Below, piece by piece: positions 1-64,000 of a DNA stretch of 64,000 nucleotides (positions within the stretch are counted from its first letter, which is position 1; each line of letters starts with the position of its first letter). The position numbers and the translations under genes were made by a program. Source of the stretch: Candidatus Spyradenecus sp. (GTDB taxonomy: Bacteria > Verrucomicrobiota > Verrucomicrobiia > Opitutales > UBA953); contig JAZSKX010000017.1 of the NCBI GenBank assembly GCA_045535075.1, positions 128,001 to 192,000 on the forward strand, read 5' to 3'. The notes below the pieces were generated by a model. The model worked only from the letters and a program-made list of their open reading frames with translations. It was not told the origin of the DNA and did not search any database.

Positions 1-1
1 G

Positions 2-508
2 CCGGCGGATAAGGGAAGCAGCGTCGGGCTTTTCCTGCCTACGGGAACTTCCGAGCTGAAGCGTGTTCTTGACGGAGATCTAAGCGCGGCGAGGAAATGG
101 CTTATTGAGCCTCGCCTTTCCGGACGCGAACTTACGGTCGGACTACTTGACGGCAAGGCAATGGGAATCGTCGAAATTCGACCGAAAGTCGGCGTGTACG
201 ATTTCACGAACAAATACACGAGCGGGAACACGGAATATCTTTTCCCTGCCCCGATTAAAGATGCAAGTGCCGAGAAAATTAAGAGATGCGCCGAACAGAT
301 TTTTTCCTGTTGCGGATGCCGCGACTTCTCGCGTGCGGATGTCATCCTGCTGCCGGACGAGAGTTTTTACTTTCTCGAAGTCAACACAATGCCCGGACTG
401 ACGGCAACAAGCCTCTTGCCGAAAAGCGCCTCGTGCGTCGGCTTAGATTTTCCCGCGCTAACGGCGGCGATGATTCGCCCCGCGATTGAGCGTTTTAAAA
501 ATCGCTAA
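2..508 (+). CDS. ddl: D-alanine--D-alanine ligase, C-terminal part (5' end outside window)
   Basis: Frame open from base 2: PADKGSSVG, YDFTNKY, SRAD and FLEVNTMPGLTATSLLP ATP-grasp motifs. Confidence 0.93.
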   Translation, partial: PADKGSSVGLFLPTGTSELKRVLDGDLSAARKWLIEPRLSGRELTVGLLDGKAMGIVEIRPKVGVYDFTNKYTSGNTEYLFPAPIKDASAEKIKRCAEQIFSCCGCRDFSRADVILLPDESFYFLEVNTMPGLTATSLLPKSASCVGLDFPALTAAMIRPAIERFKNR

Positions 509-543
509 GTCGAAAAATTCCCGAAAGCCGTTTTGTTCCCGAA

Positions 544-1797
544 CTAACTTGCATTCAGCTCCCGAACGATTTCCGCGGGAGCGCGTTCTTCGTCGAGCAG
601 TTTTTTCATGCGCGCCATGGTCGGTGCGGCGTGCGTGAAAAATCTTTTGTACGCGGCACAGAAATAATTCAACCCCGGCTCGCCGTCGGGCGATATGCAG
701 AAGCGATGCTTGGGGCATTCGCCGTTGCAGGCAAAGCGCACGCCGCATTTTCGGCAAACGCGCGGGAGCGTTTTCAGCTTCATTTCGCCGAAACGTTTTT
801 GCGCCTCTGAATTTGCCAACACGCCGAGCTTTTTTTCTAAGAGATTCCCGAGCCTGAACCGCGGATAAACAAAATGGTCGCAGGAAAAAACATCGCCGTT
901 GTGTTCAAGCGCGAGTGCCTTGCCGCATTTTTCGCGAAAAACGCAAAGCGGCGCGGGAACGCCCGCCCAAGCACAAAGCGCAACATCAAAAAGCTGAACG
1001 AATGTTTTCCCGACATCGCGCCGCACCCAAACATCGTAAATTTCACAAAGAAATTTTCCGTAATCTTCCGGTTTTACGGACCACGGCATAACGTCGCTCC
1101 CGCCAAGATTTCCGCTCAACAAATCCGGCGCCGAAGCAAAGCGCATCGGAGCGTCGGCAGGCGGCGCAGGACGCTCGACAAGCGGGATAAACTGAATAAA
1201 GCCCGAGCCGATTTCCCGCAAAAATTCATAAACTTCAACTCCGCAGCGAACGTTGTGTTCGCCGACGACCGTCAGCGTATTGAATTCCGCTCCGAAACGC
1301 TTGAGCTGTGCGATTCCGTTCATCACCAAATCAAACGACGGCGTTCCCGCGCGCGTAACGCGATTGGCGTCGTGGCATTCCCGCGGGCCGTCGATGCTTA
1401 CGCCTACGAGAAATCCGTTGTCCGCCAAAAAAGCCGCCCAGTCTTCATTGATTAAAGTTCCGTTAGTCTGAAATGCGTTTTCAATGCGTTTCCCGTCGGC
1501 GTATTTTCTTTCAAGTTCGAGAACTTTTTTAAAAAAATCAATTCCGAGAAGCGATGGTTCGCCGCCCTGCCAAACGAAGCTAACCTCGGGAACGTCCTGC
1601 GCGGCAATGTAATCGCGAATAAACGTTTCGAGCACGGCATCGCTCATTTTCCATTCTTTTCTCTGCGGGAAAAGAGCCTGCTTTTCCAGATAATAACAAT
1701 ACGTGCAGTTCAGATTACAAATTGAACCGATCGGCTTTGCCATTACGTTAAACGCTTTCGGCTCGCCGTTGGCGGAAGTTTTCTTCGCGGACTTCAT
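544..1797 (-). CDS. Anaerobic sulfatase maturase (radical SAM/SPASM, anSME/AslB family)
   Basis: CNLNCTYC motif, WQGGEP, SPASM cysteines (CVFREKC, SCDH, CRKC..C.GECPKHR, YFC); start placed at ATG 1797. Confidence 0.93.
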   Translation of the reverse strand: MKSAKKTSANGEPKAFNVMAKPIGSICNLNCTYCYYLEKQALFPQRKEWKMSDAVLETFIRDYIAAQDVPEVSFVWQGGEPSLLGIDFFKKVLELERKYADGKRIENAFQTNGTLINEDWAAFLADNGFLVGVSIDGPRECHDANRVTRAGTPSFDLVMNGIAQLKRFGAEFNTLTVVGEHNVRCGVEVYEFLREIGSGFIQFIPLVERPAPPADAPMRFASAPDLLSGNLGGSDVMPWSVKPEDYGKFLCEIYDVWVRRDVGKTFVQLFDVALCAWAGVPAPLCVFREKCGKALALEHNGDVFSCDHFVYPRFRLGNLLEKKLGVLANSEAQKRFGEMKLKTLPRVCRKCGVRFACNGECPKHRFCISPDGEPGLNYFCAAYKRFFTHAAPTMARMKKLLDEERAPAEIVRELNAS

Positions 1798-1906
1798 GTC
1801 GTTTGTTTTACGCCGCCCGAGCGAAATTCGCAAACGGATTTAAGCCTGCGGAAACAAGTTGCGGACGGGATTTACAAAAATGCGGAAATTGGCTTAGGCT
1901 TGCGCT

Positions 1907-2731
1907 ATGATTTTTTGGAGTATTGCGGGAACGCTGTTTTTGGTCACGGCGCTTTGGCTTGGCGTTGCCGCGTGGCGGGACCGCCAAAACCGGGAGCGCT
2001 TTTTGTCGGCTCCGCTTCCGAAAAACTGGGCAAAACTCATTCGTATTCATGTGCCGATTGCCGAAAAAATCCCGCGGGAACTACGTCCGCGATATGCTCG
2101 CCGCATTAAAGCGTTTTTAATGGAAAAAACATTTGAACCCTGCGGCGGGCTTGCAGAAATCTCCGATAAAATTGCGCTTATCGTTGCCGCGAACGCGTCG
2201 TTGCTCGCACTCGGACGCGATGTTCCCGCGTGGCGCGCCTTGCATTCCGTTTTGATTTATCCGCGTGCGTTCCGCCTGGATTCTCCGGAAGACGATTATG
2301 CGGGGAGCGCCGAAAGTGAGATTTTACCGATTCCAGCCGAGGAAGAATCTGCGGAGAACGACGGCGAATCACGAAGCTTCGGGAGCGTTATTTTTTCACA
2401 GGAACGCATTCTGCGCGATTGCGCGTTTTCTTCCAATATTCAAAACGTCATCATCCATGAGTTCGCTCATCAGTTTGCCGACACGGAGCCGCTGTTTTTT
2501 CCGCGGGAACGACTCGCCGAATGGGAAACACTTTTTCAAAAAGAAATGGCGAAGCTTCAATCCGGAGCAAGCGACACCATTTTGGACGAATACGGCGCCG
2601 ACGATCCCGCCGAATTCTTTGCCGTAAGCACGGAAGCCTTTTTCGGAACACCGCAGGCGCTTCGCCGCGCACATCCGGAAGTTTATGCAGCGCTTGCCGC
2701 AATTTACGCGCTCGATCCCGCAAGCTGGTAA
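1907..2731 (+). CDS. MtfA / peptidase M90 family zinc-dependent protein with N-terminal TM segment
   Basis: NVIIHEFAHQ, LDEYGADDPAEFFAVSTEAFF, HPEVYAAL motifs. Confidence 0.88.
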   Translation: MIFWSIAGTLFLVTALWLGVAAWRDRQNRERFLSAPLPKNWAKLIRIHVPIAEKIPRELRPRYARRIKAFLMEKTFEPCGGLAEISDKIALIVAANASLLALGRDVPAWRALHSVLIYPRAFRLDSPEDDYAGSAESEILPIPAEEESAENDGESRSFGSVIFSQERILRDCAFSSNIQNVIIHEFAHQFADTEPLFFPRERLAEWETLFQKEMAKLQSGASDTILDEYGADDPAEFFAVSTEAFFGTPQALRRAHPEVYAALAAIYALDPASW

Positions 2732-2749
2732 TTCGTTTTGAGGGAATCG

Positions 2750-3298
2750 ATGAGAGTTGAGGGCTGAGAGCTTAGAGGGAAATGCGTTCCCGCAAACGGG
2801 AAAAAGGATTTAGAAAACCTTTTTCGCGAAGCGAGGTGCAAATACCTATCATCTCTTACTTCTCCTCGCTCATCCGAAACTCTATTTATAGAGAACCAAA
2901 GAGCTCTGGATACACACATCAAATATTACAGCATCAAAGAGTTTTTTGATCATGAGGCGTGGAGGAACTTACAAAACAGGCTACCGAAATATTTTCTCTC
3001 CGTTCAATATTTTAACCGTCACGGAACTCTCGTCCGTTCTGAAAAAGAAAGCCTCGATGCCGGAACCGGAGAAAATTCTGCTTATTTCAGCCCGACATTA
3101 GAACCGAATTCAAGAGACGAACATTCAAGGAGATACATCTGCCTTTGGAGCTCAATGAGAATCAAAGCCACGGGCACGACCGACCGAATTTTAGCCATAA
3201 ATGACTATTCAAAGGAAATAAGAAAAGTTCATATCGAACTCCTGAAAAAAAACAAACAAAAGCGGAGAAACCTCGATTCTGAATCAATGGACCGTTGA
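2750..3298 (+). pseudogene. Orphan reading frame: ATG at 2750, in-frame TGA at codon 6, then 176 uninterrupted codons
   Basis: Manual translation; GAGGG upstream of the ATG; absent from the ORF track; no recognisable motif. Confidence 0.4.
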
Positions 3299-3322
3299 AT
3301 TGTAGCAATCGCCTTGCTCAAA

Positions 3323-3354
3323 AATAAAGCCTCCGCGGGAACGGAGGCTTTATT
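3323..3354. terminator. Bidirectional intrinsic terminator downstream of ileS
   Basis: AATAAAGCCTCCG-CGGGAA-CGGAGGCTTTATT, perfect 13-bp stem. Confidence 0.85.
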
Positions 3355-3371
3355 GAAGCGACAGATTCGGA

Positions 3372-6182
3372 TTAAACTTCGTTCGGGAATTTCTCCTTAA
3401 GAGCGTCGCGGCAGCGCGAGGAAACTTTGCCGAACGTTCCCGCGTCGACGAGTTCCGGCATCCAGCGCCACGAGCGCGGGCAACGGACGTAGCCGAGCGT
3501 TTCCGCCTTTACGGCTTCAACGGCGAGCGGCGTTCCCGCAGGCGCATCGGAGAGGCGCACTTCCGAGACGATAAAGGTTTCCGCGAGCAAGGCGGCGTGC
3601 TTTTTCAAAAGCGCGAAGGTTGCATCGGCGGAATCGCCGGAAATCGTGAGCACGGCTTCGAGCGATTGCCCGATGACTTTCGCAGAGCGAAGCGCGTCGA
3701 GCTTCAGATTCACGTTGTCGAGCACTTTGAGCAACGCGTCGAATTCCGCCGCTTCTTTCTCGAAAACGCATTCCGGATTTACCTGCGGCCAATCCTGCAA
3801 AAGAACGGAATCCTTCGCGTATTCGTTTTTCGCCGTGAAAAATCCCCACGCTTCGTCCGTCGTAAACGGAAGCATCGGCGCGAGCATTTTGACGTAAGCC
3901 GTGAAAATCGTGTAAATCGCGGTTTGCGACGAACGGCGTTCCCGCGAGTTCGCGGCGTAGGTGTAAAGGCGGTCTTTGAGAATGTTGTGATAGGTTGCCG
4001 AAAGCGTTTCCACGGTAAACGCGGCGATGGCGGCGTAGGCTTTGTGGAATTCGCAGTTTTCGTAGTTCGCGGTAACGTCGGCGAGAAGGCGGAAGAATTT
4101 CGTGAGCGCCCACTTATCGATCAGCGTTAGCTCCGCAAACGGAACGGCGTCTTTCGCGGGATCGAAATCGTAAAGATTCGAAAGCTGGTAACGGAGCGTG
4201 TTGCGAATGTTGCGATACTGCGTTGCCGTCGCGTCGAGAATGCCGTCGGAAAGCGGAATATCGTTCTGATAATTTTCCGAAGCGATCCAAAGGCGAACGA
4301 TGTCGGCTCCGTATTTGGAAACGTAGCCGTCGGCGGTTTGCGGCTTGCCGTCGGACTTGGAAATTTTCTGGCGCGTGCCTTCGTTGACGACAAATCCGTG
4401 CGTGATGACTTTTTTATACGGTGCGCAGCCGAAATTGATAACGCTCGTCCACAGCGAAGATTGGAACCAGCCGCGATGCTGGTCGGAACCTTCGAGATAC
4501 AAGTCCGCCGGGAACGCGAGGTCCGCGTTGCGCTTCAAGACGGCGGCGGAAGACGAGCCGGAATCGATCCAAACGTCGAGCGTGTCCGTTCCCGCGACGA
4601 GTTTTTCCGGCGCCGGCCAGTTGGCGGGAACATCAATTCCCGCGAGTAGTTCCGCCGGGGATTTTTCAAACCAAATATCGGTTCCCGCGACGGCGATTTT
4701 GTCTGCGATACCGTTGATAACGTTTGCATCGAGAAACGCTTCGCGCGTGTCCGCGTCGTAGAAAACCGGAATCGGCACGCCCCAGGAGCGTTGGCGGGAA
4801 ATACACCAGTCCGGGCGACCTTCAACGGCGGCGCGAATGCGGTTTTCGCCGCTGGCGGGAATCCAGGAAACGTCGCCGATTTGGGCAAGCGCCTTGGCGC
4901 GCATACCGTTTTTGTCGAGCGCGACGAACCATTGGTCCATGGCGCGGAAAATCACCGGCGTTTTCGAGCGCCAGCAGTGCGGGTATTGGTGGTCGATTTT
5001 CGCGACTTTTAAAAGCTTGCCCGAAGCTTCGAGCAGTTTCAAAACTTCGATGTTTGCCGGGCATTTTCCGTTGGTATCCAAAACGGAGATACCGACGAGC
5101 GACGCGGGAACGCGACCGTCATTGGCGTAAACGCCTTCGTCGTTGACCGGACAATAAATTTCGATGCCGTAGCGCAGGCAGGTTTGGTAGTCTTCAAGCC
5201 CGTGCCCGCCGGCGGTGTGGACGCAGCCCGTTCCCGCGTCGGTCGTGATGTAATCGGCGCAAACGACGGGCGAAGTGCGCGCGCAAATCGGATGTTGCGT
5301 TTGAATGCCTTCGAGGGTTTTTCCGAGGACTTTCGCGCCGCGCGCCGCGCCTTCCAAGCCGCAATCGGCGATGAATTTTTCCGCGAGAGCGTCGGCAACG
5401 ATGTAAATTTTTCCGGCGTGGGAAATTTCGACGTATTCAAGTTCCGGATGCACGGCGACAGCCATGTTTGCGGGAATCGTCCACGGAGTCGTTGTCCAGA
5501 TGACAAAATTCTTTTCCGGCGCGTCGATTTGCGGGAACGCGACCCAAATTGACGGCGAGGTGTGGTTTTTGTATTCGATTTCGGCTTCAGCGAGCGCGGT
5601 TTTGCAGGGAATTGACCAGTAAACCGGCTTTTTGCTGCGGTAAATCAAATCGTTCGCGACCATGTTTGCGAAGGTGCGGACGATGTCGGCTTCGTAGGCG
5701 GGATTTTTCGTTTTGTATTCCGCCGCCCAGTCGGCGAGGATGCCGAGGCGCTTAAATTGTTTGCGCTGTTTTTCGATAAAGCTTTCGGAAAATTCGGCGC
5801 AGGCTTTGCGGATTTCGAGCGGCGTGAGCGTTTTTTCCTTGGCGTGGAGTTCTTTCATCACCTTGTGCTCAATCGGCAAGCCGTGGCAGTCCCAGCCGGG
5901 AACGTAGGGGACGCGGAAGCCGCGCATCGTTTTGTAGCGCATGATGATGTCCTTGAGGAGCTTGTTGAGCGCGGTGCCGATGTGCACGTCGCCGTTGGTG
6001 AACGGCGGCCCGTCGTGGAGAATGTAAGATTTTCCCGTTCCCGCGTTCTTTTGCTGAAGGCGGCTGTAAAGGTCTGTTTCCTCCCAAAACGCGATGCGCT
6101 TGGGTTCGCGGGAGGTGAGATTTGCCCGCATCGGGAAATCCGTTACGGGGAGATTCAAGGTGTCTTTAAGTTCCACTGCCAT
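3372..6182 (-). CDS. ileS: Isoleucine--tRNA ligase
   Basis: HDGPPFTNGDVHIG, GWDCHGLPIE, WTTTPWT, WCISRQR, EGSDQHRGWFQ, KISKS. Confidence 0.98.
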   Translation of the reverse strand: MAVELKDTLNLPVTDFPMRANLTSREPKRIAFWEETDLYSRLQQKNAGTGKSYILHDGPPFTNGDVHIGTALNKLLKDIIMRYKTMRGFRVPYVPGWDCHGLPIEHKVMKELHAKEKTLTPLEIRKACAEFSESFIEKQRKQFKRLGILADWAAEYKTKNPAYEADIVRTFANMVANDLIYRSKKPVYWSIPCKTALAEAEIEYKNHTSPSIWVAFPQIDAPEKNFVIWTTTPWTIPANMAVAVHPELEYVEISHAGKIYIVADALAEKFIADCGLEGAARGAKVLGKTLEGIQTQHPICARTSPVVCADYITTDAGTGCVHTAGGHGLEDYQTCLRYGIEIYCPVNDEGVYANDGRVPASLVGISVLDTNGKCPANIEVLKLLEASGKLLKVAKIDHQYPHCWRSKTPVIFRAMDQWFVALDKNGMRAKALAQIGDVSWIPASGENRIRAAVEGRPDWCISRQRSWGVPIPVFYDADTREAFLDANVINGIADKIAVAGTDIWFEKSPAELLAGIDVPANWPAPEKLVAGTDTLDVWIDSGSSSAAVLKRNADLAFPADLYLEGSDQHRGWFQSSLWTSVINFGCAPYKKVITHGFVVNEGTRQKISKSDGKPQTADGYVSKYGADIVRLWIASENYQNDIPLSDGILDATATQYRNIRNTLRYQLSNLYDFDPAKDAVPFAELTLIDKWALTKFFRLLADVTANYENCEFHKAYAAIAAFTVETLSATYHNILKDRLYTYAANSRERRSSQTAIYTIFTAYVKMLAPMLPFTTDEAWGFFTAKNEYAKDSVLLQDWPQVNPECVFEKEAAEFDALLKVLDNVNLKLDALRSAKVIGQSLEAVLTISGDSADATFALLKKHAALLAETFIVSEVRLSDAPAGTPLAVEAVKAETLGYVRCPRSWRWMPELVDAGTFGKVSSRCRDALKEKFPNEV

Positions 6183-6326
6183 GATTAAATAGAGGACAAA
6201 AATTTTAAGCGGTAAGTATGTCTTTTTCCCCGTAAGCCGTCAACCACGGGAACTGATCGGTTTTCGCTCCACTGCAAAATAAAAGTCTGCTTGCATTACA
6301 CACATCTGTTGCGCATTATCTCCCCA

Positions 6327-7115
6327 ATGGCAAATACTACCGATTTGATAGGCGATAGCGTCCGAAGCCCGGAGCCAACAAAACTGTTTTGCATCTCGCT
6401 CAAAAGGTCTCCTTCCCGCCGGGAAAGTATGCAAAAATTCGCTAAAATTCCCGGAATAGAGTTTGCTTTTTTTGACGCCGTCGATGCGAAAACCGAAGAA
6501 TTGATTCCTTTTAAAGAACATTTTTATTGTTCCCGCACGGCAAATCTCTTGCGAGGACGGTCGCTTGAAGAAGGCGAAATCGCCTGTTTTGCATCGCATT
6601 TTCTACTTTGGGAAAAATGCATCAAGCTCAACGAACCGATTGTCGTTTGCGAAGACGACATTGAGCTTGCCGCCCACGAAGATTTTTTGGTGCGCCGAAT
6701 CCGGGAGATTCGCCAAGGCAATCACGAATACGTACGCCTTTTGGCAACGAAAAACAGGAAGACATACGCATTTGCGCCCGATTTAAAAATCGCGTTTGAT
6801 TCGCTCGCGGGAACGCAGGCTTATTACATTACTCCGGCTGCGGCGCGAAAATTTATTACCCATGCAAAAACATGGTTTATGCCGGTTGATGACTATATGG
6901 ATTTGTATTTTATTCACAAAGTTTTAAACATTGTCGCAGATTCCTTTCCCGTAAGAGGAACGGATTTTCCGTCGGATGTTGCTCGAAAACACGGAAAAAA
7001 ACGACGACTCTCGGGAACGAAAATCACCTCTGAACTTTTTCGTGTTTATCTGTTTTTGCGAAAAATTTTCTGGTTCGTGAAAAATCCGGCGCTCGCCAAA
7101 ATCGCGATTTCCTGA
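6327..7115 (+). CDS. Glycosyltransferase family 25 (LPS biosynthesis)
   Basis: ISLKRSPSRR, FFDAVD, GEIACFASH, CEDD, GTQAYYITP; start uncertain (6291 TTG or 6327 ATG). Confidence 0.9.
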   Translation: MANTTDLIGDSVRSPEPTKLFCISLKRSPSRRESMQKFAKIPGIEFAFFDAVDAKTEELIPFKEHFYCSRTANLLRGRSLEEGEIACFASHFLLWEKCIKLNEPIVVCEDDIELAAHEDFLVRRIREIRQGNHEYVRLLATKNRKTYAFAPDLKIAFDSLAGTQAYYITPAAARKFITHAKTWFMPVDDYMDLYFIHKVLNIVADSFPVRGTDFPSDVARKHGKKRRLSGTKITSELFRVYLFLRKIFWFVKNPALAKIAIS

Positions 7116-7254
7116 AAAATTCCCCTCCGAATGCGGGTGTTCGAAGCTTCGAACACTCTTTTCTTTTGCGCGTATTGCGGGAGAATGCTAGGATTCCTGC
7201 CAATTCGGAGCGCCTTTCGCGACTTTGAAAACTCAAAATACGACTCGCACATTC

Positions 7255-9072
7255 ATGAAACGCTTTCTCCCCTACTACTCGCTTCTTGCTGAAGTTCGTT
7301 GGACGTTTGCCATTGCCCTGCTCCTGGGCATTTTATCCGGGATCGCAAGCGGATTCGGGCTTCCCCTAATGCTTCAAAAAGTGCTTCCCGTTCTGTTTTC
7401 CGGAGAGGAAACCGCGCAGGCGCTCGTGCTTTTTGATCCCGCGTCCGAAACCGCAATCGGCTACGGCTTGGATTGGCTTCCCGCGCTTATCGTTCCCGCC
7501 GAACACGTTTTGGCATTTGCCATTTTGCTTTTGCCGATCGTATTCATTATCCGCGGCGCATCCATGTTCGGAAACACTTACCTGCTCAATGTTTGCGGAA
7601 TTCGCGTTTTGGAAGGCGTGCGCATGCGCCTGTTTTCGCACCTGCAAAAAATGCACTTGGACTTTTTCCGGAAACACAATTCCGGCGACCTCCTCAGCCG
7701 CACGATGGGCGATACCATGCTTGTCAAAAGCGTACTTGTCGAAGTGACGAACGACTTGCTTATCCAGCCGTTTACGCTTGCGGGAGCCGTCGGATTCGTG
7801 GTTTGGCAAGCGTTCCAAAGCTCGGCGACTCAGGAGTTTCTGCTGAGCCTTCTGCTCGTTCCCGCGACCGTTCTTCCGGTTCAAATTATCGGAAAACGCA
7901 TTCGTAAACGCTCGAAAGACGCACTAAAAAAGGCAGGAGAGCTTTCCGGAATTCTCACCGAAAGCCTTCAATCTCCGAAAGAAATCCGCGCTTACAATCT
8001 GCAGGAACGCGAGTGCTCTCGCTTTCGGGGATTTGTCCGTTCTTATTTGAAGCTTCAGCTCAAAGTCGTTAAGTACGACAAACTGCTAACGCCGCTGATT
8101 GAAATTCTTGCCGCCTGCACCGTTTCGTTCGCAGTCTATCGTGCCGCATGTGCCGGGCTTGATCAGGACACCGTCATCGCGCTCGTCGGCGCGCTTTATT
8201 TCGCCTACGATCCGATTAAAAAAATCGGGAAAGTAAACAACCGAATCAAGGAAGGCATGGCGGCACTCACTCGATTGGAGGAAATTATCAACGCTCCGGT
8301 TGAAGTCGCCGATCCCGCAAACCCGAAGCCGCTCAGCAACGTGCGCGGCGAAATTTTGTTTGAAAACGTTAATTTCGCTTACGATCCCGAAGAGCCGGTT
8401 TTGAAAAACATCACCTTCTCGGTAAAACCCGGAGAAACCGTCGCGCTTGTCGGTCCTTCCGGCGCCGGAAAAAGTACCGTCGTCAATTTGCTCCCGCGAT
8501 TTTACGACGTAATCGGCGGCAGTGTTAAAGTTGACGGCTTGGACGTGCGGGAACTGCTTCAGCACGAATTGCGTCAAAACATCGCGATCGTCTCCCAGGA
8601 ACCGATTCTATTTTCCGATTCGATTTACAACAACCTCCTGCTCGGGAAACCGGATGCCACGCGGGAAGAAGTTGAAAACGCCCTTAAACGTGCCGCAGCC
8701 TACGACTTTGTAATGTCACTCGAAAACGGCTGGGATACGGCTGTCGGCGAACGCGGCGGACGGCTTTCCGGCGGGCAGCGCCAACGCATCGCAATCGCAC
8801 GCGCGTTCCTCAAAAACGCTCCGATTCTCATCCTGGACGAAGCCACCTCCGCTCTCGACTCCGAAAGCGAAGCCGAAATTCAGGACGCGTTGGAAGAACT
8901 CGTTAAAGGGCGAACCACATTCATGATCGCCCATCGCTTCTCGTCAATCCGCACGGCAACACGAATTTTGGTTTTCGAATCCGGGAAAATCGTCGCCGAC
9001 GGTCCGCACGAAAAAGTTTACGCCGAATCCGAGCTCTATCGTGAACTCTATAACCGCCAATCCGTCGAATAA
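7255..9072 (+). CDS. MsbA-like ABC exporter (TM domain plus ATPase)
   Basis: TM helices, GPSGAGKST, LSGGQRQR, ILDEATSALD; adjacent to the GT25 gene. Confidence 0.9.
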   Translation: MKRFLPYYSLLAEVRWTFAIALLLGILSGIASGFGLPLMLQKVLPVLFSGEETAQALVLFDPASETAIGYGLDWLPALIVPAEHVLAFAILLLPIVFIIRGASMFGNTYLLNVCGIRVLEGVRMRLFSHLQKMHLDFFRKHNSGDLLSRTMGDTMLVKSVLVEVTNDLLIQPFTLAGAVGFVVWQAFQSSATQEFLLSLLLVPATVLPVQIIGKRIRKRSKDALKKAGELSGILTESLQSPKEIRAYNLQERECSRFRGFVRSYLKLQLKVVKYDKLLTPLIEILAACTVSFAVYRAACAGLDQDTVIALVGALYFAYDPIKKIGKVNNRIKEGMAALTRLEEIINAPVEVADPANPKPLSNVRGEILFENVNFAYDPEEPVLKNITFSVKPGETVALVGPSGAGKSTVVNLLPRFYDVIGGSVKVDGLDVRELLQHELRQNIAIVSQEPILFSDSIYNNLLLGKPDATREEVENALKRAAAYDFVMSLENGWDTAVGERGGRLSGGQRQRIAIARAFLKNAPILILDEATSALDSESEAEIQDALEELVKGRTTFMIAHRFSSIRTATRILVFESGKIVADGPHEKVYAESELYRELYNRQSVE

Positions 9073-9079
9073 AATCCGT

Positions 9080-9108
9080 TTGACAAAGCCCGCGGGAACG
9101 GCGAGAAT
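9080..9108 (+). promoter_or_regulatory. Sigma70-type promoter of tRNA-Pro
   Basis: TTGACA-17 bp-GAGAAT, 15 bp upstream of the tRNA. Confidence 0.6.
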
Positions 9109-9123
9109 CGTTAACTCATTTTT

Positions 9124-9201
9124 CGGGCTGTAGCGCAGTCTGGCTAGCGCATTTGCATGGGGTGCAAAGGGTCGGAGGTTCGAATCCTCTCAGCCCGACC
9201 A
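9124..9201 (+). tRNA. tRNA-Pro(GGG)
   Basis: Cloverleaf; anticodon arm TTTGC-ATGGGGT-GCAAA; GGTTCGAATCC; encoded CCA. Confidence 0.96.
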
Positions 9202-9467
9202 TTTTCTCCAAAAATCGCCCGCAATCCTAATAAAATACAGGACTGCGGGCTTTTTCTTGCCGAAATTTCGGCAAAGGGAGAGCCGATTCGAAAAAGCGCA
9301 GAAACGCTTCAGAGCTTCACGCCAAGAGCGGCGGCAAGTAAGCGATTAACAGCGCGGGCGCGGGTTTCCAAGGTTCTATTTTTCGGGCAAGCAGGGAAAA
9401 ATGAATCCCATTCGATTTCAAAACGGCTCTTTTGTGTTTTGTTGTCTGGGCATAAGCTCAATTGAGC

Positions 9468-9500
9468 AACGCGTTCCCGCCAATCTCACGGGAACGCGTT
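9468..9500 (-). terminator. Hairpin downstream of the glutamine synthetase gene, made of an inverted motif pair
   Basis: AACGCGTTCCCG...CGGGAACGCGTT, 12-bp stem. Confidence 0.7.
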
Positions 9501-9526
9501 TTTGTTGCTGCGGGAACAGCCTCGCC

Positions 9527-11716
9527 TTAACGCACGAAAAGCAATTCGCGGTATTTCGGGAGCGGCCACATTTCGTTGTCGACGAGCAATTCGAGCTTGT
9601 CGATATGGTAGCGAATCGCGTCGAAATACGGCAAAACCGTGTCGTGATATGCAATCGCTTTTTCGCGGGCATCCTCAATCCGGTTTGCTTTTTTGCGGCA
9701 TTCAATCATTTCCTCGGCATTTTTCGTAACGGCGCTGACATGCTCGTTAATCGCTTCAATCAGGCGGATTTGCTCCGACGCCAGGACGCTGAATTTTTCC
9801 GGCGGGAACACCGCCTTGAGCTTCGCAACATTGTCCAGCAAAACGGACTGATACCGTATCGCCACGGGAATAATGTGATTGTGCGACAAATCGCCGAGAA
9901 CACGCGCCTCAATCTGAAGCTTTTTCGTGTAAATTTCCCACTTCACCTCGTTGCGGGTTTCCAGTTCTTTCTTGGAATGAATGTTCCCGTTCGCAAAAAC
10001 CTTTACCGACTGCGGTGAAGTGTACGCATCGTAAATCAACGGAACGCTCGTCTCACAGTCCAAGCCGCGCCGCGCCGCCTCTTCCCGCCATTCTTCGGAA
10101 TAGCCGTTCCCGTCAAAGCGGATCGGCTTCGACTCCTTAATGTATTTTTTAATAACGGTGTAAAGCGCCTCTTTCTTGGACATTCCGCCCGCAATGAGCG
10201 CATCGACCTCCGTTTTAAATTCCTTGAGCTGATAAGCAACCGCCGCATTGACCGCCGTCATCGCCGACGCACAATTCGCAATCGAGCCGATTGCGCGAAA
10301 CTCAAAGCGATTTCCCGTGAACGCAAACGGCGACGTGCGGTTGCGGTCCGTGTTATCGACAAGCAATTCCGGAATTTGACCGACACCGAGCTTAATCTGC
10401 TTTTTGCTGTCCACCTTGATCGCGTCGTCAACCGAGCTTTTTTCAAACGCATCGAGAATGTCGCTGACCTGTTTTCCGAGGAAGGAAGAAATAATCGCCG
10501 GCGGAGCCTCGTTCGCGCCGAGGCGGTGCGCATTCGTCGCCGACGCCGTCGAAGCCTTAAAAAGCGCATTATTTTTGTAAAGTGCCATCAGCGTATTCAC
10601 GACGAAAGTCACGAAACGCAGGTTCTCCATCGAATTTTTTCCCGGAGAAAAAAGATTAACGCCCGTGTTCGTGCTGAGCGACCAATTGTTGTGCTTGCCC
10701 GAACCGTTCACGCCCTTAAAAGGTTTTTCGTGCAAAAGCACGCGGAAATTGTGCCGGCGGGCAACATCTCGCATGAGCGACATCAAAAGCAAATTGTGGT
10801 CCACCGCAAGGTTGCATTCCTCGAAAATCGGCGCGAGCTCAAACTGATTCGGCGCAACTTCGTTGTGGCGCGTTTTCACGGGAATGCCGAGCTTCCACGC
10901 TTCGTATTCCAGCTCCTGCATACACGCGAGAACGCGGCGCGGGATCGCCCCGAAATAATGGTCTTCCAACTGCTGATTTTTCGCCGATTCGTGCCCCATC
11001 AGCGTGCGCCCCGTCAAAACAATATCCGGACGCGCGTTGAACAATTCCTCGTCAATCAGGAAAAATTCCTGCTCGCAACCGAGCGAAGACTGCACGTGCG
11101 TTACGTCGGAATTAAAATATTTGCAAACGCCGACCGCCGCCTTGTTCACCGCTTCCAGCGACTTCAAAAGTGGCGCTTTGTAGTCGAGCGCCTCGCCCGC
11201 GTAGGAAATAAAAATCGTCGGGATAAAAAGCGTATCGCCTACAATGAACGCGGGCGACGACGGATCCCACGCCGAATAGCCGCGCGCCTCAAACGTCGAG
11301 CGCAAGCCGCCGTTCGGGAACGACGACGCGTCCGGCTCCTGCTGAGCGAGAATCTTCCCGCTGAATTCCTCAATCATGCCGCCGCTCCCGTCGCGCTCGA
11401 CAAACGCGTCGTGCTTTTCCGCCGTCCCGTCCGTCAGCGGATGAAACCAGTGCGTGTAATGCGTCGCGCCGTTTTCCATCGCCCACATTCGCATCGCGGG
11501 AGCAATATGCGCGGCAAGCTCCAAAGAAACCGGCTCGCCGAAATCAATCGCATGCGTAATCGCCCGAAACGTTTCTTTCGAGAGATATTTCGCCATCGCT
11601 TTGCGGTTGAAAACCTTGCACCCGAAAAATTCGGAAATTTTCGCCTGCGGCGGGGGAACAACGACGACTTTCCGGTTGGAAGCACGTTCTACGGCATGAA
11701 ATCGAATGTAAGACAT
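9527..11716 (-). CDS. glnA: Glutamine synthetase type III
   Basis: THYTHWFHPL, EPDASSFPNGGLRSTFEARGY, HNEVAPNQFE, DRNRTSPFAFTGNRFEFR, WPLPKYRELLF. Confidence 0.96.
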   Translation of the reverse strand: MSYIRFHAVERASNRKVVVVPPPQAKISEFFGCKVFNRKAMAKYLSKETFRAITHAIDFGEPVSLELAAHIAPAMRMWAMENGATHYTHWFHPLTDGTAEKHDAFVERDGSGGMIEEFSGKILAQQEPDASSFPNGGLRSTFEARGYSAWDPSSPAFIVGDTLFIPTIFISYAGEALDYKAPLLKSLEAVNKAAVGVCKYFNSDVTHVQSSLGCEQEFFLIDEELFNARPDIVLTGRTLMGHESAKNQQLEDHYFGAIPRRVLACMQELEYEAWKLGIPVKTRHNEVAPNQFELAPIFEECNLAVDHNLLLMSLMRDVARRHNFRVLLHEKPFKGVNGSGKHNNWSLSTNTGVNLFSPGKNSMENLRFVTFVVNTLMALYKNNALFKASTASATNAHRLGANEAPPAIISSFLGKQVSDILDAFEKSSVDDAIKVDSKKQIKLGVGQIPELLVDNTDRNRTSPFAFTGNRFEFRAIGSIANCASAMTAVNAAVAYQLKEFKTEVDALIAGGMSKKEALYTVIKKYIKESKPIRFDGNGYSEEWREEAARRGLDCETSVPLIYDAYTSPQSVKVFANGNIHSKKELETRNEVKWEIYTKKLQIEARVLGDLSHNHIIPVAIRYQSVLLDNVAKLKAVFPPEKFSVLASEQIRLIEAINEHVSAVTKNAEEMIECRKKANRIEDAREKAIAYHDTVLPYFDAIRYHIDKLELLVDNEMWPLPKYRELLFVR

Positions 11717-11775
11717 AAGCTGGAAAAAAGATACGCCCGCGCGTTCCCGCACGTCAAGCGGGTTTTCCGATTTTT

Positions 11776-11890
11776 ACTTCCAAACGAAGCGAAATTTGGC
11801 ATTTTTCGACAAAAACTCCAAATTTTCACTTCCAAACGAAGCAAATTTTTTAATTTTTCACTGAAAAACCGATTTTTTGACTTCCAAACT
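11776..11890. repeat. Degenerate 52-bp-period direct repeat (3 copies of ACTTCCAAAC)
   Basis: Copies start at 11776, 11828 and 11880. Confidence 0.8.
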
Positions 11891-12052
11891 CAAATCCGGA
11901 AAAACGTATTTCGGAACGTTCCCGTGCAAAAGAAACCACGAACAAACACAAATACTCACGAATGTTTTTAACGCAAAGACGCGAAGGAATTTCCGCAACA
12001 AAAACATTTTGCGTGCGAAGTAAAGTGAGACTTCCCGCAAAGCTTAAAATTC

Positions 12053-12123
12053 TCGCGCAAAGACGCGAAGCCGCAAAGTATTTGAGAGATAAAAAAACTT
12101 TGCGGCTTGGCGGCTTAGCGCGA
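12053..12123. repeat. Imperfect palindrome built from 8-bp units
   Basis: TCGCGCAAAGACGCGAAGCCGCAAAGT ... ACTTTGCGGCTTGGCGGCTTAGCGCGA. Confidence 0.7.
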
Positions 12124-12281
12124 AAAAAAAACGTTCCCGCGTAAAACCGACTTTCGTCACGCGGGAACGAAAAAGCAAATCATCGGAAGAGGATAGCGAG
12201 CCACCCGTAAAATTTACGGAGTCCGCCCGACTATTTTTCGATTTGAAAGGCTCACGGGAACGTTTCATGCTCTTAAGCATC

Positions 12282-12650
12282 ATGGCAGATACTAATTTTC
12301 TTCCGAAATCCGGTTTGCAAACCGAACGCGCACAGATCCGCGTTTCCACGAAATTCCCGGCAAACAATAATTATGTTTGCAGCTATGAAGTCTTTGTCGA
12401 AGGCGAATTTTTCAAGCCCGAAAACGGGCGTTCGGCGATGATTAACTTTGTCCAAACCGGAGCGCCGCTCGAAAAATCTTATTACGATTACGGGCGTTTT
12501 TGCTTTTTCCTGCCGAATTGCGTTTTGCCGATGTTTGAAGACGTTTTGAACGGTCAGGCGGCGAAGCTTATCGTTCATTTTGTCGTTGAAAACGGACGTC
12601 CGGCACGCGATCAAGCCGAAGCGCAATTCAAAATCACGTTTAAGGTTTAA
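12282..12650 (+). CDS. Hypothetical protein
   Basis: ORF ends 3 bp before icd; start uncertain (12243-12282). Confidence 0.65.
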   Translation: MADTNFLPKSGLQTERAQIRVSTKFPANNNYVCSYEVFVEGEFFKPENGRSAMINFVQTGAPLEKSYYDYGRFCFFLPNCVLPMFEDVLNGQAAKLIVHFVVENGRPARDQAEAQFKITFKV

Positions 12651-12653
12651 GCC

Positions 12654-13898
<1,245 letters not shown>

Positions 13899-13927
13899 GC
13901 GCGGGAACGGCTTTTTATCGAAGTAAT

Positions 13928-13962
13928 AAAAAATCCCTTGCGGAAATCGTAAGGGATTTTTT
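13928..13962. terminator. Bidirectional terminator between icd and tRNA-Leu
   Basis: AAAAAATCCCTTGCG-GAAAT-CGTAAGGGATTTTTT. Confidence 0.8.
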
Positions 13963-14046
13963 GGTACTCGAGAAGGGACTTGAACCCATACGCCTTTCGG
14001 CATCGGAACCTAAATCCGACGTGTCTGCCAATTTCACCACTCGAGC
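13962..14046 (-). tRNA. tRNA-Leu(TAG)
   Basis: Reverse complement gives TCGGA-TTTAGGT-TCCGA, long variable arm and CCA. Confidence 0.96.
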
Positions 14047-14132
14047 AAAAAAGCGGTATTACCCTAAGAAAATCTTTCCGTTTTGGCAAGCCGGAGCGTT
14101 CCCGCGAGCCGGCAAGTTTTTAATTCAAGCGC

Positions 14133-15248
14133 TTATTTTCTCTTTTGCTTAGGAAATTCCACGCGCAAACCCAAGGCTTTGAGCCCGCGGGCAACATCTT
14201 TTTCCAGCTTCGCCCAATCGCGCCCGTCAAGCAACGCAACATGCGCGGCATCGTGACTTTCCCCTGCCTGAATTTCACGAACAAACGCCTTGATACGCGC
14301 CGCGTCCTTTTTCCCGTCAACATGAAAAAAGTAATATGCGAGCGCGAGCGAAAACCCGTAACAAAACTGCGAAAACTTCTGGTCTCTTGAAAATTCCTGA
14401 TACGGAAGATTCATAAATTCTTCGAGCGACATCGGAACTTTAATGTTCTTTCCGAGTCCTCGTCCGCCCTTTCCGTCCTTCCCGTAGCCGATAATGTAAG
14501 CCGCAATTTCTTTTTTATTTCCCGTAAAGGTAAAACGTCCGTTCGCATAATCGGTAAGCCCGACATATTCGGCAATTCCTTCGAGATACCAACTCGGATA
14601 GCGATAGCCGGGAAGCGTCATAAAGTGCGTCAATTCGTGCGCAAGTACGTGCGCGGGGATTTTGCGCGTTCCGCGTTTGTATTTTGCCCCGGACTTTTCC
14701 AAATCAAGCGACTCGAACGGAACGAAAATGCAGGAATCCTCCATCGTTCCCGCCGAGCGGCAAATCCCGGCGGAAGTGCTGTTTTCCGAACCGATGGCTT
14801 TCAGATATTCCGCCCGCGTTTCAAAAAGCAACGCTTTGAGCTTTCCCCTTTCGGCAACTTGATAATAATTGCAAGGCGAGTTCAGCGGGAGCGCCAGATT
14901 CGCCGTGTAAGTCCCCTCGAAAATGCGCGCGATATCGCGAATCGCAGAAAGCTGAATCGGCGCCGTGCTGGTAAATGAAAAATGCTCCGTTTCGTAAATA
15001 TTCGTTTTCCCTTCTTCTTTGACGACACGCGCCGGAAGCATATCGACAATCTTCGTTGTTTTCGGCCACGGCTTGGAAAAATTTTCTCCCGGTAAGTCCT
15101 CAAGTTTGGATTCGCCTAAATCGGATTCTTCGAGACTCGCTTTCGCGTCCGCCCGCGCCTGTTGCGCCCAAAGCGTTCCCGCAGAAAAACCGAAGCAAAG
15201 CGCTCCCGCAAGAAAGATCCAAATGTATTTTTTTACTCCTTTAAACAT
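14133..15248 (-). CDS. Exported protein with gluzincin-type metallopeptidase motif
   Basis: Signal peptide; AHELTH followed by PSWYLEGIAEY. Confidence 0.75.
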   Translation of the reverse strand: MFKGVKKYIWIFLAGALCFGFSAGTLWAQQARADAKASLEESDLGESKLEDLPGENFSKPWPKTTKIVDMLPARVVKEEGKTNIYETEHFSFTSTAPIQLSAIRDIARIFEGTYTANLALPLNSPCNYYQVAERGKLKALLFETRAEYLKAIGSENSTSAGICRSAGTMEDSCIFVPFESLDLEKSGAKYKRGTRKIPAHVLAHELTHFMTLPGYRYPSWYLEGIAEYVGLTDYANGRFTFTGNKKEIAAYIIGYGKDGKGGRGLGKNIKVPMSLEEFMNLPYQEFSRDQKFSQFCYGFSLALAYYFFHVDGKKDAARIKAFVREIQAGESHDAAHVALLDGRDWAKLEKDVARGLKALGLRVEFPKQKRK

Positions 15249-15385
15249 CTTAAACAACTCCACGAATTTTCCCCAACTTCTACCACAGATAAACCGATGA
15301 ATCAAACTCTCAGACTTCAAATTTCCGTGCGCCCCGAAGTTTTCCGCGGGTCAAAATATCTTCGCGGGAACCCCGGAAAAACAAA

Positions 15386-15415
15386 AAAAGAACAGGCGAT
15401 ACCGCCTGTTCTTTT
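15386..15415. terminator. Hairpin/terminator downstream of the GH2 gene
   Basis: AAAAGAACAGGCG-ATAC-CGCCTGTTCTTTT. Confidence 0.75.
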
Positions 15416-15475
15416 GTGATTTTATCTGCGGAATAAATTTTTTCGTAAATACGTAAGATTTTCCGTGGTCAAAAT

Positions 15476-18400
15476 TTATTTCACGTTGATTTTGAGCGTT
15501 TGCGTGCCGAGTTCGCCGCCGTCGACGGTGAGTTCGGCTTCGCCGGTCGTGCCGCGCTTGGAGCGCAGAATGACTTGAGCCAAGCCCGCGAATGCGCGCA
15601 TTTCCGAGCCTTTCATCGAAAGGCGGTCGGTCGGGTCGCCGTTGCAAACGCCGACGATTTCGGCGTTCCCGCGCACGGAGAATTTGAAGAAATTTTTCGC
15701 CGTCGGGACAACGCGTCCCTGCGCGTCAGTCACGGAAATCGTGATATAGGAAAGGTCGCGTCCGTCGCCGCGGATTGTTGCGCGGTCGGCTTCCGCCTTG
15801 AAGCCTGCGGGAGCGCCGGTGGTTTCGACTTTGTCGCGTGCCCATTCCTTGCCGTTTTTGTAGGCGACGACTTCGAGCGTTCCCGGCTCGTATTTTACGT
15901 CCATCCACGTAAGGCGGAAGCGTTCCCGCTGGTCGCCGTTCAAATCCTTGTTCGTGATTTTCGCGCCTTTTTTCTTCGTGCGTTTGCCGAGGGATTTGCC
16001 GTTCAGGAAAAGCTCTGCGGAATCGCCGCTCGTGAAAACGAAGACGGGCGTGGTTTTGCCTTCGCGGGAACCTTCCCAGTTCCAGTGCGGAAGAATGTGC
16101 GCCATCGGCACGTCCGGCAGCCATTCGGATTGCCAAAGCCAAGCAACGTTTTTGCGGAAGCCGCAAAGGTCAACGATGCCGAAATACGAGCTGCGGGAAG
16201 GTGTTCCGTGTTTGAGAATTTCTTCCATTTCCTTTTTCAGGCGAGCAATTTCTTCCGGAGATGCTCCGCGAAAATCCGTGTCCGGACGGCGTCCGAGATT
16301 CCACGGCGTCGGTTCGCCGAGGTAGTCGAAGCCCGTCCAAACGAATTGCCCCGCGGTGCGCGGCTGGTCTTCGATGGCGCCGAATTCGATGTCCGGCGTC
16401 GAGCCCCAGCCGGTTGCGTAAATTGCGTAGTCGCTGACTTGGCAGGCGGCGAGGCTGTCGCAGAAATTGCGTCGCCAGAAGGCGGTTTCAAAGTCTTTTT
16501 CGTTTACCGGGAACGAGTAAAATCCGCGGGAAGAAACGGTCGAGCAGGTTTCCGAGCCGTAGAACGGGGTGTTCGGATTGTTGGTCGCAAATTCCGTGTA
16601 ATTGTTCGGTTTGTAGTTGAAGCCGAAAACGTCAAATTGTTTGCCGAAATTCGTGCGGGAAGCGCGAATATCGTTACTGCCGATGGTGGTCGGGCGCGTC
16701 GGGTCGTAGCGGTGGAAGCGGTCGACGAGGTCTTTCGCGAGCGCGGGACCGTCGGCGGAGTGCTGTTCTTCGATTTCGTTCCCGACGGACCACATGATTA
16801 CGCACGGGCGATTGCGGTCGCGCATGACAAAGTTGCGCACGTCGCGTTCCCGCCAGTTTTCCCAGAAAAGATTGTAGCCGTTGGTTTTGCCCTCTTTGAG
16901 GTGTTTCCAGCAGTCGAGCAATTCGTCGTCAACGAGAATGCCCATGCGGTCGCAGAGGTCGAGCAATTCCGGCGCGGGCGGGTTGTGCGAAGTGCGGATT
17001 GCGTTCACGCCGAAGCTCTTGAGAATTTCGATTTGACGCTCCATGGCGCGTGTGTGGACGGCGCCGCCGAGCGGTCCGAGGTCGTGGTGCTGGCAAACGC
17101 CCTGAATCGGCACGCGGCGTTCGTTCAGGTAATAGCCGTCGGCTTTCCATTCGGATTTGCGCACGCCGAATGCGGTTTCTTGGCGATCGACGATTTTGCC
17201 GTCGGCGACAACTGTCGTTTCAAGCGTGTAAAGCGCGGGATTTTCGATGTCCCAAAGCTCGACATCGCTGAGCGTGAGTTCCGCGTTCGTGCCTTCGGCG
17301 GAGGCGAGCACTTTGCCGTCTTTTTTGATTTTGTTGACGACGTTAAATTCCTTGGCGATTTCGGTTCCGGGAACGCGAACATCCGTAGCGACGCTCGTTT
17401 CCGCCGTGATTTTGGCCGTTTTCGCGTAGCGTTTGCCGTCGCGGAGCTCGATGCCGGAAATTTCGGGCGTTTTCACCCAAACGCCGTTGTAGTCAATGTA
17501 AGTCGGATTTTTTTCGACCAACCAAACGTGGCGATAAATGCCCGCGCCGGGATACCAACGCGTGGAATTCGGCAGGTTTTCGGCACGAACGACGACGGTA
17601 TTTTTTTCTCCGAATTTGAGAAACGGCGTAATGTCGACGCGGAACGACGAGTAGCCGTATTTCCACTCGCCGGCGAGTTTTCCGTTCACGTAAACCTGCG
17701 GCATCATCATGACGCCGTCGAAATCGAGAAAGAGTTTTTTGCCGGATTTGTCTGCGGGCACGTCAAATTCCTTGCGATACCAGCCGACGGCGTTCCACGG
17801 GAGCGAGCCGGTCTGGTTCGGTTCGGAAGCGAGGAACGGGCTTTCCACGCCCCAATCGTGCGGGAGGTCGAGCTTGCGCCACGAGGAATCGTCGAAAGCG
17901 ACTTCGTAAGCTTTCAGCGCGGGACCGGTTTTCGGGTTTTCCGGGGTGATTTTTGCGCCGTTCCCGTCAAAAAATTCCCACTCGCGGATGCTTGCCCAAG
18001 CGACACCATCCGGCTGGACATCGATTTTGGCATAGCGGAAATTACGGTTTAAAGATTCCGTATTTGTTTTCGACGGCATGTTTTTCATGCTTTGATCTAC
18101 AAGCTTCGTCCACGTTTTTCCGTCGGAAGAAACCGAAATAACATAGCGATAATTTGCGGCATTTTCCCAAAGAATTTTGGTCATCCCGATATCGCAGGCA
18201 CGCCCGAGATCAAGCGTAATTGATGCCGGGATTTTCCCGCGTGCGCACCAGCGCGTGGCGGCGTTCCCGTCAAACGCATTGGCAACCGGATTGTGCGCTT
18301 CTTCGCTTGTCGCGACTGCTACTCCCGCGGGCGCGCCGGGTTCCTGCTTGGCGAGGCAGTCAGCGTGTTTTCCGAATTTGGCAAAGCGCCAACCGAAGTC

Positions 18401-18568
18401 AAAACTTTCGCGCGAAACATCCGCATCCTCGTAAGCAATTTTTTCCGCGAGAACGTAATTTTTTTCCGTCGCCGAAACAGGCACATTTTCTGAAGTCTTT
18501 TGGTCTGAGCAAGCGACCAGAAAAATTGAAAGTGCAATAGAGCCGAGAAGATATTTTGCGGGTTTCAT
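15476..18568 (-). CDS. Glycoside hydrolase family 2 (beta-galactosidase-like) lipoprotein with inserted F5/8 type C (CBM32) domain
   Basis: Lipobox LVAC; LDLPHDW, RWYPGAGIYR, NAIRTSHNP, MWSVGNE, GSE, WTGFDYLGEP; NAFDGNAATRW discoidin motif. Confidence 0.93.
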   Translation of the reverse strand: MKPAKYLLGSIALSIFLVACSDQKTSENVPVSATEKNYVLAEKIAYEDADVSRESFDFGWRFAKFGKHADCLAKQEPGAPAGVAVATSEEAHNPVANAFDGNAATRWCARGKIPASITLDLGRACDIGMTKILWENAANYRYVISVSSDGKTWTKLVDQSMKNMPSKTNTESLNRNFRYAKIDVQPDGVAWASIREWEFFDGNGAKITPENPKTGPALKAYEVAFDDSSWRKLDLPHDWGVESPFLASEPNQTGSLPWNAVGWYRKEFDVPADKSGKKLFLDFDGVMMMPQVYVNGKLAGEWKYGYSSFRVDITPFLKFGEKNTVVVRAENLPNSTRWYPGAGIYRHVWLVEKNPTYIDYNGVWVKTPEISGIELRDGKRYAKTAKITAETSVATDVRVPGTEIAKEFNVVNKIKKDGKVLASAEGTNAELTLSDVELWDIENPALYTLETTVVADGKIVDRQETAFGVRKSEWKADGYYLNERRVPIQGVCQHHDLGPLGGAVHTRAMERQIEILKSFGVNAIRTSHNPPAPELLDLCDRMGILVDDELLDCWKHLKEGKTNGYNLFWENWRERDVRNFVMRDRNRPCVIMWSVGNEIEEQHSADGPALAKDLVDRFHRYDPTRPTTIGSNDIRASRTNFGKQFDVFGFNYKPNNYTEFATNNPNTPFYGSETCSTVSSRGFYSFPVNEKDFETAFWRRNFCDSLAACQVSDYAIYATGWGSTPDIEFGAIEDQPRTAGQFVWTGFDYLGEPTPWNLGRRPDTDFRGASPEEIARLKKEMEEILKHGTPSRSSYFGIVDLCGFRKNVAWLWQSEWLPDVPMAHILPHWNWEGSREGKTTPVFVFTSGDSAELFLNGKSLGKRTKKKGAKITNKDLNGDQRERFRLTWMDVKYEPGTLEVVAYKNGKEWARDKVETTGAPAGFKAEADRATIRGDGRDLSYITISVTDAQGRVVPTAKNFFKFSVRGNAEIVGVCNGDPTDRLSMKGSEMRAFAGLAQVILRSKRGTTGEAELTVDGGELGTQTLKINVK

Positions 18569-18700
18569 ATAAAAAAATTCTATTGTTCCCGCACAAGTTC
18601 CCGCAATTTTTTTCTTAGTAAAAACAACGCATAAGAGCCACGACCAATAAACGATTCTGGCTTTGCGTTCCCGCGGGAAAAAGTTTTAAATGCACGCACT

Positions 18701-20245
18701 ATGCAGAAACTTGCGCTCCTGTCGGTCAGCGACAAAACCGGACTTTTGGATTTCGCCAAAGTCCTTGTCGAAAAACACAACTACAAGCTGCTCTCCACGG
18801 GCGGCACGGCTAAAATGCTCCGCGACGGTGGCTTGCCCGTTACCGATGTGAGCGAGCACACCGGATTTCCGGAAATCATGGACGGACGCGTGAAAACGCT
18901 CCACCCGCGCGTGCACGGCGGGTTGCTCTGCCGCCGCGATCTTCCCGCGCATATGGAACAGGCGGCGAAGCTCGAAATCCCGATGATTGACATGGTTGTC
19001 GTCAATCTTTACCCGTTTGAAGCCACCGTCGCGAAGCCGGATTGCGCTTTTGAAGACGCGATTGAAAATATCGACATCGGCGGACCGTCGATGTTGCGCT
19101 CCGCCGCGAAAAACCACCAAAGCGTTTTCGTCGTTACCGATCCCGCGGACTATTCCCGCGTGCTCGAAGCCATGGACGGCGATCCCGCGACGCTTCCCGC
19201 GTTCCGCCGCGAACTCGCAATGAAGGTTTTCTCCCGCACGGCGGCTTACGACGCTGCAATTGCGAATTATTTGGAAAAACAAACGCCGACACCGGAAACC
19301 GCGCCGGCGTTCCCGCGTCAGTTTAATCTGAATCTGAAAACCGCGCAGGAACTCCGCTACGGCGAAAATCCGCACCAAAACGCCAAGCTTTTCGGCGATT
19401 TTCACAGCTTCTTCAACCAGCTCCAAGGCAAGGAACTCAGCTTCAACAACATTCTCGACATCACGGGAGCGACGAATCTCATCGCGGAGTTTGACCGCCC
19501 GACCGTCGGTATTTTGAAGCACACGAATCCCTGCGGCATCGCGACGGCGGGAACGCTCGCCGAAGCTTGGGATCAGGCTTTTGAAACGGACAAACAGGCT
19601 CCGTTCGGCGGCATCATCGTCGCCAACCGCGAAGTCGACAAAGACCTCGCCGAACGCATCGCGCACATTTTCTCCGAAGTTATCATCGCTCCGTCGTTCT
19701 CGGCGGAAGCGCGCGAAATTTTCGCAAAAAAGAAAAATCTGCGCCTCATGGAACAGGTGAAACCGATTTCGGCGGACAAGCTTTACGACGTGCGCTACGC
19801 CATCGGCGGCGTGCTTGTGCAGGAACGCGATATTAAGGCGATTGATCCGAGCGTTTACAAAGTCGTAACGGAACGCCAGCCGACCGAAGAAGAACTCCGC
19901 GCGATGCTCTTTGGCTGGAAAGTCGTCAAGCACGTTAAGTCCAACGCGATTGTTTACGCGGGTTGCGAACGCACGCTCGGGATCGGCGCCGGGCAAATGT
20001 CCCGCGTGGATTCTTCCCGCATCGCCGTGTGGAAGGCAGGCGAAGCCGGGCTCTCGCTCAAGGGCTCCGTTATCGCGAGCGACGCGTTCTTCCCGTTTGC
20101 CGACGGCTTGCTCGCTGCGGCAGACGCCGGCGCAACGGCGGCGATTCAGCCGGGCGGCTCCGTGCGCGACCAGGAAGTTATCGACGCTGCGAACGCACGC
20201 GGCATGGCGATGATTTTCACCGGACACCGCCACTTCCGCCACTAA
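18701..20245 (+). CDS. purH: Bifunctional AICAR transformylase/IMP cyclohydrolase
   Basis: [50 protein letters not shown]. Confidence 0.98.
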
Positions 20246-20257
20246 GCGCTAAGCGCC

Positions 20258-20298
20258 AAAAAAAGGCACGGAGAGAAATTCCTCTCCGTGCCTTTTTT
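20258..20298 (+). terminator. Intrinsic terminator after purH
   Basis: AAAAAAGGCACGGAGAG...CTCTCCGTGCCTTTTTT. Confidence 0.85.
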
Positions 20299-20800
20299 GC
20301 GCCAATTGCCAATCCCGAATTCCGAATGCTTACCGAGAAAGGGAGAACTGATAGCTGATAACGGATAAGTGAAGACGCCTGCGGCGGCGGAATAAGCATC
20401 GAGCATCAAGTGAGCGCCTGCGGCGGAAGGGATAGCTGATAACTGATCCGGACGAAGCGGATCCGCGGATTTCACCAATTGCACGAATTAGAGAAGCTTC
20501 TCCTCGGCTTTGCCTATTCAACGGCTCAGCTTTTAAGCTCTTAAACTCTGCTGTAGGCGGGTGCAGGCACAGCCGAGAGGAATACCGCTTGAGCGGAGTT
20601 ATTGGGTAGTGAGATTCCGTGGCGTGCTTTCCCCAAAGCCAATTATTGAATTCGCTGAGCGGTAATCATTCGGAATTCGAGATTCACTATTCACAATTGC
20701 CTTTCCGAGGCCGTGCGCCGGAGGTGCACGACATAGAATAACCGCGGGTGGAGGCATCGCCGTAACCCGCGGATAATCTGAAAAAACAAGCGCCGTAACA

Positions 20801-20845
20801 CGATGGGGAAATAATCCGCTTACGTGTCTGCGGCGCAATGGAACG
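20801..20845. repeat. Left copy of ~45-bp inverted repeat
   Basis: Reverse complement matches 24476-24521 with about 4 substitutions and 1 indel. Confidence 0.85.
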
Positions 20846-21121
20846 GGGAAACAGTGAAAAGGTATGGCTGATAGGTCCTCCGGAAGAGGATTTTTGAAAA
20901 ATCCGGGAAAAATGCAAACACGCGTGATTTTCAAAAATCTTTTGCGAGTGTTTTTTTAGATGAAGCAATTTGAATGCAGCTTGGCTTTGTGGCAATTGAC
21001 TCAAGACAGGCGCAAGAATTAATTAACAAATAATTCTTGCATTGCGTCGCAACGAGGCGCAACATTGCAAGCGTTTGCTTTGAGCAATTAGACAAATCAA
21101 CTACTAATACCAGTTACTACC

Positions 21122-21508
21122 ATGTCAAAATCTCAATACTATCAAGCGCCGGGCGAAGAATTTTATCTCTTTGAGGGAGAAAGATTGCTGATGGAAGCAA
21201 GTCTTCAGAAATGCACAGTTCCCGTGATTTCAACGTGTGTCCGCTTGACCGATAAACGTCTCGTTTTTTCTGATGTTTCCCGATGGCTTTCGGTGGGCGT
21301 GTCTTGGCTATTTTGGTTTATGAAGCCTACAAAGGTAAGCTCTTCGCTTTTGAAAAGTGAAATTGTTTCAATGGAACTTGCTTCGACTATCGGGCGAAAG
21401 AAGCTGTCGATCAAAACGAAAACGGGAGAGCATATCGCCATCGCTGCATGGCTGTTTTCGAACTCAGAGGTTATGCGAATCATGCAGTGGTGGAAGGACG
21501 GGGAGTAG
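21122..21508 (+). CDS. Hypothetical protein (possibly PH-like fold)
   Basis: ATG-started ORF; LTDKRLVF pattern; fold is a guess. Confidence 0.6.
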   Translation: MSKSQYYQAPGEEFYLFEGERLLMEASLQKCTVPVISTCVRLTDKRLVFSDVSRWLSVGVSWLFWFMKPTKVSSSLLKSEIVSMELASTIGRKKLSIKTKTGEHIAIAAWLFSNSEVMRIMQWWKDGE

Positions 21509-21590
21509 GGGCAAAGCCTGACATCCTCCGAATAACCGAAATCCGATTTTTTCTATTAATACACATAAAAACCATTAAACACACAAAAAC

Positions 21591-22076
21591 ATGAGTAACG
21601 AAACACAACATAACTCTGTGACCAGACAAGCTCGTCCGACGAGCAAGGTGCGCAATATCGTTATAGGAGCCCTAGCGGGGCTCGCTTGCCTTGTAACCTT
21701 GGTAGGTTGCGGAGATAGCCTCGAAGATAAAGCTAAGCCCATCGTTGAGAAAGCTTACAAGAATATTGACCTCAATTATACCTATGAATGCCAGAAGATT
21801 GCAAATCTCGAAGAGATTGGGCCCGGCCGCTACCGAGGAACCGCATTAATGAAGGCGGTGGATTTACCAGATTTTATGATCAAGCAGATGGATAAAATCC
21901 GGGAGGCTGCGAAGAGTCCTACTCAGAAGAAGCATGAGTATGAGGGGCGGATACGCGTACTCAAGGAGAATGAGGAGAGACGCGCTAAACTCCAACGTGG
22001 GGAAGGTCCTGTGAAGAGCAGGACAGTCTATATCGAAGATCTCGGAGACTACATGACAGTTGAGTTCGAGAGATAA
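21591..22076 (+). CDS. Hypothetical lipoprotein
   Basis: Hydrophobic segment ending in LVGC lipobox. Confidence 0.65.
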   Translation: MSNETQHNSVTRQARPTSKVRNIVIGALAGLACLVTLVGCGDSLEDKAKPIVEKAYKNIDLNYTYECQKIANLEEIGPGRYRGTALMKAVDLPDFMIKQMDKIREAAKSPTQKKHEYEGRIRVLKENEERRAKLQRGEGPVKSRTVYIEDLGDYMTVEFER

Positions 22077-22128
22077 TCTCTAAAGGCTACATTTTGCTTG
22101 TCGGTTTTCGGGAGGAAACGCCTTTTCG

Positions 22129-23055
22129 GTGTCTCCCGAGAACCGGTTCTTTAACCCTATCCTTGACTTGCCGGTACGTTTTCCCGTGAACTCCCCAAAA
22201 CAACCAAAAGCACGATCCTCTAAACTAACGCCTTTGCAGAAGTTGTTCATTGAAGTTCTTAAGCGCATTAAGGTACTTAAGAGGGCGGACAATAAACCCG
22301 TTTTCAGCGATTGGGAAAGTTTAGCCGACAAGGATTTTTGCAACAAAATGTTCGATGTAGAATACGCCGTTTTGAAAGAAGGGGCGGCGGGCGAATGCAA
22401 AAAAGAAAGCCCGAATTGGGCGGCAATCGTGGGAGACGTTGATGAAGAATTCCTTTTGGAGTTTCAGAATTGGGAAAGCAGTCTTTGCGCTTCCGGAGTC
22501 CATGTTACCGTTTCCGTCGGCTATGCATGGGATTCTCAAAAAGACGTGCGAGGTGACGAGTTTTGGTGTTCTTTGCGGGACATTCTAACCGCGACGACGA
22601 AAACGCTTCAAGAATCCTACGAGGGCTCGAATGTTTTTATTAGCGTTAAACGTTTACGCGCGTCGCACGGTGGGCTTATTCATAGCCGGATCGTCGAATA
22701 CATCGAGAACTCCGATGTTTTGGTCTTTGATATCGCGGGAAGAAAAAGCCGTAAATACTCCGAGGGCTATAACGCCAATGTTCTTTACGAATTAGGTCTG
22801 GCAATGGCACGGAAAGAGGCGGGAAAAATCTTTCTCTGGAAGCCGGAAAAACTTTCCTTGCCTTCCGATCTCTCGTGTTACCTTTGGACCAACTACAAGT
22901 TAAAAAAGAGGGACGGAAAGATGACCCGGACGCTTGTTGATCGTCGTGGCTTTTCCGCCCAATTCCGCAGCGTTTTAGTCGAATGCATTCGCCAGAAACT
23001 TTGTGAACGAGAAAAGGTGCTTCGGGGACAATCGGCTTTCGATTCTTTGCAATAG
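22129..23055 (+). CDS. Protein with C-terminal nucleoside 2-deoxyribosyltransferase (NDT)-like domain
   Basis: IENSDVLVFDI...NANVLYELGLAMA pattern; start uncertain. Confidence 0.7.
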   Translation: MSPENRFFNPILDLPVRFPVNSPKQPKARSSKLTPLQKLFIEVLKRIKVLKRADNKPVFSDWESLADKDFCNKMFDVEYAVLKEGAAGECKKESPNWAAIVGDVDEEFLLEFQNWESSLCASGVHVTVSVGYAWDSQKDVRGDEFWCSLRDILTATTKTLQESYEGSNVFISVKRLRASHGGLIHSRIVEYIENSDVLVFDIAGRKSRKYSEGYNANVLYELGLAMARKEAGKIFLWKPEKLSLPSDLSCYLWTNYKLKKRDGKMTRTLVDRRGFSAQFRSVLVECIRQKLCEREKVLRGQSAFDSLQ

Positions 23056-23066
23056 TTTTTCTATTT

Positions 23067-24329
23067 ATGGAAGATATTGTTTCCTCGATTGTCGGATTTC
23101 CCTGCAGCCGGGAATTTTTGGAATTACAGGAGTACTATCAACGTAAGTCTTGCTGGGAAATCTTAGGGGTTGCACGGGTGGAAGTGTATCACAGCGCTTT
23201 TATCGCGTGGTTGCTTGATCCGTCCGAGAGCCACGCGATGGGTGTGTTTTGCTTGAGGCGTTTACTTGCAACCGCTGTTCTTGTGGAATCGAAAATAGGC
23301 ACGTCGTGTTGTTCCGAGTGGTTGGATGAAACGTTTCGGCAGGCAATCATCGTGGACAATTATACGATTTCGGATGTTCGCGTAGAAACGGAAAAGGTTG
23401 TTTCATCCGATAAGCCAAGAGACTCCCGCCTTGATATTTTTGTGGAGTGCAAGATTTCAATTGAGAGCAGAGGTCCTTTTGATTTGAAAATGATTATTGA
23501 GAATAAGGTCGGAAGCTCAGAGCATGGGAATCAAACTTCTCGTTACCGAAATTGGGCAGCAAAGGAGTTCCCGGGGGCAAAATTGGCATGCTTCTTTTTA
23601 AGCCCGGAGTTCGGGAGAAAGGAAAAGGCCTTGTCAGAGGCTTGTTTCTTGAAATTCAGCTACCAGCATTTGTTGGAGTATGTTATCACTCCCTTGCTCG
23701 TATCGATGGGGGATTCGCAGGAGCGCGCGAGAGTGGAAGATTATGTGCGGGCGCTTTCGATTTCTACTGGTGTTTACAAACGTGAAGATAAAAAAGATAA
23801 AGGAAATTTTAGGATGGCTATAACAGATAAAGAAAAAGAATTGTTGAAAGCGCTATGGGCGCGTTATGAAAATATCTTACTGGCGGCAGTAGAAGTCATC
23901 GCAGAAGACAAAGCGTTTGCAGAGGGCTTGGGTTTGAGCGAAAAGGACCAAGAGTCTTGCCGCAAAGTCGTTGAACGTGTAAGTGCGCGAGACAGGACGA
24001 AGTATAATCTCAAGTACCAAGGCTGCCGACTTAATGAGTCTCCGCTTCCTAAAAACAGAGTACTTTTTGAAATCGTCAAAAAAATGGAAGCAGTCGGATT
24101 GGAAAATTTTTCATCGCATATTCGGAAGTTTATCAAGGGTTTCGGGAATACTAAGGGGCTTCGCCTCGAAGAAGAAGTAGGCGACAAGAAGCGTTGTCAT
24201 TCCGAGTTTTCCGTCACGTTCGAAGGGAAGATTTATTTAGTTTCGAACCAATGGGGGATAGGCGGAATCAAGGCTCTGAAAAAATTTTTGAACGATGAGA
24301 ATTCAGATTTCAGGATTGAAGAAGTGTAA
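23067..24329 (+). CDS. PD-(D/E)XK nuclease superfamily protein (PDDEXK_4-like)
   Basis: EVYHSAFIAWLLDP, RLDIF, IIENKV..SE..NQTSRY; C-terminal VSNQWG domain. Confidence 0.85.
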   Translation: MEDIVSSIVGFPCSREFLELQEYYQRKSCWEILGVARVEVYHSAFIAWLLDPSESHAMGVFCLRRLLATAVLVESKIGTSCCSEWLDETFRQAIIVDNYTISDVRVETEKVVSSDKPRDSRLDIFVECKISIESRGPFDLKMIIENKVGSSEHGNQTSRYRNWAAKEFPGAKLACFFLSPEFGRKEKALSEACFLKFSYQHLLEYVITPLLVSMGDSQERARVEDYVRALSISTGVYKREDKKDKGNFRMAITDKEKELLKALWARYENILLAAVEVIAEDKAFAEGLGLSEKDQESCRKVVERVSARDRTKYNLKYQGCRLNESPLPKNRVLFEIVKKMEAVGLENFSSHIRKFIKGFGNTKGLRLEEEVGDKKRCHSEFSVTFEGKIYLVSNQWGIGGIKALKKFLNDENSDFRIEEV

Positions 24330-24475
24330 TGCGGGTAAATTTGCAAATTCTCAATTGATCCCCCCTTCTCCCCTTCAGCGACAGATGGTGGATTGTCTTT
24401 TGCTATCTCCTTGTAGCGTGCTAGATCAACATCCTTTCGTGCCGTCGCAGGAACGAAACAGAGAGCTTAGTTCTT

Positions 24476-24521
24476 CGTTCCATTGCGCCGCAGGCACGTA
24501 AACGGATTATTTTTCCCGTCG
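24476..24521. repeat. Right copy of ~45-bp inverted repeat, abutting the purH duplicate
   Basis: CGTTCCATTGCGCCGCAGGCACGTAAACGGATTATTTTTCCCGTCG. Confidence 0.85.
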
Positions 24522-24757
24522 ATTCTTCCCGCATCGCCGTGTGGAAGGCAGGCGAAGCCGGGCTCTCGCTCAAGGGCTCCGTTATCGCGAGCGACGCGTT
24601 CTTCCCGTTTGCGGACGGCCTGCTCGCCGCAGCCGACGCCGGCGCGACGGCCGCTATCCAACCGGGCGGCTCCGTGCGCGACCAGGAAGTTATCGACACT
24701 GCGAACGCACGCGGCATGGCGATGATCTTCACCGGACACCGCCACTTCCGCCACTAA
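24521..24757 (+). pseudogene. purH: Displaced 3' fragment of purH (last 78 codons plus stop)
   Basis: 12 mismatches against 20009-20245; 5' part absent. Confidence 0.92.
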
Positions 24758-24770
24758 GGAAAGATTAAAG

Positions 24771-24815
24771 AAAAGCGTTCCCGCGAAACGGTTTTTGCCG
24801 TGCGGGAACGCTTTT
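24771..24815. terminator. Bidirectional terminator built from an inverted GCGGGAAC pair
   Basis: AAAAGCGTTCCCGC...GCGGGAACGCTTTT. Confidence 0.85.
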
Positions 24816-24819
24816 TTGT

Positions 24820-25275
24820 TTAAAACTCCGGCTTTCGGGAATCAAGAACGAGCGTCACCGGACCGTCGTTGACAAGCGAAACATTCATCATGGCGCCGAA
24901 ACGACCTGTCGGAACGTTTTTCCCCAAGGCTTCGGAAAGCGCGACAACGAATTCTTCGTAAAGCGGAATCGCTTCGGCGGGAACGGCGGCGCGGTTAAAC
25001 GACGGACGCGATCCCTTCCTCATACTCCCGAAAAGCGTAAATTGGCTAACCACCAGCGCTTCGCCGTCGACATCCCGGATCGAAAGATTCATTTTCCCGT
25101 TCCCGTCTTCGAAAATACGCACGCGCGCCAAGCGCGAAACAAGCCACTCGATGTCCGCAGAAGCATCTCCGGACTCCACGCCGAGAAGGACGAGCATTCC
25201 CGCTCCGATTTCACCGACGACGTTCCCGTCAATCGTAACGCCGGCTTTTTTTACTCTCTGGATAACAGCTCGCAT
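24820..25275 (-). CDS. dtd: D-aminoacyl-tRNA deacylase
   Basis: [30 protein letters not shown]. Confidence 0.96.
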
Positions 25276-25408
25276 AATTCGATTCAATTTGAAGTGGAAT
25301 CACCCATTGCATTTTTCAAAATTCCCGGCTTGTTCGAAAATTTCTCTGAAAACTTCGTTTTGCGGGAAAGACGGACAACCCTCGGAAACGGCAATTTGGC
25401 CAAGTGTG

Positions 25409-26233
25409 TCATTGGTTTTCGGATACTTTATTTTCGTTAAGGAGAGCCAAACCCCTGACCGTCAAACGGTATTTTTGGCGGGGATGATTCGGCCTATCCG
25501 GATAAAGCGAAACTGCCACGCCGGATTTCAGTGCCGGACTTAGAGTGTATTCGACAAAGTTTTTACGATCTTTCAAGCCGATTACCGCCATCGCCTCTTT
25601 GACGGAAAGCGCGTTCGTTCCCGTCACCAAAATAAACCGCCGAACATTTTCGCTAAGCTCTCCCCAAACAGCACTCGAACTTGCGGGGGTGATTTCGGGG
25701 GTCGCGGGGCTACTTGCGGGGGTGCTTGTTGCCGCACTTGCGGGGGAAATTATGGGAGTTTCCCATTCTGCGGGAACGTTAATGAGCAAGTGGCAATTGC
25801 TCAACTGATTCATTTCTCCCAAGAGCAGATTTCGAAAAAATCGAACCAAAAATTCAAAATTCGGCGTAATTCCTTTTTTAACGTTGCGACAATTGGCGCG
25901 AACGAGCGCGTTGCGGAAATACCACGAATGCCGTTCAAACAAGGTGTTGTCAGCCTCCTGCGCCTCCGCGTCGTCGGGAAGGCGTGTCGTTCGCGCTTGG
26001 TAATAGCCGCGCACCAAGTCCCGCGCATCGTCGATGGAAATTTCGCCTTCGATGTGGCGCAACGCCGTTTCCTTCAAATATTCGGAAACGTGAAGCCCGT
26101 CCACCGCCTGCAATCCGATTGCCGTTTTCCATGCGGAAGCACGTTCCCGCGTATGCGGTTCGCTCACGCGAAGATACTCGTCGAAATTAGAAAATTCCGC
26201 TTCGTCTTCCCGCAGGTATTCTTCGTAATCCAT
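25409..26233 (-). CDS. VbhA-like/Fic family protein lacking the catalytic Fic core (probable internal deletion)
   Basis: AWKTAIGLQAVDGL N-terminus, SWYFRNALVRAN, C-terminal PNHPRQKYRLT; no HPFxxGNxR. Confidence 0.75.
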   Translation of the reverse strand: MDYEEYLREDEAEFSNFDEYLRVSEPHTRERASAWKTAIGLQAVDGLHVSEYLKETALRHIEGEISIDDARDLVRGYYQARTTRLPDDAEAQEADNTLFERHSWYFRNALVRANCRNVKKGITPNFEFLVRFFRNLLLGEMNQLSNCHLLINVPAEWETPIISPASAATSTPASSPATPEITPASSSAVWGELSENVRRFILVTGTNALSVKEAMAVIGLKDRKNFVEYTLSPALKSGVAVSLYPDRPNHPRQKYRLTVRGLALLNENKVSENQ

Positions 26234-26326
26234 CGGGTTTTATTATGCCCGAAAAGTTACGGAAGCGCGAGAATAAAGGGGGGAGGAAACCTTGCGAAAA
26301 CTCATACTCTTTCCGGAGAAAAGTCT

Positions 26327-26758
26327 TCAGGCGGTTTCCAAGCGTTCCCGCAGGGTTTCGACCGCGAGTTTAATCGCATCGCGCACGCGGCGGTAGCAGG
26401 CGAGTTTTTCTTCGGCTCGCTCGTAGCCTTGAGCCATTTTCGGCGGATCTTCAAACGGCAAATGAACCACACGGGAACGCGCCGGAAAAGTCGGGCAAGA
26501 TTCATGCGCGTTCCCGCAAACCGTGACGACGTAATCGAAATCCGTTTCGCTCAACTCGGAAACATGCTTGGAGTAATGCCGCGACATATCAATGCCAAGC
26601 TCTTCCATCACCTGCACGGCAAACGGATTCATGCCGTGCTTTTCCGTTCCCGCAGAATACGCTTCAAAAAAATCGGATTGCAACACACGACACCACGCTT
26701 CCGCCATTTGGCTCCGGCAACTGTTTCCGGTGCAAAGGAAAAGGATTTTCTTTTTCAT
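26327..26758 (-). CDS. arsC: Arsenate reductase, LMW-PTP/thioredoxin type
   Basis: CTGNSCRSQMAE, VTVC..A.ESCP, FEDP. Confidence 0.93.
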   Translation of the reverse strand: MKKKILFLCTGNSCRSQMAEAWCRVLQSDFFEAYSAGTEKHGMNPFAVQVMEELGIDMSRHYSKHVSELSETDFDYVVTVCGNAHESCPTFPARSRVVHLPFEDPPKMAQGYERAEEKLACYRRVRDAIKLAVETLRERLETA

Positions 26759-26806
26759 AAAGTTATATGCGTTGAAAACAAAAAACGAAACGGTAATGCG
26801 GTTTTT

Positions 26807-27490
26807 CTACAAACCCAAAGTCTGAGTTAATGTAAAATAAATTCCGAGAAACAAAAATCCGATTCCCGTCATTCGTTGTGTCCATTTTTCCGCATTGGAA
26901 ACACAACTGTAAAACTTCCCGATTTTTCCTGCCCCGAATGCAAAAACAAGCGAGAATGCGACGACCGGCAAGCCGCCGGCGGCACCGAACACGCCGGAAA
27001 GCAGGAACGGCGTTTCCGTTTTTATCGCCAAAGGAAGAAGCGTCCCGAAAAAAAGAGCCGCCGAAACCGGACAAAAGCTCAGCGCGAAAATCACGCCTAG
27101 AAGGAACGCGCCGGCAAGTCCCGCTTTATCCATTTTTTTGCAAAAATCGACGTCGCCGCCGGAAGATTTCAATCGCACGGGAACGCTTATCAAATTCAGC
27201 AAAATCAGCGAGACAACTATCAACACCGGTCCGATACCGAGATTCGTGTATTTTTGCAAAATATGAGCAACTTCCGGCACACGGCTCATTACTGCCGACA
27301 ACGCCAAGCCAAGCCCGGCAAAAGTAAGCGTTCGACCGAAAACATACAGAACCCCGGCATAAAGCACCGCGCGGGGAGTCCCGATTTTTCTGCCGACAAA
27401 ACTTACCGCTGCGAGATTGGTTGCCAACGGACACGGAGAAACCGCACAAAGCAACCCGAGATAAAAAGCGCTGAAAACGGCAAACATCAT
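26807..27490 (-). CDS. ArsG-like / CcdA-DsbD-type membrane protein
   Basis: SPCPLATN and FALSFCP motifs, about 6 TM helices, ars context. Confidence 0.8.
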   Translation of the reverse strand: MMFAVFSAFYLGLLCAVSPCPLATNLAAVSFVGRKIGTPRAVLYAGVLYVFGRTLTFAGLGLALSAVMSRVPEVAHILQKYTNLGIGPVLIVVSLILLNLISVPVRLKSSGGDVDFCKKMDKAGLAGAFLLGVIFALSFCPVSAALFFGTLLPLAIKTETPFLLSGVFGAAGGLPVVAFSLVFAFGAGKIGKFYSCVSNAEKWTQRMTGIGFLFLGIYFTLTQTLGL

Positions 27491-28224
27491 TTTTTCAACC
27501 TCGCAATGCCTTCTCGAAGATACGCCCGAAATGCTTCAGGTTGGTGAGCGAACGTCCATACCCGATCGAATTTTTCGAATTCGCCGCCTTTCGCCATGAC
27601 AACGCCGCGCCCCGCGAGTTCGAATTCTCGAATAAAATGTTCGTTTTGGGGAAGCTCAACATTCACGGAAACAAAGCGAACGTCTTCTTCTTCCGCGACC
27701 GTTTCCCGCGTTCGTTTTTCAATCTCGTTGCAGGTTCGGCAACGTTTTTTTCCGTGAAAATAATACACGGTCAAAGCTCCGTCCGAGGCAGGGGCAAGCG
27801 CTTCGCCCGGCTCGGCGGGAACGTCCCGAATCACGGCATAGACAAGACTTCCGAGAGCAAACAGCATCAGCAAAACGCCCCAAAAACGTCGCCGCGCAGA
27901 GCTTTTTTTCTTCCCGCATTCGCAGGAAAATGCGGCGGGCGTGCCCTGCGGCGTTCCCGCCGGAACGGACGCTACGGGTTTCTTATCTCGAGAAACAAGC
28001 AATGCCGCAATTTCATCTGCGGAAAGTACACGCCCCGAGCTCACGACGTTCCCGTCCACCACAAGCGCCGGCGTACGCATTACGCCCGCTTCGACGATTT
28101 TTTCAATCGCCGTTACTTTTTCGATTTCGCAATCGATTCCTTTGATTTTCACCGCGGATTCGACATTGGCAAAAAGCGCTTTGCAACGTCCGCATCCGCT
28201 TCCGAGTACTTGAATCTTCATCAT
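27487..28224 (-). CDS. Fusion of small thioredoxin (MTH895/ArsE-like) and ArsF-like CxxC domain
   Basis: GSGCGRC...TPALVVDG, TM segment, YYFHGKKRCRTC. Confidence 0.8.
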   Translation of the reverse strand: MMKIQVLGSGCGRCKALFANVESAVKIKGIDCEIEKVTAIEKIVEAGVMRTPALVVDGNVVSSGRVLSADEIAALLVSRDKKPVASVPAGTPQGTPAAFSCECGKKKSSARRRFWGVLLMLFALGSLVYAVIRDVPAEPGEALAPASDGALTVYYFHGKKRCRTCNEIEKRTRETVAEEEDVRFVSVNVELPQNEHFIREFELAGRGVVMAKGGEFEKFDRVWTFAHQPEAFRAYLREGIARLKK

Positions 28225-28233
28225 TTTGCTCCT

Positions 28234-29235
28234 TTAAAAAAATGAATGTAATGCGTTGAAGAGATAGCCGGTTAAAATGATTCCGCCGACGCAAATCGCG
28301 ATAAACACGCCGAGCAAACGCGGCTTCACCGCTTTTCTTAACATGATGATTGAAGGCAAACTCAGCGTCGTTACCGCCATCATAAAGGCGAGAATCGTGC
28401 CGAGCGAAGCACCTTTGCCCAACAGAGCTTCCGCAACCGGAATCGTTCCGAAAATGTCCGCATACATCGGCGTTCCCGCCGCAACGGCAAAAATAACGCC
28501 CAGGGGATTTTCGCCGCCGAGCAAACGCTCAATCCACGCAGACGGAATCCAATTGTGGATGAACGCACCGACGGCAACACCGACCAAAATATACGGAAAC
28601 ACTTTTTTAAATGTATCCGTCATTTGATTACGTGCATAAACGATGCGCTCCTTCAACGAAAACGTTCCCGCCTCCTGCCGCAGCTCCGACGCGGATAGAA
28701 GAATAAAATCTTCGACCTCGCTTTCCATGTGTAATTTTTCAATCAGGATTCCTCCCGCAACTGCAATTACCAGCCCCGCTACGACATACACGAAGGCAAT
28801 TTTTGCGCCGAAAATACTCGTCAGCAAAACAAGGCTTCCCAAATCCACCATCGGCGAAGAAATCAAAAACGAAAACGTCACACCGAGCGGCAAGCCCGCC
28901 CGCGTAAAGCCGATAAAAAGCGGGATCGACGAGCAAGAACAAAACGGCGTAACCGTGCCCAGCAAGGCTCCGAGCACATTCGCCCAGAGCCCTCGGGAAC
29001 GCCCCAAAATGCGCCGGCTCCTCTCCGGCGGAAAAAAGCTCTGCAAATACGAAATCCCGAAAATCAGCACACAAAGCAAAATCGTAATCTTTAAAACATC
29101 ATAAACCAAAAAGTGGAGCGAGCCGCCGACACGCGTTGAAACATCGACTCCGAATTTCGTCAAAACCGAGCCGATAAAATCGCTGAGCCACTTCATCCCC
29201 AAAACCTGAATCTGAATGAAATCCCACATATTCAT
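28234..29235 (-). CDS. arsP: ArsP (DUF318) family permease
   Basis: GTVTPFCSCSSIPLF, FLISSPM, LSLPS. Confidence 0.88.
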   Translation of the reverse strand: MNMWDFIQIQVLGMKWLSDFIGSVLTKFGVDVSTRVGGSLHFLVYDVLKITILLCVLIFGISYLQSFFPPERSRRILGRSRGLWANVLGALLGTVTPFCSCSSIPLFIGFTRAGLPLGVTFSFLISSPMVDLGSLVLLTSIFGAKIAFVYVVAGLVIAVAGGILIEKLHMESEVEDFILLSASELRQEAGTFSLKERIVYARNQMTDTFKKVFPYILVGVAVGAFIHNWIPSAWIERLLGGENPLGVIFAVAAGTPMYADIFGTIPVAEALLGKGASLGTILAFMMAVTTLSLPSIIMLRKAVKPRLLGVFIAICVGGIILTGYLFNALHSFF

Positions 29236-29242
29236 TTTATGT

Positions 29243-29264
29243 TATTTTGTTAAAAGACTTAATA
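29243..29264. promoter_or_regulatory. Putative ArsR operator upstream of arsP
   Basis: TATTTTGTTAAAAGACTTAATA, 7 bp from the start codon. Confidence 0.6.
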
Positions 29265-29334
29265 TTAGAAAATCACTTTCCGGAAAATCTAAAACGCAAA
29301 ATCCCAATCCCCAAATTCCGATATGCCGTTTTCC

Positions 29335-29625
29335 TTAACGCTTCTTCTTTGCAACGCACGCGATAACATCGAGCACACACGGGCAAACAAGCCGATAAAA
29401 AACCTGCTTCCCGCGCTTGTCGTCTTCAATAATTCCCGCGCTTTTCAAAACGTTCAGGTGCTGACTGACCGTTGCAAACTTCACGCCGACGGCATCGACA
29501 AATTCGCAGACACAATGCTCCGCGCCGTCGGCAAGCTGTGTAACAATCCACAGCCGAATCGGATGCCCGATCGCTTTAAAAATTTCCGCCTGCGCGGCGC
29601 AACGCTCTTTCTTGTAACGCAACAT
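29335..29625 (-). CDS. arsR: ArsR/SmtB family metalloregulator
   Basis: FKAIGHPIRL, CVCE, VSQHL, VFYRL. Confidence 0.92.
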   Translation of the reverse strand: MLRYKKERCAAQAEIFKAIGHPIRLWIVTQLADGAEHCVCEFVDAVGVKFATVSQHLNVLKSAGIIEDDKRGKQVFYRLVCPCVLDVIACVAKKKR

Positions 29626-29632
29626 AATTTGT

Positions 29633-29654
29633 TATTTAGTTGTATAACATAATA
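29633..29654. promoter_or_regulatory. Putative ArsR operator upstream of arsR
   Basis: TATTTAGTTGTATAACATAATA imperfect palindrome, 7 bp from the start codon. Confidence 0.65.
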
Positions 29655-29737
29655 TAAGACAATCCCCGTCAACACCCAAAATCATGTCTGCGTTCCCGCG
29701 AGATTTCGAAAAAGGAAACGGCGGGAACGCAGGCACA

Positions 29738-29773
29738 AAGAAAGAGGCGACAATTGCTTGCCGCCTCTTTCTT
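29738..29773 (-). terminator. Terminator downstream of catalase
   Basis: AAGAAAGAGGCG...CGCCTCTTTCTT. Confidence 0.75.
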
Positions 29774-29794
29774 CGTGAAAAACTTCACTATTTT

Positions 29795-31306
29795 TTAAGC
29801 GCAACGCGTGGCGTGAAGGCGTTCGGGTTCGCTCATTGCGGCGAGTTCTTCGACTTTTTTAATGTCGAGGCCGAGCGCGTTCGCAATGCGCGTCCCGTAA
29901 TCTTTGTCCGCCAAATAGCAGTGCGCGGCGTGGCGGTATTTGACGTTTTCGGTAACGGGCGCAATGTCTGCCGCCGTGTTTGAAATCAGAAGCTGTTTCT
30001 TATCTTCCGTCATCAGTCGGAACAAGTCGCCGGCTTGGTAGAAGCAATCGTCCGTCTTGTCGTCGTAAGGGCTGTGATGGTCAATATCGCCGTCAACCTT
30101 CATTTTCGGCGGACGAACGCTTGCATCGCTTTCCCATTCGCCGAAGCCGTTGGGCGCGTAGCCTTTAGTTGCGCCGGCGTTCCCGTCGACTCGCATAAAT
30201 CCGTCGCGATGATAGGAATGCATCGGGCAACGTGCCTTATTGACCGGAATCTGGTCGTGATTGACGCCGAGGCGGTAGCGTTGCGCGTCGCCGTAGGAAA
30301 ACAGGCGCCCCTGCAACAATTTATCCGGCGAAAAGCCGATTCCGGGAACGACGTGCGCGGGCGCGAACGCCGCCTGCTCGACATCGGCGAAATAATTTTC
30401 CGGATTACGGTTCAGCTCAAGCGTGCCAACTTCAATCAGCGGGAACGTTTTCTGGCTCCACGTTTTCGTGATATCAAACGGATTTTCCTTATAATTTTTC
30501 GCCTGTTCTTCCGTCATGATTTGGAAGAAAAGCCGCCAGCGCGGGAAATCGCCGCGTTCAATTGCGTCAAACAAATCGCGCTGATGGCTTTCGCGGTCGG
30601 AGGCGATGATTTTCGCGGCTTCCTCGTTTGTCAGGTTTTTAATGCCCTGTTGTGTTTTAAAGTGGAACTTCACCCAAAAACGCGTTCCCGCCGCATTGAC
30701 GAGGCTGTAGGTGTGGCTGCCGAAGCCGTGCATGTGGCGATAGCTTGCGGGAATGCCGCGGTCGGACATCACAACGGTGATCTGGTGAAGCGCTTCCGGA
30801 AGCATCGTCCAAAAATCCCAGTTGTTTTGCGGCGAGCGCAAATTTGTTTTCGGGTCGCGCTTCACGGCGTGATTCAAATCCGGGAACTGGAGCGGATCGC
30901 GAATAAAGAAGACCGGCGTGTTGTTGCCGACCAAATCCCAGTTGCCTTCTTCGGTGTAGAATTTGATCGCGAACCCCCGAATGTCGCGCTCCGCATCCGC
31001 CGCGCCGCGTTCGCCGGCGACCGTCGAAAAACGCACGAAAACGTCCGTCTTTTTGCCGATTTCGGAAAAAAGTTTCGCGCAGGTATACTGCGTAACGTCG
31101 TGCGTCGTCGTAAACGTCCCGAACGCGCCGCTGCCCTTGGCGTGCATGCGCCGCTCGGGAATAACTTCGCGGTCGAAATGCGCGAGCTTTTCCATCAGCC
31201 ACACGTCCTGCATCATAATCGGACCGCGCGCGCCCGCAGTCTGCGAGTGAATGTTGTCGGAAACCGGAGCACCGACCTCGTTGGTGAGTTTGTTTTGTTT
31301 TTCCAT
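29795..31306 (-). CDS. katA: Monofunctional heme catalase
   Basis: [32 protein letters not shown]. Confidence 0.96.
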
Positions 31307-31468
31307 GTTTTGTATTTGTTTTATTTTTGAAATGAATACAACTCTTATGCAGGTTTTTCGTTTTGTGTAAAGCTCAGATTTTCACTTCTGTAATAAATTC
31401 GCGTTCCCGCGGAAACGCTTTGTCTATCAAAAACAAAAAAAACGCCGGCTTTTAACCGGCGTTGAAAG

Positions 31469-31544
31469 TGGTGGTCAGGGGCGGGATCGAACCGCCGACA
31501 CAGGGATTTTCAGTCCCTTGCTCTACCGACTGAGCTACCTAACC
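31469..31544 (-). tRNA. tRNA-Phe(GAA)
   Basis: AGGGA-CTGAAAA-TCCCT anticodon arm, GGTTCGAT, CCA. Confidence 0.96.
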
Positions 31545-31684
31545 AAAAATGAAAGAGACTTGATTGAATTGTTTTTACGCTTTTTTGTCAAATTTATTTT
31601 TGTCTTATAACGAATTTTTCTTGTTTGATTTTTTGAAGAATAAATTTGTCGCATTCTGCGGGATTGGCGTAGACTGCTTTATTC

Positions 31685-32725
31685 GTGCGACGTAAATCCA
31701 TCATTTTTCTTTTTATTTTGGCTCTTTCGGCGTTTGGAATACTTGTGTTTTCCTGCGTCGCGGGAACGGCGGAACTCTCGTATACGGAAATTTCGCTCGC
31801 GCTGAAATCATTTTTCGTCGAATCCGGGGAAGAAGCGGATTTTGCGAGGACAATTATTTTTGAAATTCGCCTCCCGCGCGCCGTTGCGGCTTTAATTTGC
31901 GGCTTGGCGTTGGGGACGGCGGGAGCGGCACTTCAGGGGCTTTTTCGCAATCCGCTGGCAGATCCCGGGTTAATCGGAGTTTCCTCCGGCGGCGCGCTCG
32001 GAGCCCTTCTCGTTTTTGCTTTTGCGGGAACACTGCTGGCACAAATTCCGACAGTGCTTCACGTGTTTGCGCTTCCCCTGGCAGCTATGATCGGCGCTTT
32101 ATTAATAACATTTTTGGTTCTTTCGCTCGCGGGAGCGATCGGAAGAAATCGCATCGGAGGAATGCTGCTCATCGGGATCGCAATTAATTCGGCTGTCGCC
32201 GCATTCACCGGGCTGATTCTACATTTCTCGGCAGATAGCCAAATACGCACCTACACCTTCTGGATGCTCGGCGGATTAGATCGCGCGGAATGGAGCTTAA
32301 TCGCCCCGGCGGCAACAATTATCGCAACGGGATTGATGATTCTCCCACGCTGTTCTCGAGGTTTAGACGTTCTTGCTTTAGGAGAATCCGAAGCGCATTT
32401 TGCCGGAATTGACGTTACGCGCCTACGCCGCCATGTCGTTTGGGTGTCAGCGGCAATGGTCGGCTCCGCTGTCGCAATCGGCGGAATGATCGGCTTTGTC
32501 GGCTTGGTCGCGCCGCATCTGATTCGGCTGACATTCGGGCCCTCGCATCGCTTCCTCGTTCCCGCGTCCGGATTGCTAGGCGGGATTTTACTGATTGCGG
32601 CAGATATCGCGGCTCGTAGCTTAGGCGGGGCAACCGAGCTCCCGATCGGTGTCGTTACGGCAATTATCGGCGCGCCGTTTTTCTTAGGTGTTTTATTAAA
32701 AGGCGAAAGGAGAATCGTAACATGA
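31685..32725 (+). CDS. FecCD/HmuU/BtuC family ABC permease
   Basis: IRLPR, LFRNPLADP, LGESEA, IGFVGLVAPH. Confidence 0.92.
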   Translation: MRRKSIIFLFILALSAFGILVFSCVAGTAELSYTEISLALKSFFVESGEEADFARTIIFEIRLPRAVAALICGLALGTAGAALQGLFRNPLADPGLIGVSSGGALGALLVFAFAGTLLAQIPTVLHVFALPLAAMIGALLITFLVLSLAGAIGRNRIGGMLLIGIAINSAVAAFTGLILHFSADSQIRTYTFWMLGGLDRAEWSLIAPAATIIATGLMILPRCSRGLDVLALGESEAHFAGIDVTRLRRHVVWVSAAMVGSAVAIGGMIGFVGLVAPHLIRLTFGPSHRFLVPASGLLGGILLIAADIAARSLGGATELPIGVVTAIIGAPFFLGVLLKGERRIVT

Positions 32726-33492
32726 TTTTTTCGGCAAAAAATCTGATCGTCCGTCGTGGAGGAAATTGTATTCTCAATAATGTTTCCGCCGATGTTCCCA
32801 CAGGAAAACTCTCGATTGTTCTCGGACAAAACGGCGCCGGAAAATCGACTCTGCTCCACGCGCTTGCCGGCGGAATAAAACCCGATTCCGGCGAAGTTTT
32901 TTGCGGGAAAACTCCCCTGCGGGAACTTGATTCCCGGGAATTGGCGCGCCACCGCGCCGTGCTGACCCAATCGACGCAACCCGCATTTGATTTTACGGTT
33001 GAAGAAACTGTCTTACTCGGACGCACCCCTTGGATCGGAACCTCTGAAACCCGAAACGACAAAAACGTTGCCGCCAATGTTTTGCGAACCGTCGGATTGG
33101 AAAAATTTGCCGAACGGCGACTTTCCACATTATCCGGCGGCGAACTCCAGCGCGTTCAAATCGCACGAACATTCGCTCAAGGCATTACTCCGACGGGAAC
33201 GCCGACAACGTTTTTCCTCGATGAACCGCTTGCTGCTTTGGATTTCAAACATCGGTTTGAAATCATGCGCTGCCTGAAAGAGCTCGCTCAAGCCGGCAAC
33301 GCTGTTTTCGTTGTCCTACACGATTTGAATCTTTCGCTTCGTTTCGCAGATCGCGTGCTTGTCATGCAAGCGGGAAAAATCGCTCTCACGGGAACGCCGC
33401 TTGAGGTTTTAACGCCGGAAAATTTAGCTCGGATTTTTGAAATCCGAGCCGAAATTCTACGCGATTCCCGCGGTGCGTTTATCCGATTTTAA
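32722..33492 (+). CDS. HmuV/FecE family ABC ATPase
   Basis: [27 protein letters not shown]. Confidence 0.92.
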
Positions 33493-34660
33493 CACTTTCT
33501 CGAAGCGCCTCAACGCGGTTGAGCTGCTCCCAAGGCAAATCGGATTTGGTAAAATGACCGTAATTGGTCGTATGTGCGTAAATCGGGCGTAACAAATCCA
33601 ATTGAGCAATAATGCTTGCCGGTTTGAATGAAAAAACCTTCTTTACCGCGGCAATAATTTTTTCGTCGCTAACCGTTCCCGTCCCGAACGTGTCGATGTG
33701 AATGCTCGTCGGCTCCGGCTCGCCGATTGCATAAGAAACCTGCAATTCGACGCGCTTCGCCAAGCCGGCTGCGACAATGTTTTTTGCGACCCAGCGGCAC
33801 ATGTAAGCCGCCGAGCGGTCAACTTTAGACGGATCTTTTCCGGAAAACGCACCGCCTCCATGGCGTCCGGCTCCGCCGTAAGTATCGACAATGATTTTGC
33901 GTCCCGTCAGCCCGGCATCGCCATGGGGTCCGCCGATAACGAATTTTCCCGTGGGATTGATGAAAAAATGCGTTTCCGAATCAACAAGCGTTTCGGGAAG
34001 CACGGAGCGAATCAACTTCTCGCCGAATGCGCGGATCGTCGCATGGTCAACGGCTTCCGTGTGCTGTGTCGAAAGCACAACATTTTCAATGTGCGCGGGA
34101 ACGCCGTTTTCATAGCGGACGGCAACTTGCGATTTGCAATCCGGACGCAACCAAGCCGACTCCGAAGCCGACTTGTCTTTGCGGATTTTTTCCAAAGCCT
34201 GCAAAATGCGATGAGCAAACATCACGGGAGCCGGCATCAATTCCGGAGTTTCATCCGTCGCAAAGCCGAACATAATTCCCTGGTCGCCCGCACCCTGCTC
34301 CGCAGAACTTTTGCCGGACGCAGCTGCCGCATCGACGCCTTGCGCAATGTCGGGCGATTGCGTTCCGATGAGATTTAAAATTTCAACCGTTCCGGCCTGA
34401 AAAATATCATCATCGCGTTCGTCGACATAGCCGATTTCCCGAATCGCAGCACGAGCAATCTCCTCGTAATTCACTTTCGCCAAAGTCGTAATTTCCCCGG
34501 CAAGCACCACCCGATTGTCTTTAACCAAAGTTTCGCACGCCACGCGGGAACGCGAATCCTGAGCCAAGCAAGCATCTAAAATGGAATCAGAAATTAAATC
34601 GGCGACTTTGTCCGGATGTCCGGCACCGACAGACTCGGAACTAAAAATGAAACTGCTCAT
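33479..34660 (-). CDS. metK: S-adenosylmethionine synthetase
   Basis: [26 protein letters not shown]. Confidence 0.97.
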
Positions 34661-34714
34661 AATCGAGCCGCCAAGTGTGCCTGAGGCGTTCCCGCAAATC
34701 AAGAATATATTTTC

Positions 34715-34734
34715 ATATCAAGATTGATTGATAT
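34715..34734. promoter_or_regulatory. SahR/SamR-like operator upstream of metK
   Basis: ATATCAA-GATTGA-TTGATAT, perfect 7-6-7 palindrome. Confidence 0.7.
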
Positions 34735-34778
34735 ATTTAAACTTTAAAGGTACCCCTAAAATAAGTATACGGTTCTAC

Positions 34779-34816
34779 AAAAAAGCTCCCTCCGCGTTTA
34801 AACGAAGGGAGCTTTT
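34779..34816 (-). terminator. Intrinsic terminator ending the pgi operon
   Basis: AAAAAAGCTCCCT...AGGGAGCTTTT. Confidence 0.75.
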
Positions 34817-34828
34817 CAAAAAATAACA

Positions 34829-34993
34829 CTATCGGTCCTGCGGCATCATCCCGCCCATACCCGGCATTGTATTTTCCCAAGCTTGGGGAGCGCCGCTCGC
34901 CGGGAGATTGGAATCTTCCGGCGGAGGAGTCTCGGTGCACGCAACTAAAAGCGCAACGAGCGGAAGTAATGCAAACTTAACGACCGTTTTCAC
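34829..34993 (-). CDS. 54-aa small lipoprotein (not in the ORF track)
   Basis: MKTVVKFALLPLVALLVAC-TETPPPEDSNLP...; GTG start 5 bp after the upstream stop; terminator follows. Confidence 0.7.
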   Translation of the reverse strand: MKTVVKFALLPLVALLVACTETPPPEDSNLPASGAPQAWENTMPGMGGMMPQDR

Positions 34994-34998
34994 GTAGA

Positions 34999-35940
34999 TT
35001 ATTTTTTGTTAACAAACGGAATCAAGTTCACTGCCGCGCCATTCGGAACGGCTCCCATTTCAGACTTCGGAAGGATACGTGCAATTGCATTTGCGGGCGA
35101 AGCTTCGGAAATCTGAATTTGTCCGACTTTAATTCCGTTGTACTCTACATCGTAATATCCGCCCTGCATGATGTAGGATTCTGCAGTTCCGACAGAAAGC
35201 ACGATCAAACCGCGGCGAACATCGATAGAGCTAACCGTAGTCTGAACATAGGGAGAAGCAAATTTAACGACCGGTCCGGTCAACGCATTGGTGACATAAA
35301 GAGCGGACGGATATTCTTCATCATCAAACGTCATACCTTTAGCACGCGCCAAGTGACGGAATTTCGTGTAACGATTCTGTCCTTTTTCCATCTTCTTTTG
35401 GAGGTCCGCGATTTCATCCAAAAGTGCATTGTACTCGTCGAGCGTTTTCATGTTGGCGATGCGTTCATTAAGGCGCGCCGTATTTTCCTTTTCGGAACGG
35501 AGCGTCGCTTCGGAAGCCGCCAACTTGGTTTCGAGATCGGCAACGTTGTCTTGAAGTTCGTTGCGTGCACGCGTCAATTCTGCGTTTTCGGCAACCTTCG
35601 CATCAATTTCGGACTTAAGTCCTTCAATCGTTGCATCACGCGCGGCAATCGTATTTTTCTGAGCAGCAATGGTCGCATCATCCTTAAGCTTCTGCTCACG
35701 ACGCCCTTCAATTTCTTTGCACGCGGGAGCGACGATTTCCATCGCCGCTTTCAAGTCTATGGGTTTAGAGAGCTTTTGATAATCGAACGGCTCACCGGAA
35801 GTTTTCGCAACCTGTGCAAGCGGTTTTGCTTTAGCAACGGCATTGTCCATTTCCCCTTTAATGAGGAAAAACAGCGCAATTGCGCCGGCGGAAAGCACGA
35901 TAGCGAGTGCGCGGAGAATGATAGAAACTTTGTTGTTCAT
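34999..35940 (-). CDS. Membrane-anchored coiled-coil hypothetical protein
   Basis: N-terminal TM, long heptad region, beta-rich C-terminus. Confidence 0.75.
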   Translation of the reverse strand: MNNKVSIILRALAIVLSAGAIALFFLIKGEMDNAVAKAKPLAQVAKTSGEPFDYQKLSKPIDLKAAMEIVAPACKEIEGRREQKLKDDATIAAQKNTIAARDATIEGLKSEIDAKVAENAELTRARNELQDNVADLETKLAASEATLRSEKENTARLNERIANMKTLDEYNALLDEIADLQKKMEKGQNRYTKFRHLARAKGMTFDDEEYPSALYVTNALTGPVVKFASPYVQTTVSSIDVRRGLIVLSVGTAESYIMQGGYYDVEYNGIKVGQIQISEASPANAIARILPKSEMGAVPNGAAVNLIPFVNKK

Positions 35941-35946
35941 GGGGTT

Positions 35947-37527
35947 TTATCGGTTATAATTGAAAGTTGAGCAGTAAGCCGGGGCTCGGGTTTGACGGGC
36001 AACCGCACAAGACGCGCTCGCCGCCAAGTGTTGACAGATTTTGAACACTAATTCCGTGCGGTTTTCAAGCTCTAATTTTTCGGCGATGGCTTCCGCAGAG
36101 AATTTTTCGGGAGCATTTGCCTTCAAAAATTCAACGATTTGAGTTTGAAGTTTTAAAATCCCCGCAGCGGCTTTTTTCCCGGCTTCGACGCCCGGCTGGT
36201 GGTAAGCGTTGATGCCGATAAACGTCGCATAAAAACCGACCGCACGTTCGAAGAGCGCAATCAGCGCGCCGATGCTTTGCGGCGTCACGTCTTCGACGGT
36301 CAGCGTTACCGAGGCGCGCCCTTTTTCGGTCAGAGCTTCGCGCGTGCCGAGGAGGAAGCCTTCAAGATAATCTCCGGCGGAAATTCCCGGATCAACTTCC
36401 GTGCTTTCACCTGCGCGATCCCGCAAAACTTCGATGAAAGTCGCGAAGAAATTCGGTACGCCTTCGCGCAATTGCTGAATATAGGCGTGCTGGTCGGTCG
36501 AACCCTTGTTCCCGTAAACGGAAATCCCTTGATTGACGACGTTCCCGGCGAGGTCTTTTTCCTTGCCGAGCGATTCCATTATCAGCTGCTGCAAATAGCG
36601 AGCAAAGAGCAAAAGGCGATCTTTGTAAGGCAAAATCACCATATCTTTCGCGCCTTTTCCGTCCGTCAGAAAATACCACGCGAGCGCGAGCAACGCCGCC
36701 GGATTCTCGAGCGCTTCGCGGGAACGCGTTTGCGCGTCCATCGCTGCCGCTCCCGCGAGCATTCCGCGAATATCCAAGCCCTGAAGTGCAGCCGGAAGCA
36801 AGCCGACCGCCGCCATTTCGCTGGTGCGCCCGCCGACCCAATCCCACATCGGGAACCGCTCAATAAAACCTTGTGCGAGAGCCGTTTTGTCGAGCTGGGA
36901 ACCAACTCCGGTAACGGCGACTGCGTGTTTTGCAAAATCCAATCCCGCCGCCTTGTATTGCGCGACGGTTTCAATCATCGCGTTGCGCGGTTCGGGCGTG
37001 CTTCCGGATTTCGACGTTACGACGCAAAGTGTTTCGCCGAGCTTTCCTTTGAGCTCGGCAAAAACGATGTCAAAACCGTCCGCATCCGTGTTATCGAGGA
37101 AGAAAACCTTCATTTTGTCGCGCCCGGGCATTCCGAGAGCAGAGGCGACGAATTGCGGTCCGAGCGCGCTCCCGCCGATGCCGATGCAGAGAAGATTTTT
37201 GAACGTTCCCGCGCTACCGGAAATTTCGCCGGAATGAACTTTGTTTGCAAAAACTTCGATTTTTTCGAGCGTTCCCGCGATTTCGGCGGCGAGCTCGGCT
37301 GTCGGCGCGAGTTGCGGAGCGCGCAGCCAATAATGCCCGACCATGCGGTTTTCGTCCGGATTGGCGATTGCGCCCTTTTCGAGTTCCGCCATTGCGTCAA
37401 ACGCCTTATCGAGCATCGGCTTTGCGGCGGCGATGTAATCCGTCGGGAACCCGACGCGGCTCAAGTCGATGGCGAAATTGAGCGCATCAAACGCGATGTA
37501 GTTTTTCTTAAAGTTTTCCCAGCTCAT
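35947..37527 (-). CDS. pgi: Glucose-6-phosphate isomerase
   Basis: [40 protein letters not shown]. Confidence 0.97.
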
Positions 37528-37543
37528 TACTCAAAAAAATACT

Positions 37544-37921
37544 TTATTTTGCAGGGGGATTTTCCGTCGGGGCGGATTCCTGCGCCGGCGTTGCGGGAAC
37601 GTCTTCCGTCACCAACGCGGCAGGAGCCGTCTGCGCCGTTTCCATTTTCAGAGCTTCCGCCGTATCATTGCGAGAATCCTTTGCGATAAAACCAAAGTAA
37701 AGCACAGCACAAAGAATGAAAAACAGCGTAATAAAAATAACGGTTGCCTTGGAAAGTACGCCTGCCGCTTCTCCGCCGAAGACGCTTTCGGAAGTTGCCC
37801 CGCCGAGCGCGGAACCCATTCCCGCATTGGCGCTCGGACGTTGCATCAAAACGAAGAGCACGACGAGCACGCAAACAAAAAACAGCACGAGGGCAGCACT
37901 AAAAAGTAAAATATTAAACAT
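37544..37921 (-). CDS. secG: Preprotein translocase subunit SecG
   Basis: TM-VLMQ-GMGSALGG-SVFG-LSKAT-TM. Confidence 0.92.
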   Translation of the reverse strand: MFNILLFSAALVLFFVCVLVVLFVLMQRPSANAGMGSALGGATSESVFGGEAAGVLSKATVIFITLFFILCAVLYFGFIAKDSRNDTAEALKMETAQTAPAALVTEDVPATPAQESAPTENPPAK

Positions 37922-37992
37922 AAGGTTTTGTGATTAAATTAAAACGAAGCCTCAATCTCAAACAAATTTTCGGACTTGAAGCGTTCCCGGAA

Positions 37993-38556
37993 CTAGCGAC
38001 TCCGGAGCAATTCCGGATATTTCAGAAAAACTTCGCCGAGGGCGGCAATCATAATTGAGTGATGAATCGCTCCGCCGCGCGCCAGTTCAAGCAATTCCGC
38101 AGGTGAAACTTCCCGCACGAGAATTTCTTCGTTTTCGTCCAAAGACGTTCCCGCGATTTTCTTACAATTTTTAATAAGAATGATGCTACAGAAATTATTA
38201 AAAATCGCCGGATTCGCAGAAAGTTTCCCCAACAAAATCGGCGGATCGCCTGCGTAGCCCGTCTCTTCGAGGAGTTCCCGCGGACCGGCAGCAAGCGGAT
38301 CTTCGCCCGCTTCAACAACACCACCCGGAAACTCCCAAGACAAATCGCGTACGCCGTAACGATACTGTTGCTCGACCAGAAAGTTTCCGGATTCCGTCAC
38401 GCAAACGCAAGTAACCCAAGCCGGAGCGTGCGCAACAAAGAAATCGCCTTCTCTCCCGTCTTGCGGGTGGCGATTTCTTTCACGAAAAACTCTGAAAACC
38501 TTACAGTCCGCCCAAAGCTCTTCTTCGGAAACTTCCCAACGGGACGGCGTTTTCAT
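37993..38556 (-). CDS. NUDIX hydrolase (ADP-ribose pyrophosphatase-like)
   Basis: GVVEAGEDPLAAGPRELLEETG Nudix box. Confidence 0.9.
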   Translation of the reverse strand: MKTPSRWEVSEEELWADCKVFRVFRERNRHPQDGREGDFFVAHAPAWVTCVCVTESGNFLVEQQYRYGVRDLSWEFPGGVVEAGEDPLAAGPRELLEETGYAGDPPILLGKLSANPAIFNNFCSIILIKNCKKIAGTSLDENEEILVREVSPAELLELARGGAIHHSIMIAALGEVFLKYPELLRSR

Positions 38557-38565
38557 GAAAACAAA

Positions 38566-39135
38566 TTATTTCGCGGGAACCTTGATTTTCTGACCGACGC
38601 GCAAACGCGCCGGCTCAATATCCGGATTCAATTCCTGAATATCCACAACCTTGCAACCGAGCTTGTTGGCAATTTTATAGAAATTGTCACCGGGCTGAAT
38701 CGTGTATTCGCCGCCCGCGTTTGATGCCGCAGAAGAAGAGGAAGCATCAGAAGTCGGGCGCGAAACCGGGCGGGAACCGTTCACGCGGTTGTTAATCGCG
38801 ACAAGCGTGTCTTCGAGCGATTTGTCCTTTTGATCAAGCGCTTCGAATTTTCTCGCGAGTTCTTCCCGCAAAAGACCGATTTCCTGACGGAGCGCTTCAA
38901 CATCTTTGGCGCTTTCTCCGCCGAAACCCTGTTCTGCGGCAGCCTTGTTGACAGTCGCATGAATTTCCTCGATGTCGGAATCGACCTTTGTCGTGAAACG
39001 ATCGACCTTTCCGCGAACAACAAACGCGATAATCAGCGCAAGCCCGCCGATGATAATTCCCAAAATTCCGATTCCGATCGGAATTTTCAAATCTGCGGGA
39101 GCGTCAAAACCGGAGTCAATTGAAGAATCTTCCAT
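38566..39135 (-). CDS. Membrane-anchored LysM domain protein
   Basis: TM, coiled coil, YTIQPGDNFYKIA...LNP...LRVGQKIKVP. Confidence 0.88.
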   Translation of the reverse strand: MEDSSIDSGFDAPADLKIPIGIGILGIIIGGLALIIAFVVRGKVDRFTTKVDSDIEEIHATVNKAAAEQGFGGESAKDVEALRQEIGLLREELARKFEALDQKDKSLEDTLVAINNRVNGSRPVSRPTSDASSSSAASNAGGEYTIQPGDNFYKIANKLGCKVVDIQELNPDIEPARLRVGQKIKVPAK

Positions 39136-39235
39136 AGTATTTTTGTTTAAGTGAAATTGTTTTTAACTGCTTTCTCGTGATGGAATATTTTGTTGACATC
39201 GAGGGCAATAAAAAACGATTCTTAGCCGATATTTT

Positions 39236-39313
39236 CGGGCGTTAGCGCAGTCTGGCTAGCGCATCTGCTTTGGGAGCAGAGGGTCGGGGGTTCGAATCCC
39301 TCACGCCCGACCA
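39236..39313 (+). tRNA. tRNA-Pro(TGG)
   Basis: TCTGC-TTTGGGA-GCAGA, GGTTCGAATCC, CCA. Confidence 0.96.
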
Positions 39314-39587
39314 AAAACCCTCTTTCAAATCACTTAAAAATCCGGAGAAATAAGGAAATTGCGAGTTTTCTTATCCTTTCGCAATCTCTCAAATCTGCCG
39401 GAAAATGCTCAACAACGCCTGTTTCCGACAAAAGAATTTACGTACATTTTTTAGGCGTGTTTTCAAACCCTTTAATTCGATTAAAAGGCGGCAAAAACAT
39501 CCCTTCCCGGACCGTTCCCGCCGTTCTTAAGGAAAATCCTCGCGTTCCCGCCGGGAACAATTAGCATTTTCGCCATTCCCTCTCGCC

Positions 39588-40790
39588 ATGAAAAAATCAA
39601 TGCCTGCTCTTCCCGACACGTTCCCGCAACCTGAAAAAAACGGTCGCACGGATATACTCTTCGTCGCCGGAGAACACTCGGGAGACGAGCTCGCCGCGAA
39701 AGTCATTCGCGATTTGCTCCGGGAAAATCCCGCTTTAAAAATCACCGCATTCGGCGGGAACGATATGCAACGCGCCGGCGCTCAGTTGCTTTTTAATATG
39801 ACGACGTTTTCCGCCGTCGGGCTCGTCGAAGTCGTTTCAAATCTTTCTTTTTATTCCGCGCTGTTTAAAAAAATACTCGCTTGGATTCGCACGCATCGCC
39901 CGCGGACGGTTTGCTTTGTCGACTTCCCGGGAATGAATCTGCGCCTCGCGGAAGCGATGAAAAAGGAAGGTCTCTCCCGAAAAGGCGGCGGAGACATTGC
40001 GGTTTATCACTATGTTTCTCCGCAAATTTGGGCGTGGAAATCACATCGGCGTTTTAAAATGGAAAAAGTTTTGGATTCGCTCGGCGTGCTTTTCCCGTTT
40101 GAGCTGAAATGCTATGCGGACACGCAACTTGATGTCCATTTCGTCGGCGATCCTTTTGCCGCGCCGGATCATCGGCTTCCCGTAAAATATGACGCGAACG
40201 GTCCCGTGCTGCTGCTTCCGGGAAGCCGCCCGAAACCCGTCGCGCGCATTTTTCCGGTTTTACTTGAATCCTGGAAACGTTTTCACGCAACGCACCCGGA
40301 CAAAAAAGCCGTTGTGCTCCACCCCGGAGAACCCGTGCTAGGCATTTTACGGGAACTCATGGCGTCGGATCCGGAAGCGGCAAGAGGCATCGAGCTCGTT
40401 CCCGTCGATGACGTCGAAAACGATGCACAACTCGCAAGCGCCGTTCTGATGAGCTCGGGAACGATGTCGCGCACTTGCTCGCTCGCGGGAATTCCGGGTG
40501 CGATTCTTTATTTGGCAAACGCCCTGACTTGGACAATCGGGCGCTGGCTTGTCGGCGACAAAGTCCGCTACCTCGGCATGGCAAACATTCTGCTCGATCG
40601 CGATGTTTATCCGGAATATCTGCAACAGGATGCAACGCCGGAAAAGCTTTCTGCGCGGCTTTCCGAATGCTTCGACAATCCCGCGATTCTCGCTCAAATG
40701 CAAAAAGACTGCGCCGAGTTGCACGCGCTTTTGCATCCTCAATCCGACGGACTGAACGCCGCACGTTGGCTTTCCCGCAGCTTGCTTTAA
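39588..40790 (+). CDS. lpxB: Lipid-A-disaccharide synthase
   Basis: VAGEHSGD, VDFPGMN, YVSPQIWAW, LLPGSR, SGT. Confidence 0.95.
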   Translation: MKKSMPALPDTFPQPEKNGRTDILFVAGEHSGDELAAKVIRDLLRENPALKITAFGGNDMQRAGAQLLFNMTTFSAVGLVEVVSNLSFYSALFKKILAWIRTHRPRTVCFVDFPGMNLRLAEAMKKEGLSRKGGGDIAVYHYVSPQIWAWKSHRRFKMEKVLDSLGVLFPFELKCYADTQLDVHFVGDPFAAPDHRLPVKYDANGPVLLLPGSRPKPVARIFPVLLESWKRFHATHPDKKAVVLHPGEPVLGILRELMASDPEAARGIELVPVDDVENDAQLASAVLMSSGTMSRTCSLAGIPGAILYLANALTWTIGRWLVGDKVRYLGMANILLDRDVYPEYLQQDATPEKLSARLSECFDNPAILAQMQKDCAELHALLHPQSDGLNAARWLSRSLL

Positions 40791-42136
40791 TGGATTTTAA
40801 CTGGCAGGAAAAATCGAAGGATCTCCATTCCGAGCTGAGACAAATTTTTCAGTCGTTTCCTTTCGAGTCGGAGATTCAAACCGGAAAAATACCGCTTGCC
40901 GTTGCCTGCTCCGGCGGCGCAGATTCGCTTGCTGTCCTGCTTTTGACTTGGGCAAATTTTCCCGAAGCCCGGGAACACATTTGCGTTTTTCATTTTGACC
41001 ATGCCGTGCGGGCGGAAAGCGCGGCAGATGCGGCATTTGTCCGTGAAGTTTGCGCAAGCCTCGGAGTCGAATTTGTCTGCGAAAGGCGCGTTCCCGCAGA
41101 AAGCAATGACCTAGATTCGGAAGCGGACTTGCGCCGTGCGCGCTTGGATTTTTTCGCCCGCGAAATGCGTTCCCGTGAAATCAGAATTCTCGTTCAGGGA
41201 CATCATTACGACGATGTTGCGGAAACGCTTTTGATGCGCCTCACGCGCGGCGCGGGAACGGACGGACTCGCTGCTCCGCGAAAAATTTCCCGCCAAGCGG
41301 ACGGACGCCTTTTCGTCCGCCCGCTTTTGGATATTCCGAAAAAAAAAATCCTCGATGCTCTACGCCGTTACGAAATTCCGTGGCGCGAAGACTCGACCAA
41401 CGCGGGAACGGATTATTTTCGCAATCGCATCCGCAACCGCGTTTTGCCGGAACTGCGTGCCGCCGTGCCTTTTGAAAATATCGCGCGTTCCCGCATGCTC
41501 ATGGAGGAAGATGCTGACGCTCTGGACTTTTTCGCCAATAATTTTTTTGAAAAAGCAGCGGAGAATTTTTCCTTCGAAAATTTACCGAAAGCCATTGTTC
41601 GACGCGTTGTCAGAAAGATTTTTTCCAAAGAAAAAATCGAAACCGACGGCGCGTCGGCAGTCGATGCGCTCGTCGAAGCGCTTTTCACGGGAACGGCGCT
41701 AAAAATTCAAATCGACGAAAGAAAAATCATCTGCGATAAAAAGCGGCTAACCCTTGTTTCTCCGGAAAAACTTCCCGAAAAGCCGGTCTTTAAAATCGAA
41801 AAAATTGAAGTAACGGAAGCGCTTTTTAAACAAATAAAAGCCGGAAAATTTTCGCCGAAAAAAACAGTTTTTCTTGCGGGAACGCCGAAAATTTTTGTGA
41901 GAGAACTTTTGCCCGGAGAAAAATTTTGTCCGCTCGGCGCGCCCGGAGAAAAATCCGTTCGTCGTATTTTTATCGATAAAAAAATTCCTCAGGAACAACG
42001 AAAAAATCTTCCCGTCTTTGCCGACGGCACGGGAATTGCATGGATTCCGGGGTTGCCGCCGGCGGAACGCTTTCGAATCCGCTCGGCGGGAACGACGGCT
42101 CTGCGATTGACTTACCGCAACGCTTCTTTAGTTTAG
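40790..42136 (+). CDS. tilS: tRNA(Ile)-lysidine synthetase
   Basis: ACSGGADS, GHHYDDVAET, VRPLL, EDSTN, RNRIR; ATG overlaps the lpxB stop. Confidence 0.95.
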   Translation: MDFNWQEKSKDLHSELRQIFQSFPFESEIQTGKIPLAVACSGGADSLAVLLLTWANFPEAREHICVFHFDHAVRAESAADAAFVREVCASLGVEFVCERRVPAESNDLDSEADLRRARLDFFAREMRSREIRILVQGHHYDDVAETLLMRLTRGAGTDGLAAPRKISRQADGRLFVRPLLDIPKKKILDALRRYEIPWREDSTNAGTDYFRNRIRNRVLPELRAAVPFENIARSRMLMEEDADALDFFANNFFEKAAENFSFENLPKAIVRRVVRKIFSKEKIETDGASAVDALVEALFTGTALKIQIDERKIICDKKRLTLVSPEKLPEKPVFKIEKIEVTEALFKQIKAGKFSPKKTVFLAGTPKIFVRELLPGEKFCPLGAPGEKSVRRIFIDKKIPQEQRKNLPVFADGTGIAWIPGLPPAERFRIRSAGTTALRLTYRNASLV

Positions 42137-42153
42137 AACGAATACATTTTTTC

Positions 42154-44184
42154 ATGGACAATAAGGATAAAAACAAGGAAAAGGAAAATACTTCCCGCGT
42201 CGATTTTCGCGTCTTTTTAATGTGGCTCGCCATTATCGGCGTCGTTGTTTTTCTGCTGATGCGTACTCCGGAAGGAGAAAAAAATTCGGCAATGGAACTG
42301 CCCGTGCGCGAACTCGTCGATTACGCCTCAAAAGGCGAAGTTCAGAGCGTAGAACTCAAGGAAGATTCACTTGCGGGCGAACGCTATTACAAAATCAGCG
42401 GTGAACTGAAAGTCGGCGAAAAACTAAAAAGATTTAACGCTGCAGGACGCCTTTCCGAAGACGAATTCTCCACGCTCCGCGCGAAAGTGCCGACCTTTAA
42501 GGAACCGCCGTCGGAAACGTTCTTTTCTGCGATTTTAATGAGCGCAATTCCGACTTTGCTCATTTTCGGACTTATCGCATTTTTTATTTTCCGGACCATT
42601 AAACGCAATCAGGCAAACCAAATGGCATTTGTGCGTTCCCGCGCGCGCCTGATGGATAAGGAAAAATCCAAAGTAACGTTCGCCGACGTCGCCGGTTGTG
42701 ACGAATCCAAGGAAGAAGTCTCCGAGGTCGTTGATTTTCTCCGCGATGCTAAAAAATTCAATGCCATCGGCGGACGCGTCCCGAAAGGCGTGCTCCTTGT
42801 CGGGCCTCCCGGCACCGGAAAAACGCTGCTCGCACGTGCCGTCGCCGGCGAAGCCAATGTTCCTTTCTTTTCCATTTCCGGTTCCGACTTTGTCGAACTT
42901 TTCGTCGGTGTCGGCGCTTCCCGAGTTCGCGATACATTCGAACAAGCTAGAAAAAATGCGCCATGTATTGTCTTTATCGACGAAATTGACGCTGTCGGAC
43001 GCCAGCGCGGAAGCGGTCTCGGCGGCGGGAACGACGAACGCGAGCAAACCTTGAATTCGCTCCTCGTCGAAATGGACGGCTTTGAACCGCAAGACAGCAT
43101 CATTGTCATTGCCGCGACGAATCGTCCGGACGTGCTCGACTCCGCCCTGCTCCGCCCGGGACGTTTCGACCGTCAGGTTTATGTCGATCTTCCCGACATC
43201 AAGGGGCGTACGGAAATTCTCAAAGTTCACGCCAAGAAATTTAAAATCGACGAATCCGTTAAACTCGAAGAAGTTGCCAAAGCAACGACCGGTTTCGCGG
43301 GAGCGGATTTGGCAAATTTGCTCAATGAAGCCGCACTCGTCGCTGTGCGTTCCCGTAAGGAAAAAATCGATATGATTTCCATCAGCGAAGCGCGCGATAA
43401 AATTTCCTACGGACGGGAACGCCACCGCGTCATGGATGAAAAAGATCGGTCGAAAACCGCCTATCACGAAGCCGGACACGCGCTTGTGCAAGTACTTATC
43501 GACGACGGTTTGATGCCGCTTCATAAAGTTACGATTGTTCCGCGCGGCGGTGCGCTCGGCATGGCGATGTTTATGCCGGAAAAAGACGTTCTCGGCTACG
43601 AACGCTCGCAACTGAAAAATATGATTTGCACCGCAATGGCGGGAAGAATCGGTGAAAAAGTTTATTCCGGCGAAATTTCCAACGGCGCTTCCAGTGACAT
43701 TAAAAACGCCACCAGCATGGCGCGCCGCATGGTTTGCGAATGGGGTATGAGCGACAAACTCGGGCCGATTGCTTACGGCGAAAATCAGCAAAATCTTTTC
43801 CTCGGACGCGAAATTGCACGCACGCAAAGCATCAGCGAAGAAACGCTCCGCGCCATTGATACGGAAATCCAGTCTATCGTTTCCGAACAATACGCCCGAG
43901 CCGAAAAACTGATTTCCGACCATGCCGATGCACATAAGAAAATCGCCGAAGCGCTTTTGGAATACGAAACGCTCGACGGCGTTCATGTAAAAGAAATCGT
44001 CGAATTCGGCGAAATCCGTACGGAAGTCGGCTATGTTTCGCTTGCTAAAAAAGCGGAAGAACGCAAGGCAGCGGAAGCTAAAGCCGCCGAAGAAAAAGCG
44101 GCGGAAGAAGCAAGAGCTAAAACCGAAAGCGAACTTAAAAACTCAAAAGCCGAAAAACCGAAAAACGGTGTCGGCGAACGATAA
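42154..44184 (+). CDS. ftsH: ATP-dependent zinc metalloprotease FtsH
   Basis: 2 [28 protein letters not shown]. Confidence 0.97.
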
Positions 44185-44199
44185 TTCTTCCGCTCAAAT

Positions 44200-44242
44200 A
44201 AAAAACAGTTCCCGTAGCGTAATACCACGGGAACTGTTTTTT
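44200..44242. terminator. Bidirectional terminator (ftsH/hisH) built from an inverted CGGGAAC pair
   Basis: AAAAAACAGTTCCCGT...ACGGGAACTGTTTTTT. Confidence 0.88.
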
Positions 44243-44259
44243 TTTTAGACTTTAACTAT

Positions 44260-44886
44260 TTAAAAAGAATTCAAAAAATTTCGATAAAGCGTAATGCCTT
44301 TGGATTGGCTTTTTTCCGGGTGAAATTGAACTGCAAAAACGTTCCCGCGGCGGATGCCGCTGACGAATTTCAATCCGTAATCCGAAGTCGACCAAATAAT
44401 CGAAGTTTCGGGAGTATCGACATAATAACTGTGAACAAAGTAAAAAGATTCTCCCCCAATTTTTAAATCTTTTGAAAGTGTTCCCGCATTATTTTCGTTG
44501 AGCGAAATCGTATTCCAGCCCATATGAGGAACCTTTAAAGCTGAATTTTCCGGAAAACGCTTCACGTTCCCGCGAAAAATACCGAGCCCCTCAGTATTTC
44601 CTTCTTCGGAATGTTCAAATAAAAGCTGTAAGCCAAGGCAAATTCCCATAAAGGGCTTATCTTCCGTAATCCAATTTTTAATAAATTCGTCAAATCCGGT
44701 CTGTTTGAGCTGACGCATTGCATCAACAATCGCACCCTGACCCGGAAAAACAAGCGCGGAAACAGCCTTCACGGCAGCGGGAGAGTCGGCGAGAACAACT
44801 TCCGCTCCCGCCGCCTCCAAAGCGCGTTGAACGCTTCTTAAGTTTCCCATTCCGTAATCAATAAGAGCAACTCTCTTGGGATCCAT
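44260..44886 (-). CDS. hisH: Imidazole glycerol phosphate synthase, glutaminase subunit
   Basis: DYGMGNL, GICLG, PHMGWN, YFVHSY, QFHPEKS. Confidence 0.96.
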   Translation of the reverse strand: MDPKRVALIDYGMGNLRSVQRALEAAGAEVVLADSPAAVKAVSALVFPGQGAIVDAMRQLKQTGFDEFIKNWITEDKPFMGICLGLQLLFEHSEEGNTEGLGIFRGNVKRFPENSALKVPHMGWNTISLNENNAGTLSKDLKIGGESFYFVHSYYVDTPETSIIWSTSDYGLKFVSGIRRGNVFAVQFHPEKSQSKGITLYRNFLNSF

Positions 44887-44902
44887 CGTAACTTAAGGGA
44901 AA

Positions 44903-45502
44903 TTAAATAACGCCTTTTGTGCTCGGAACCGTTCCCGCCGCACGCGGGTCAATTTCGCAGGCAATGCGCAACGCGCGGGAAACGCATTTAAAAATAGCCT
45001 CTGCAATATGATGCGGCTCTTCGCCGTATTCCAAACAAATATGCAAATTCGCTCCCAAAGTATTTGCAAACGCCAGGAAAAATTCACGAACAAGGCAGAT
45101 ATTAAAATCGCGAACCATCGGATTTTTCACGGGAACGTTATAGTGAAAATAAACGCGTCCGCTGAGATCAAGAGCGACACGTGAAAGCGATTCGTCCATG
45201 GGAAGAACGAAAAAACCGTAACGACGAATGCCGACTTTCTTTCCGAGAGCTTCCTTAAAGGCAGTGCCGAGCGCTATGCCGACGTCCTCGACCGTGTGGT
45301 GATAATCGACATCAATGTCTCCTTTCGCGGAAATCTTAAAATCAAAAAGTCCGTGACGAGAAAAAAGCGTCAACATATGATCAAAAAACGGAATTCCGGT
45401 TGAAATTTCCGATTTTCCAGAGCCGTCGAGATTGACGGAAAGACGAATCTGCGTTTCGGCAGTATTTCGTTCAATTTCGGCAATACGATTAATAGTTTCC
45501 AT
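44903..45502 (-). CDS. hisB: Imidazoleglycerol-phosphate dehydratase
   Basis: [29 protein letters not shown]. Confidence 0.96.
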
Positions 45503-45519
45503 TTTAAGTATTTCTTATT

Positions 45520-46053
45520 TTATTGTTCAATAAATCCTATAAAAGGCAGTTCGCGATATTTTCCGGCATAATCAAGACCATATCCGACAATAAATTTATC
45601 CTCAACTTCAAATCCGCAATAATCAGGAGTGAGTTTAACTGTTCTCCGAGAAGGTTTGTCGAGTAAAGTACAGAGCTTGACGGATTCGGCTCCAAAGTTT
45701 TCAACCTGTTCACAGATTCTCTTTAAAGTATTTCCCGTATCAATAATATCATCGACAATCAAAACATGATTACCGTGAAAATCTTCAACGGAAAGCGTCC
45801 CGAAAACCTCCGGATTTCCGGAAGAAAAACAGGTTTCTCCGTAAGAAGAAACACGAATACATTCAAGATGAACCGAAATATTTTGCAAAGAACGAATTAA
45901 ATCAACGGCAAAAAAGATTCCGCCATTGGTAAGAACTAAGAGCGTAAGCGATTTACCCGCATAATCTTTCGAGATCTGATTTCCGAGTTCGGCAATTCTT
46001 TGACGAACGCGTTCCCGCGAAATCAGAGGAAAAATTTTCTTATCTTTGCTCAT
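45520..46053 (-). CDS. hpt: Hypoxanthine phosphoribosyltransferase
   Basis: VLIVDDIIDTG, LLDKP, FIVGYGLD, YRELP. Confidence 0.94.
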   Translation of the reverse strand: MSKDKKIFPLISRERVRQRIAELGNQISKDYAGKSLTLLVLTNGGIFFAVDLIRSLQNISVHLECIRVSSYGETCFSSGNPEVFGTLSVEDFHGNHVLIVDDIIDTGNTLKRICEQVENFGAESVKLCTLLDKPSRRTVKLTPDYCGFEVEDKFIVGYGLDYAGKYRELPFIGFIEQ

Positions 46054-47288
46054 TTTGCAATCCCCCAGCGTTCGGATAACGGATAAAGAATAAAACTTGC
46101 GCGCCCGACAGCATCATTTGCGGGAACGCAACCCCAACCGCGTGAGTCAAAACTGTTCCCGGAATTATCTCCAAGCGCATAATAAAAACCTTCGGGAACG
46201 GTAAATTTCTGATTCAGCGGCTTTGAATACGGATTTTTCCCGCCGGATTGCGGTAAATATCCGTAATATTTTTCGGAAAATACGCACTGATTATTCTTAT
46301 CAAAAGCATCTGAGCCTTCAATAATCTTTCCGTTTCTGTAAAGTTTATTATCAGCTATATAAAGCGTATCTTCCGGCTTTCCCGCAAGGCGTTTAATATA
46401 GTAAAGTTCGGCATTATTAAGCCCGGGAATATTATGCGTGCGAAAAACGAAAGGATCTCCGACTTCCGGTTCTTTGAAATGATAGACGAATCGGTTAACG
46501 ATAACCATGTCTCCGCTGAAAATTTTAAATTTCAGGAAGCTCTCACCGGCATTAACCCGAATTCCGGTACGCAGACAAGTCTCTCCGCGTAAATTTTTAA
46601 AAGCCTTTCCGGACTTTCCGGATTCGGAAATTGAATTTATCCATCGTTCCCGCAAAGATTTTGTCGTATCCTTCGCATATTCCGGAAAAAATCGTTCCAA
46701 AAATACGGAATCCATCGAAAAATCGCGCGGACAATTTATACGAACAGGAGTATTTCCTACATAAACTTCAAATAAATCTTCATTACCTGCTCTTCCGACT
46801 TTATTTACACAAACGGAAACTTCTCCGCTTACCGGAGCTTTAATTTCATAAAACGAAGCACCGTTAAAAATCCGCTCAATCCACTTTTCGATTTCGTTAA
46901 TTTCTCCCGAATAAACTTCAGAAGTCATCCCGTTGTAAGTCGGGAACATAGAATTTGTCGGAATTTTAAAAAGTTGAAAGAAAAAGCCTCGGATTCCTCC
47001 GGCAAGAATTGCCGCAACAACGATGAGTTCGACCCACTCCGGAATTGTTTTCTGCGGGAACACCGATCCGCCGAGTTTTTTTAATGTTTCGCTCAATTTT
47101 TCGGAAGCCGATTCAATCGCATCTTTGGTCGTCGCATGCTTCAATGCGTCAACCTCTGCGTGTAATTGCTCTTTTTCCGCCTCACTGAAAAGATCTCCCC
47201 GATAGTTTTCGACTTTTTTTGCCGCACCGAGGAGTAATTCCGCTTCTTTTCCCAAATGAGAAGATTTTTTCCAAAACAGGAAACTCAT
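46050..47288 (-). CDS. lepB: Signal peptidase I
   Basis: IPTNSMFPT, YIKRL, GDNSGNSFDSR.WG. Confidence 0.9.
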   Translation of the reverse strand: MSFLFWKKSSHLGKEAELLLGAAKKVENYRGDLFSEAEKEQLHAEVDALKHATTKDAIESASEKLSETLKKLGGSVFPQKTIPEWVELIVVAAILAGGIRGFFFQLFKIPTNSMFPTYNGMTSEVYSGEINEIEKWIERIFNGASFYEIKAPVSGEVSVCVNKVGRAGNEDLFEVYVGNTPVRINCPRDFSMDSVFLERFFPEYAKDTTKSLRERWINSISESGKSGKAFKNLRGETCLRTGIRVNAGESFLKFKIFSGDMVIVNRFVYHFKEPEVGDPFVFRTHNIPGLNNAELYYIKRLAGKPEDTLYIADNKLYRNGKIIEGSDAFDKNNQCVFSEKYYGYLPQSGGKNPYSKPLNQKFTVPEGFYYALGDNSGNSFDSRGWGCVPANDAVGRASFILYPLSERWGIAK

Positions 47289-47311
47289 AATTTTAAAAGT
47301 TTAAAAAAAAT

Positions 47312-47349
47312 AAAAAGCGTTCCCGCAGTTTAACGGGAACGCCTTTTTT
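47312..47349 (-). terminator. Hairpin after dnaN built from an inverted CGGGAAC pair
   Basis: AAAAAGCGTTCCCG-CAGTTTAA-CGGGAACGCCTTTT. Confidence 0.8.
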
Positions 47350-47359
47350 TGAAAAACAT

Positions 47360-48484
47360 TTATTTTCGCTGCGGCATTACCACGCAGAGGAAGGATTCGT
47401 CCTTCGTTTTGAAAACGCCCGGGCTTAAGTCATCTTTGAATTCAAAAACAACGGAATCCTGTGTGAGAGCCTTCAGCGGATCAGTGATAAATTGCGGATT
47501 AAAGGCAATGCGCGCTTCGGGACCTTCGTAGCGAACGGCAAGCTTGTCGCTCGCTTCACCGTATTCCGTAGAGCTTGCCGTAATTTCGATTTGATTTGCC
47601 GAAATATTAAGAACAACGGAGCTGTTTTTATCGGTAGTTACCTTAGCAGCCTGAAGCACGGCGCTGAGAAGATCTTCACGTTCCACTTCAATACGGTTTC
47701 CGGAATCTTTCGGAATAACACCTTTGTATTGCGGATAATTGCCTTCAACAATCTTAGAAACAATACGAATTTTATCCATCAGACCGCCGTTATTTTCGTT
47801 CACGTCGATTTCAAAGACAACCTGACGTTCACTGAGCGCGAAACGGATTTTTCCGGAGCTTCCGAGTTGTTTTTGAAGTTCGGAAATCGTTTTAGCGGGA
47901 AGGATAAATTGCGTCGGATTTTCCACCGAAACGGACATTCTTCTTTCGCAAGTCGCTAAACGACGCCCGTCCGTTGCAACCAGAGCAACTTTGTCTTCGT
48001 TGAAACTGAAAAGCACGCCGTTGAGGACATAGCGATTTTCGTCTGTCGATTGCGCGTAGGAGACGGATTTAATCATCGTCGACAAATCCCCCTGCTCAAT
48101 TTCGAATGCAAACTCATCACCGACGGGCGGTTCCGGCGGGAAATCCACCGAAGGAATTCCGATCGGGTTAAATTTGGAGCTCCCGGAAGTAATTTTTACC
48201 CGGCTTTCGCTTTGCATTTCGACAAAGACATCGCTGCTTTTGAATCCGCTGACGATATCTTTGAGCCATTTCGCCGGAAGCGTAATCTTTCCCGCGTCCA
48301 TCACTTCCGCCTTAATCTTGCAGGAAATGCGAAGATCAAGGTTCGTCGTCGTCAGGCGGATCGAATCGTTTTCCGCTTCAATAAGGACGTTGACGAGAAC
48401 CGGGAGGCTAAGACGATTGTTAACTACACTGACAACCTGCCCCAAACCGGCGGCAAAATGATCGCGATTGATTTTAAATTTCAT
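47360..48484 (-). CDS. dnaN: DNA polymerase III beta sliding clamp
   Basis: RYVLNG, VATDGRRL, GNYPQY, IAFNP, VVMP. Confidence 0.96.
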   Translation of the reverse strand: MKFKINRDHFAAGLGQVVSVVNNRLSLPVLVNVLIEAENDSIRLTTTNLDLRISCKIKAEVMDAGKITLPAKWLKDIVSGFKSSDVFVEMQSESRVKITSGSSKFNPIGIPSVDFPPEPPVGDEFAFEIEQGDLSTMIKSVSYAQSTDENRYVLNGVLFSFNEDKVALVATDGRRLATCERRMSVSVENPTQFILPAKTISELQKQLGSSGKIRFALSERQVVFEIDVNENNGGLMDKIRIVSKIVEGNYPQYKGVIPKDSGNRIEVEREDLLSAVLQAAKVTTDKNSSVVLNISANQIEITASSTEYGEASDKLAVRYEGPEARIAFNPQFITDPLKALTQDSVVFEFKDDLSPGVFKTKDESFLCVVMPQRK

Positions 48485-48538
48485 GGAACTAAAGCTTGTT
48501 TCTTTTAAACTTCGTTTGCAAGTTTTCTTCTCCGAAAT

Positions 48539-48754
48539 TTATTCACGTCGATAATCGTTTCTTTGTTTTTCGTTTATAAATTTTTTTACAATTAATATAG
48601 GCTGTGAATTGGGTGAATAAGTTTTTAAATCCGTTTATTTATGCGCTTTCCACGCCGATTAAAAATTTGAATAAGTCTGTAAGGAAAATGTTCGGAGTCT
48701 GTTGATAAAGATGTTCACCGACTTATTTCTTATTTATTCACAGAATTATTAACA
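48539..48754. other. Candidate replication origin (DnaA-box cluster plus AT-rich tract)
   Basis: TTATTCACA at 48734 plus five 1-mismatch variants in both orientations. Confidence 0.65.
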
Positions 48755-48835
48755 GGGATTTTTCGGAAAACACCTTTTAAAGTACGGAAATAATTTCTTG
48801 GCGTTCCCGTGAAAATTGCTTCATGCTGATTTGCT

Positions 48836-50629
48836 ATGGAAATTTGGTTTAACCCGGCTCAATCACTTGAAGCAATTCTAAAGAAAATTGCGGGAACGCA
48901 GGAAGGCTTTTCCGAAGAATTTTCTCCGGATGTCCGTGCCGCCGATCCGCGATTCGGCGATTTTCAGGCAAACGGCGTTTTGGCGGAAGCTAAGCGTGCA
49001 AAAAAGAACCCGCGGGAACTCGCGCAGCAATTTGTCGAAGCTTTGGAAAAATCCGGCGAATTGGACGCTGAATTGGTTTCGATGAGTATTGCCGGGCCGG
49101 GATTTATTAATTTTAAATTTTCGCCGAAATTCTTCGGACATTGGATTGCGAAGTATCGCGATGCCGAAAATCTCGAAAAATCCTCGGGAACGCTTTATGC
49201 CGGTAAAAAGGTCGTCATTGATTACCCATCGCCGAATACCGCCAAGCAAATGCACGTCGGTCATTTGCGCATCCTCGTCATCGGCGAGGCGATTGCGCGT
49301 TTGCTCCGATTCTGCGGTGCAAACTTGGTGCGCGACAATCATATCGGCGATTGGGGAACGAATTTCGGGATTCTGATTTTTGAAATTAAACGCACGGGCT
49401 ACACGTTCCCGCAGGACGATAGCGTGGCGCTTGCCGAACTGGAAGAGCTTTACAAGGCGGGAACGGCCTATGTAAAAGACGAAGAAGCGCATCCCGGAGC
49501 ATTTGACGAGGCGCGTTTAGAACTTGTCAAACTTCAACAGGGCGACCCGGAAAACCTCGCACTTTGGGAACGTATCGTTAAAGTTTCCAACGCCGCTTGC
49601 GAAAAAATCTATGCGATGTTCGGCGTACATCCGGATGTTACACTCGGGGAATCTTTTTATCGTGATAAAGTTGAGCGTATTTATAAAGAACTTTCCGAAT
49701 GCGGAATTGCTGAGGAAGACGAAGGCGCACTTATCGTGTGGAATGATTCCGATCCGCGCTACGCCCGCACAAACGAAAATGCTGCTCCGTTTATTGTACG
49801 CAAAAAAGACGGTGGCTCCAATTACGCTTCGACAGACCTTGCAACCTTGCTCTATCGCGTTGAACACTTCAATGCCGATGAAGTCGTTTATGTAACCGAC
49901 GACCGCCAACAGGATCATTTTCGCATGCTGTTTTTGACGGCAAAGCGTTGGTTTGAGCAAAAAAATTATCCGTTCCCGTCGCTCCGCCACGTGATGTTCG
50001 GAAAAATTCTCGGCGAAAACGGTAAGCCGATTAAGACGAAGGAAGGCGGTTCCATTAAATTGAAATCTTTGGTGGATGAAGCCACGGAACGCGCATTTAC
50101 GATTGTTACCGAAAAAAATCCGGATTTGCCCGAAGAAGAAAGAAAACAGATTGCGGGAACGATCGGCATTGCAGCGATTCGCTATGCGGATTTGCTTCAA
50201 AACCGCACGATCAATTATATGTTTTCTTGGAATCGCCTTTTGGCTTTTGAAGGCAATACGGCTCCGTATTTGCTTTACGCGGCGGCTCGCATCCAATCCA
50301 TTTTCCGCAAGGCGGGAACGAGCTTTGAAGCTATCGCCGAGAACAACGAAATTTTCTTCCCGAAAACCGAAGGAGAACTTGCTCTTGTTCGCAAACTTAT
50401 GGGTTTTTCCACTGCGGTTCAAACGGCGTGCTCGGAACTCAAGCCGCACTACATCTGCACTTACCTCTTCGAGCTTGCGGGAACGTTTTCTTCCTTCTAC
50501 GCCGCAGACAAAGTTATGGACGACGATGCAGACACGCGCAACTTACGCCTTAGACTCTGCGCAAACACGTATATGATTTTGAAAACCGGTTTGCACTTGC
50601 TCGGAATCGAGACGCTCAACCGTATGTAA
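48836..50629 (+). CDS. argS: Arginine--tRNA ligase
   Basis: [37 protein letters not shown]-terminal RM. Confidence 0.97.
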
Positions 50630-50642
50630 GGAGAAATTACAC

Positions 50643-51491
50643 ATGGAACAGAAAAAAGATCCTGAGTGGAAAATTGCAAAGGAATTTTCGGAAATTATTT
50701 ACGAAAAATGCGATGAAGGCATTGCTCGCGTGACGATTAATCGTCCGCACCGGCGCAACGCATTCACGCCGGAAACGGTCAGTGAAATGTACGAGGCATT
50801 TTTAGATGCGCGGGAAGACGTTAAAATCGGCGTCGTTTTACTTCGCGGAATGAATCCTCAAACCGACGGAAAGTTTGCTTTTTGTTCCGGAGGAGATCAA
50901 AAACTCCGCGGAGATAAGACCGGCGGTTACACGTCCAAAAGCGGTGTTCCGCGTCTGAATGTTTTGGATCTCCAGCGCTTGATTCGTACGATGCCGAAAG
51001 TCGTTATCGCACTTGTTGCCGGCTACGCAGTCGGCGGCGGGCACGTACTTCACGTTGTTTGCGATTTGACGATTGCCGCGGACAACGCGATTTTCGGGCA
51101 AACGGGGCCGAAGGTCGGCAGTTTCGACGGAGGTTTCGGCAGTTCTTATTTGGCGCGTCTTGTCGGGCAGAAAAAAGCGCGTGAGATCTGGTATCTCTGC
51201 CGCCAATACAACGCGAAAGAAGCGCTCGAAATGGGCTTGGTAAATACGGTTGTTCCCTACGATCAACTCGACGCGGAAGGTGTTCAGTGGGCACGGGAAA
51301 TCCTGACAAAATCGCCGATTGCCATTCGCTGCTTGAAGTCTGCATTTAACGCAGAGCTTGACGGGCAAGCCGGAATTCAAGAGTTGGCGGGAAATTCCAC
51401 CCTGCTCTATTATCTGACCGACGAAGGCAACGAAGGCAGAAAAGCCTTCCTCGAAAAGCGTTCGCCCGAATTCGGCGATTGGCTTCCGTAA
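50643..51491 (+). CDS. menB: 1,4-dihydroxy-2-naphthoyl-CoA synthase
   Basis: [32 protein letters not shown]. Confidence 0.96.
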
Positions 51492-51711
51492 CTGAAGGAA
51501 ACTCTGTAAACAGAGCTTTTGCTTACAGAGGAGAGGTATTTTCGGAAAAAGAATTTCAAAAGCCTTTTTGCCGTAAGCCAAACGCATTTGGCTCTAAGCT
51601 CTCGTTTATCCTCCATTACCGGAATCTCTAAAATTTTAACTTTAGAAATTCTCTTAATAAAAAAAAGGCATCGTTCCCGGTTGAGAACGATGCCTCGGAA
51701 AGACTTTAGGC

Positions 51712-51900
51712 TTATTTCATCAGCAACATGTTACGTGCGCGTTTGATAGCTTTTGTAACATGGCGCTGTTGCTTCGCGGTCAGTCCCGTAATACGGCGCG
51801 GCAAGATTTTGCCGGTTTCCGTGACATAACGGGAAAGGACTTCCACATCGGTGAAGTCAAAGTCTAACGGTGTTTTTGAATGTTGCTGTGATTCTGCCAT
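51712..51900 (-). CDS. rpsR: 30S ribosomal protein S18
   Basis: [25 protein letters not shown]. Confidence 0.95.
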
Positions 51901-52036
51901 AATCGAACCCCCATTAACTCAAAATTCAGTTCCCGCCGCAAGTTTTATTTTTTAGGAGAATGAAAACTCAAATCCCGGAATTTCTAAAATTATCTTGATT
52001 CTTGCGGGAACGAATTTCCGATTTTTTAATCTCTTT

Positions 52037-53224
52037 ATGAATTGGAAAAAAATTTTTCTCGCGATAGTGATTCTTTGTCTTGTTCCTGTATGGGTCTATT
52101 TTTGCATGGCAATGGCAGTTGTCGCGAGACTTTTAAATATGCTTCCTTTACTGACGATTCCGATGATATTTCTGATTTTTTTCAGCGGACTTTTTTTGCT
52201 CGCTGCGTGGTTTTTCGGAAAGGCAAAAATGGCAAAATATAGTGCGTTTACGATATTCGGTGCCGGTTTTATCGCCGCTTGCGGCTGTTCGATTGATTAT
52301 TGGATCGATTGGCAAACGCGTTCCCGCTACGACGTTGTTCGGGCAAATATCAATGAATGGGATTATCGTCCGTTTCGGGAAGAAAATAAGTTGATCGTTC
52401 CCGAAAAACCGACTCCGGGACGACTCACGGGAACGCTTCCGAAGTTGAGCGGTGCTTATGCGCTTTACCCCGTTTACGCGGCGGCGGTTCAGGCGATTTA
52501 TCCGCATCCGGAGCATAACGGCTATTATATTTGGGAATTTGTCGATACGACCGGCTCGGATCGGACATTTGAGATGCTGAATCGCGGAGAGGTCGATTTG
52601 ATTTTCGGCGGAGCACCGTCAAAAGCTCAACTCGAAGAAGCCGAAAAAGCGGGAATAAAATATGAAATGACGCCGTTCGGGCGTGAAGCATTTGTGTTTT
52701 TTGTAAATAAGGAAAACCCGATTGACAATTTAACATCCGAGCAGATTCGCGGAATTTATTCCGGAAAAATTAAAAATTGGCGGGAGCTCAGATCTCCGGT
52801 TTCGGAAGAAATCATTGCTTTTCAGCGCAACGAAGGAAGCGGGAGCCAGACGATGCTTGAAAAAATCATGGCGGGAACGCCGATTGCGCCGCCGCCGAAA
52901 GAACGCGTATCCGACGGTATGGGTACAATCCTTACGCAAACGGCGGAATACCGGAATAAAAACAGCGCGATCGGATTTTCTTTCCGTTTTTACACTTTGG
53001 AAATGATGCGCAACGATAAGTTAAAGCTGATTTCAATCGACGGGATTGCGCCGACGAAGGAAAATATCGAAAACGGAACTTATCCGTTTATCGCCGATTT
53101 TTACATGATTTCAGCGCAACCCCGTTCCGAAAATACCCGGAAAGTTGTCGAATTTATGTTTTCGCCTGCAGGAAAAGAGATTATTGAAAAAACAGGTTAC
53201 GTCGCTCTTCCCGTGCCGCTTTAA
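52037..53224 (+). CDS. PstS-like phosphate-binding protein with N-terminal TM helices
   Basis: GREAFVFFVN, LTSEQIRGIYSG, QRNEGSGSQ, IENGTYP. Confidence 0.82.
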   Translation: MNWKKIFLAIVILCLVPVWVYFCMAMAVVARLLNMLPLLTIPMIFLIFFSGLFLLAAWFFGKAKMAKYSAFTIFGAGFIAACGCSIDYWIDWQTRSRYDVVRANINEWDYRPFREENKLIVPEKPTPGRLTGTLPKLSGAYALYPVYAAAVQAIYPHPEHNGYYIWEFVDTTGSDRTFEMLNRGEVDLIFGGAPSKAQLEEAEKAGIKYEMTPFGREAFVFFVNKENPIDNLTSEQIRGIYSGKIKNWRELRSPVSEEIIAFQRNEGSGSQTMLEKIMAGTPIAPPPKERVSDGMGTILTQTAEYRNKNSAIGFSFRFYTLEMMRNDKLKLISIDGIAPTKENIENGTYPFIADFYMISAQPRSENTRKVVEFMFSPAGKEIIEKTGYVALPVPL

Positions 53225-53254
53225 TCTTACAAATTTTTTAACAAAGGATTTTCT

Positions 53255-54418
53255 ATGATTTACGATTTCACTTATTTCAATCCCACGAAAATTTATTTCG
53301 GAAAAAACGCCCTCGCCAATTTGGACGGCGAACTGAAAAACTACGGCAAAAATATCCTCCTGCTTTACGGGAAAAACGCCATTAAGCAAATCGGGCTTTA
53401 CGACGAGATTCTCGCAACGTTGAACGCCTGCGGAAAAAACATCGTCGAGCTCGCTGGAATCAACGCAAACCCGCGCTACTCTCAAGTGCTGGAGGGCGCG
53501 CGCCTCGTTCGCGAAAACAAAATCGACCTGATTCTCGCCGTCGGCGGCGGGAGCGTCGTCGATTGCGCCAAAGCGATCTCCGTTTCCGCCTACGCCGAAG
53601 GCGATCCGTGGCAACGCTACTGGATTGATTTTGAGCCCGTAAACAATCCGATCGTTCCCGTCGGCACTGTTCTGACGATGGCGGGAACGGCATCCGAAAT
53701 GAACGGCGGCTCCGTTATCACGCACGAAGAAAAAATCATCAAAGCCGGGCGCGTGTTCCCGCCGGAAGTCAATCCGAAGTTCTCCGTTCTGAATCCGGAA
53801 TTTACTTATTCCGTGCCGAAACTTCAAATGGTGAGCGGGATTTTTGACATTTTTTCGCACCTGCTCGAACAGTATTTTTCGGGAACGGACGACAACACCA
53901 CCGATTACCTCATCGAAGGCGTGCTTGAATCGCTGATAAACAGTGCCCGTGTCGCCATCAAAAATCCAACGGATTACGAAGCCCGAAGCAATATCATGTG
54001 GTGCGCGACGCTCGCGCTCAACACCGTTACCGGGCTTTCAAAAACTCAGGACTGGGAAGTTCACATGATTGAACACCAGCTCGGTGCTTACACCGATTGT
54101 CCGCACGGCTTGGGCTTGGCGGTTATTTCCGTGCCGTATTATAAATTTATTTACAAATACGGACTTCCGAAATTTGTGCGCTTCGCCGAAAAGATTTGGA
54201 AAATCGAGTCCGACGGCAAGACGGACGAAGAAATCGCTCTCGCGGGAATTGACGCGCTCGCGGCGTTTATTCGCGAACTCGGGATCCCGTCTTCCCTGCG
54301 GGAACTCGGCGCAACCGAAGCCATGCTCCCGGAAATCGCCCGCACTACCGTCAAAGGCGGCGGCTACAAAAAACTTTCCGAATCCGACATCCTCGCCATC
54401 CTCCGCGCCTGCTACTAA
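53255..54418 (+). CDS. Iron-containing alcohol dehydrogenase (butanol dehydrogenase-like)
   Basis: NPTKIYFG, AVGGGSVVD, HMIEH, HGLGLA. Confidence 0.92.
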   Translation: MIYDFTYFNPTKIYFGKNALANLDGELKNYGKNILLLYGKNAIKQIGLYDEILATLNACGKNIVELAGINANPRYSQVLEGARLVRENKIDLILAVGGGSVVDCAKAISVSAYAEGDPWQRYWIDFEPVNNPIVPVGTVLTMAGTASEMNGGSVITHEEKIIKAGRVFPPEVNPKFSVLNPEFTYSVPKLQMVSGIFDIFSHLLEQYFSGTDDNTTDYLIEGVLESLINSARVAIKNPTDYEARSNIMWCATLALNTVTGLSKTQDWEVHMIEHQLGAYTDCPHGLGLAVISVPYYKFIYKYGLPKFVRFAEKIWKIESDGKTDEEIALAGIDALAAFIRELGIPSSLRELGATEAMLPEIARTTVKGGGYKKLSESDILAILRACY

Positions 54419-54519
54419 GCGCGGGAACGCGGTCCGAAGGAGAACAGGAGTCCCGCCTGTTTTGTGCGAACTAAAACCCCGCAAACTACTCTAGAAAAGT
54501 TCGGGAACAACCCGAATTC

Positions 54520-55584
54520 CTATTTTTCAAAATGCCGACGACAGGCTTTTGCCTGCCGCACGTAATCATCCGCATACGCATCTGACTCTCCGTTGCCGAC
54601 AAAAGCCAATTCCTCAAAAATCTTTCGCTTGAAATTTTCAACAGCACATTGAATTCGTGCTACGTCACGATACGTTTGCGTTCCCGCCGCAATCGCGTCG
54701 GATACTTCACGAAAAAGTTTTCGCGACGGGACAAAGCGTCCGCAAATCGAAATTTCGTCCGTTGCCTGTTTTCCGGGATTCCATTCCAATTTCGGATAGC
54801 AAAGACCCGTTCGAAGATCTTTCTTCGTCTTTTTAATTTTCCGTTCGTGAGCAAGTTCCTCGCAATTTTCCTGCGTCAGCCCGCACAGGATAAACGCTCC
54901 TTTTTGCCGCCGGACACGCGGATTCGACATCCGGGGAGAAACTATCCAGTTGTGCCCCCACTCTTCGCGGATTTTCCTTTTCATGAACTCCACGTCTTCT
55001 CCGAAGTTATACCGTTCCTGCCGAACTTCGTGTCTTAAATGCCAAATATTGAAAGTTTCGTTCATACGGGCAACATTTGCAAGCGCCGAGACCAAATCGC
55101 TGTCGACAAACTTTTCGCGACTTGCGGGAACGCGAAAAACGACAATATTGGGACAAAAGAAAATCGAATTTCGCGGATCGCACGCATTTTTTACAACCTC
55201 GTTTGCTGACCATCCGTCCACCGCCATGAACCACGCCGTCGCCAAATCTGACGTTACATCGAGAATCCTTGTTGGGAACTCGTAGTGCTGCATTTGGCAA
55301 AGTTTGTCAAATGTCGTCGGGCAATTTTCAAAAAGCACGGGAACACGGTTCAAGACATCTTGAAAAATTTGCTTTTCCCGCTTGAAGAGCTTTTCCGAGC
55401 GAAAAATATTCGGAAGCGAATCCGGGAAAAATCCGCACTCCCCGCGAAAAAAGTAGCGCGCGTTCCCGTCGGCATCGGACGAAAACTCCCGGATTCCCGC
55501 ATCCAAGAGTTCCCCAAGCGAATCAAACGTCAATGCGCTCGCCGCACACGGCGGACGCCCCGCCAACCCAAATTCCGGAAACAT
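54520..55584 (-). CDS. FRG domain protein
   Basis: YFFRGE, MQHYEFPTRILDVT, NPRVRRQKGAF. Confidence 0.88.
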   Translation of the reverse strand: MFPEFGLAGRPPCAASALTFDSLGELLDAGIREFSSDADGNARYFFRGECGFFPDSLPNIFRSEKLFKREKQIFQDVLNRVPVLFENCPTTFDKLCQMQHYEFPTRILDVTSDLATAWFMAVDGWSANEVVKNACDPRNSIFFCPNIVVFRVPASREKFVDSDLVSALANVARMNETFNIWHLRHEVRQERYNFGEDVEFMKRKIREEWGHNWIVSPRMSNPRVRRQKGAFILCGLTQENCEELAHERKIKKTKKDLRTGLCYPKLEWNPGKQATDEISICGRFVPSRKLFREVSDAIAAGTQTYRDVARIQCAVENFKRKIFEELAFVGNGESDAYADDYVRQAKACRRHFEK

Positions 55585-55609
55585 ACTCCCCTAATTTCTC
55601 TGCTTTTCG

Positions 55610-55978
55610 TTAAAACTGAACTTTAAACCCGACAACCGTAAAGTCTTTTCCAGATTTCTTTTCTAACTCGGGCTTATTCAGCTCCAGCTCTAACACCGCG
55701 CTAGAACAACGTTTATTTAGTAATTCCCAAGCAGAGCTACGCGGTTTTATTTTCAGTGTTAAGAACCCTTCTCGGTCCAACTTTGCAAAGATAAAGATCT
55801 CCGGATTTGCTACATTGAATGTAGGGTGAGCCCCTTCTTCCACTAAAATTCCAAATTCACACTCTAATCCGATTGTTACAGATTTCGGATAAATCCGAGT
55901 CGGTCTTACGATAAGTCTTTTACCTATCGAAGAATTTTCTCCTCCAATAATTTCGCATTCAAGTAGATAATTAGGCAT
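55610..55978 (-). CDS. Hypothetical protein
   Basis: ATG-started ORF in a co-oriented run; no motif. Confidence 0.6.
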   Translation of the reverse strand: MPNYLLECEIIGGENSSIGKRLIVRPTRIYPKSVTIGLECEFGILVEEGAHPTFNVANPEIFIFAKLDREGFLTLKIKPRSSAWELLNKRCSSAVLELELNKPELEKKSGKDFTVVGFKVQF

Positions 55979-56126
55979 GGCTTTACTTAAGTATTCGGTT
56001 GCTTACCGCCGCAGACGAACAGAACGCAGAATGTTTAGAAATTTCATTTTTGCGGCACAGTAGAATTTAGTCTTAATAGAAATAGAAAACTCTATTGCCT
56101 CCGATATTTCTGCGGAAGGTCTGTGT

Positions 56127-56636
56127 CTAATTTTTAGGATTTATTCCACTCGGATATTTTTCTGAATCGCCGTACAAATTCTGCCCCTTATCGCTGTCGA
56201 ACATGCAATAGCACAAAAGAGACATGATATTTACCCAAGGAAGAAAAAACGTCGCAATTGAAGAAGGTGTATCTACGCCTAAGTCATGCCCCCTACGTAC
56301 CCAAAGCGACAAGAACGGTGGCACGGTGAGTAATAGCCATATGAAATAGATAAAGACTCCAACGAGATTTATTGAGACACAGGTTCCTCCGAGTCCCAAA
56401 GCGTATAAACCTCCTAATTCTTCTGGAGATAACCTCCTTGTATTCACTATCCCTAAAACAAAGTTCCCTAAAAAAGCGGAAGTAAGCACCCACAGTACCA
56501 ATAGCGGAATCACATAATTGAACTCCCCGCGTGTTGCCCTTCCGGAGAATTTTAAATACCCTTTCAGAAAGCACGAAATTGCTTTCTGAAAGGTAACGTT
56601 TTTCTTCTGAATATTGTGTTTGATTTGGGTATTCAT
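56127..56636 (-). CDS. DUF805 (YhaH-like) membrane protein
   Basis: FSGRATRGEF, VRRGHDLG, NLYG. Confidence 0.85.
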   Translation of the reverse strand: MNTQIKHNIQKKNVTFQKAISCFLKGYLKFSGRATRGEFNYVIPLLVLWVLTSAFLGNFVLGIVNTRRLSPEELGGLYALGLGGTCVSINLVGVFIYFIWLLLTVPPFLSLWVRRGHDLGVDTPSSIATFFLPWVNIMSLLCYCMFDSDKGQNLYGDSEKYPSGINPKN

Positions 56637-56640
56637 GTAA

Positions 56641-57042
56641 TTAACGAACTCTTCCAACGAGGATTATTTGCCCGAGCTTTCCATGGAAATTGTAAACGGA
56701 CTTCCACTTGATTTCTTCTCCGGGGCGAGTCGTCGACGTTGACCGCAGGCGAAATTCATGTCCTGCGTTGTCGTCAGGGCTTATAACAGCCACGACCTCA
56801 AGCCATGTTGAATCTCCCGTGTTTTTGATGACGAAATCATCCTTTCCGAAAGTGCTTTCATAAATTGTAGCCTCGTAGTCTGATGGGGAAATAATTTCCC
56901 AGTCGTCTTCGTCATCAAACGAGTAAACGTTAGAATGTGCGTTTTTCTCGAATGCTATTGGCAAATTACTTTCTTTGGCGAAAGCCAAAGAGGCGACTCC
57001 GGAAAGTACCAAGAGCAGTAGTATGTTTTTTGAGTTTTTCAT
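56641..57042 (-). CDS. Exported hypothetical protein
   Basis: Signal peptide ending AFA. Confidence 0.7.
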   Translation of the reverse strand: MKNSKNILLLLVLSGVASLAFAKESNLPIAFEKNAHSNVYSFDDEDDWEIISPSDYEATIYESTFGKDDFVIKNTGDSTWLEVVAVISPDDNAGHEFRLRSTSTTRPGEEIKWKSVYNFHGKLGQIILVGRVR

Positions 57043-57060
57043 TTTGGTTGGTTTTGAGGG

Positions 57061-57684
57061 TTAATGTGAAAAGGCGATGAGGATTTTAAGCCCAACTAAA
57101 ATGGCAGTAACAATCAGTCCGACTATTGTCCAAATTGCTCCGGACGAAACTTCCGGCGTAACAACTTCTTCCTCGGAGGATTCGGCATCTCGGAGCAATT
57201 CTTTTGCTTCATCGCTACCCTCCGCGGCAGCTTTTTTCAGCCAGTAAATGTACTTGGTTTCATCTGCTTCCCCTATAATTCCGTTATGGTAAAAGTCTGC
57301 CGTGCGTAGCATACAGAGAACATTTCCGTTTTCTGCGCCAGTCTCGTATATCGACAAGGCACATCCTGCCATTTCTCGAAAGGAAGAACAGGCTTCTTCT
57401 TTACTTTTTCCGTTAGGGCTAGCCTCCCACTCTTTGTATTGGTTAATAGCAAAGATTTCCAAAATTTTTCCAAGTAAATCTGCTTTTTTAAAATTTTTAC
57501 GTTTATGTAATTCTTTTAGTGCAGAAAGAAGTGCTTGAGAATCACTTTCCTGTATTTCACCCGCCTGTCTTGCTTCACAAATTCTATCAACTTCAGTCTC
57601 AATATCTTCGTCAGAAATCGGAGATCCGCAACACGAGCATTTTTCAAAAGAGGTTGAGTCTCCTCCGCAATAAGAACATTTCAT
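57061..57684 (-). CDS. Zinc-ribbon / Sel1-like repeat / C-terminal TM protein
   Basis: CSYCG...CSCCG, YWLKKAAAEG, terminal hydrophobic helix. Confidence 0.75.
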   Translation of the reverse strand: MKCSYCGGDSTSFEKCSCCGSPISDEDIETEVDRICEARQAGEIQESDSQALLSALKELHKRKNFKKADLLGKILEIFAINQYKEWEASPNGKSKEEACSSFREMAGCALSIYETGAENGNVLCMLRTADFYHNGIIGEADETKYIYWLKKAAAEGSDEAKELLRDAESSEEEVVTPEVSSGAIWTIVGLIVTAILVGLKILIAFSH

Positions 57685-57689
57685 AAGTT

Positions 57690-58292
57690 TTATCCGTTAA
57701 TTGTGTTAATCATTGAAAATAGCTCCCGCATTGCCGTTACACCCTTTCGGCTTGGCGACAAAATGTTCAAACACGGACTCTTATCGAAACGAATCCACCC
57801 ACGGAGTTTCCCGTCAATGTAAAATTCGTCACCGAAATAAGAACCGTCATAAGAGGAAGCTTCTTCGCCGATGAAGAAATAATGATTTTTTATCGATACG
57901 CTTCCCGAAAGTTGTTCCCCCGATCCCAAAAACGTTCCTCCGAATCCTTTTTTTTGCGCGACATAGTGCACGCGAGTTTTTGTAATAAGGATTCCCGTGT
58001 ATCCCGAAAAAAAGGGCGATTCGGCGTTAACCAATACGAGCGCTTCTTCGTCTTTTGATAATTCTTCGTAGCGGGAAAGAGCATCTTGAGGGATGTTTTT
58101 TCCGACAAAGATGTTTTTTATCACTCCTTGGGTCGAAAAGTACTCCTGTATTTTGGACACAAGCAATTCATTTGCCCTACTTACAGAGGTCACATTTTCG
58201 GGAATAACTTGTCTTTCTATTTTGCCGCCGCACACGGGGCAAAACTTTGCATTTATATCGGTGATTTCACTTTTGCAAAATTCGCATTTCAT
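57690..58292 (-). CDS. Zinc-ribbon domain protein
   Basis: MKCEFC...KFCPVCG. Confidence 0.75.
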   Translation of the reverse strand: MKCEFCKSEITDINAKFCPVCGGKIERQVIPENVTSVSRANELLVSKIQEYFSTQGVIKNIFVGKNIPQDALSRYEELSKDEEALVLVNAESPFFSGYTGILITKTRVHYVAQKKGFGGTFLGSGEQLSGSVSIKNHYFFIGEEASSYDGSYFGDEFYIDGKLRGWIRFDKSPCLNILSPSRKGVTAMRELFSMINTING

Positions 58293-58385
58293 ATTTGTAT
58301 CCTTTCTAAATCTACGGAATTCGCTATGCAGACTCGGCAATAGTGCCGATGAAGATTAATATAACGGCGGCATAGAGAATCACAT

Positions 58386-58760
58386 TCAACACACGCAGAA
58401 ACGAACGCCAAATCCCGGACCTTCATGCGCGGCGCCAAGCAGAAAAATGACACCAAGCCCGGGAAGAACTCCACAACAGAAGCCGATAATGCACCACACG
58501 ACTCCGCCAATCCATGAAAAGACGGACAATCCTTCCTTTGAATCGGTTTTAGCAAATTCAGCGAGTTCAGCCTCAACACGTTCGTTGATTTTTGCTTCCA
58601 ATTCTTCTTCGGATATTTGGTGCCCATCGCACTCCTCAATATTTTCGTTTGCCTCATCCCCTTCGTACTCTTCAACCGTTGGACGAGGAATTGGAGAATC
58701 ACAATAAGGACAGCGTTCCTCATTTTCAGAAACGGTTGCTCCACAACTTTTACAATTCAT
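58386..58760 (-). CDS. Zinc-ribbon membrane protein, probably frameshifted near the 3' end
   Basis: CKSCG...CPYC, TM; a further TM helix lies in another frame ending at 58324. Confidence 0.7.
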   Translation of the reverse strand: MNCKSCGATVSENEERCPYCDSPIPRPTVEEYEGDEANENIEECDGHQISEEELEAKINERVEAELAEFAKTDSKEGLSVFSWIGGVVWCIIGFCCGVLPGLGVIFLLGAAHEGPGFGVRFCVC

Positions 58761-58780
58761 ATTATTTGGGAGAATAGAGA

Positions 58781-59488
58781 TTAGCGGTTTTGTTTAATGA
58801 AGCGTTCCCGTCGCTCGGCAATCGAACGAATCTCGGTTATTGCCAAAAGTATTTCAGCCATATCGGGAAGAGTGTCCGAAGTCATCTTCGCCTTCAGTGC
58901 CGAAATCCGTCCTTCGAGCTCGACATCAATACTTTCACTTGCGGGAATGCTTTCCTGAAAATACTCAAAATCGTCGGCAAGTGCTCCGCCCGCTTTTATG
59001 ATTTCCGGCGAAAACCCTTTTGCGGAAATCAACTCGTTTAGCGACCGAAAATCCTCGCGCAGGGAAAACACTCTCCGACGCCCCCGCTCATAATCTTTTC
59101 GCGCGCCAACGTTCGCGGCTGTCAGCAATCCGAAAGCAAAAAATGCAACTACGAAAAGTGCGCACGCATGAATTATCACAACGGGAGCACGATTTTCAAA
59201 AATCGTTGCCGAAAACAGCACACAAGTCAGTGCAACTAAAATCCACAATCCGAGCGTCCACGGAAACGCCATCGCATAAGGCGCATTTTTTTGCGATGTT
59301 ATCGCAACACTTCCGCAAATCGTAATGCCGCTCAAGATGACGGAAAAAATCAATGCCCATACAGAAAACGATGTCGCGGACAAATGCTCTACGGCAATGT
59401 AATCTGCAACGAGAAAATTCCAAATTCCCCAAATAATTCCTGCTAAAAAGACAGCAAGGGCGGAAATTGTGCAGTAAAACATCTTCAT
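58781..59488 (-). CDS. Hypothetical membrane protein (4 TM plus helical C-terminal domain)
   Basis: Hydropathy by eye. Confidence 0.7.
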   Translation of the reverse strand: MKMFYCTISALAVFLAGIIWGIWNFLVADYIAVEHLSATSFSVWALIFSVILSGITICGSVAITSQKNAPYAMAFPWTLGLWILVALTCVLFSATIFENRAPVVIIHACALFVVAFFAFGLLTAANVGARKDYERGRRRVFSLREDFRSLNELISAKGFSPEIIKAGGALADDFEYFQESIPASESIDVELEGRISALKAKMTSDTLPDMAEILLAITEIRSIAERRERFIKQNR

Positions 59489-59724
59489 TTTGAAAATATC
59501 CTTTCTATTTACTGAATTTTTTCGCCACATTCGGAACAAAACTTGGAGTCCGTTGATTTATCTAAAAAGGGTTGAGAAATGAGGAATAGCGTGGATTAGG
59601 CTTGAATAGCTTTTATTTGTGCGGGTTTGGAGAGTGCGGGGCAGGGAAGGGGAGTTTGAGAAATTTTCGTCCGTTTCTGTTAAATGTCGCAGAGGTTTGA
59701 GAAATTTCGGGTAAACTTTGCAGG

Positions 59725-59934
59725 ATGAAAAACTCCAATAAAGCTGGGAATGAAATGTACTTCCCGATGACGGCTTCGCTTTGGCGAAGGTTGGTTAAAG
59801 ACGCAGGTCACGACGCGAAAAAACTCTGTATCGTGGCCTGTGCTTTATGCACAGAGCTCGAATATCGCGAAGCCATTTGTCGCGCTCGCAGGTGTTCCGT
59901 CCCGTACTTAATTGACGTCCGGATTCTCGGATAA
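59725..59934 (+). CDS. Small hypothetical protein
   Basis: 69-aa ATG ORF followed by a hairpin at ~59940-59970. Confidence 0.4.
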   Translation: MKNSNKAGNEMYFPMTASLWRRLVKDAGHDAKKLCIVACALCTELEYREAICRARRCSVPYLIDVRILG

Positions 59935-59973
59935 AAAAACGCCCGCCGGAGATGTTTTCTCGGTGGGCGCCCT

Positions 59974-60573
59974 TCAGTTGTTTCGGCTTGGGTGGCGTGT
60001 TTCCCATTTTCGTTTTGTATCGTATTTTTGTGCATCTTTTGGCGCGCAATATCGCCGGTTCCGACACGTGAAAACGAGGCACCACAACTGCTTAATGCTG
60101 GCGTTTTTGATTTCGCATCGGAATTGATCGAGGCAAATGTGTTCAGGATATTCGGGGAAGCTTAATCCTCGTTCGCGGCATGATTTTTCTAAGATGGCCA
60201 TGACGGTTGCATATTCTGCCGCCTGTGCTTTCATGAAGATTTCGCACCCTCGTTCCGGATTGTATATGCCAACGAAGTGTGCAAGCACGAACGGATAATC
60301 CTTTTGAGTTAGTTTTTTGAACGAATTTGGCGGCATTTCCCCGTGCTTGCAACGCCCTCGCATTACGTTTGCAATCTCTCTGCGCCGCCAATATTCCGCC
60401 AGTTTTGTCTTTGTGATCATGTGAGGTCCGGCAAACGGGTCGTCTTCGTCGTGCGGAGTCTGATCCCACAAAAAATCCCGCAGAGAATTAAGCTCGTCTG
60501 CGGGAACGGAGGCAAAGGCTTTGCTTGCCTCTGCCCCCAAGGTTTGGAGTTGTTTCGGAGAAAGACAGCTCAT
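59974..60573 (-). CDS. Hypothetical phage early protein
   Basis: ATGA overlap with the gam-like gene. Confidence 0.7.
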   Translation of the reverse strand: MSCLSPKQLQTLGAEASKAFASVPADELNSLRDFLWDQTPHDEDDPFAGPHMITKTKLAEYWRRREIANVMRGRCKHGEMPPNSFKKLTQKDYPFVLAHFVGIYNPERGCEIFMKAQAAEYATVMAILEKSCRERGLSFPEYPEHICLDQFRCEIKNASIKQLWCLVFTCRNRRYCAPKDAQKYDTKRKWETRHPSRNN

Positions 60574-61097
60574 CGCGAAGCCTCGTCTTTGGGAGTTTCT
60601 TCGAGTTTGGGTTCGATGTAGAACTTTTCGTTTTGGCGAATCTCAAGCCCTACTTCGCGTAGCCATTCCGGCGAGATTTCTTTACGTCGAAACGCGGACA
60701 GAATTGCCTCCTTTGAAACGGATTCTTTCGTTGCGACAAAGCGCACTTCCCCGCGAGATTGAATTACTTTCAGGGAGCGTCCGAGCGTCCATCCGCCGAT
60801 GGTTGCTACGGTCGGTGTTCCTGTTCGGTGACCGATTACTCCGCATGGAAAATCGACGGATTTTTTGTCTGCCGGAAATTCGTCCGGATTGTCCATTGCC
60901 CAACCTTCGATGAGTTTGGCGTGCGTTTTGGCCTTTTGCTTCAGGATCTCAATCCGAGACTCGAACTTTTCTTTGATTGCGATGAGTTCTTTATTCATCT
61001 CGGCGTCGAGCGCGTTGATTTGGTTTTGAGTTTCTGCATACTTACGCACCTCTTCGGCGCATTGGTTGCGTGTGATTTTTACATGTGTTGTAGCCAT
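60570..61097 (-). CDS. Mu Gam-like host-nuclease inhibitor
   Basis: Coiled coil, KKSVDFPCGVIGHR, GLEIRQNEKFYIEP. Confidence 0.88.
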   Translation of the reverse strand: MATTHVKITRNQCAEEVRKYAETQNQINALDAEMNKELIAIKEKFESRIEILKQKAKTHAKLIEGWAMDNPDEFPADKKSVDFPCGVIGHRTGTPTVATIGGWTLGRSLKVIQSRGEVRFVATKESVSKEAILSAFRRKEISPEWLREVGLEIRQNEKFYIEPKLEETPKDEASR

Positions 61098-61101
61098 GAT
61101 T

Positions 61102-61263
61102 TTAGTTGTTTAAGAAGAAATGTTCGATAATCCAAAGCACTCCGAGAAACGGTAGTGCGAGCAAGACGGGAATCAGAACGGTGAGGAGGGCCAAGAGCAG
61201 GCACGAGGTTGCCGGGACACGTACAGTCACGTTCGTTCTTTTCGGCTTAATTTCAGATATCAT
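61102..61263 (-). CDS. Small membrane protein (53 aa)
   Basis: ATG overlaps the ATPase stop; one hydrophobic segment. Confidence 0.55.
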   Translation of the reverse strand: MISEIKPKRTNVTVRVPATSCLLLALLTVLIPVLLALPFLGVLWIIEHFFLNN

Positions 61264-62273
61264 TGCTTCAGCCTTTCGCGTTCGGACTTTGCGAGGAGCA
61301 CATGATCCCACGTCATTGCTACACCTTTTTTGGTCGCAATTCCTGCCGCCATACGCAAAACGGTCAACCATACTCCGAGGCGGTCTTTATCGATGACTTC
61401 CTTTTGGGCTGCTTTTGCTTCTCCCTCTGCCGGAGGCAGACCGTACGCCGCCGCGAATCGTGCCAAGTCTGCCTCTGTCGGTACTTTGGGCGCGGTGTAT
61501 GCGTAAAGCTCTCGGCGCATTGTCTGCGACATTACTCCGGCAAATTCGCGATCCCGTAGTAGCTCCCGTCGAAAGATCTCCGTTGCCACGAGCGTTACGC
61601 CACATTGCGTTGTGTCGTAAATTTCCCGGATAAACTCGAAAATCTTTGCGTGAGTCACGTTGATTCGCGTTTCGGTCATGATTGCTTGGTGTGCTTCATC
61701 CACGATGAGGACGTCGTTCCGGCGCAACTTCTCCAAAATGAACTCACGGCGGTCAAAGTGGCTCATTGTGCGCGGCGCTCCGAGCTGTCGGCTTAGCCGA
61801 TGTACAAAGCTCCGGAGCGTTGGCGAACTTGGCATGCGCACAAGCACCGTTGTCTCCTTGTTTTCCCGTGCATACGCTTCGAGCGCTGTAGTTTTTCCGA
61901 TTTGACTTTCGCCGAAGACAAACGTGATTCGGTTGTATCGTCGCGCACGTTCCACGGCGGACCAAATCTTTTTGGAAAGCGCAGTTTCCACATAAGCGAG
62001 CGGTTCAGTGCCTTCGCGTTCTCGAGAGATTTCAAGAAAGCGCTTGGCACGGGCGCAGAATTTATCCTTGCCGGCGTTGTGCGTTCCGGAGAAAACCTTA
62101 TGCACGGTTGTTGCGTCCATGCCGATCCCCTCGGCAACTTCGTCGAGTGAGAGGTGTTTTTCCTGTGCAAAATCGTAAAGCGCAAGAATCGTTTCCCGAT
62201 GCGGGACGGGTAGGTCTCGTACGGCGTCCGTGACCTTCCCGCGTTCAATTTTGATGATGTTGGTTTCGTCCAT
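61260..62273 (-). CDS. MuB-like AAA+ transposition ATPase
   Basis: N-terminal HTH, GESQIGKT, LIVDEAH. Confidence 0.88.
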   Translation of the reverse strand: MDETNIIKIERGKVTDAVRDLPVPHRETILALYDFAQEKHLSLDEVAEGIGMDATTVHKVFSGTHNAGKDKFCARAKRFLEISREREGTEPLAYVETALSKKIWSAVERARRYNRITFVFGESQIGKTTALEAYARENKETTVLVRMPSSPTLRSFVHRLSRQLGAPRTMSHFDRREFILEKLRRNDVLIVDEAHQAIMTETRINVTHAKIFEFIREIYDTTQCGVTLVATEIFRRELLRDREFAGVMSQTMRRELYAYTAPKVPTEADLARFAAAYGLPPAEGEAKAAQKEVIDKDRLGVWLTVLRMAAGIATKKGVAMTWDHVLLAKSERERLKQ

Positions 62274-62302
62274 AATGTTTGTTTTTGTAGGTTTAGAAAT
62301 GA

Positions 62303-64000
62303 TTACCAAAGCGTATCTTCGTCCTCTTCGTTCCATCCGGTTCTGAGGACTTTCTGCGGTGTGGAAATTCCGTCGAAATCGTCGTCGCTTTCGAGAAGCA
62401 CTTTTTCGCGTTCCAACGTCTTTGTTTGTTCAAATGCAGCTAAGAATTTGTCTGCTTCGGCTGTTCTGCTGTCGAGGGCGAGGCGTTCTTTGCGGCGAGC
62501 GTCTCGCTTGGGTTTCGCAAATGCATTTGCTGAACGAATTGCGTCACGGAACGAGCCTTCTGCTATTCCGCACGCTCGCTCAATCGCTGCCTTGTCGTTG
62601 GCATCGAGGCGCTCAATTGCATCGGTCGATTCTCCGATGTAACGTCCTCTGCCGTCGTAAAATAAAACGCCGTGCGCTCCGTTCCACATCGGGTTGAAGA
62701 ACACGAAAACTTCCGTTCCCGGAAGTAGATCTTCCACCGAGCTTTCCCGCCGGATCCTTGCCAAGAATTTATGGTAAATCCCGTAATCGTCCTTGAAGTC
62801 CACGGTCTTGCTCTGCGCGACTTTAACCCGCTTCCAATACTTCCGGCAAATAAACGCCGCCTCCCGGTAATCCGCGACGACCAATTCGCGCCTTCCTCGA
62901 TTAAATACTTCTCTCGGCGACATCTTACGCACCCGATAAAGCGCCGGATCCCCGCAAACCAAAGAGACGACTTCGCGGCTCGTCCCTGCCGTCACCGGGC
63001 GAAAATCGTCCGCCGTGTCCACGCGAAATTCCGCAATCTCGCGCCCGTGCCAATCCTCCAGGTTGTGTTCCGTTCGCGTGTTTACTTGTTCTACGATTTC
63101 GCAGTAACGCGCATTGTACGCATCCCAACCGAGCTCGCCTACGCTGATGCTATCGAGGAGGCCCGGAGGAAGAAATTTTGCCGCCTTTTTGTAGATACGT
63201 TCCCGCGCCTTAACGAGACCCTGAGTGTCCTCCGGAACGCTCCGGTTGTTCCCCGCATAAGCCGGAAGAATTGACGCCGCGTTGTGAATCAGCGAGTGTT
63301 GGCTTTCCAGGGCCGCTTTGTGTTTAAAGTTCCCGCGAGCCTGCCCGGCGAATCCGCCGTCAAACGCGCTCCCGCCCAGCATTGCGCCTCGCTCTACGCG
63401 CACGCGCCCGCCGCTCATACGAAGCAATGCCGCTTCCTGGTCGGCATCAATGGTTGCCGTCCCGTTTTCCACCTTCAACACACACCCGTCTTTGTGGTAA
63501 CCGATAGTCGTCAAAAGCGTCACCAAAAGCAGCGCCATCTCGTGTCCCTGCAACTGCTCGTTCGTCCCGTCTTTGCGCGGCAGGCGCGGACGCACTCCGT
63601 ACAGGACCCGGCACGACGAACTTTCATCAATGCACGCGAACTCAAGCGGACGTACCGGTGCGGCAAATCCTGCCACGCTCGCGTAGTGATCATGCCACAT
63701 GTCGTCGAATTGGTACACCATGCCCGGCGCCGCTGCACGCTTTACGCAAACCGGAGCTTTAAACTCGCGTGCCGCCAATGCTCCGACCTTAACAGCCGTC
63801 GTCTCTGCCTTCGTCGGCAGGTATTTTGACCGAGCCAAATTTTTATAAGTCCAACCGGCAGGAAGATCCGTTCCCGCATCACGTTCCGGACAGCTTGCGT
63901 ATCCGGGAATCGCGGCCGACGAATCGCCTTTGCGCCAGGAATTGTAGCGGCGGACCAATTCATGATGAGCCTGCCGCACGCCGCGCCTTACCCCGAACTG
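62303..64000 (-). CDS. MuA-like DDE transposase (5' end outside window)
   Basis: YQFDDMWHD, CIDESS, VENG, KAALES..IHN; directly upstream of the ATPase. Confidence 0.8.
   Translation of the reverse strand, partial: QFGVRRGVRQAHHELVRRYNSWRKGDSSAAIPGYASCPERDAGTDLPAGWTYKNLARSKYLPTKAETTAVKVGALAAREFKAPVCVKRAAAPGMVYQFDDMWHDHYASVAGFAAPVRPLEFACIDESSSCRVLYGVRPRLPRKDGTNEQLQGHEMALLLVTLLTTIGYHKDGCVLKVENGTATIDADQEAALLRMSGGRVRVERGAMLGGSAFDGGFAGQARGNFKHKAALESQHSLIHNAASILPAYAGNNRSVPEDTQGLVKARERIYKKAAKFLPPGLLDSISVGELGWDAYNARYCEIVEQVNTRTEHNLEDWHGREIAEFRVDTADDFRPVTAGTSREVVSLVCGDPALYRVRKMSPREVFNRGRRELVVADYREAAFICRKYWKRVKVAQSKTVDFKDDYGIYHKFLARIRRESSVEDLLPGTEVFVFFNPMWNGAHGVLFYDGRGRYIGESTDAIERLDANDKAAIERACGIAEGSFRDAIRSANAFAKPKRDARRKERLALDSRTAEADKFLAAFEQTKTLEREKVLLESDDDFDGISTPQKVLRTGWNEEDEDTLW

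Follow-up and report, generated by a model that had tools for sequence, protein, structure and literature searches.

The question raised by this locus is why one short DNA word recurs so densely in a gut bacterium of the order Opitutales, and which process writes and keeps it. In the window (the whole stretch of DNA that was analysed, 64 kb in length), the 8-mer GCGGGAAC/GTTCCCGC occurs 124 times, compared to a mean of 4.61 (sd 2.07, maximum 10) in 100 dinucleotide-preserving shuffles, none of which attained the observed number. A preliminary description had taken the word for a candidate DNA uptake sequence and had estimated by eye about 36 copies of the 7-mer CGGGAAC/GTTCCCG in the first 10 kb. 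Counting yielded 37 (21 on the forward and 16 on the reverse strand) and 28 copies of the 8-mer GCGGGAAC, and the nine positions that had been named as examples (222, 953, 1343, 1925, 2074, 2222, 2503, 2786 and 3335) were all found among the counted copies.

The same holds for the entire genome of 1.95 Mb (18 contigs), in which both-strand counts amounted to 6528 for CGGGAAC, 5159 for CGGGAACG, 4032 for GCGGGAAC and 3244 for GCGGGAACG. The excess of CGGGAACG over Markov models was about 75-fold at order 0, 28-fold at order 1, 19-fold at order 2 and 9-fold at order 3. On average, about one copy is present per 300 bp (about 3.3/kb; for 8-mers about 2650/Mb), the median 5-kb window holds 17 copies, and only 12 of 380 such windows hold four or fewer. 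The sequence logo, y-R-CGGGAAC-G-c with flat flanks, indicated that the sharper core is CGGGAAC(G) rather than the GCGGGAAC of the preliminary description; information is limited to about 11 positions, with 14 bits in the 7-base core and about 3 bits added by the flanking positions. One-off variants of the word are also enriched. The hyperabundance of CGGGAAC(G) in this genome is real and very strong.

The features of the window are compiled in Table 1. According to Pfam, the left word-rich stretch encodes housekeeping genes (IleRS, GSIII, IDH, PurH and others), and the adjoining word-poor island encodes a TIR-domain protein and a PD-(D/E)XK nuclease and is likely acquired defence DNA. A low-G+C part (46%) of the second word-rich stretch, from 44000 to 55600, still has 3.79 7-mers/kb. 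As the density falls immediately to the right, the limit of 55600 that the preliminary description had set for the phenomenon corresponds to the edge of a prophage.

Table 1. Word-rich and word-poor stretches, inverted word pairs and one word-bearing gene in the 64-kb window
Feature	Position	Strand	Remarks
Core-genome stretch rich in the word	1..20250		69 7-mers (34 +, 35 -), 3.41/kb
IleRS gene	3372..6182	-	12 word copies in four of six frame-and-strand classes
Terminator-like hairpin from an inverted word pair (GTTCCCG ... CGGGAAC)	9468..9500	-	71-nt fold -30.8 kcal/mol, z -3.7; just downstream of the GSIII gene (- strand, end 9527)
Hairpin from an inverted word pair	12132..12169		-21.5 kcal/mol, z -3.85; A run ahead, T run behind when read on the - strand
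Word-poor island	20251..24750		2 copies, 0.44/kb, 47.5% G+C
Core-genome stretch rich in the word	24751..55600		115 7-mers (60 +, 55 -), 3.73/kb
Bidirectional intrinsic-terminator hairpin AAAAGCGTTCCCGCG...CGTGCGGGAACGCTTTTTT from an inverted word pair	24769..24817		-33 kcal/mol, z -6.6; 0/200 shuffles reach an equal fold
Hairpin from an inverted word pair	29688..29732	-	-29.9 kcal/mol, z -6.2; just downstream of the catalase gene (29795-31306, - strand)
Word-poor stretch, part of a Mu-like prophage	55601..63150		3 copies, 0.40/kb; Gam, MuB/TniB-like ATPase

Genes hold 3274-3279 copies in the sense and 2159-2161 in the antisense orientation, together 5433-5440 of the 6528, which is a weak sense-strand preference (3274 versus 2159). 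When synonymous codons were shuffled 20 times within each gene, on average 529 and 351 copies were left (maxima 579 and 407), about 880 against 5440 observed and hence an excess of about 6-fold, and shuffling of whole codons left 197 and 172; the enrichment thus survives codon-aware models, under which the preliminary description had allowed that it might vanish. The copies use all six frame-and-strand classes of genes, and non-coding DNA is richer in the word than coding DNA (4.05 versus 3.24/kb). The imprint of AGT, VPA and RSR/RER tripeptides on proteins is real, as judged from the 12 sites in IleRS, which encode AGT six times, VPA or VPG three times, AFP twice and RER once. Several of these sites force residues that differ from those of outgroups (KGT>AGT, LPE>VPA, AWP>AFP). 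With regard to strands, CGGGAACG is found 2527 times in forward and 2632 times in reverse orientation, and assignable copies of the word are distributed 3157 to 2829 between the leading and the lagging strand (52.7% leading), with a ratio of 517:495 (51%) in non-coding DNA, and thus show no replichore polarity. Accordingly, every sequence-level trait on which the preliminary description had based its view of a signal resembling an uptake sequence was recovered. The force that keeps the word is best explained as acting on the double-stranded DNA sequence rather than at the level of proteins, codons or replication strands.

Copies of the word also occur in pairs. Genome-wide, 213 pairs of the configuration GTTCCCG-N(0-20)-CGGGAAC were detected versus 50 in the opposite configuration; 159 of the 213 are located entirely in non-coding DNA, and 120 of the 213 are followed by a T-rich tail. 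Such pairs occur in 57 of 169 gaps between tail-to-tail genes, in 91 of 655 tandem gaps and in 6 of 184 head-to-head gaps. Inverted word pairs give rise to hairpins of intrinsic terminators, and one of the two configurations prevails.

The word is restricted to one Opitutales genus, outside Neisseriaceae and Pasteurellaceae. CGGGAACG occurs in 552-7777 copies in all 19 genomes of this genus, while all 102 genomes of four sister genera have at most 383 copies, close to a control word, and across 299 further genomes of the phylum the count of GCGGGAACG is never higher than 326. Dialects of the word in sister genomes, which the preliminary description had suggested looking for, were not found; in the low-density relatives, as in the sub-clade of G001, G002 and G013, the same word is decaying and no new one has taken its place. 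In 8.4 kb of aligned orthologues, the high-density species G018 keeps 13 of the 24 word sites of the genome containing the window (G000), versus 1400 of 8262 other 7-mers (Fisher p 4e-5), and the low-density G013 keeps 4 of 19 word sites of G018 versus 1525 of 8267 other 7-mers (p 0.77). Protection of the word sites is seen between high-density species, but in the low-density sub-clade they evolve as ordinary sequence.

Alleles have been exchanged between species of the genus. In G000, the genes for IleRS, GSIII, IDH, PurH and catalase are at least 97% identical at the nucleotide level to those of G016/G007, to which other genes of G000 are at most 77% identical, yet the latter are syntenic with, and 77-84% identical to, those of the G013 clade. 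The coding sequence of IleRS is G016-like over its full length (98.8% nucleotide identity), and the region upstream of it is G013-like. This mosaic ancestry could be the outcome of any route of transfer, and there is a small chance that it stems from mis-assembly, as the genome is metagenome-derived.

A drive similar to that of uptake sequences is the best reading of the word, although it is put forward tentatively and as plausible rather than probable. In this view, a type IV pilus/ComEC machinery for DNA uptake would favour the word as its substrate, as is known for DUS and USS; kindred DNA fragments bearing the word would be imported more often and then recombined in, and near-matches would thereby be steadily turned into matches by molecular drive wherever the protein tolerates the change. 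With the word and its complement present throughout the genome, intrinsic terminators may have recruited paired copies as their stems. Prophage, defence and restriction islands lack the word, presumably as recent arrivals that have not been through the process, and the sub-clade of G001, G002 and G013 may have lost a specificity factor, so that the word would now decay neutrally. We infer that the word is read at the step of uptake, by a putative reader protein.

The genes expected for such a system, comEC, dprA, comM and a type IV pilus set, which the preliminary description had named, are present: G000 encodes two PilB-like ATPases and one PilT-like ATPase, PilC, PilM, a secretin, a PilA-like pilin and four clustered pilin-like genes in addition to ComEC (Competence domain only), DprA and ComM. 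No ComEA-type protein was found in G000; the sole strong HHH_3 match falls into an open frame of 805 aa, which we take to be Tex, judging by its size alone. As the profiles of ComEC, DprA, ComM and the pilus genes also match many non-competent control genomes, the presence of the machinery weighs little. ComEC and 7-11 pilin-like genes occur in each of the 19 genomes of the genus, including four of low density, and so do the three clustered pilus ATPases, with G012 (82% complete) lacking a second PilB-like protein among the matches listed. The four minor-pilin genes are full-length in G013, G001 and G002 and 80-91% identical to those of G000, and those of the high-density G016, G007, G010 and G003 are only 50-57% identical to the genes of G000, indicating that a pilin receptor does not track the word. 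No specificity factor co-varying with the word was found among the candidates that were compared: ComEC, the ATPases of the pilus, the pilin-like genes and the cluster of minor pilins. The comparative tests within the genus therefore yielded no positive support for uptake, as the machinery is intact where the word decays.

The same independence of uptake machinery and word decay would suit a HIP1-like process, in which a bias of repair, mismatch correction or gene conversion, possibly directed by modification, makes the word inside the cell without uptake. We regard this as possible but doubtful. The density fits the range of HIP1 and not that of DUS or USS, and the protection of sites and the enriched one-off variants are to be expected under any conversion drive. 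MmeI-family enzymes recognise asymmetric sites that end in AC, as does the word, and G000 possesses an MmeI-family gene. However, a search of 18 relatives recovered this gene in just 8, and six high-density genomes of at least 95% completeness (G003, G006, G007, G009, G010 and G016) were among those without a match. The word is also not palindromic, neither Vsr nor an N6_N4 methylase was found, both C5-methyltransferase genes are located in word-free islands, and the three HsdM genes of G000 are parts of type I systems, which read bipartite sites. No conserved enzyme was thus found that would fit the word as a methyltransferase or repair target, the explanation that the preliminary description had weighed against its own, and we know of no demonstration of such a conversion mechanism, even for HIP1.

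It is unlikely that a sequence-specific machine acting at the DNA level, so far undescribed and neither pilus/ComEC-dependent nor directed by methylation, writes and maintains the word, and that the same word serves as the junction for gene swaps. Candidates for this machine would be a motif-directed gene-conversion drive or repair drive. If so, near-identical word hairpins at gene ends would be the junctions for swaps of whole genes between species whose genomes otherwise diverge by more than 20%.

Rather unlikely, taking its two forms together, is that an abundant chromosomal protein binds the copies, each of which would be of use in itself and selected rather than driven, either for nucleoid organisation or as a mark of 'self' for a defence or recombination system. 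The conservation of sites far above background between high-density species speaks for such a role, foreign DNA lacks the word as a self-mark demands, and its wholesale loss in one sub-clade would suit the loss of one reader protein. However, spacing is close to exponential (CV 1.00 below 3 kb), with neither periodicity nor evenness, and thus gives no hint that regular distances are selected for. In addition, the copies track codon opportunity, as giant Gly/Thr-rich proteins have 64-69 copies each, all in the sense orientation and mostly in one frame, which an opportunistic drive fits better. No protein emerged as a candidate for binding the word. Among 30 viral contigs bearing a word hairpin, the density was never above 0.77 copies/kb, so that there is no sign of phage mimicry of a self-mark.

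We consider it improbable that the word biases another vehicle of DNA exchange by the same logic of drive, serving as a signal for packaging or recognition by gene-transfer agents, transducing particles or a system for export. The signature of drive and the gene-sized exchange of alleles between species would agree with this, as would the lack of correlation of pilus and ComEC genes with the word, but the one prophage of the window is devoid of the word and no word-rich viral contig was found. Despite a G-rich word with a weak sense-strand preference in genes, it is very improbable that we are dealing with a polarised signal of the Chi or KOPS/FtsK type (no strand bias to speak of, overall or in non-coding DNA), a restriction target (the restriction enzyme that might recognise it has a patchy distribution within the genus), a REP/MITE repeat (flanks without information past about 11 positions, 5433 of 6528 copies in predicted genes) or a by-product of codon or amino-acid usage (enrichment persisting over both kinds of codon shuffle).

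Several systems are available for comparison with the favoured uptake-like drive. Chi and KOPS are co-oriented with replication. HIP1 (GCGATCGC) of cyanobacteria is a palindrome that goes along with two orphan methyltransferases and occurs in most of a phylum, and to our knowledge it has no role as an uptake signal. The USS of Pasteurellaceae has the core AAGTGCGGT with AT-rich flanks, and the DUS of Neisseriaceae has the core GCCGTCTGAA with dialects and ComP as its receptor; the genome of N. meningitidis Z2491 comprises about 2.2 Mb. The word is neither DUS nor USS proper, as it differs from GCCGTCTGAA and AAGTGCGGT and its host belongs to the Opitutales, Verrucomicrobiota, and its density is several-fold above that of either.

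With Chi and KOPS the word shares that it is a short over-represented DNA word, but it is much denser and not oriented with replication. It resembles HIP1 in its location within genes, in a density comparable to the 300-2700/Mb given for HIP1 (Elhai, PMC4390886) and in the conservation of its sites, which for HIP1 exceeds neutral expectation (PMC5861425). In contrast to a HIP1-type palindrome, the word is asymmetric, was found without a conserved methyltransferase and is confined to one genus. Like USS, it is distributed genome-wide and leaves its mark on proteins as recurrent tripeptides (for USS, Findlay and Redfield 2009, PMC2817400), and USS is likewise employed in terminators (PMC1852404). 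Unlike USS, it lacks an extended AT-rich flank, is denser and is spaced nearly at random, and its role as an uptake signal is putative. The differences from DUS are another sequence in another phylum, a length of 7-9 versus 10-12 bases, a density of about 3.3/kb versus about 0.9/kb in Z2491 (1892 DUS; PMC1852404), decay without dialects, pilin genes that do not track the word, and no ComP-like receptor found. Nevertheless, like DUS, the word is non-palindromic and clade-specific, is present on both strands and in genes as well as gaps, and is missing from foreign DNA; it occurs in a genome with genes assigned to a type IV pilus, ComEC, DprA and ComM, families that also match many non-competent control genomes, and it forms inverted-pair terminators in which one configuration is favoured, with 213 versus 50 pairs here and 226 versus 5 in Z2491, where Kingsford 2007 (PMC1852404) describes the same phenomenon and bias.

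The hyperabundant word CGGGAAC(G) of the source genome is real. In the window, GCGGGAAC and its complement occurred 124 times, as opposed to a mean of 4.61 and a maximum of 10 copies in 100 dinucleotide-preserving shuffles. All word positions named in the preliminary description were recovered among these copies, and its high count of the 7-mer CGGGAAC/GTTCCCG within the first 10 kb was confirmed with 37 copies, along with 28 of the 8-mer. Across the assembly (1.95 Mb in 18 contigs, 52% G+C, with the window on contig C16), counts on both strands amounted to 6528 for CGGGAAC, 5159 for CGGGAACG, 4032 for GCGGGAAC and 3244 for GCGGGAACG, and CGGGAACG exceeded the Markov expectation 75-fold at order 0, 28-fold at order 1, 19-fold at order 2 and 9-fold at order 3. 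A logo anchored on GGGAAC displayed 94% C at -1, 85% G or A at -2 and a pyrimidine at -3, and on the 3' side 77% G at +1 and a weak preference for C at +2. Outside positions -3 to +2 there was neither signal nor codon periodicity, and given these flat flanks the unit is therefore y-R-CGGGAAC-G-c and no piece of a longer repeat. One-off variants at tolerant positions were also enriched, e.g., CGGGAGCG (857 copies) and CGGGAACA (800). The perfect 14-base palindrome GTTCCCGCGGGAAC, which consists of two abutting copies of the word, was found 21 times in the source genome, in some cases within genes.

A set of 1424 genes, obtained with a codon-usage model, covering 86% of the genome and in agreement with Pfam within the window, contained 3279 sense and 2161 antisense copies. 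Synonymous-codon shuffles within each gene (n = 20) yielded means of 529 sense and 351 antisense copies (maxima 579 and 407), and whole-codon shuffles yielded 197 and 172; these nulls are generous, as the word is already embedded in the codon usage. Together with the Markov models, the codon shuffles rule out an artefact of codon usage or composition; the enrichment, which according to the preliminary description might have vanished under codon-aware models, persists. Density was higher in non-coding (4.05/kb) than in coding DNA (3.24/kb), and all six frame-and-strand classes were occupied, albeit unevenly. The word settles wherever codons permit. In IleRS, 12 copies encode AGT, VPA/VPG, AFP and RER, and at several of these sites the outgroup residues differ (KGT, LPE/LPD, AWP, HGS, and a gap at one site), indicating that the word overrides weakly constrained protein positions; the proposed imprinting of tripeptides such as AGT and VPA on conserved proteins is thus seen in this enzyme. 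The accessible text of an earlier study describes such overriding for the uptake sequences of Pasteurellaceae (USS) and Neisseriaceae (DUS) (PMC2817400).

The G+C skew was clear across all large contigs and served to name the leading strand. The orientation of the word was nearly balanced, with 3157 leading and 2829 lagging copies (52.7% leading), and non-coding copies split 517:495 by replication strand. Both splits exclude a polarity of the Chi/KOPS type, and the lack of replichore polarity on which the preliminary description depended was thereby established. Copies within genes followed the sense strand regardless of the gene's replication strand, and two strongly skewed 20-kb bins corresponded to genes for giant Gly/Thr/Ala/Ser-rich proteins bearing the word in sense alone. 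The 6511 gaps between copies had a mean of 295, a median of 208 and a CV of 1.09, and those below 3 kb a CV of 1.00, lengths of 100-400 bases being mildly over-represented. With a CV of about 1 the spacing comes close to Poisson, and no even or periodic spacing, a feature the preliminary description had raised, was seen among these gaps in the source genome. Among 380 windows of 5 kb the median was 17 copies, and only 12 held 4 or fewer. On C16 the skew turns from negative (180-200 kb) to positive (200-220 kb), about 8 kb past the right end of the window, in which dnaN lies at 47360-48484; the replication origin is therefore probably located just outside the window. A 16S primer-type pattern identified no rRNA gene in the assembly.

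Inverted pairs of the form GTTCCCG-N(0-20)-CGGGAAC numbered 213 in the source genome, as against 50 in the opposite configuration. Fully non-coding positions accounted for 159 of the 213; a T-rich tail followed 120 of the 213, and 75 also had an A-rich lead. The commonest gap within a pair was 12 bases. Of 169 tail-to-tail intergenic regions, 57 held such a pair, as did 91 of 655 tandem and 6 of 184 head-to-head ones; four pairs that fold into hairpins in the window are included in the table. For Neisseria, the accessible text of Kingsford and colleagues places DUS within about 55% of high-confidence terminators and gives a configuration bias of 226 to 5 pairs in strain Z2491, attributed to A and T tails (PMC1852404). 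In practice, the word predicts terminators in genomes of the genus. A genome of the sister genus g16 (G033, L130-L134) carries a distinct short hairpin-like repeat, CCCAGGGCGTTGCCCT, about 14 times in 60 kb, possibly a terminator or REP-type element particular to g16.

Coordinates of features in the window and, where a contig is named, elsewhere in the source genome
Feature	Position	Remarks
Five genes resembling those of G016 and G007	3372-6182, 9527-11752, 12654-13898, 18701-20245, 29795-31306	compared with the rest of 1-44700
Inverted-pair hairpin, after GSIII gene	9468-9500	surrounding stretch folds at -30.8 kcal/mol
Inverted-pair hairpin	12132-12169	fold -21.5 kcal/mol
Word-poor island, low G+C	20251-24750	0.44 copies/kb
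TIR-domain protein	22129-23055	weak match to CAP12/Pycsar effector TIR
PD-(D/E)XK nuclease	23067-24329	in word-poor island
Inverted-pair hairpin	24769-24817	fold -33 kcal/mol, z -6.6
Inverted-pair hairpin, after catalase gene	29688-29732	fold -29.9 kcal/mol
FRG-domain gene	54520-55584	adjoins Mu-like prophage
Mu-like prophage	55601-64000	0.40 copies/kb over 55601-63150; word near absent to about 63150
Gam	60570-61097	in Mu-like prophage
MuB/TniB-like AAA protein	61260-62336	in Mu-like prophage
Large ORF	62303-64000	in Mu-like prophage, runs off the window
Giant Gly/Thr/Ala/Ser-rich protein, 4791 residues	C5:125845-140217	69 word copies, all sense, 57 in a single frame
Giant Gly/Thr/Ala/Ser-rich protein, 4270 residues	C8:185333-198142	64 word copies, all sense, 57 in a single frame

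The word-poor island of low G+C content in the window likely represents a defence cassette, as its predicted TIR-domain and nuclease genes suggest, and the window ends in a Mu-like prophage. Outside the window, word gaps of at least 3 kb lie on or beside a C5 methyltransferase, an MmeI-like enzyme and a type I system. The word-poor stretches are not due to local composition, since the core stretch at 44000-55600, with 46% G+C, retains 3.79 copies/kb. Phages carrying the word were considered and rejected, as none of the 30 IMG/VR viral contigs with the hairpin pattern of the word, the only viral contigs covered, exceeded 0.77 copies/kb. A practical use of the word is to separate native from acquired DNA in genomes of the genus.

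Two 20-kb stretches of the window were searched as DNA against the genus, resulting in a bimodal identity pattern. IleRS, GSIII, IDH, PurH and catalase shared 97-99% nucleotide identity with the congeners G016 and G007, and GH2 and PGI 89-91%, while at least nine other genes (including an ABC transporter, MetK, LpxB and FtsH) reached at most 77%. The latter were 77-84% identical to G013, G001 and G002, with a common gene order. Two further single-copy genes displayed protein identities of 86% and 80% to G013, of 65-67% to G016, G007 and G010, and of 65% and 52% to G003. Along the IleRS coding sequence, identity to G016 was 97-100% per 150-base window and 95% in the final one; just upstream of the start codon the sequence was G013-like, and the similarity to G016 stopped about 10 bases past the stop codon. 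The 40 kb around IleRS in G016 was a mosaic of segments at 97-99% and at 65-78% identity that map all across the source genome. No usable synteny was found around IleRS: gene order in G016 (C5:251500-291400; L170, L179) and G007 (C6; L171, L180) was rearranged nearly gene by gene compared with the source genome, and several genes in these regions were 97-99% identical to it. As the donor-like genomes are not syntenic, an assembly artefact seems unlikely. The backbone of the source genome thus bears alleles of two ancestries, most simply explained by recent exchange of gene-sized pieces among species within the genus.

The closest relatives identified by a DnaN search of public genomes were gut Opitutales ('Candidatus Spyradenecus', 'Candidatus Spyradosoma' and 'Opitutales bacterium') with 88-97% DnaN identity and 9-17 word copies per 7.1-kb locus. 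All 19 genomes of the genus contained CGGGAACG in 552-7777 copies; 102 genomes from four other genera of the family had at most 383, at or below the reversed-word control. GCGGGAACG was at control level across 12 other families of the order and did not exceed 326 copies among 299 additional genomes representing 147 other genera in the phylum. Within the genus, the density of CGGGAACG was about 2.6-4.5/kb in 15 genomes, about 0.65/kb in the sub-clade G001, G002 and G013, and 0.29/kb in G014. In 52-91-kb samples of the latter four, no dominant replacement word occurred; the old word still topped its one-off neighbours, which were relatively commoner. The low-density genomes thus show decay and no dialect, and the dialects envisaged for sister genomes were not borne out. 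A 100-kb sample of the sister genus g14 (G031) was modestly rich in CGGGTAC-like words, which were rejected as a dialect on account of codon-periodic flanks and the lack of a single dominant word.

A tree of IleRS, in which the low-density trio was nested inside high-density species, was withdrawn as a species tree because IleRS is among the exchanged genes, and the polarity of the decay therefore rests on backbone genes. Eight such genes (8.4 kb, codon-aligned) were used, in which the source genome is nearest to the low-density clade, with the high-density G018 and G004 as outgroups. The low-density clade kept 4 and lost 10 of the 14 word sites common to the source genome and an outgroup; no site common to this clade and an outgroup was lost in the source genome, which had 11 private sites. 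Thirteen of 24 word sites of the source genome were identical in G018, compared to 1400 of 8262 other 7-mers (odds ratio 5.8, p 4e-5), and reciprocally 13 of 19 sites of G018 were identical in the source genome (p 1e-6); these p values are rough, since overlapping 7-mers are not independent. In G013, 4 of 19 G018 sites were identical (other 7-mers 1525 of 8267; p 0.77, equally rough), as were 5 of 24 sites of the source genome (2252 of 8262), despite G013 being closer to the latter in overall nucleotide identity (82% vs. 75% for G018). The conclusion stands that the word is specifically maintained in the high-density lineages and behaves like ordinary sequence in the G013 clade, whose decayed state is derived. 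The genus constitutes a natural experiment, in which at least 15 species keep the word and a nested three-species sub-clade and one more let it decay at the neutral rate; simple gene-content association across the genus should accordingly suffice to locate the reader gene.

In the source genome, a cluster adjoining a RecD2 helicase codes for PilC, a PilT-like ATPase and two PilB-like ATPases (MshEN + T2SSE). Also present are PilM, a TPR-secretin, a PilA-like pilin of 141 residues and six additional N-methyl pilin-like genes, of which four are clustered. The competence genes anticipated in the preliminary description were found in part: ComEC (Competence domain only), DprA, ComM and pilins were present, but no ComEA-type protein was found in the source genome, where the sole strong HHH_3 match falls within an open frame of 805 residues, presumed from its size to be Tex. 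The presence of these genes is weak evidence, as the same pilus and competence families match 6-14 of 14 control genomes, with E. coli among them for all eight. ComEC was intact in all 19 genomes of the genus, the low-density ones included, and the three clustered pilus ATPases were found in all of them, with only one full PilB-like match listed for G012 (82% complete). Pilin-like genes numbered 7-11 in each of the 19, the low-density genomes being among those with higher numbers. The four clustered pilin-like genes were full-length and 80-91% identical to those of the source genome in G013, G001 and G002, but their identity fell to 50-57% in the high-density G016, G007, G010 and G003. Loss of these competence genes as the cause of decay was accordingly rejected, given that low-density genomes have intact ComEC, T2SSE ATPases, N_methyl pilins and a complete minor-pilin cluster. 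A fifth T2SSE ATPase was present in G001, G002, G013, G014, G004 and G018, with no such match listed for G012, and all seven had 10-11 pilin-like genes instead of 7, which points to an extra pilus- or secretion-type cluster whose presence is independent of word density.

A motif screen and Pfam identified one MmeI-family type IIG enzyme, three HsdM subunits and two C5 methylases in the source genome, and neither Vsr nor an N6_N4 methylase. The MmeI family is presumably the only enzyme type present that reads asymmetric 6-8-base sites ending in AC. Its gene occurred in only 8 of 18 relatives and was not found in the high-density G003, G006, G007, G009, G010 and G016 (each at least 95% complete), and the word was therefore rejected as an MmeI-family restriction-modification target. 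Both C5 methylases lie within word-free stretches, uncalled by the gene model, and this location and the missing Vsr speak against C5 methylation with Vsr repair; an N6_N4 methylase was likewise rejected, none having been found. Taken together, none of the enzymes identified by these screens accounts for the word as a methyltransferase or repair target, an explanation that the preliminary description had set against its own reading.

In all respects visible from sequence, terminator pairs included, the distribution of the word matches that of DUS and USS, and we tentatively favour an uptake-type drive as the force that may maintain it. The uptake label stays provisional because the density is HIP1-like, the ComEA type was not found and the tested uptake genes do not track the decay. 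An internal conversion drive like that which may act on HIP1, the cyanobacterial palindrome, would fit the word density, which lies in the HIP1 range, and is on balance rather unlikely. That the copies are selected binding sites appears improbable, and another vehicle of DNA exchange very improbable.

The literature searched (for the word, for uptake or transformation in Verrucomicrobia/Opitutales and for the genus name, with subscription journals outside its coverage) held no earlier description, in line with the claim that the word is undescribed in this lineage. To our knowledge, only two proteobacterial families have a documented sequence-specific recognition of their own DNA, and the function of HIP1 has been open for thirty years. 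DUS and USS remain the only such sequences named in the accessible text of a 2025 survey (10.1101/2025.10.24.684340). Another phylum now shows a genomic signature of equal clarity, in gut bacteria that are uncultured or barely cultured, and a genus with a natural loss lineage may be among the better places to find what makes such words. The word resembles the DUS of Neisseria in its inverted pairs within terminators and in the preference for one configuration, and in density it is comparable to, and matched only by, cyanobacterial HIP1.
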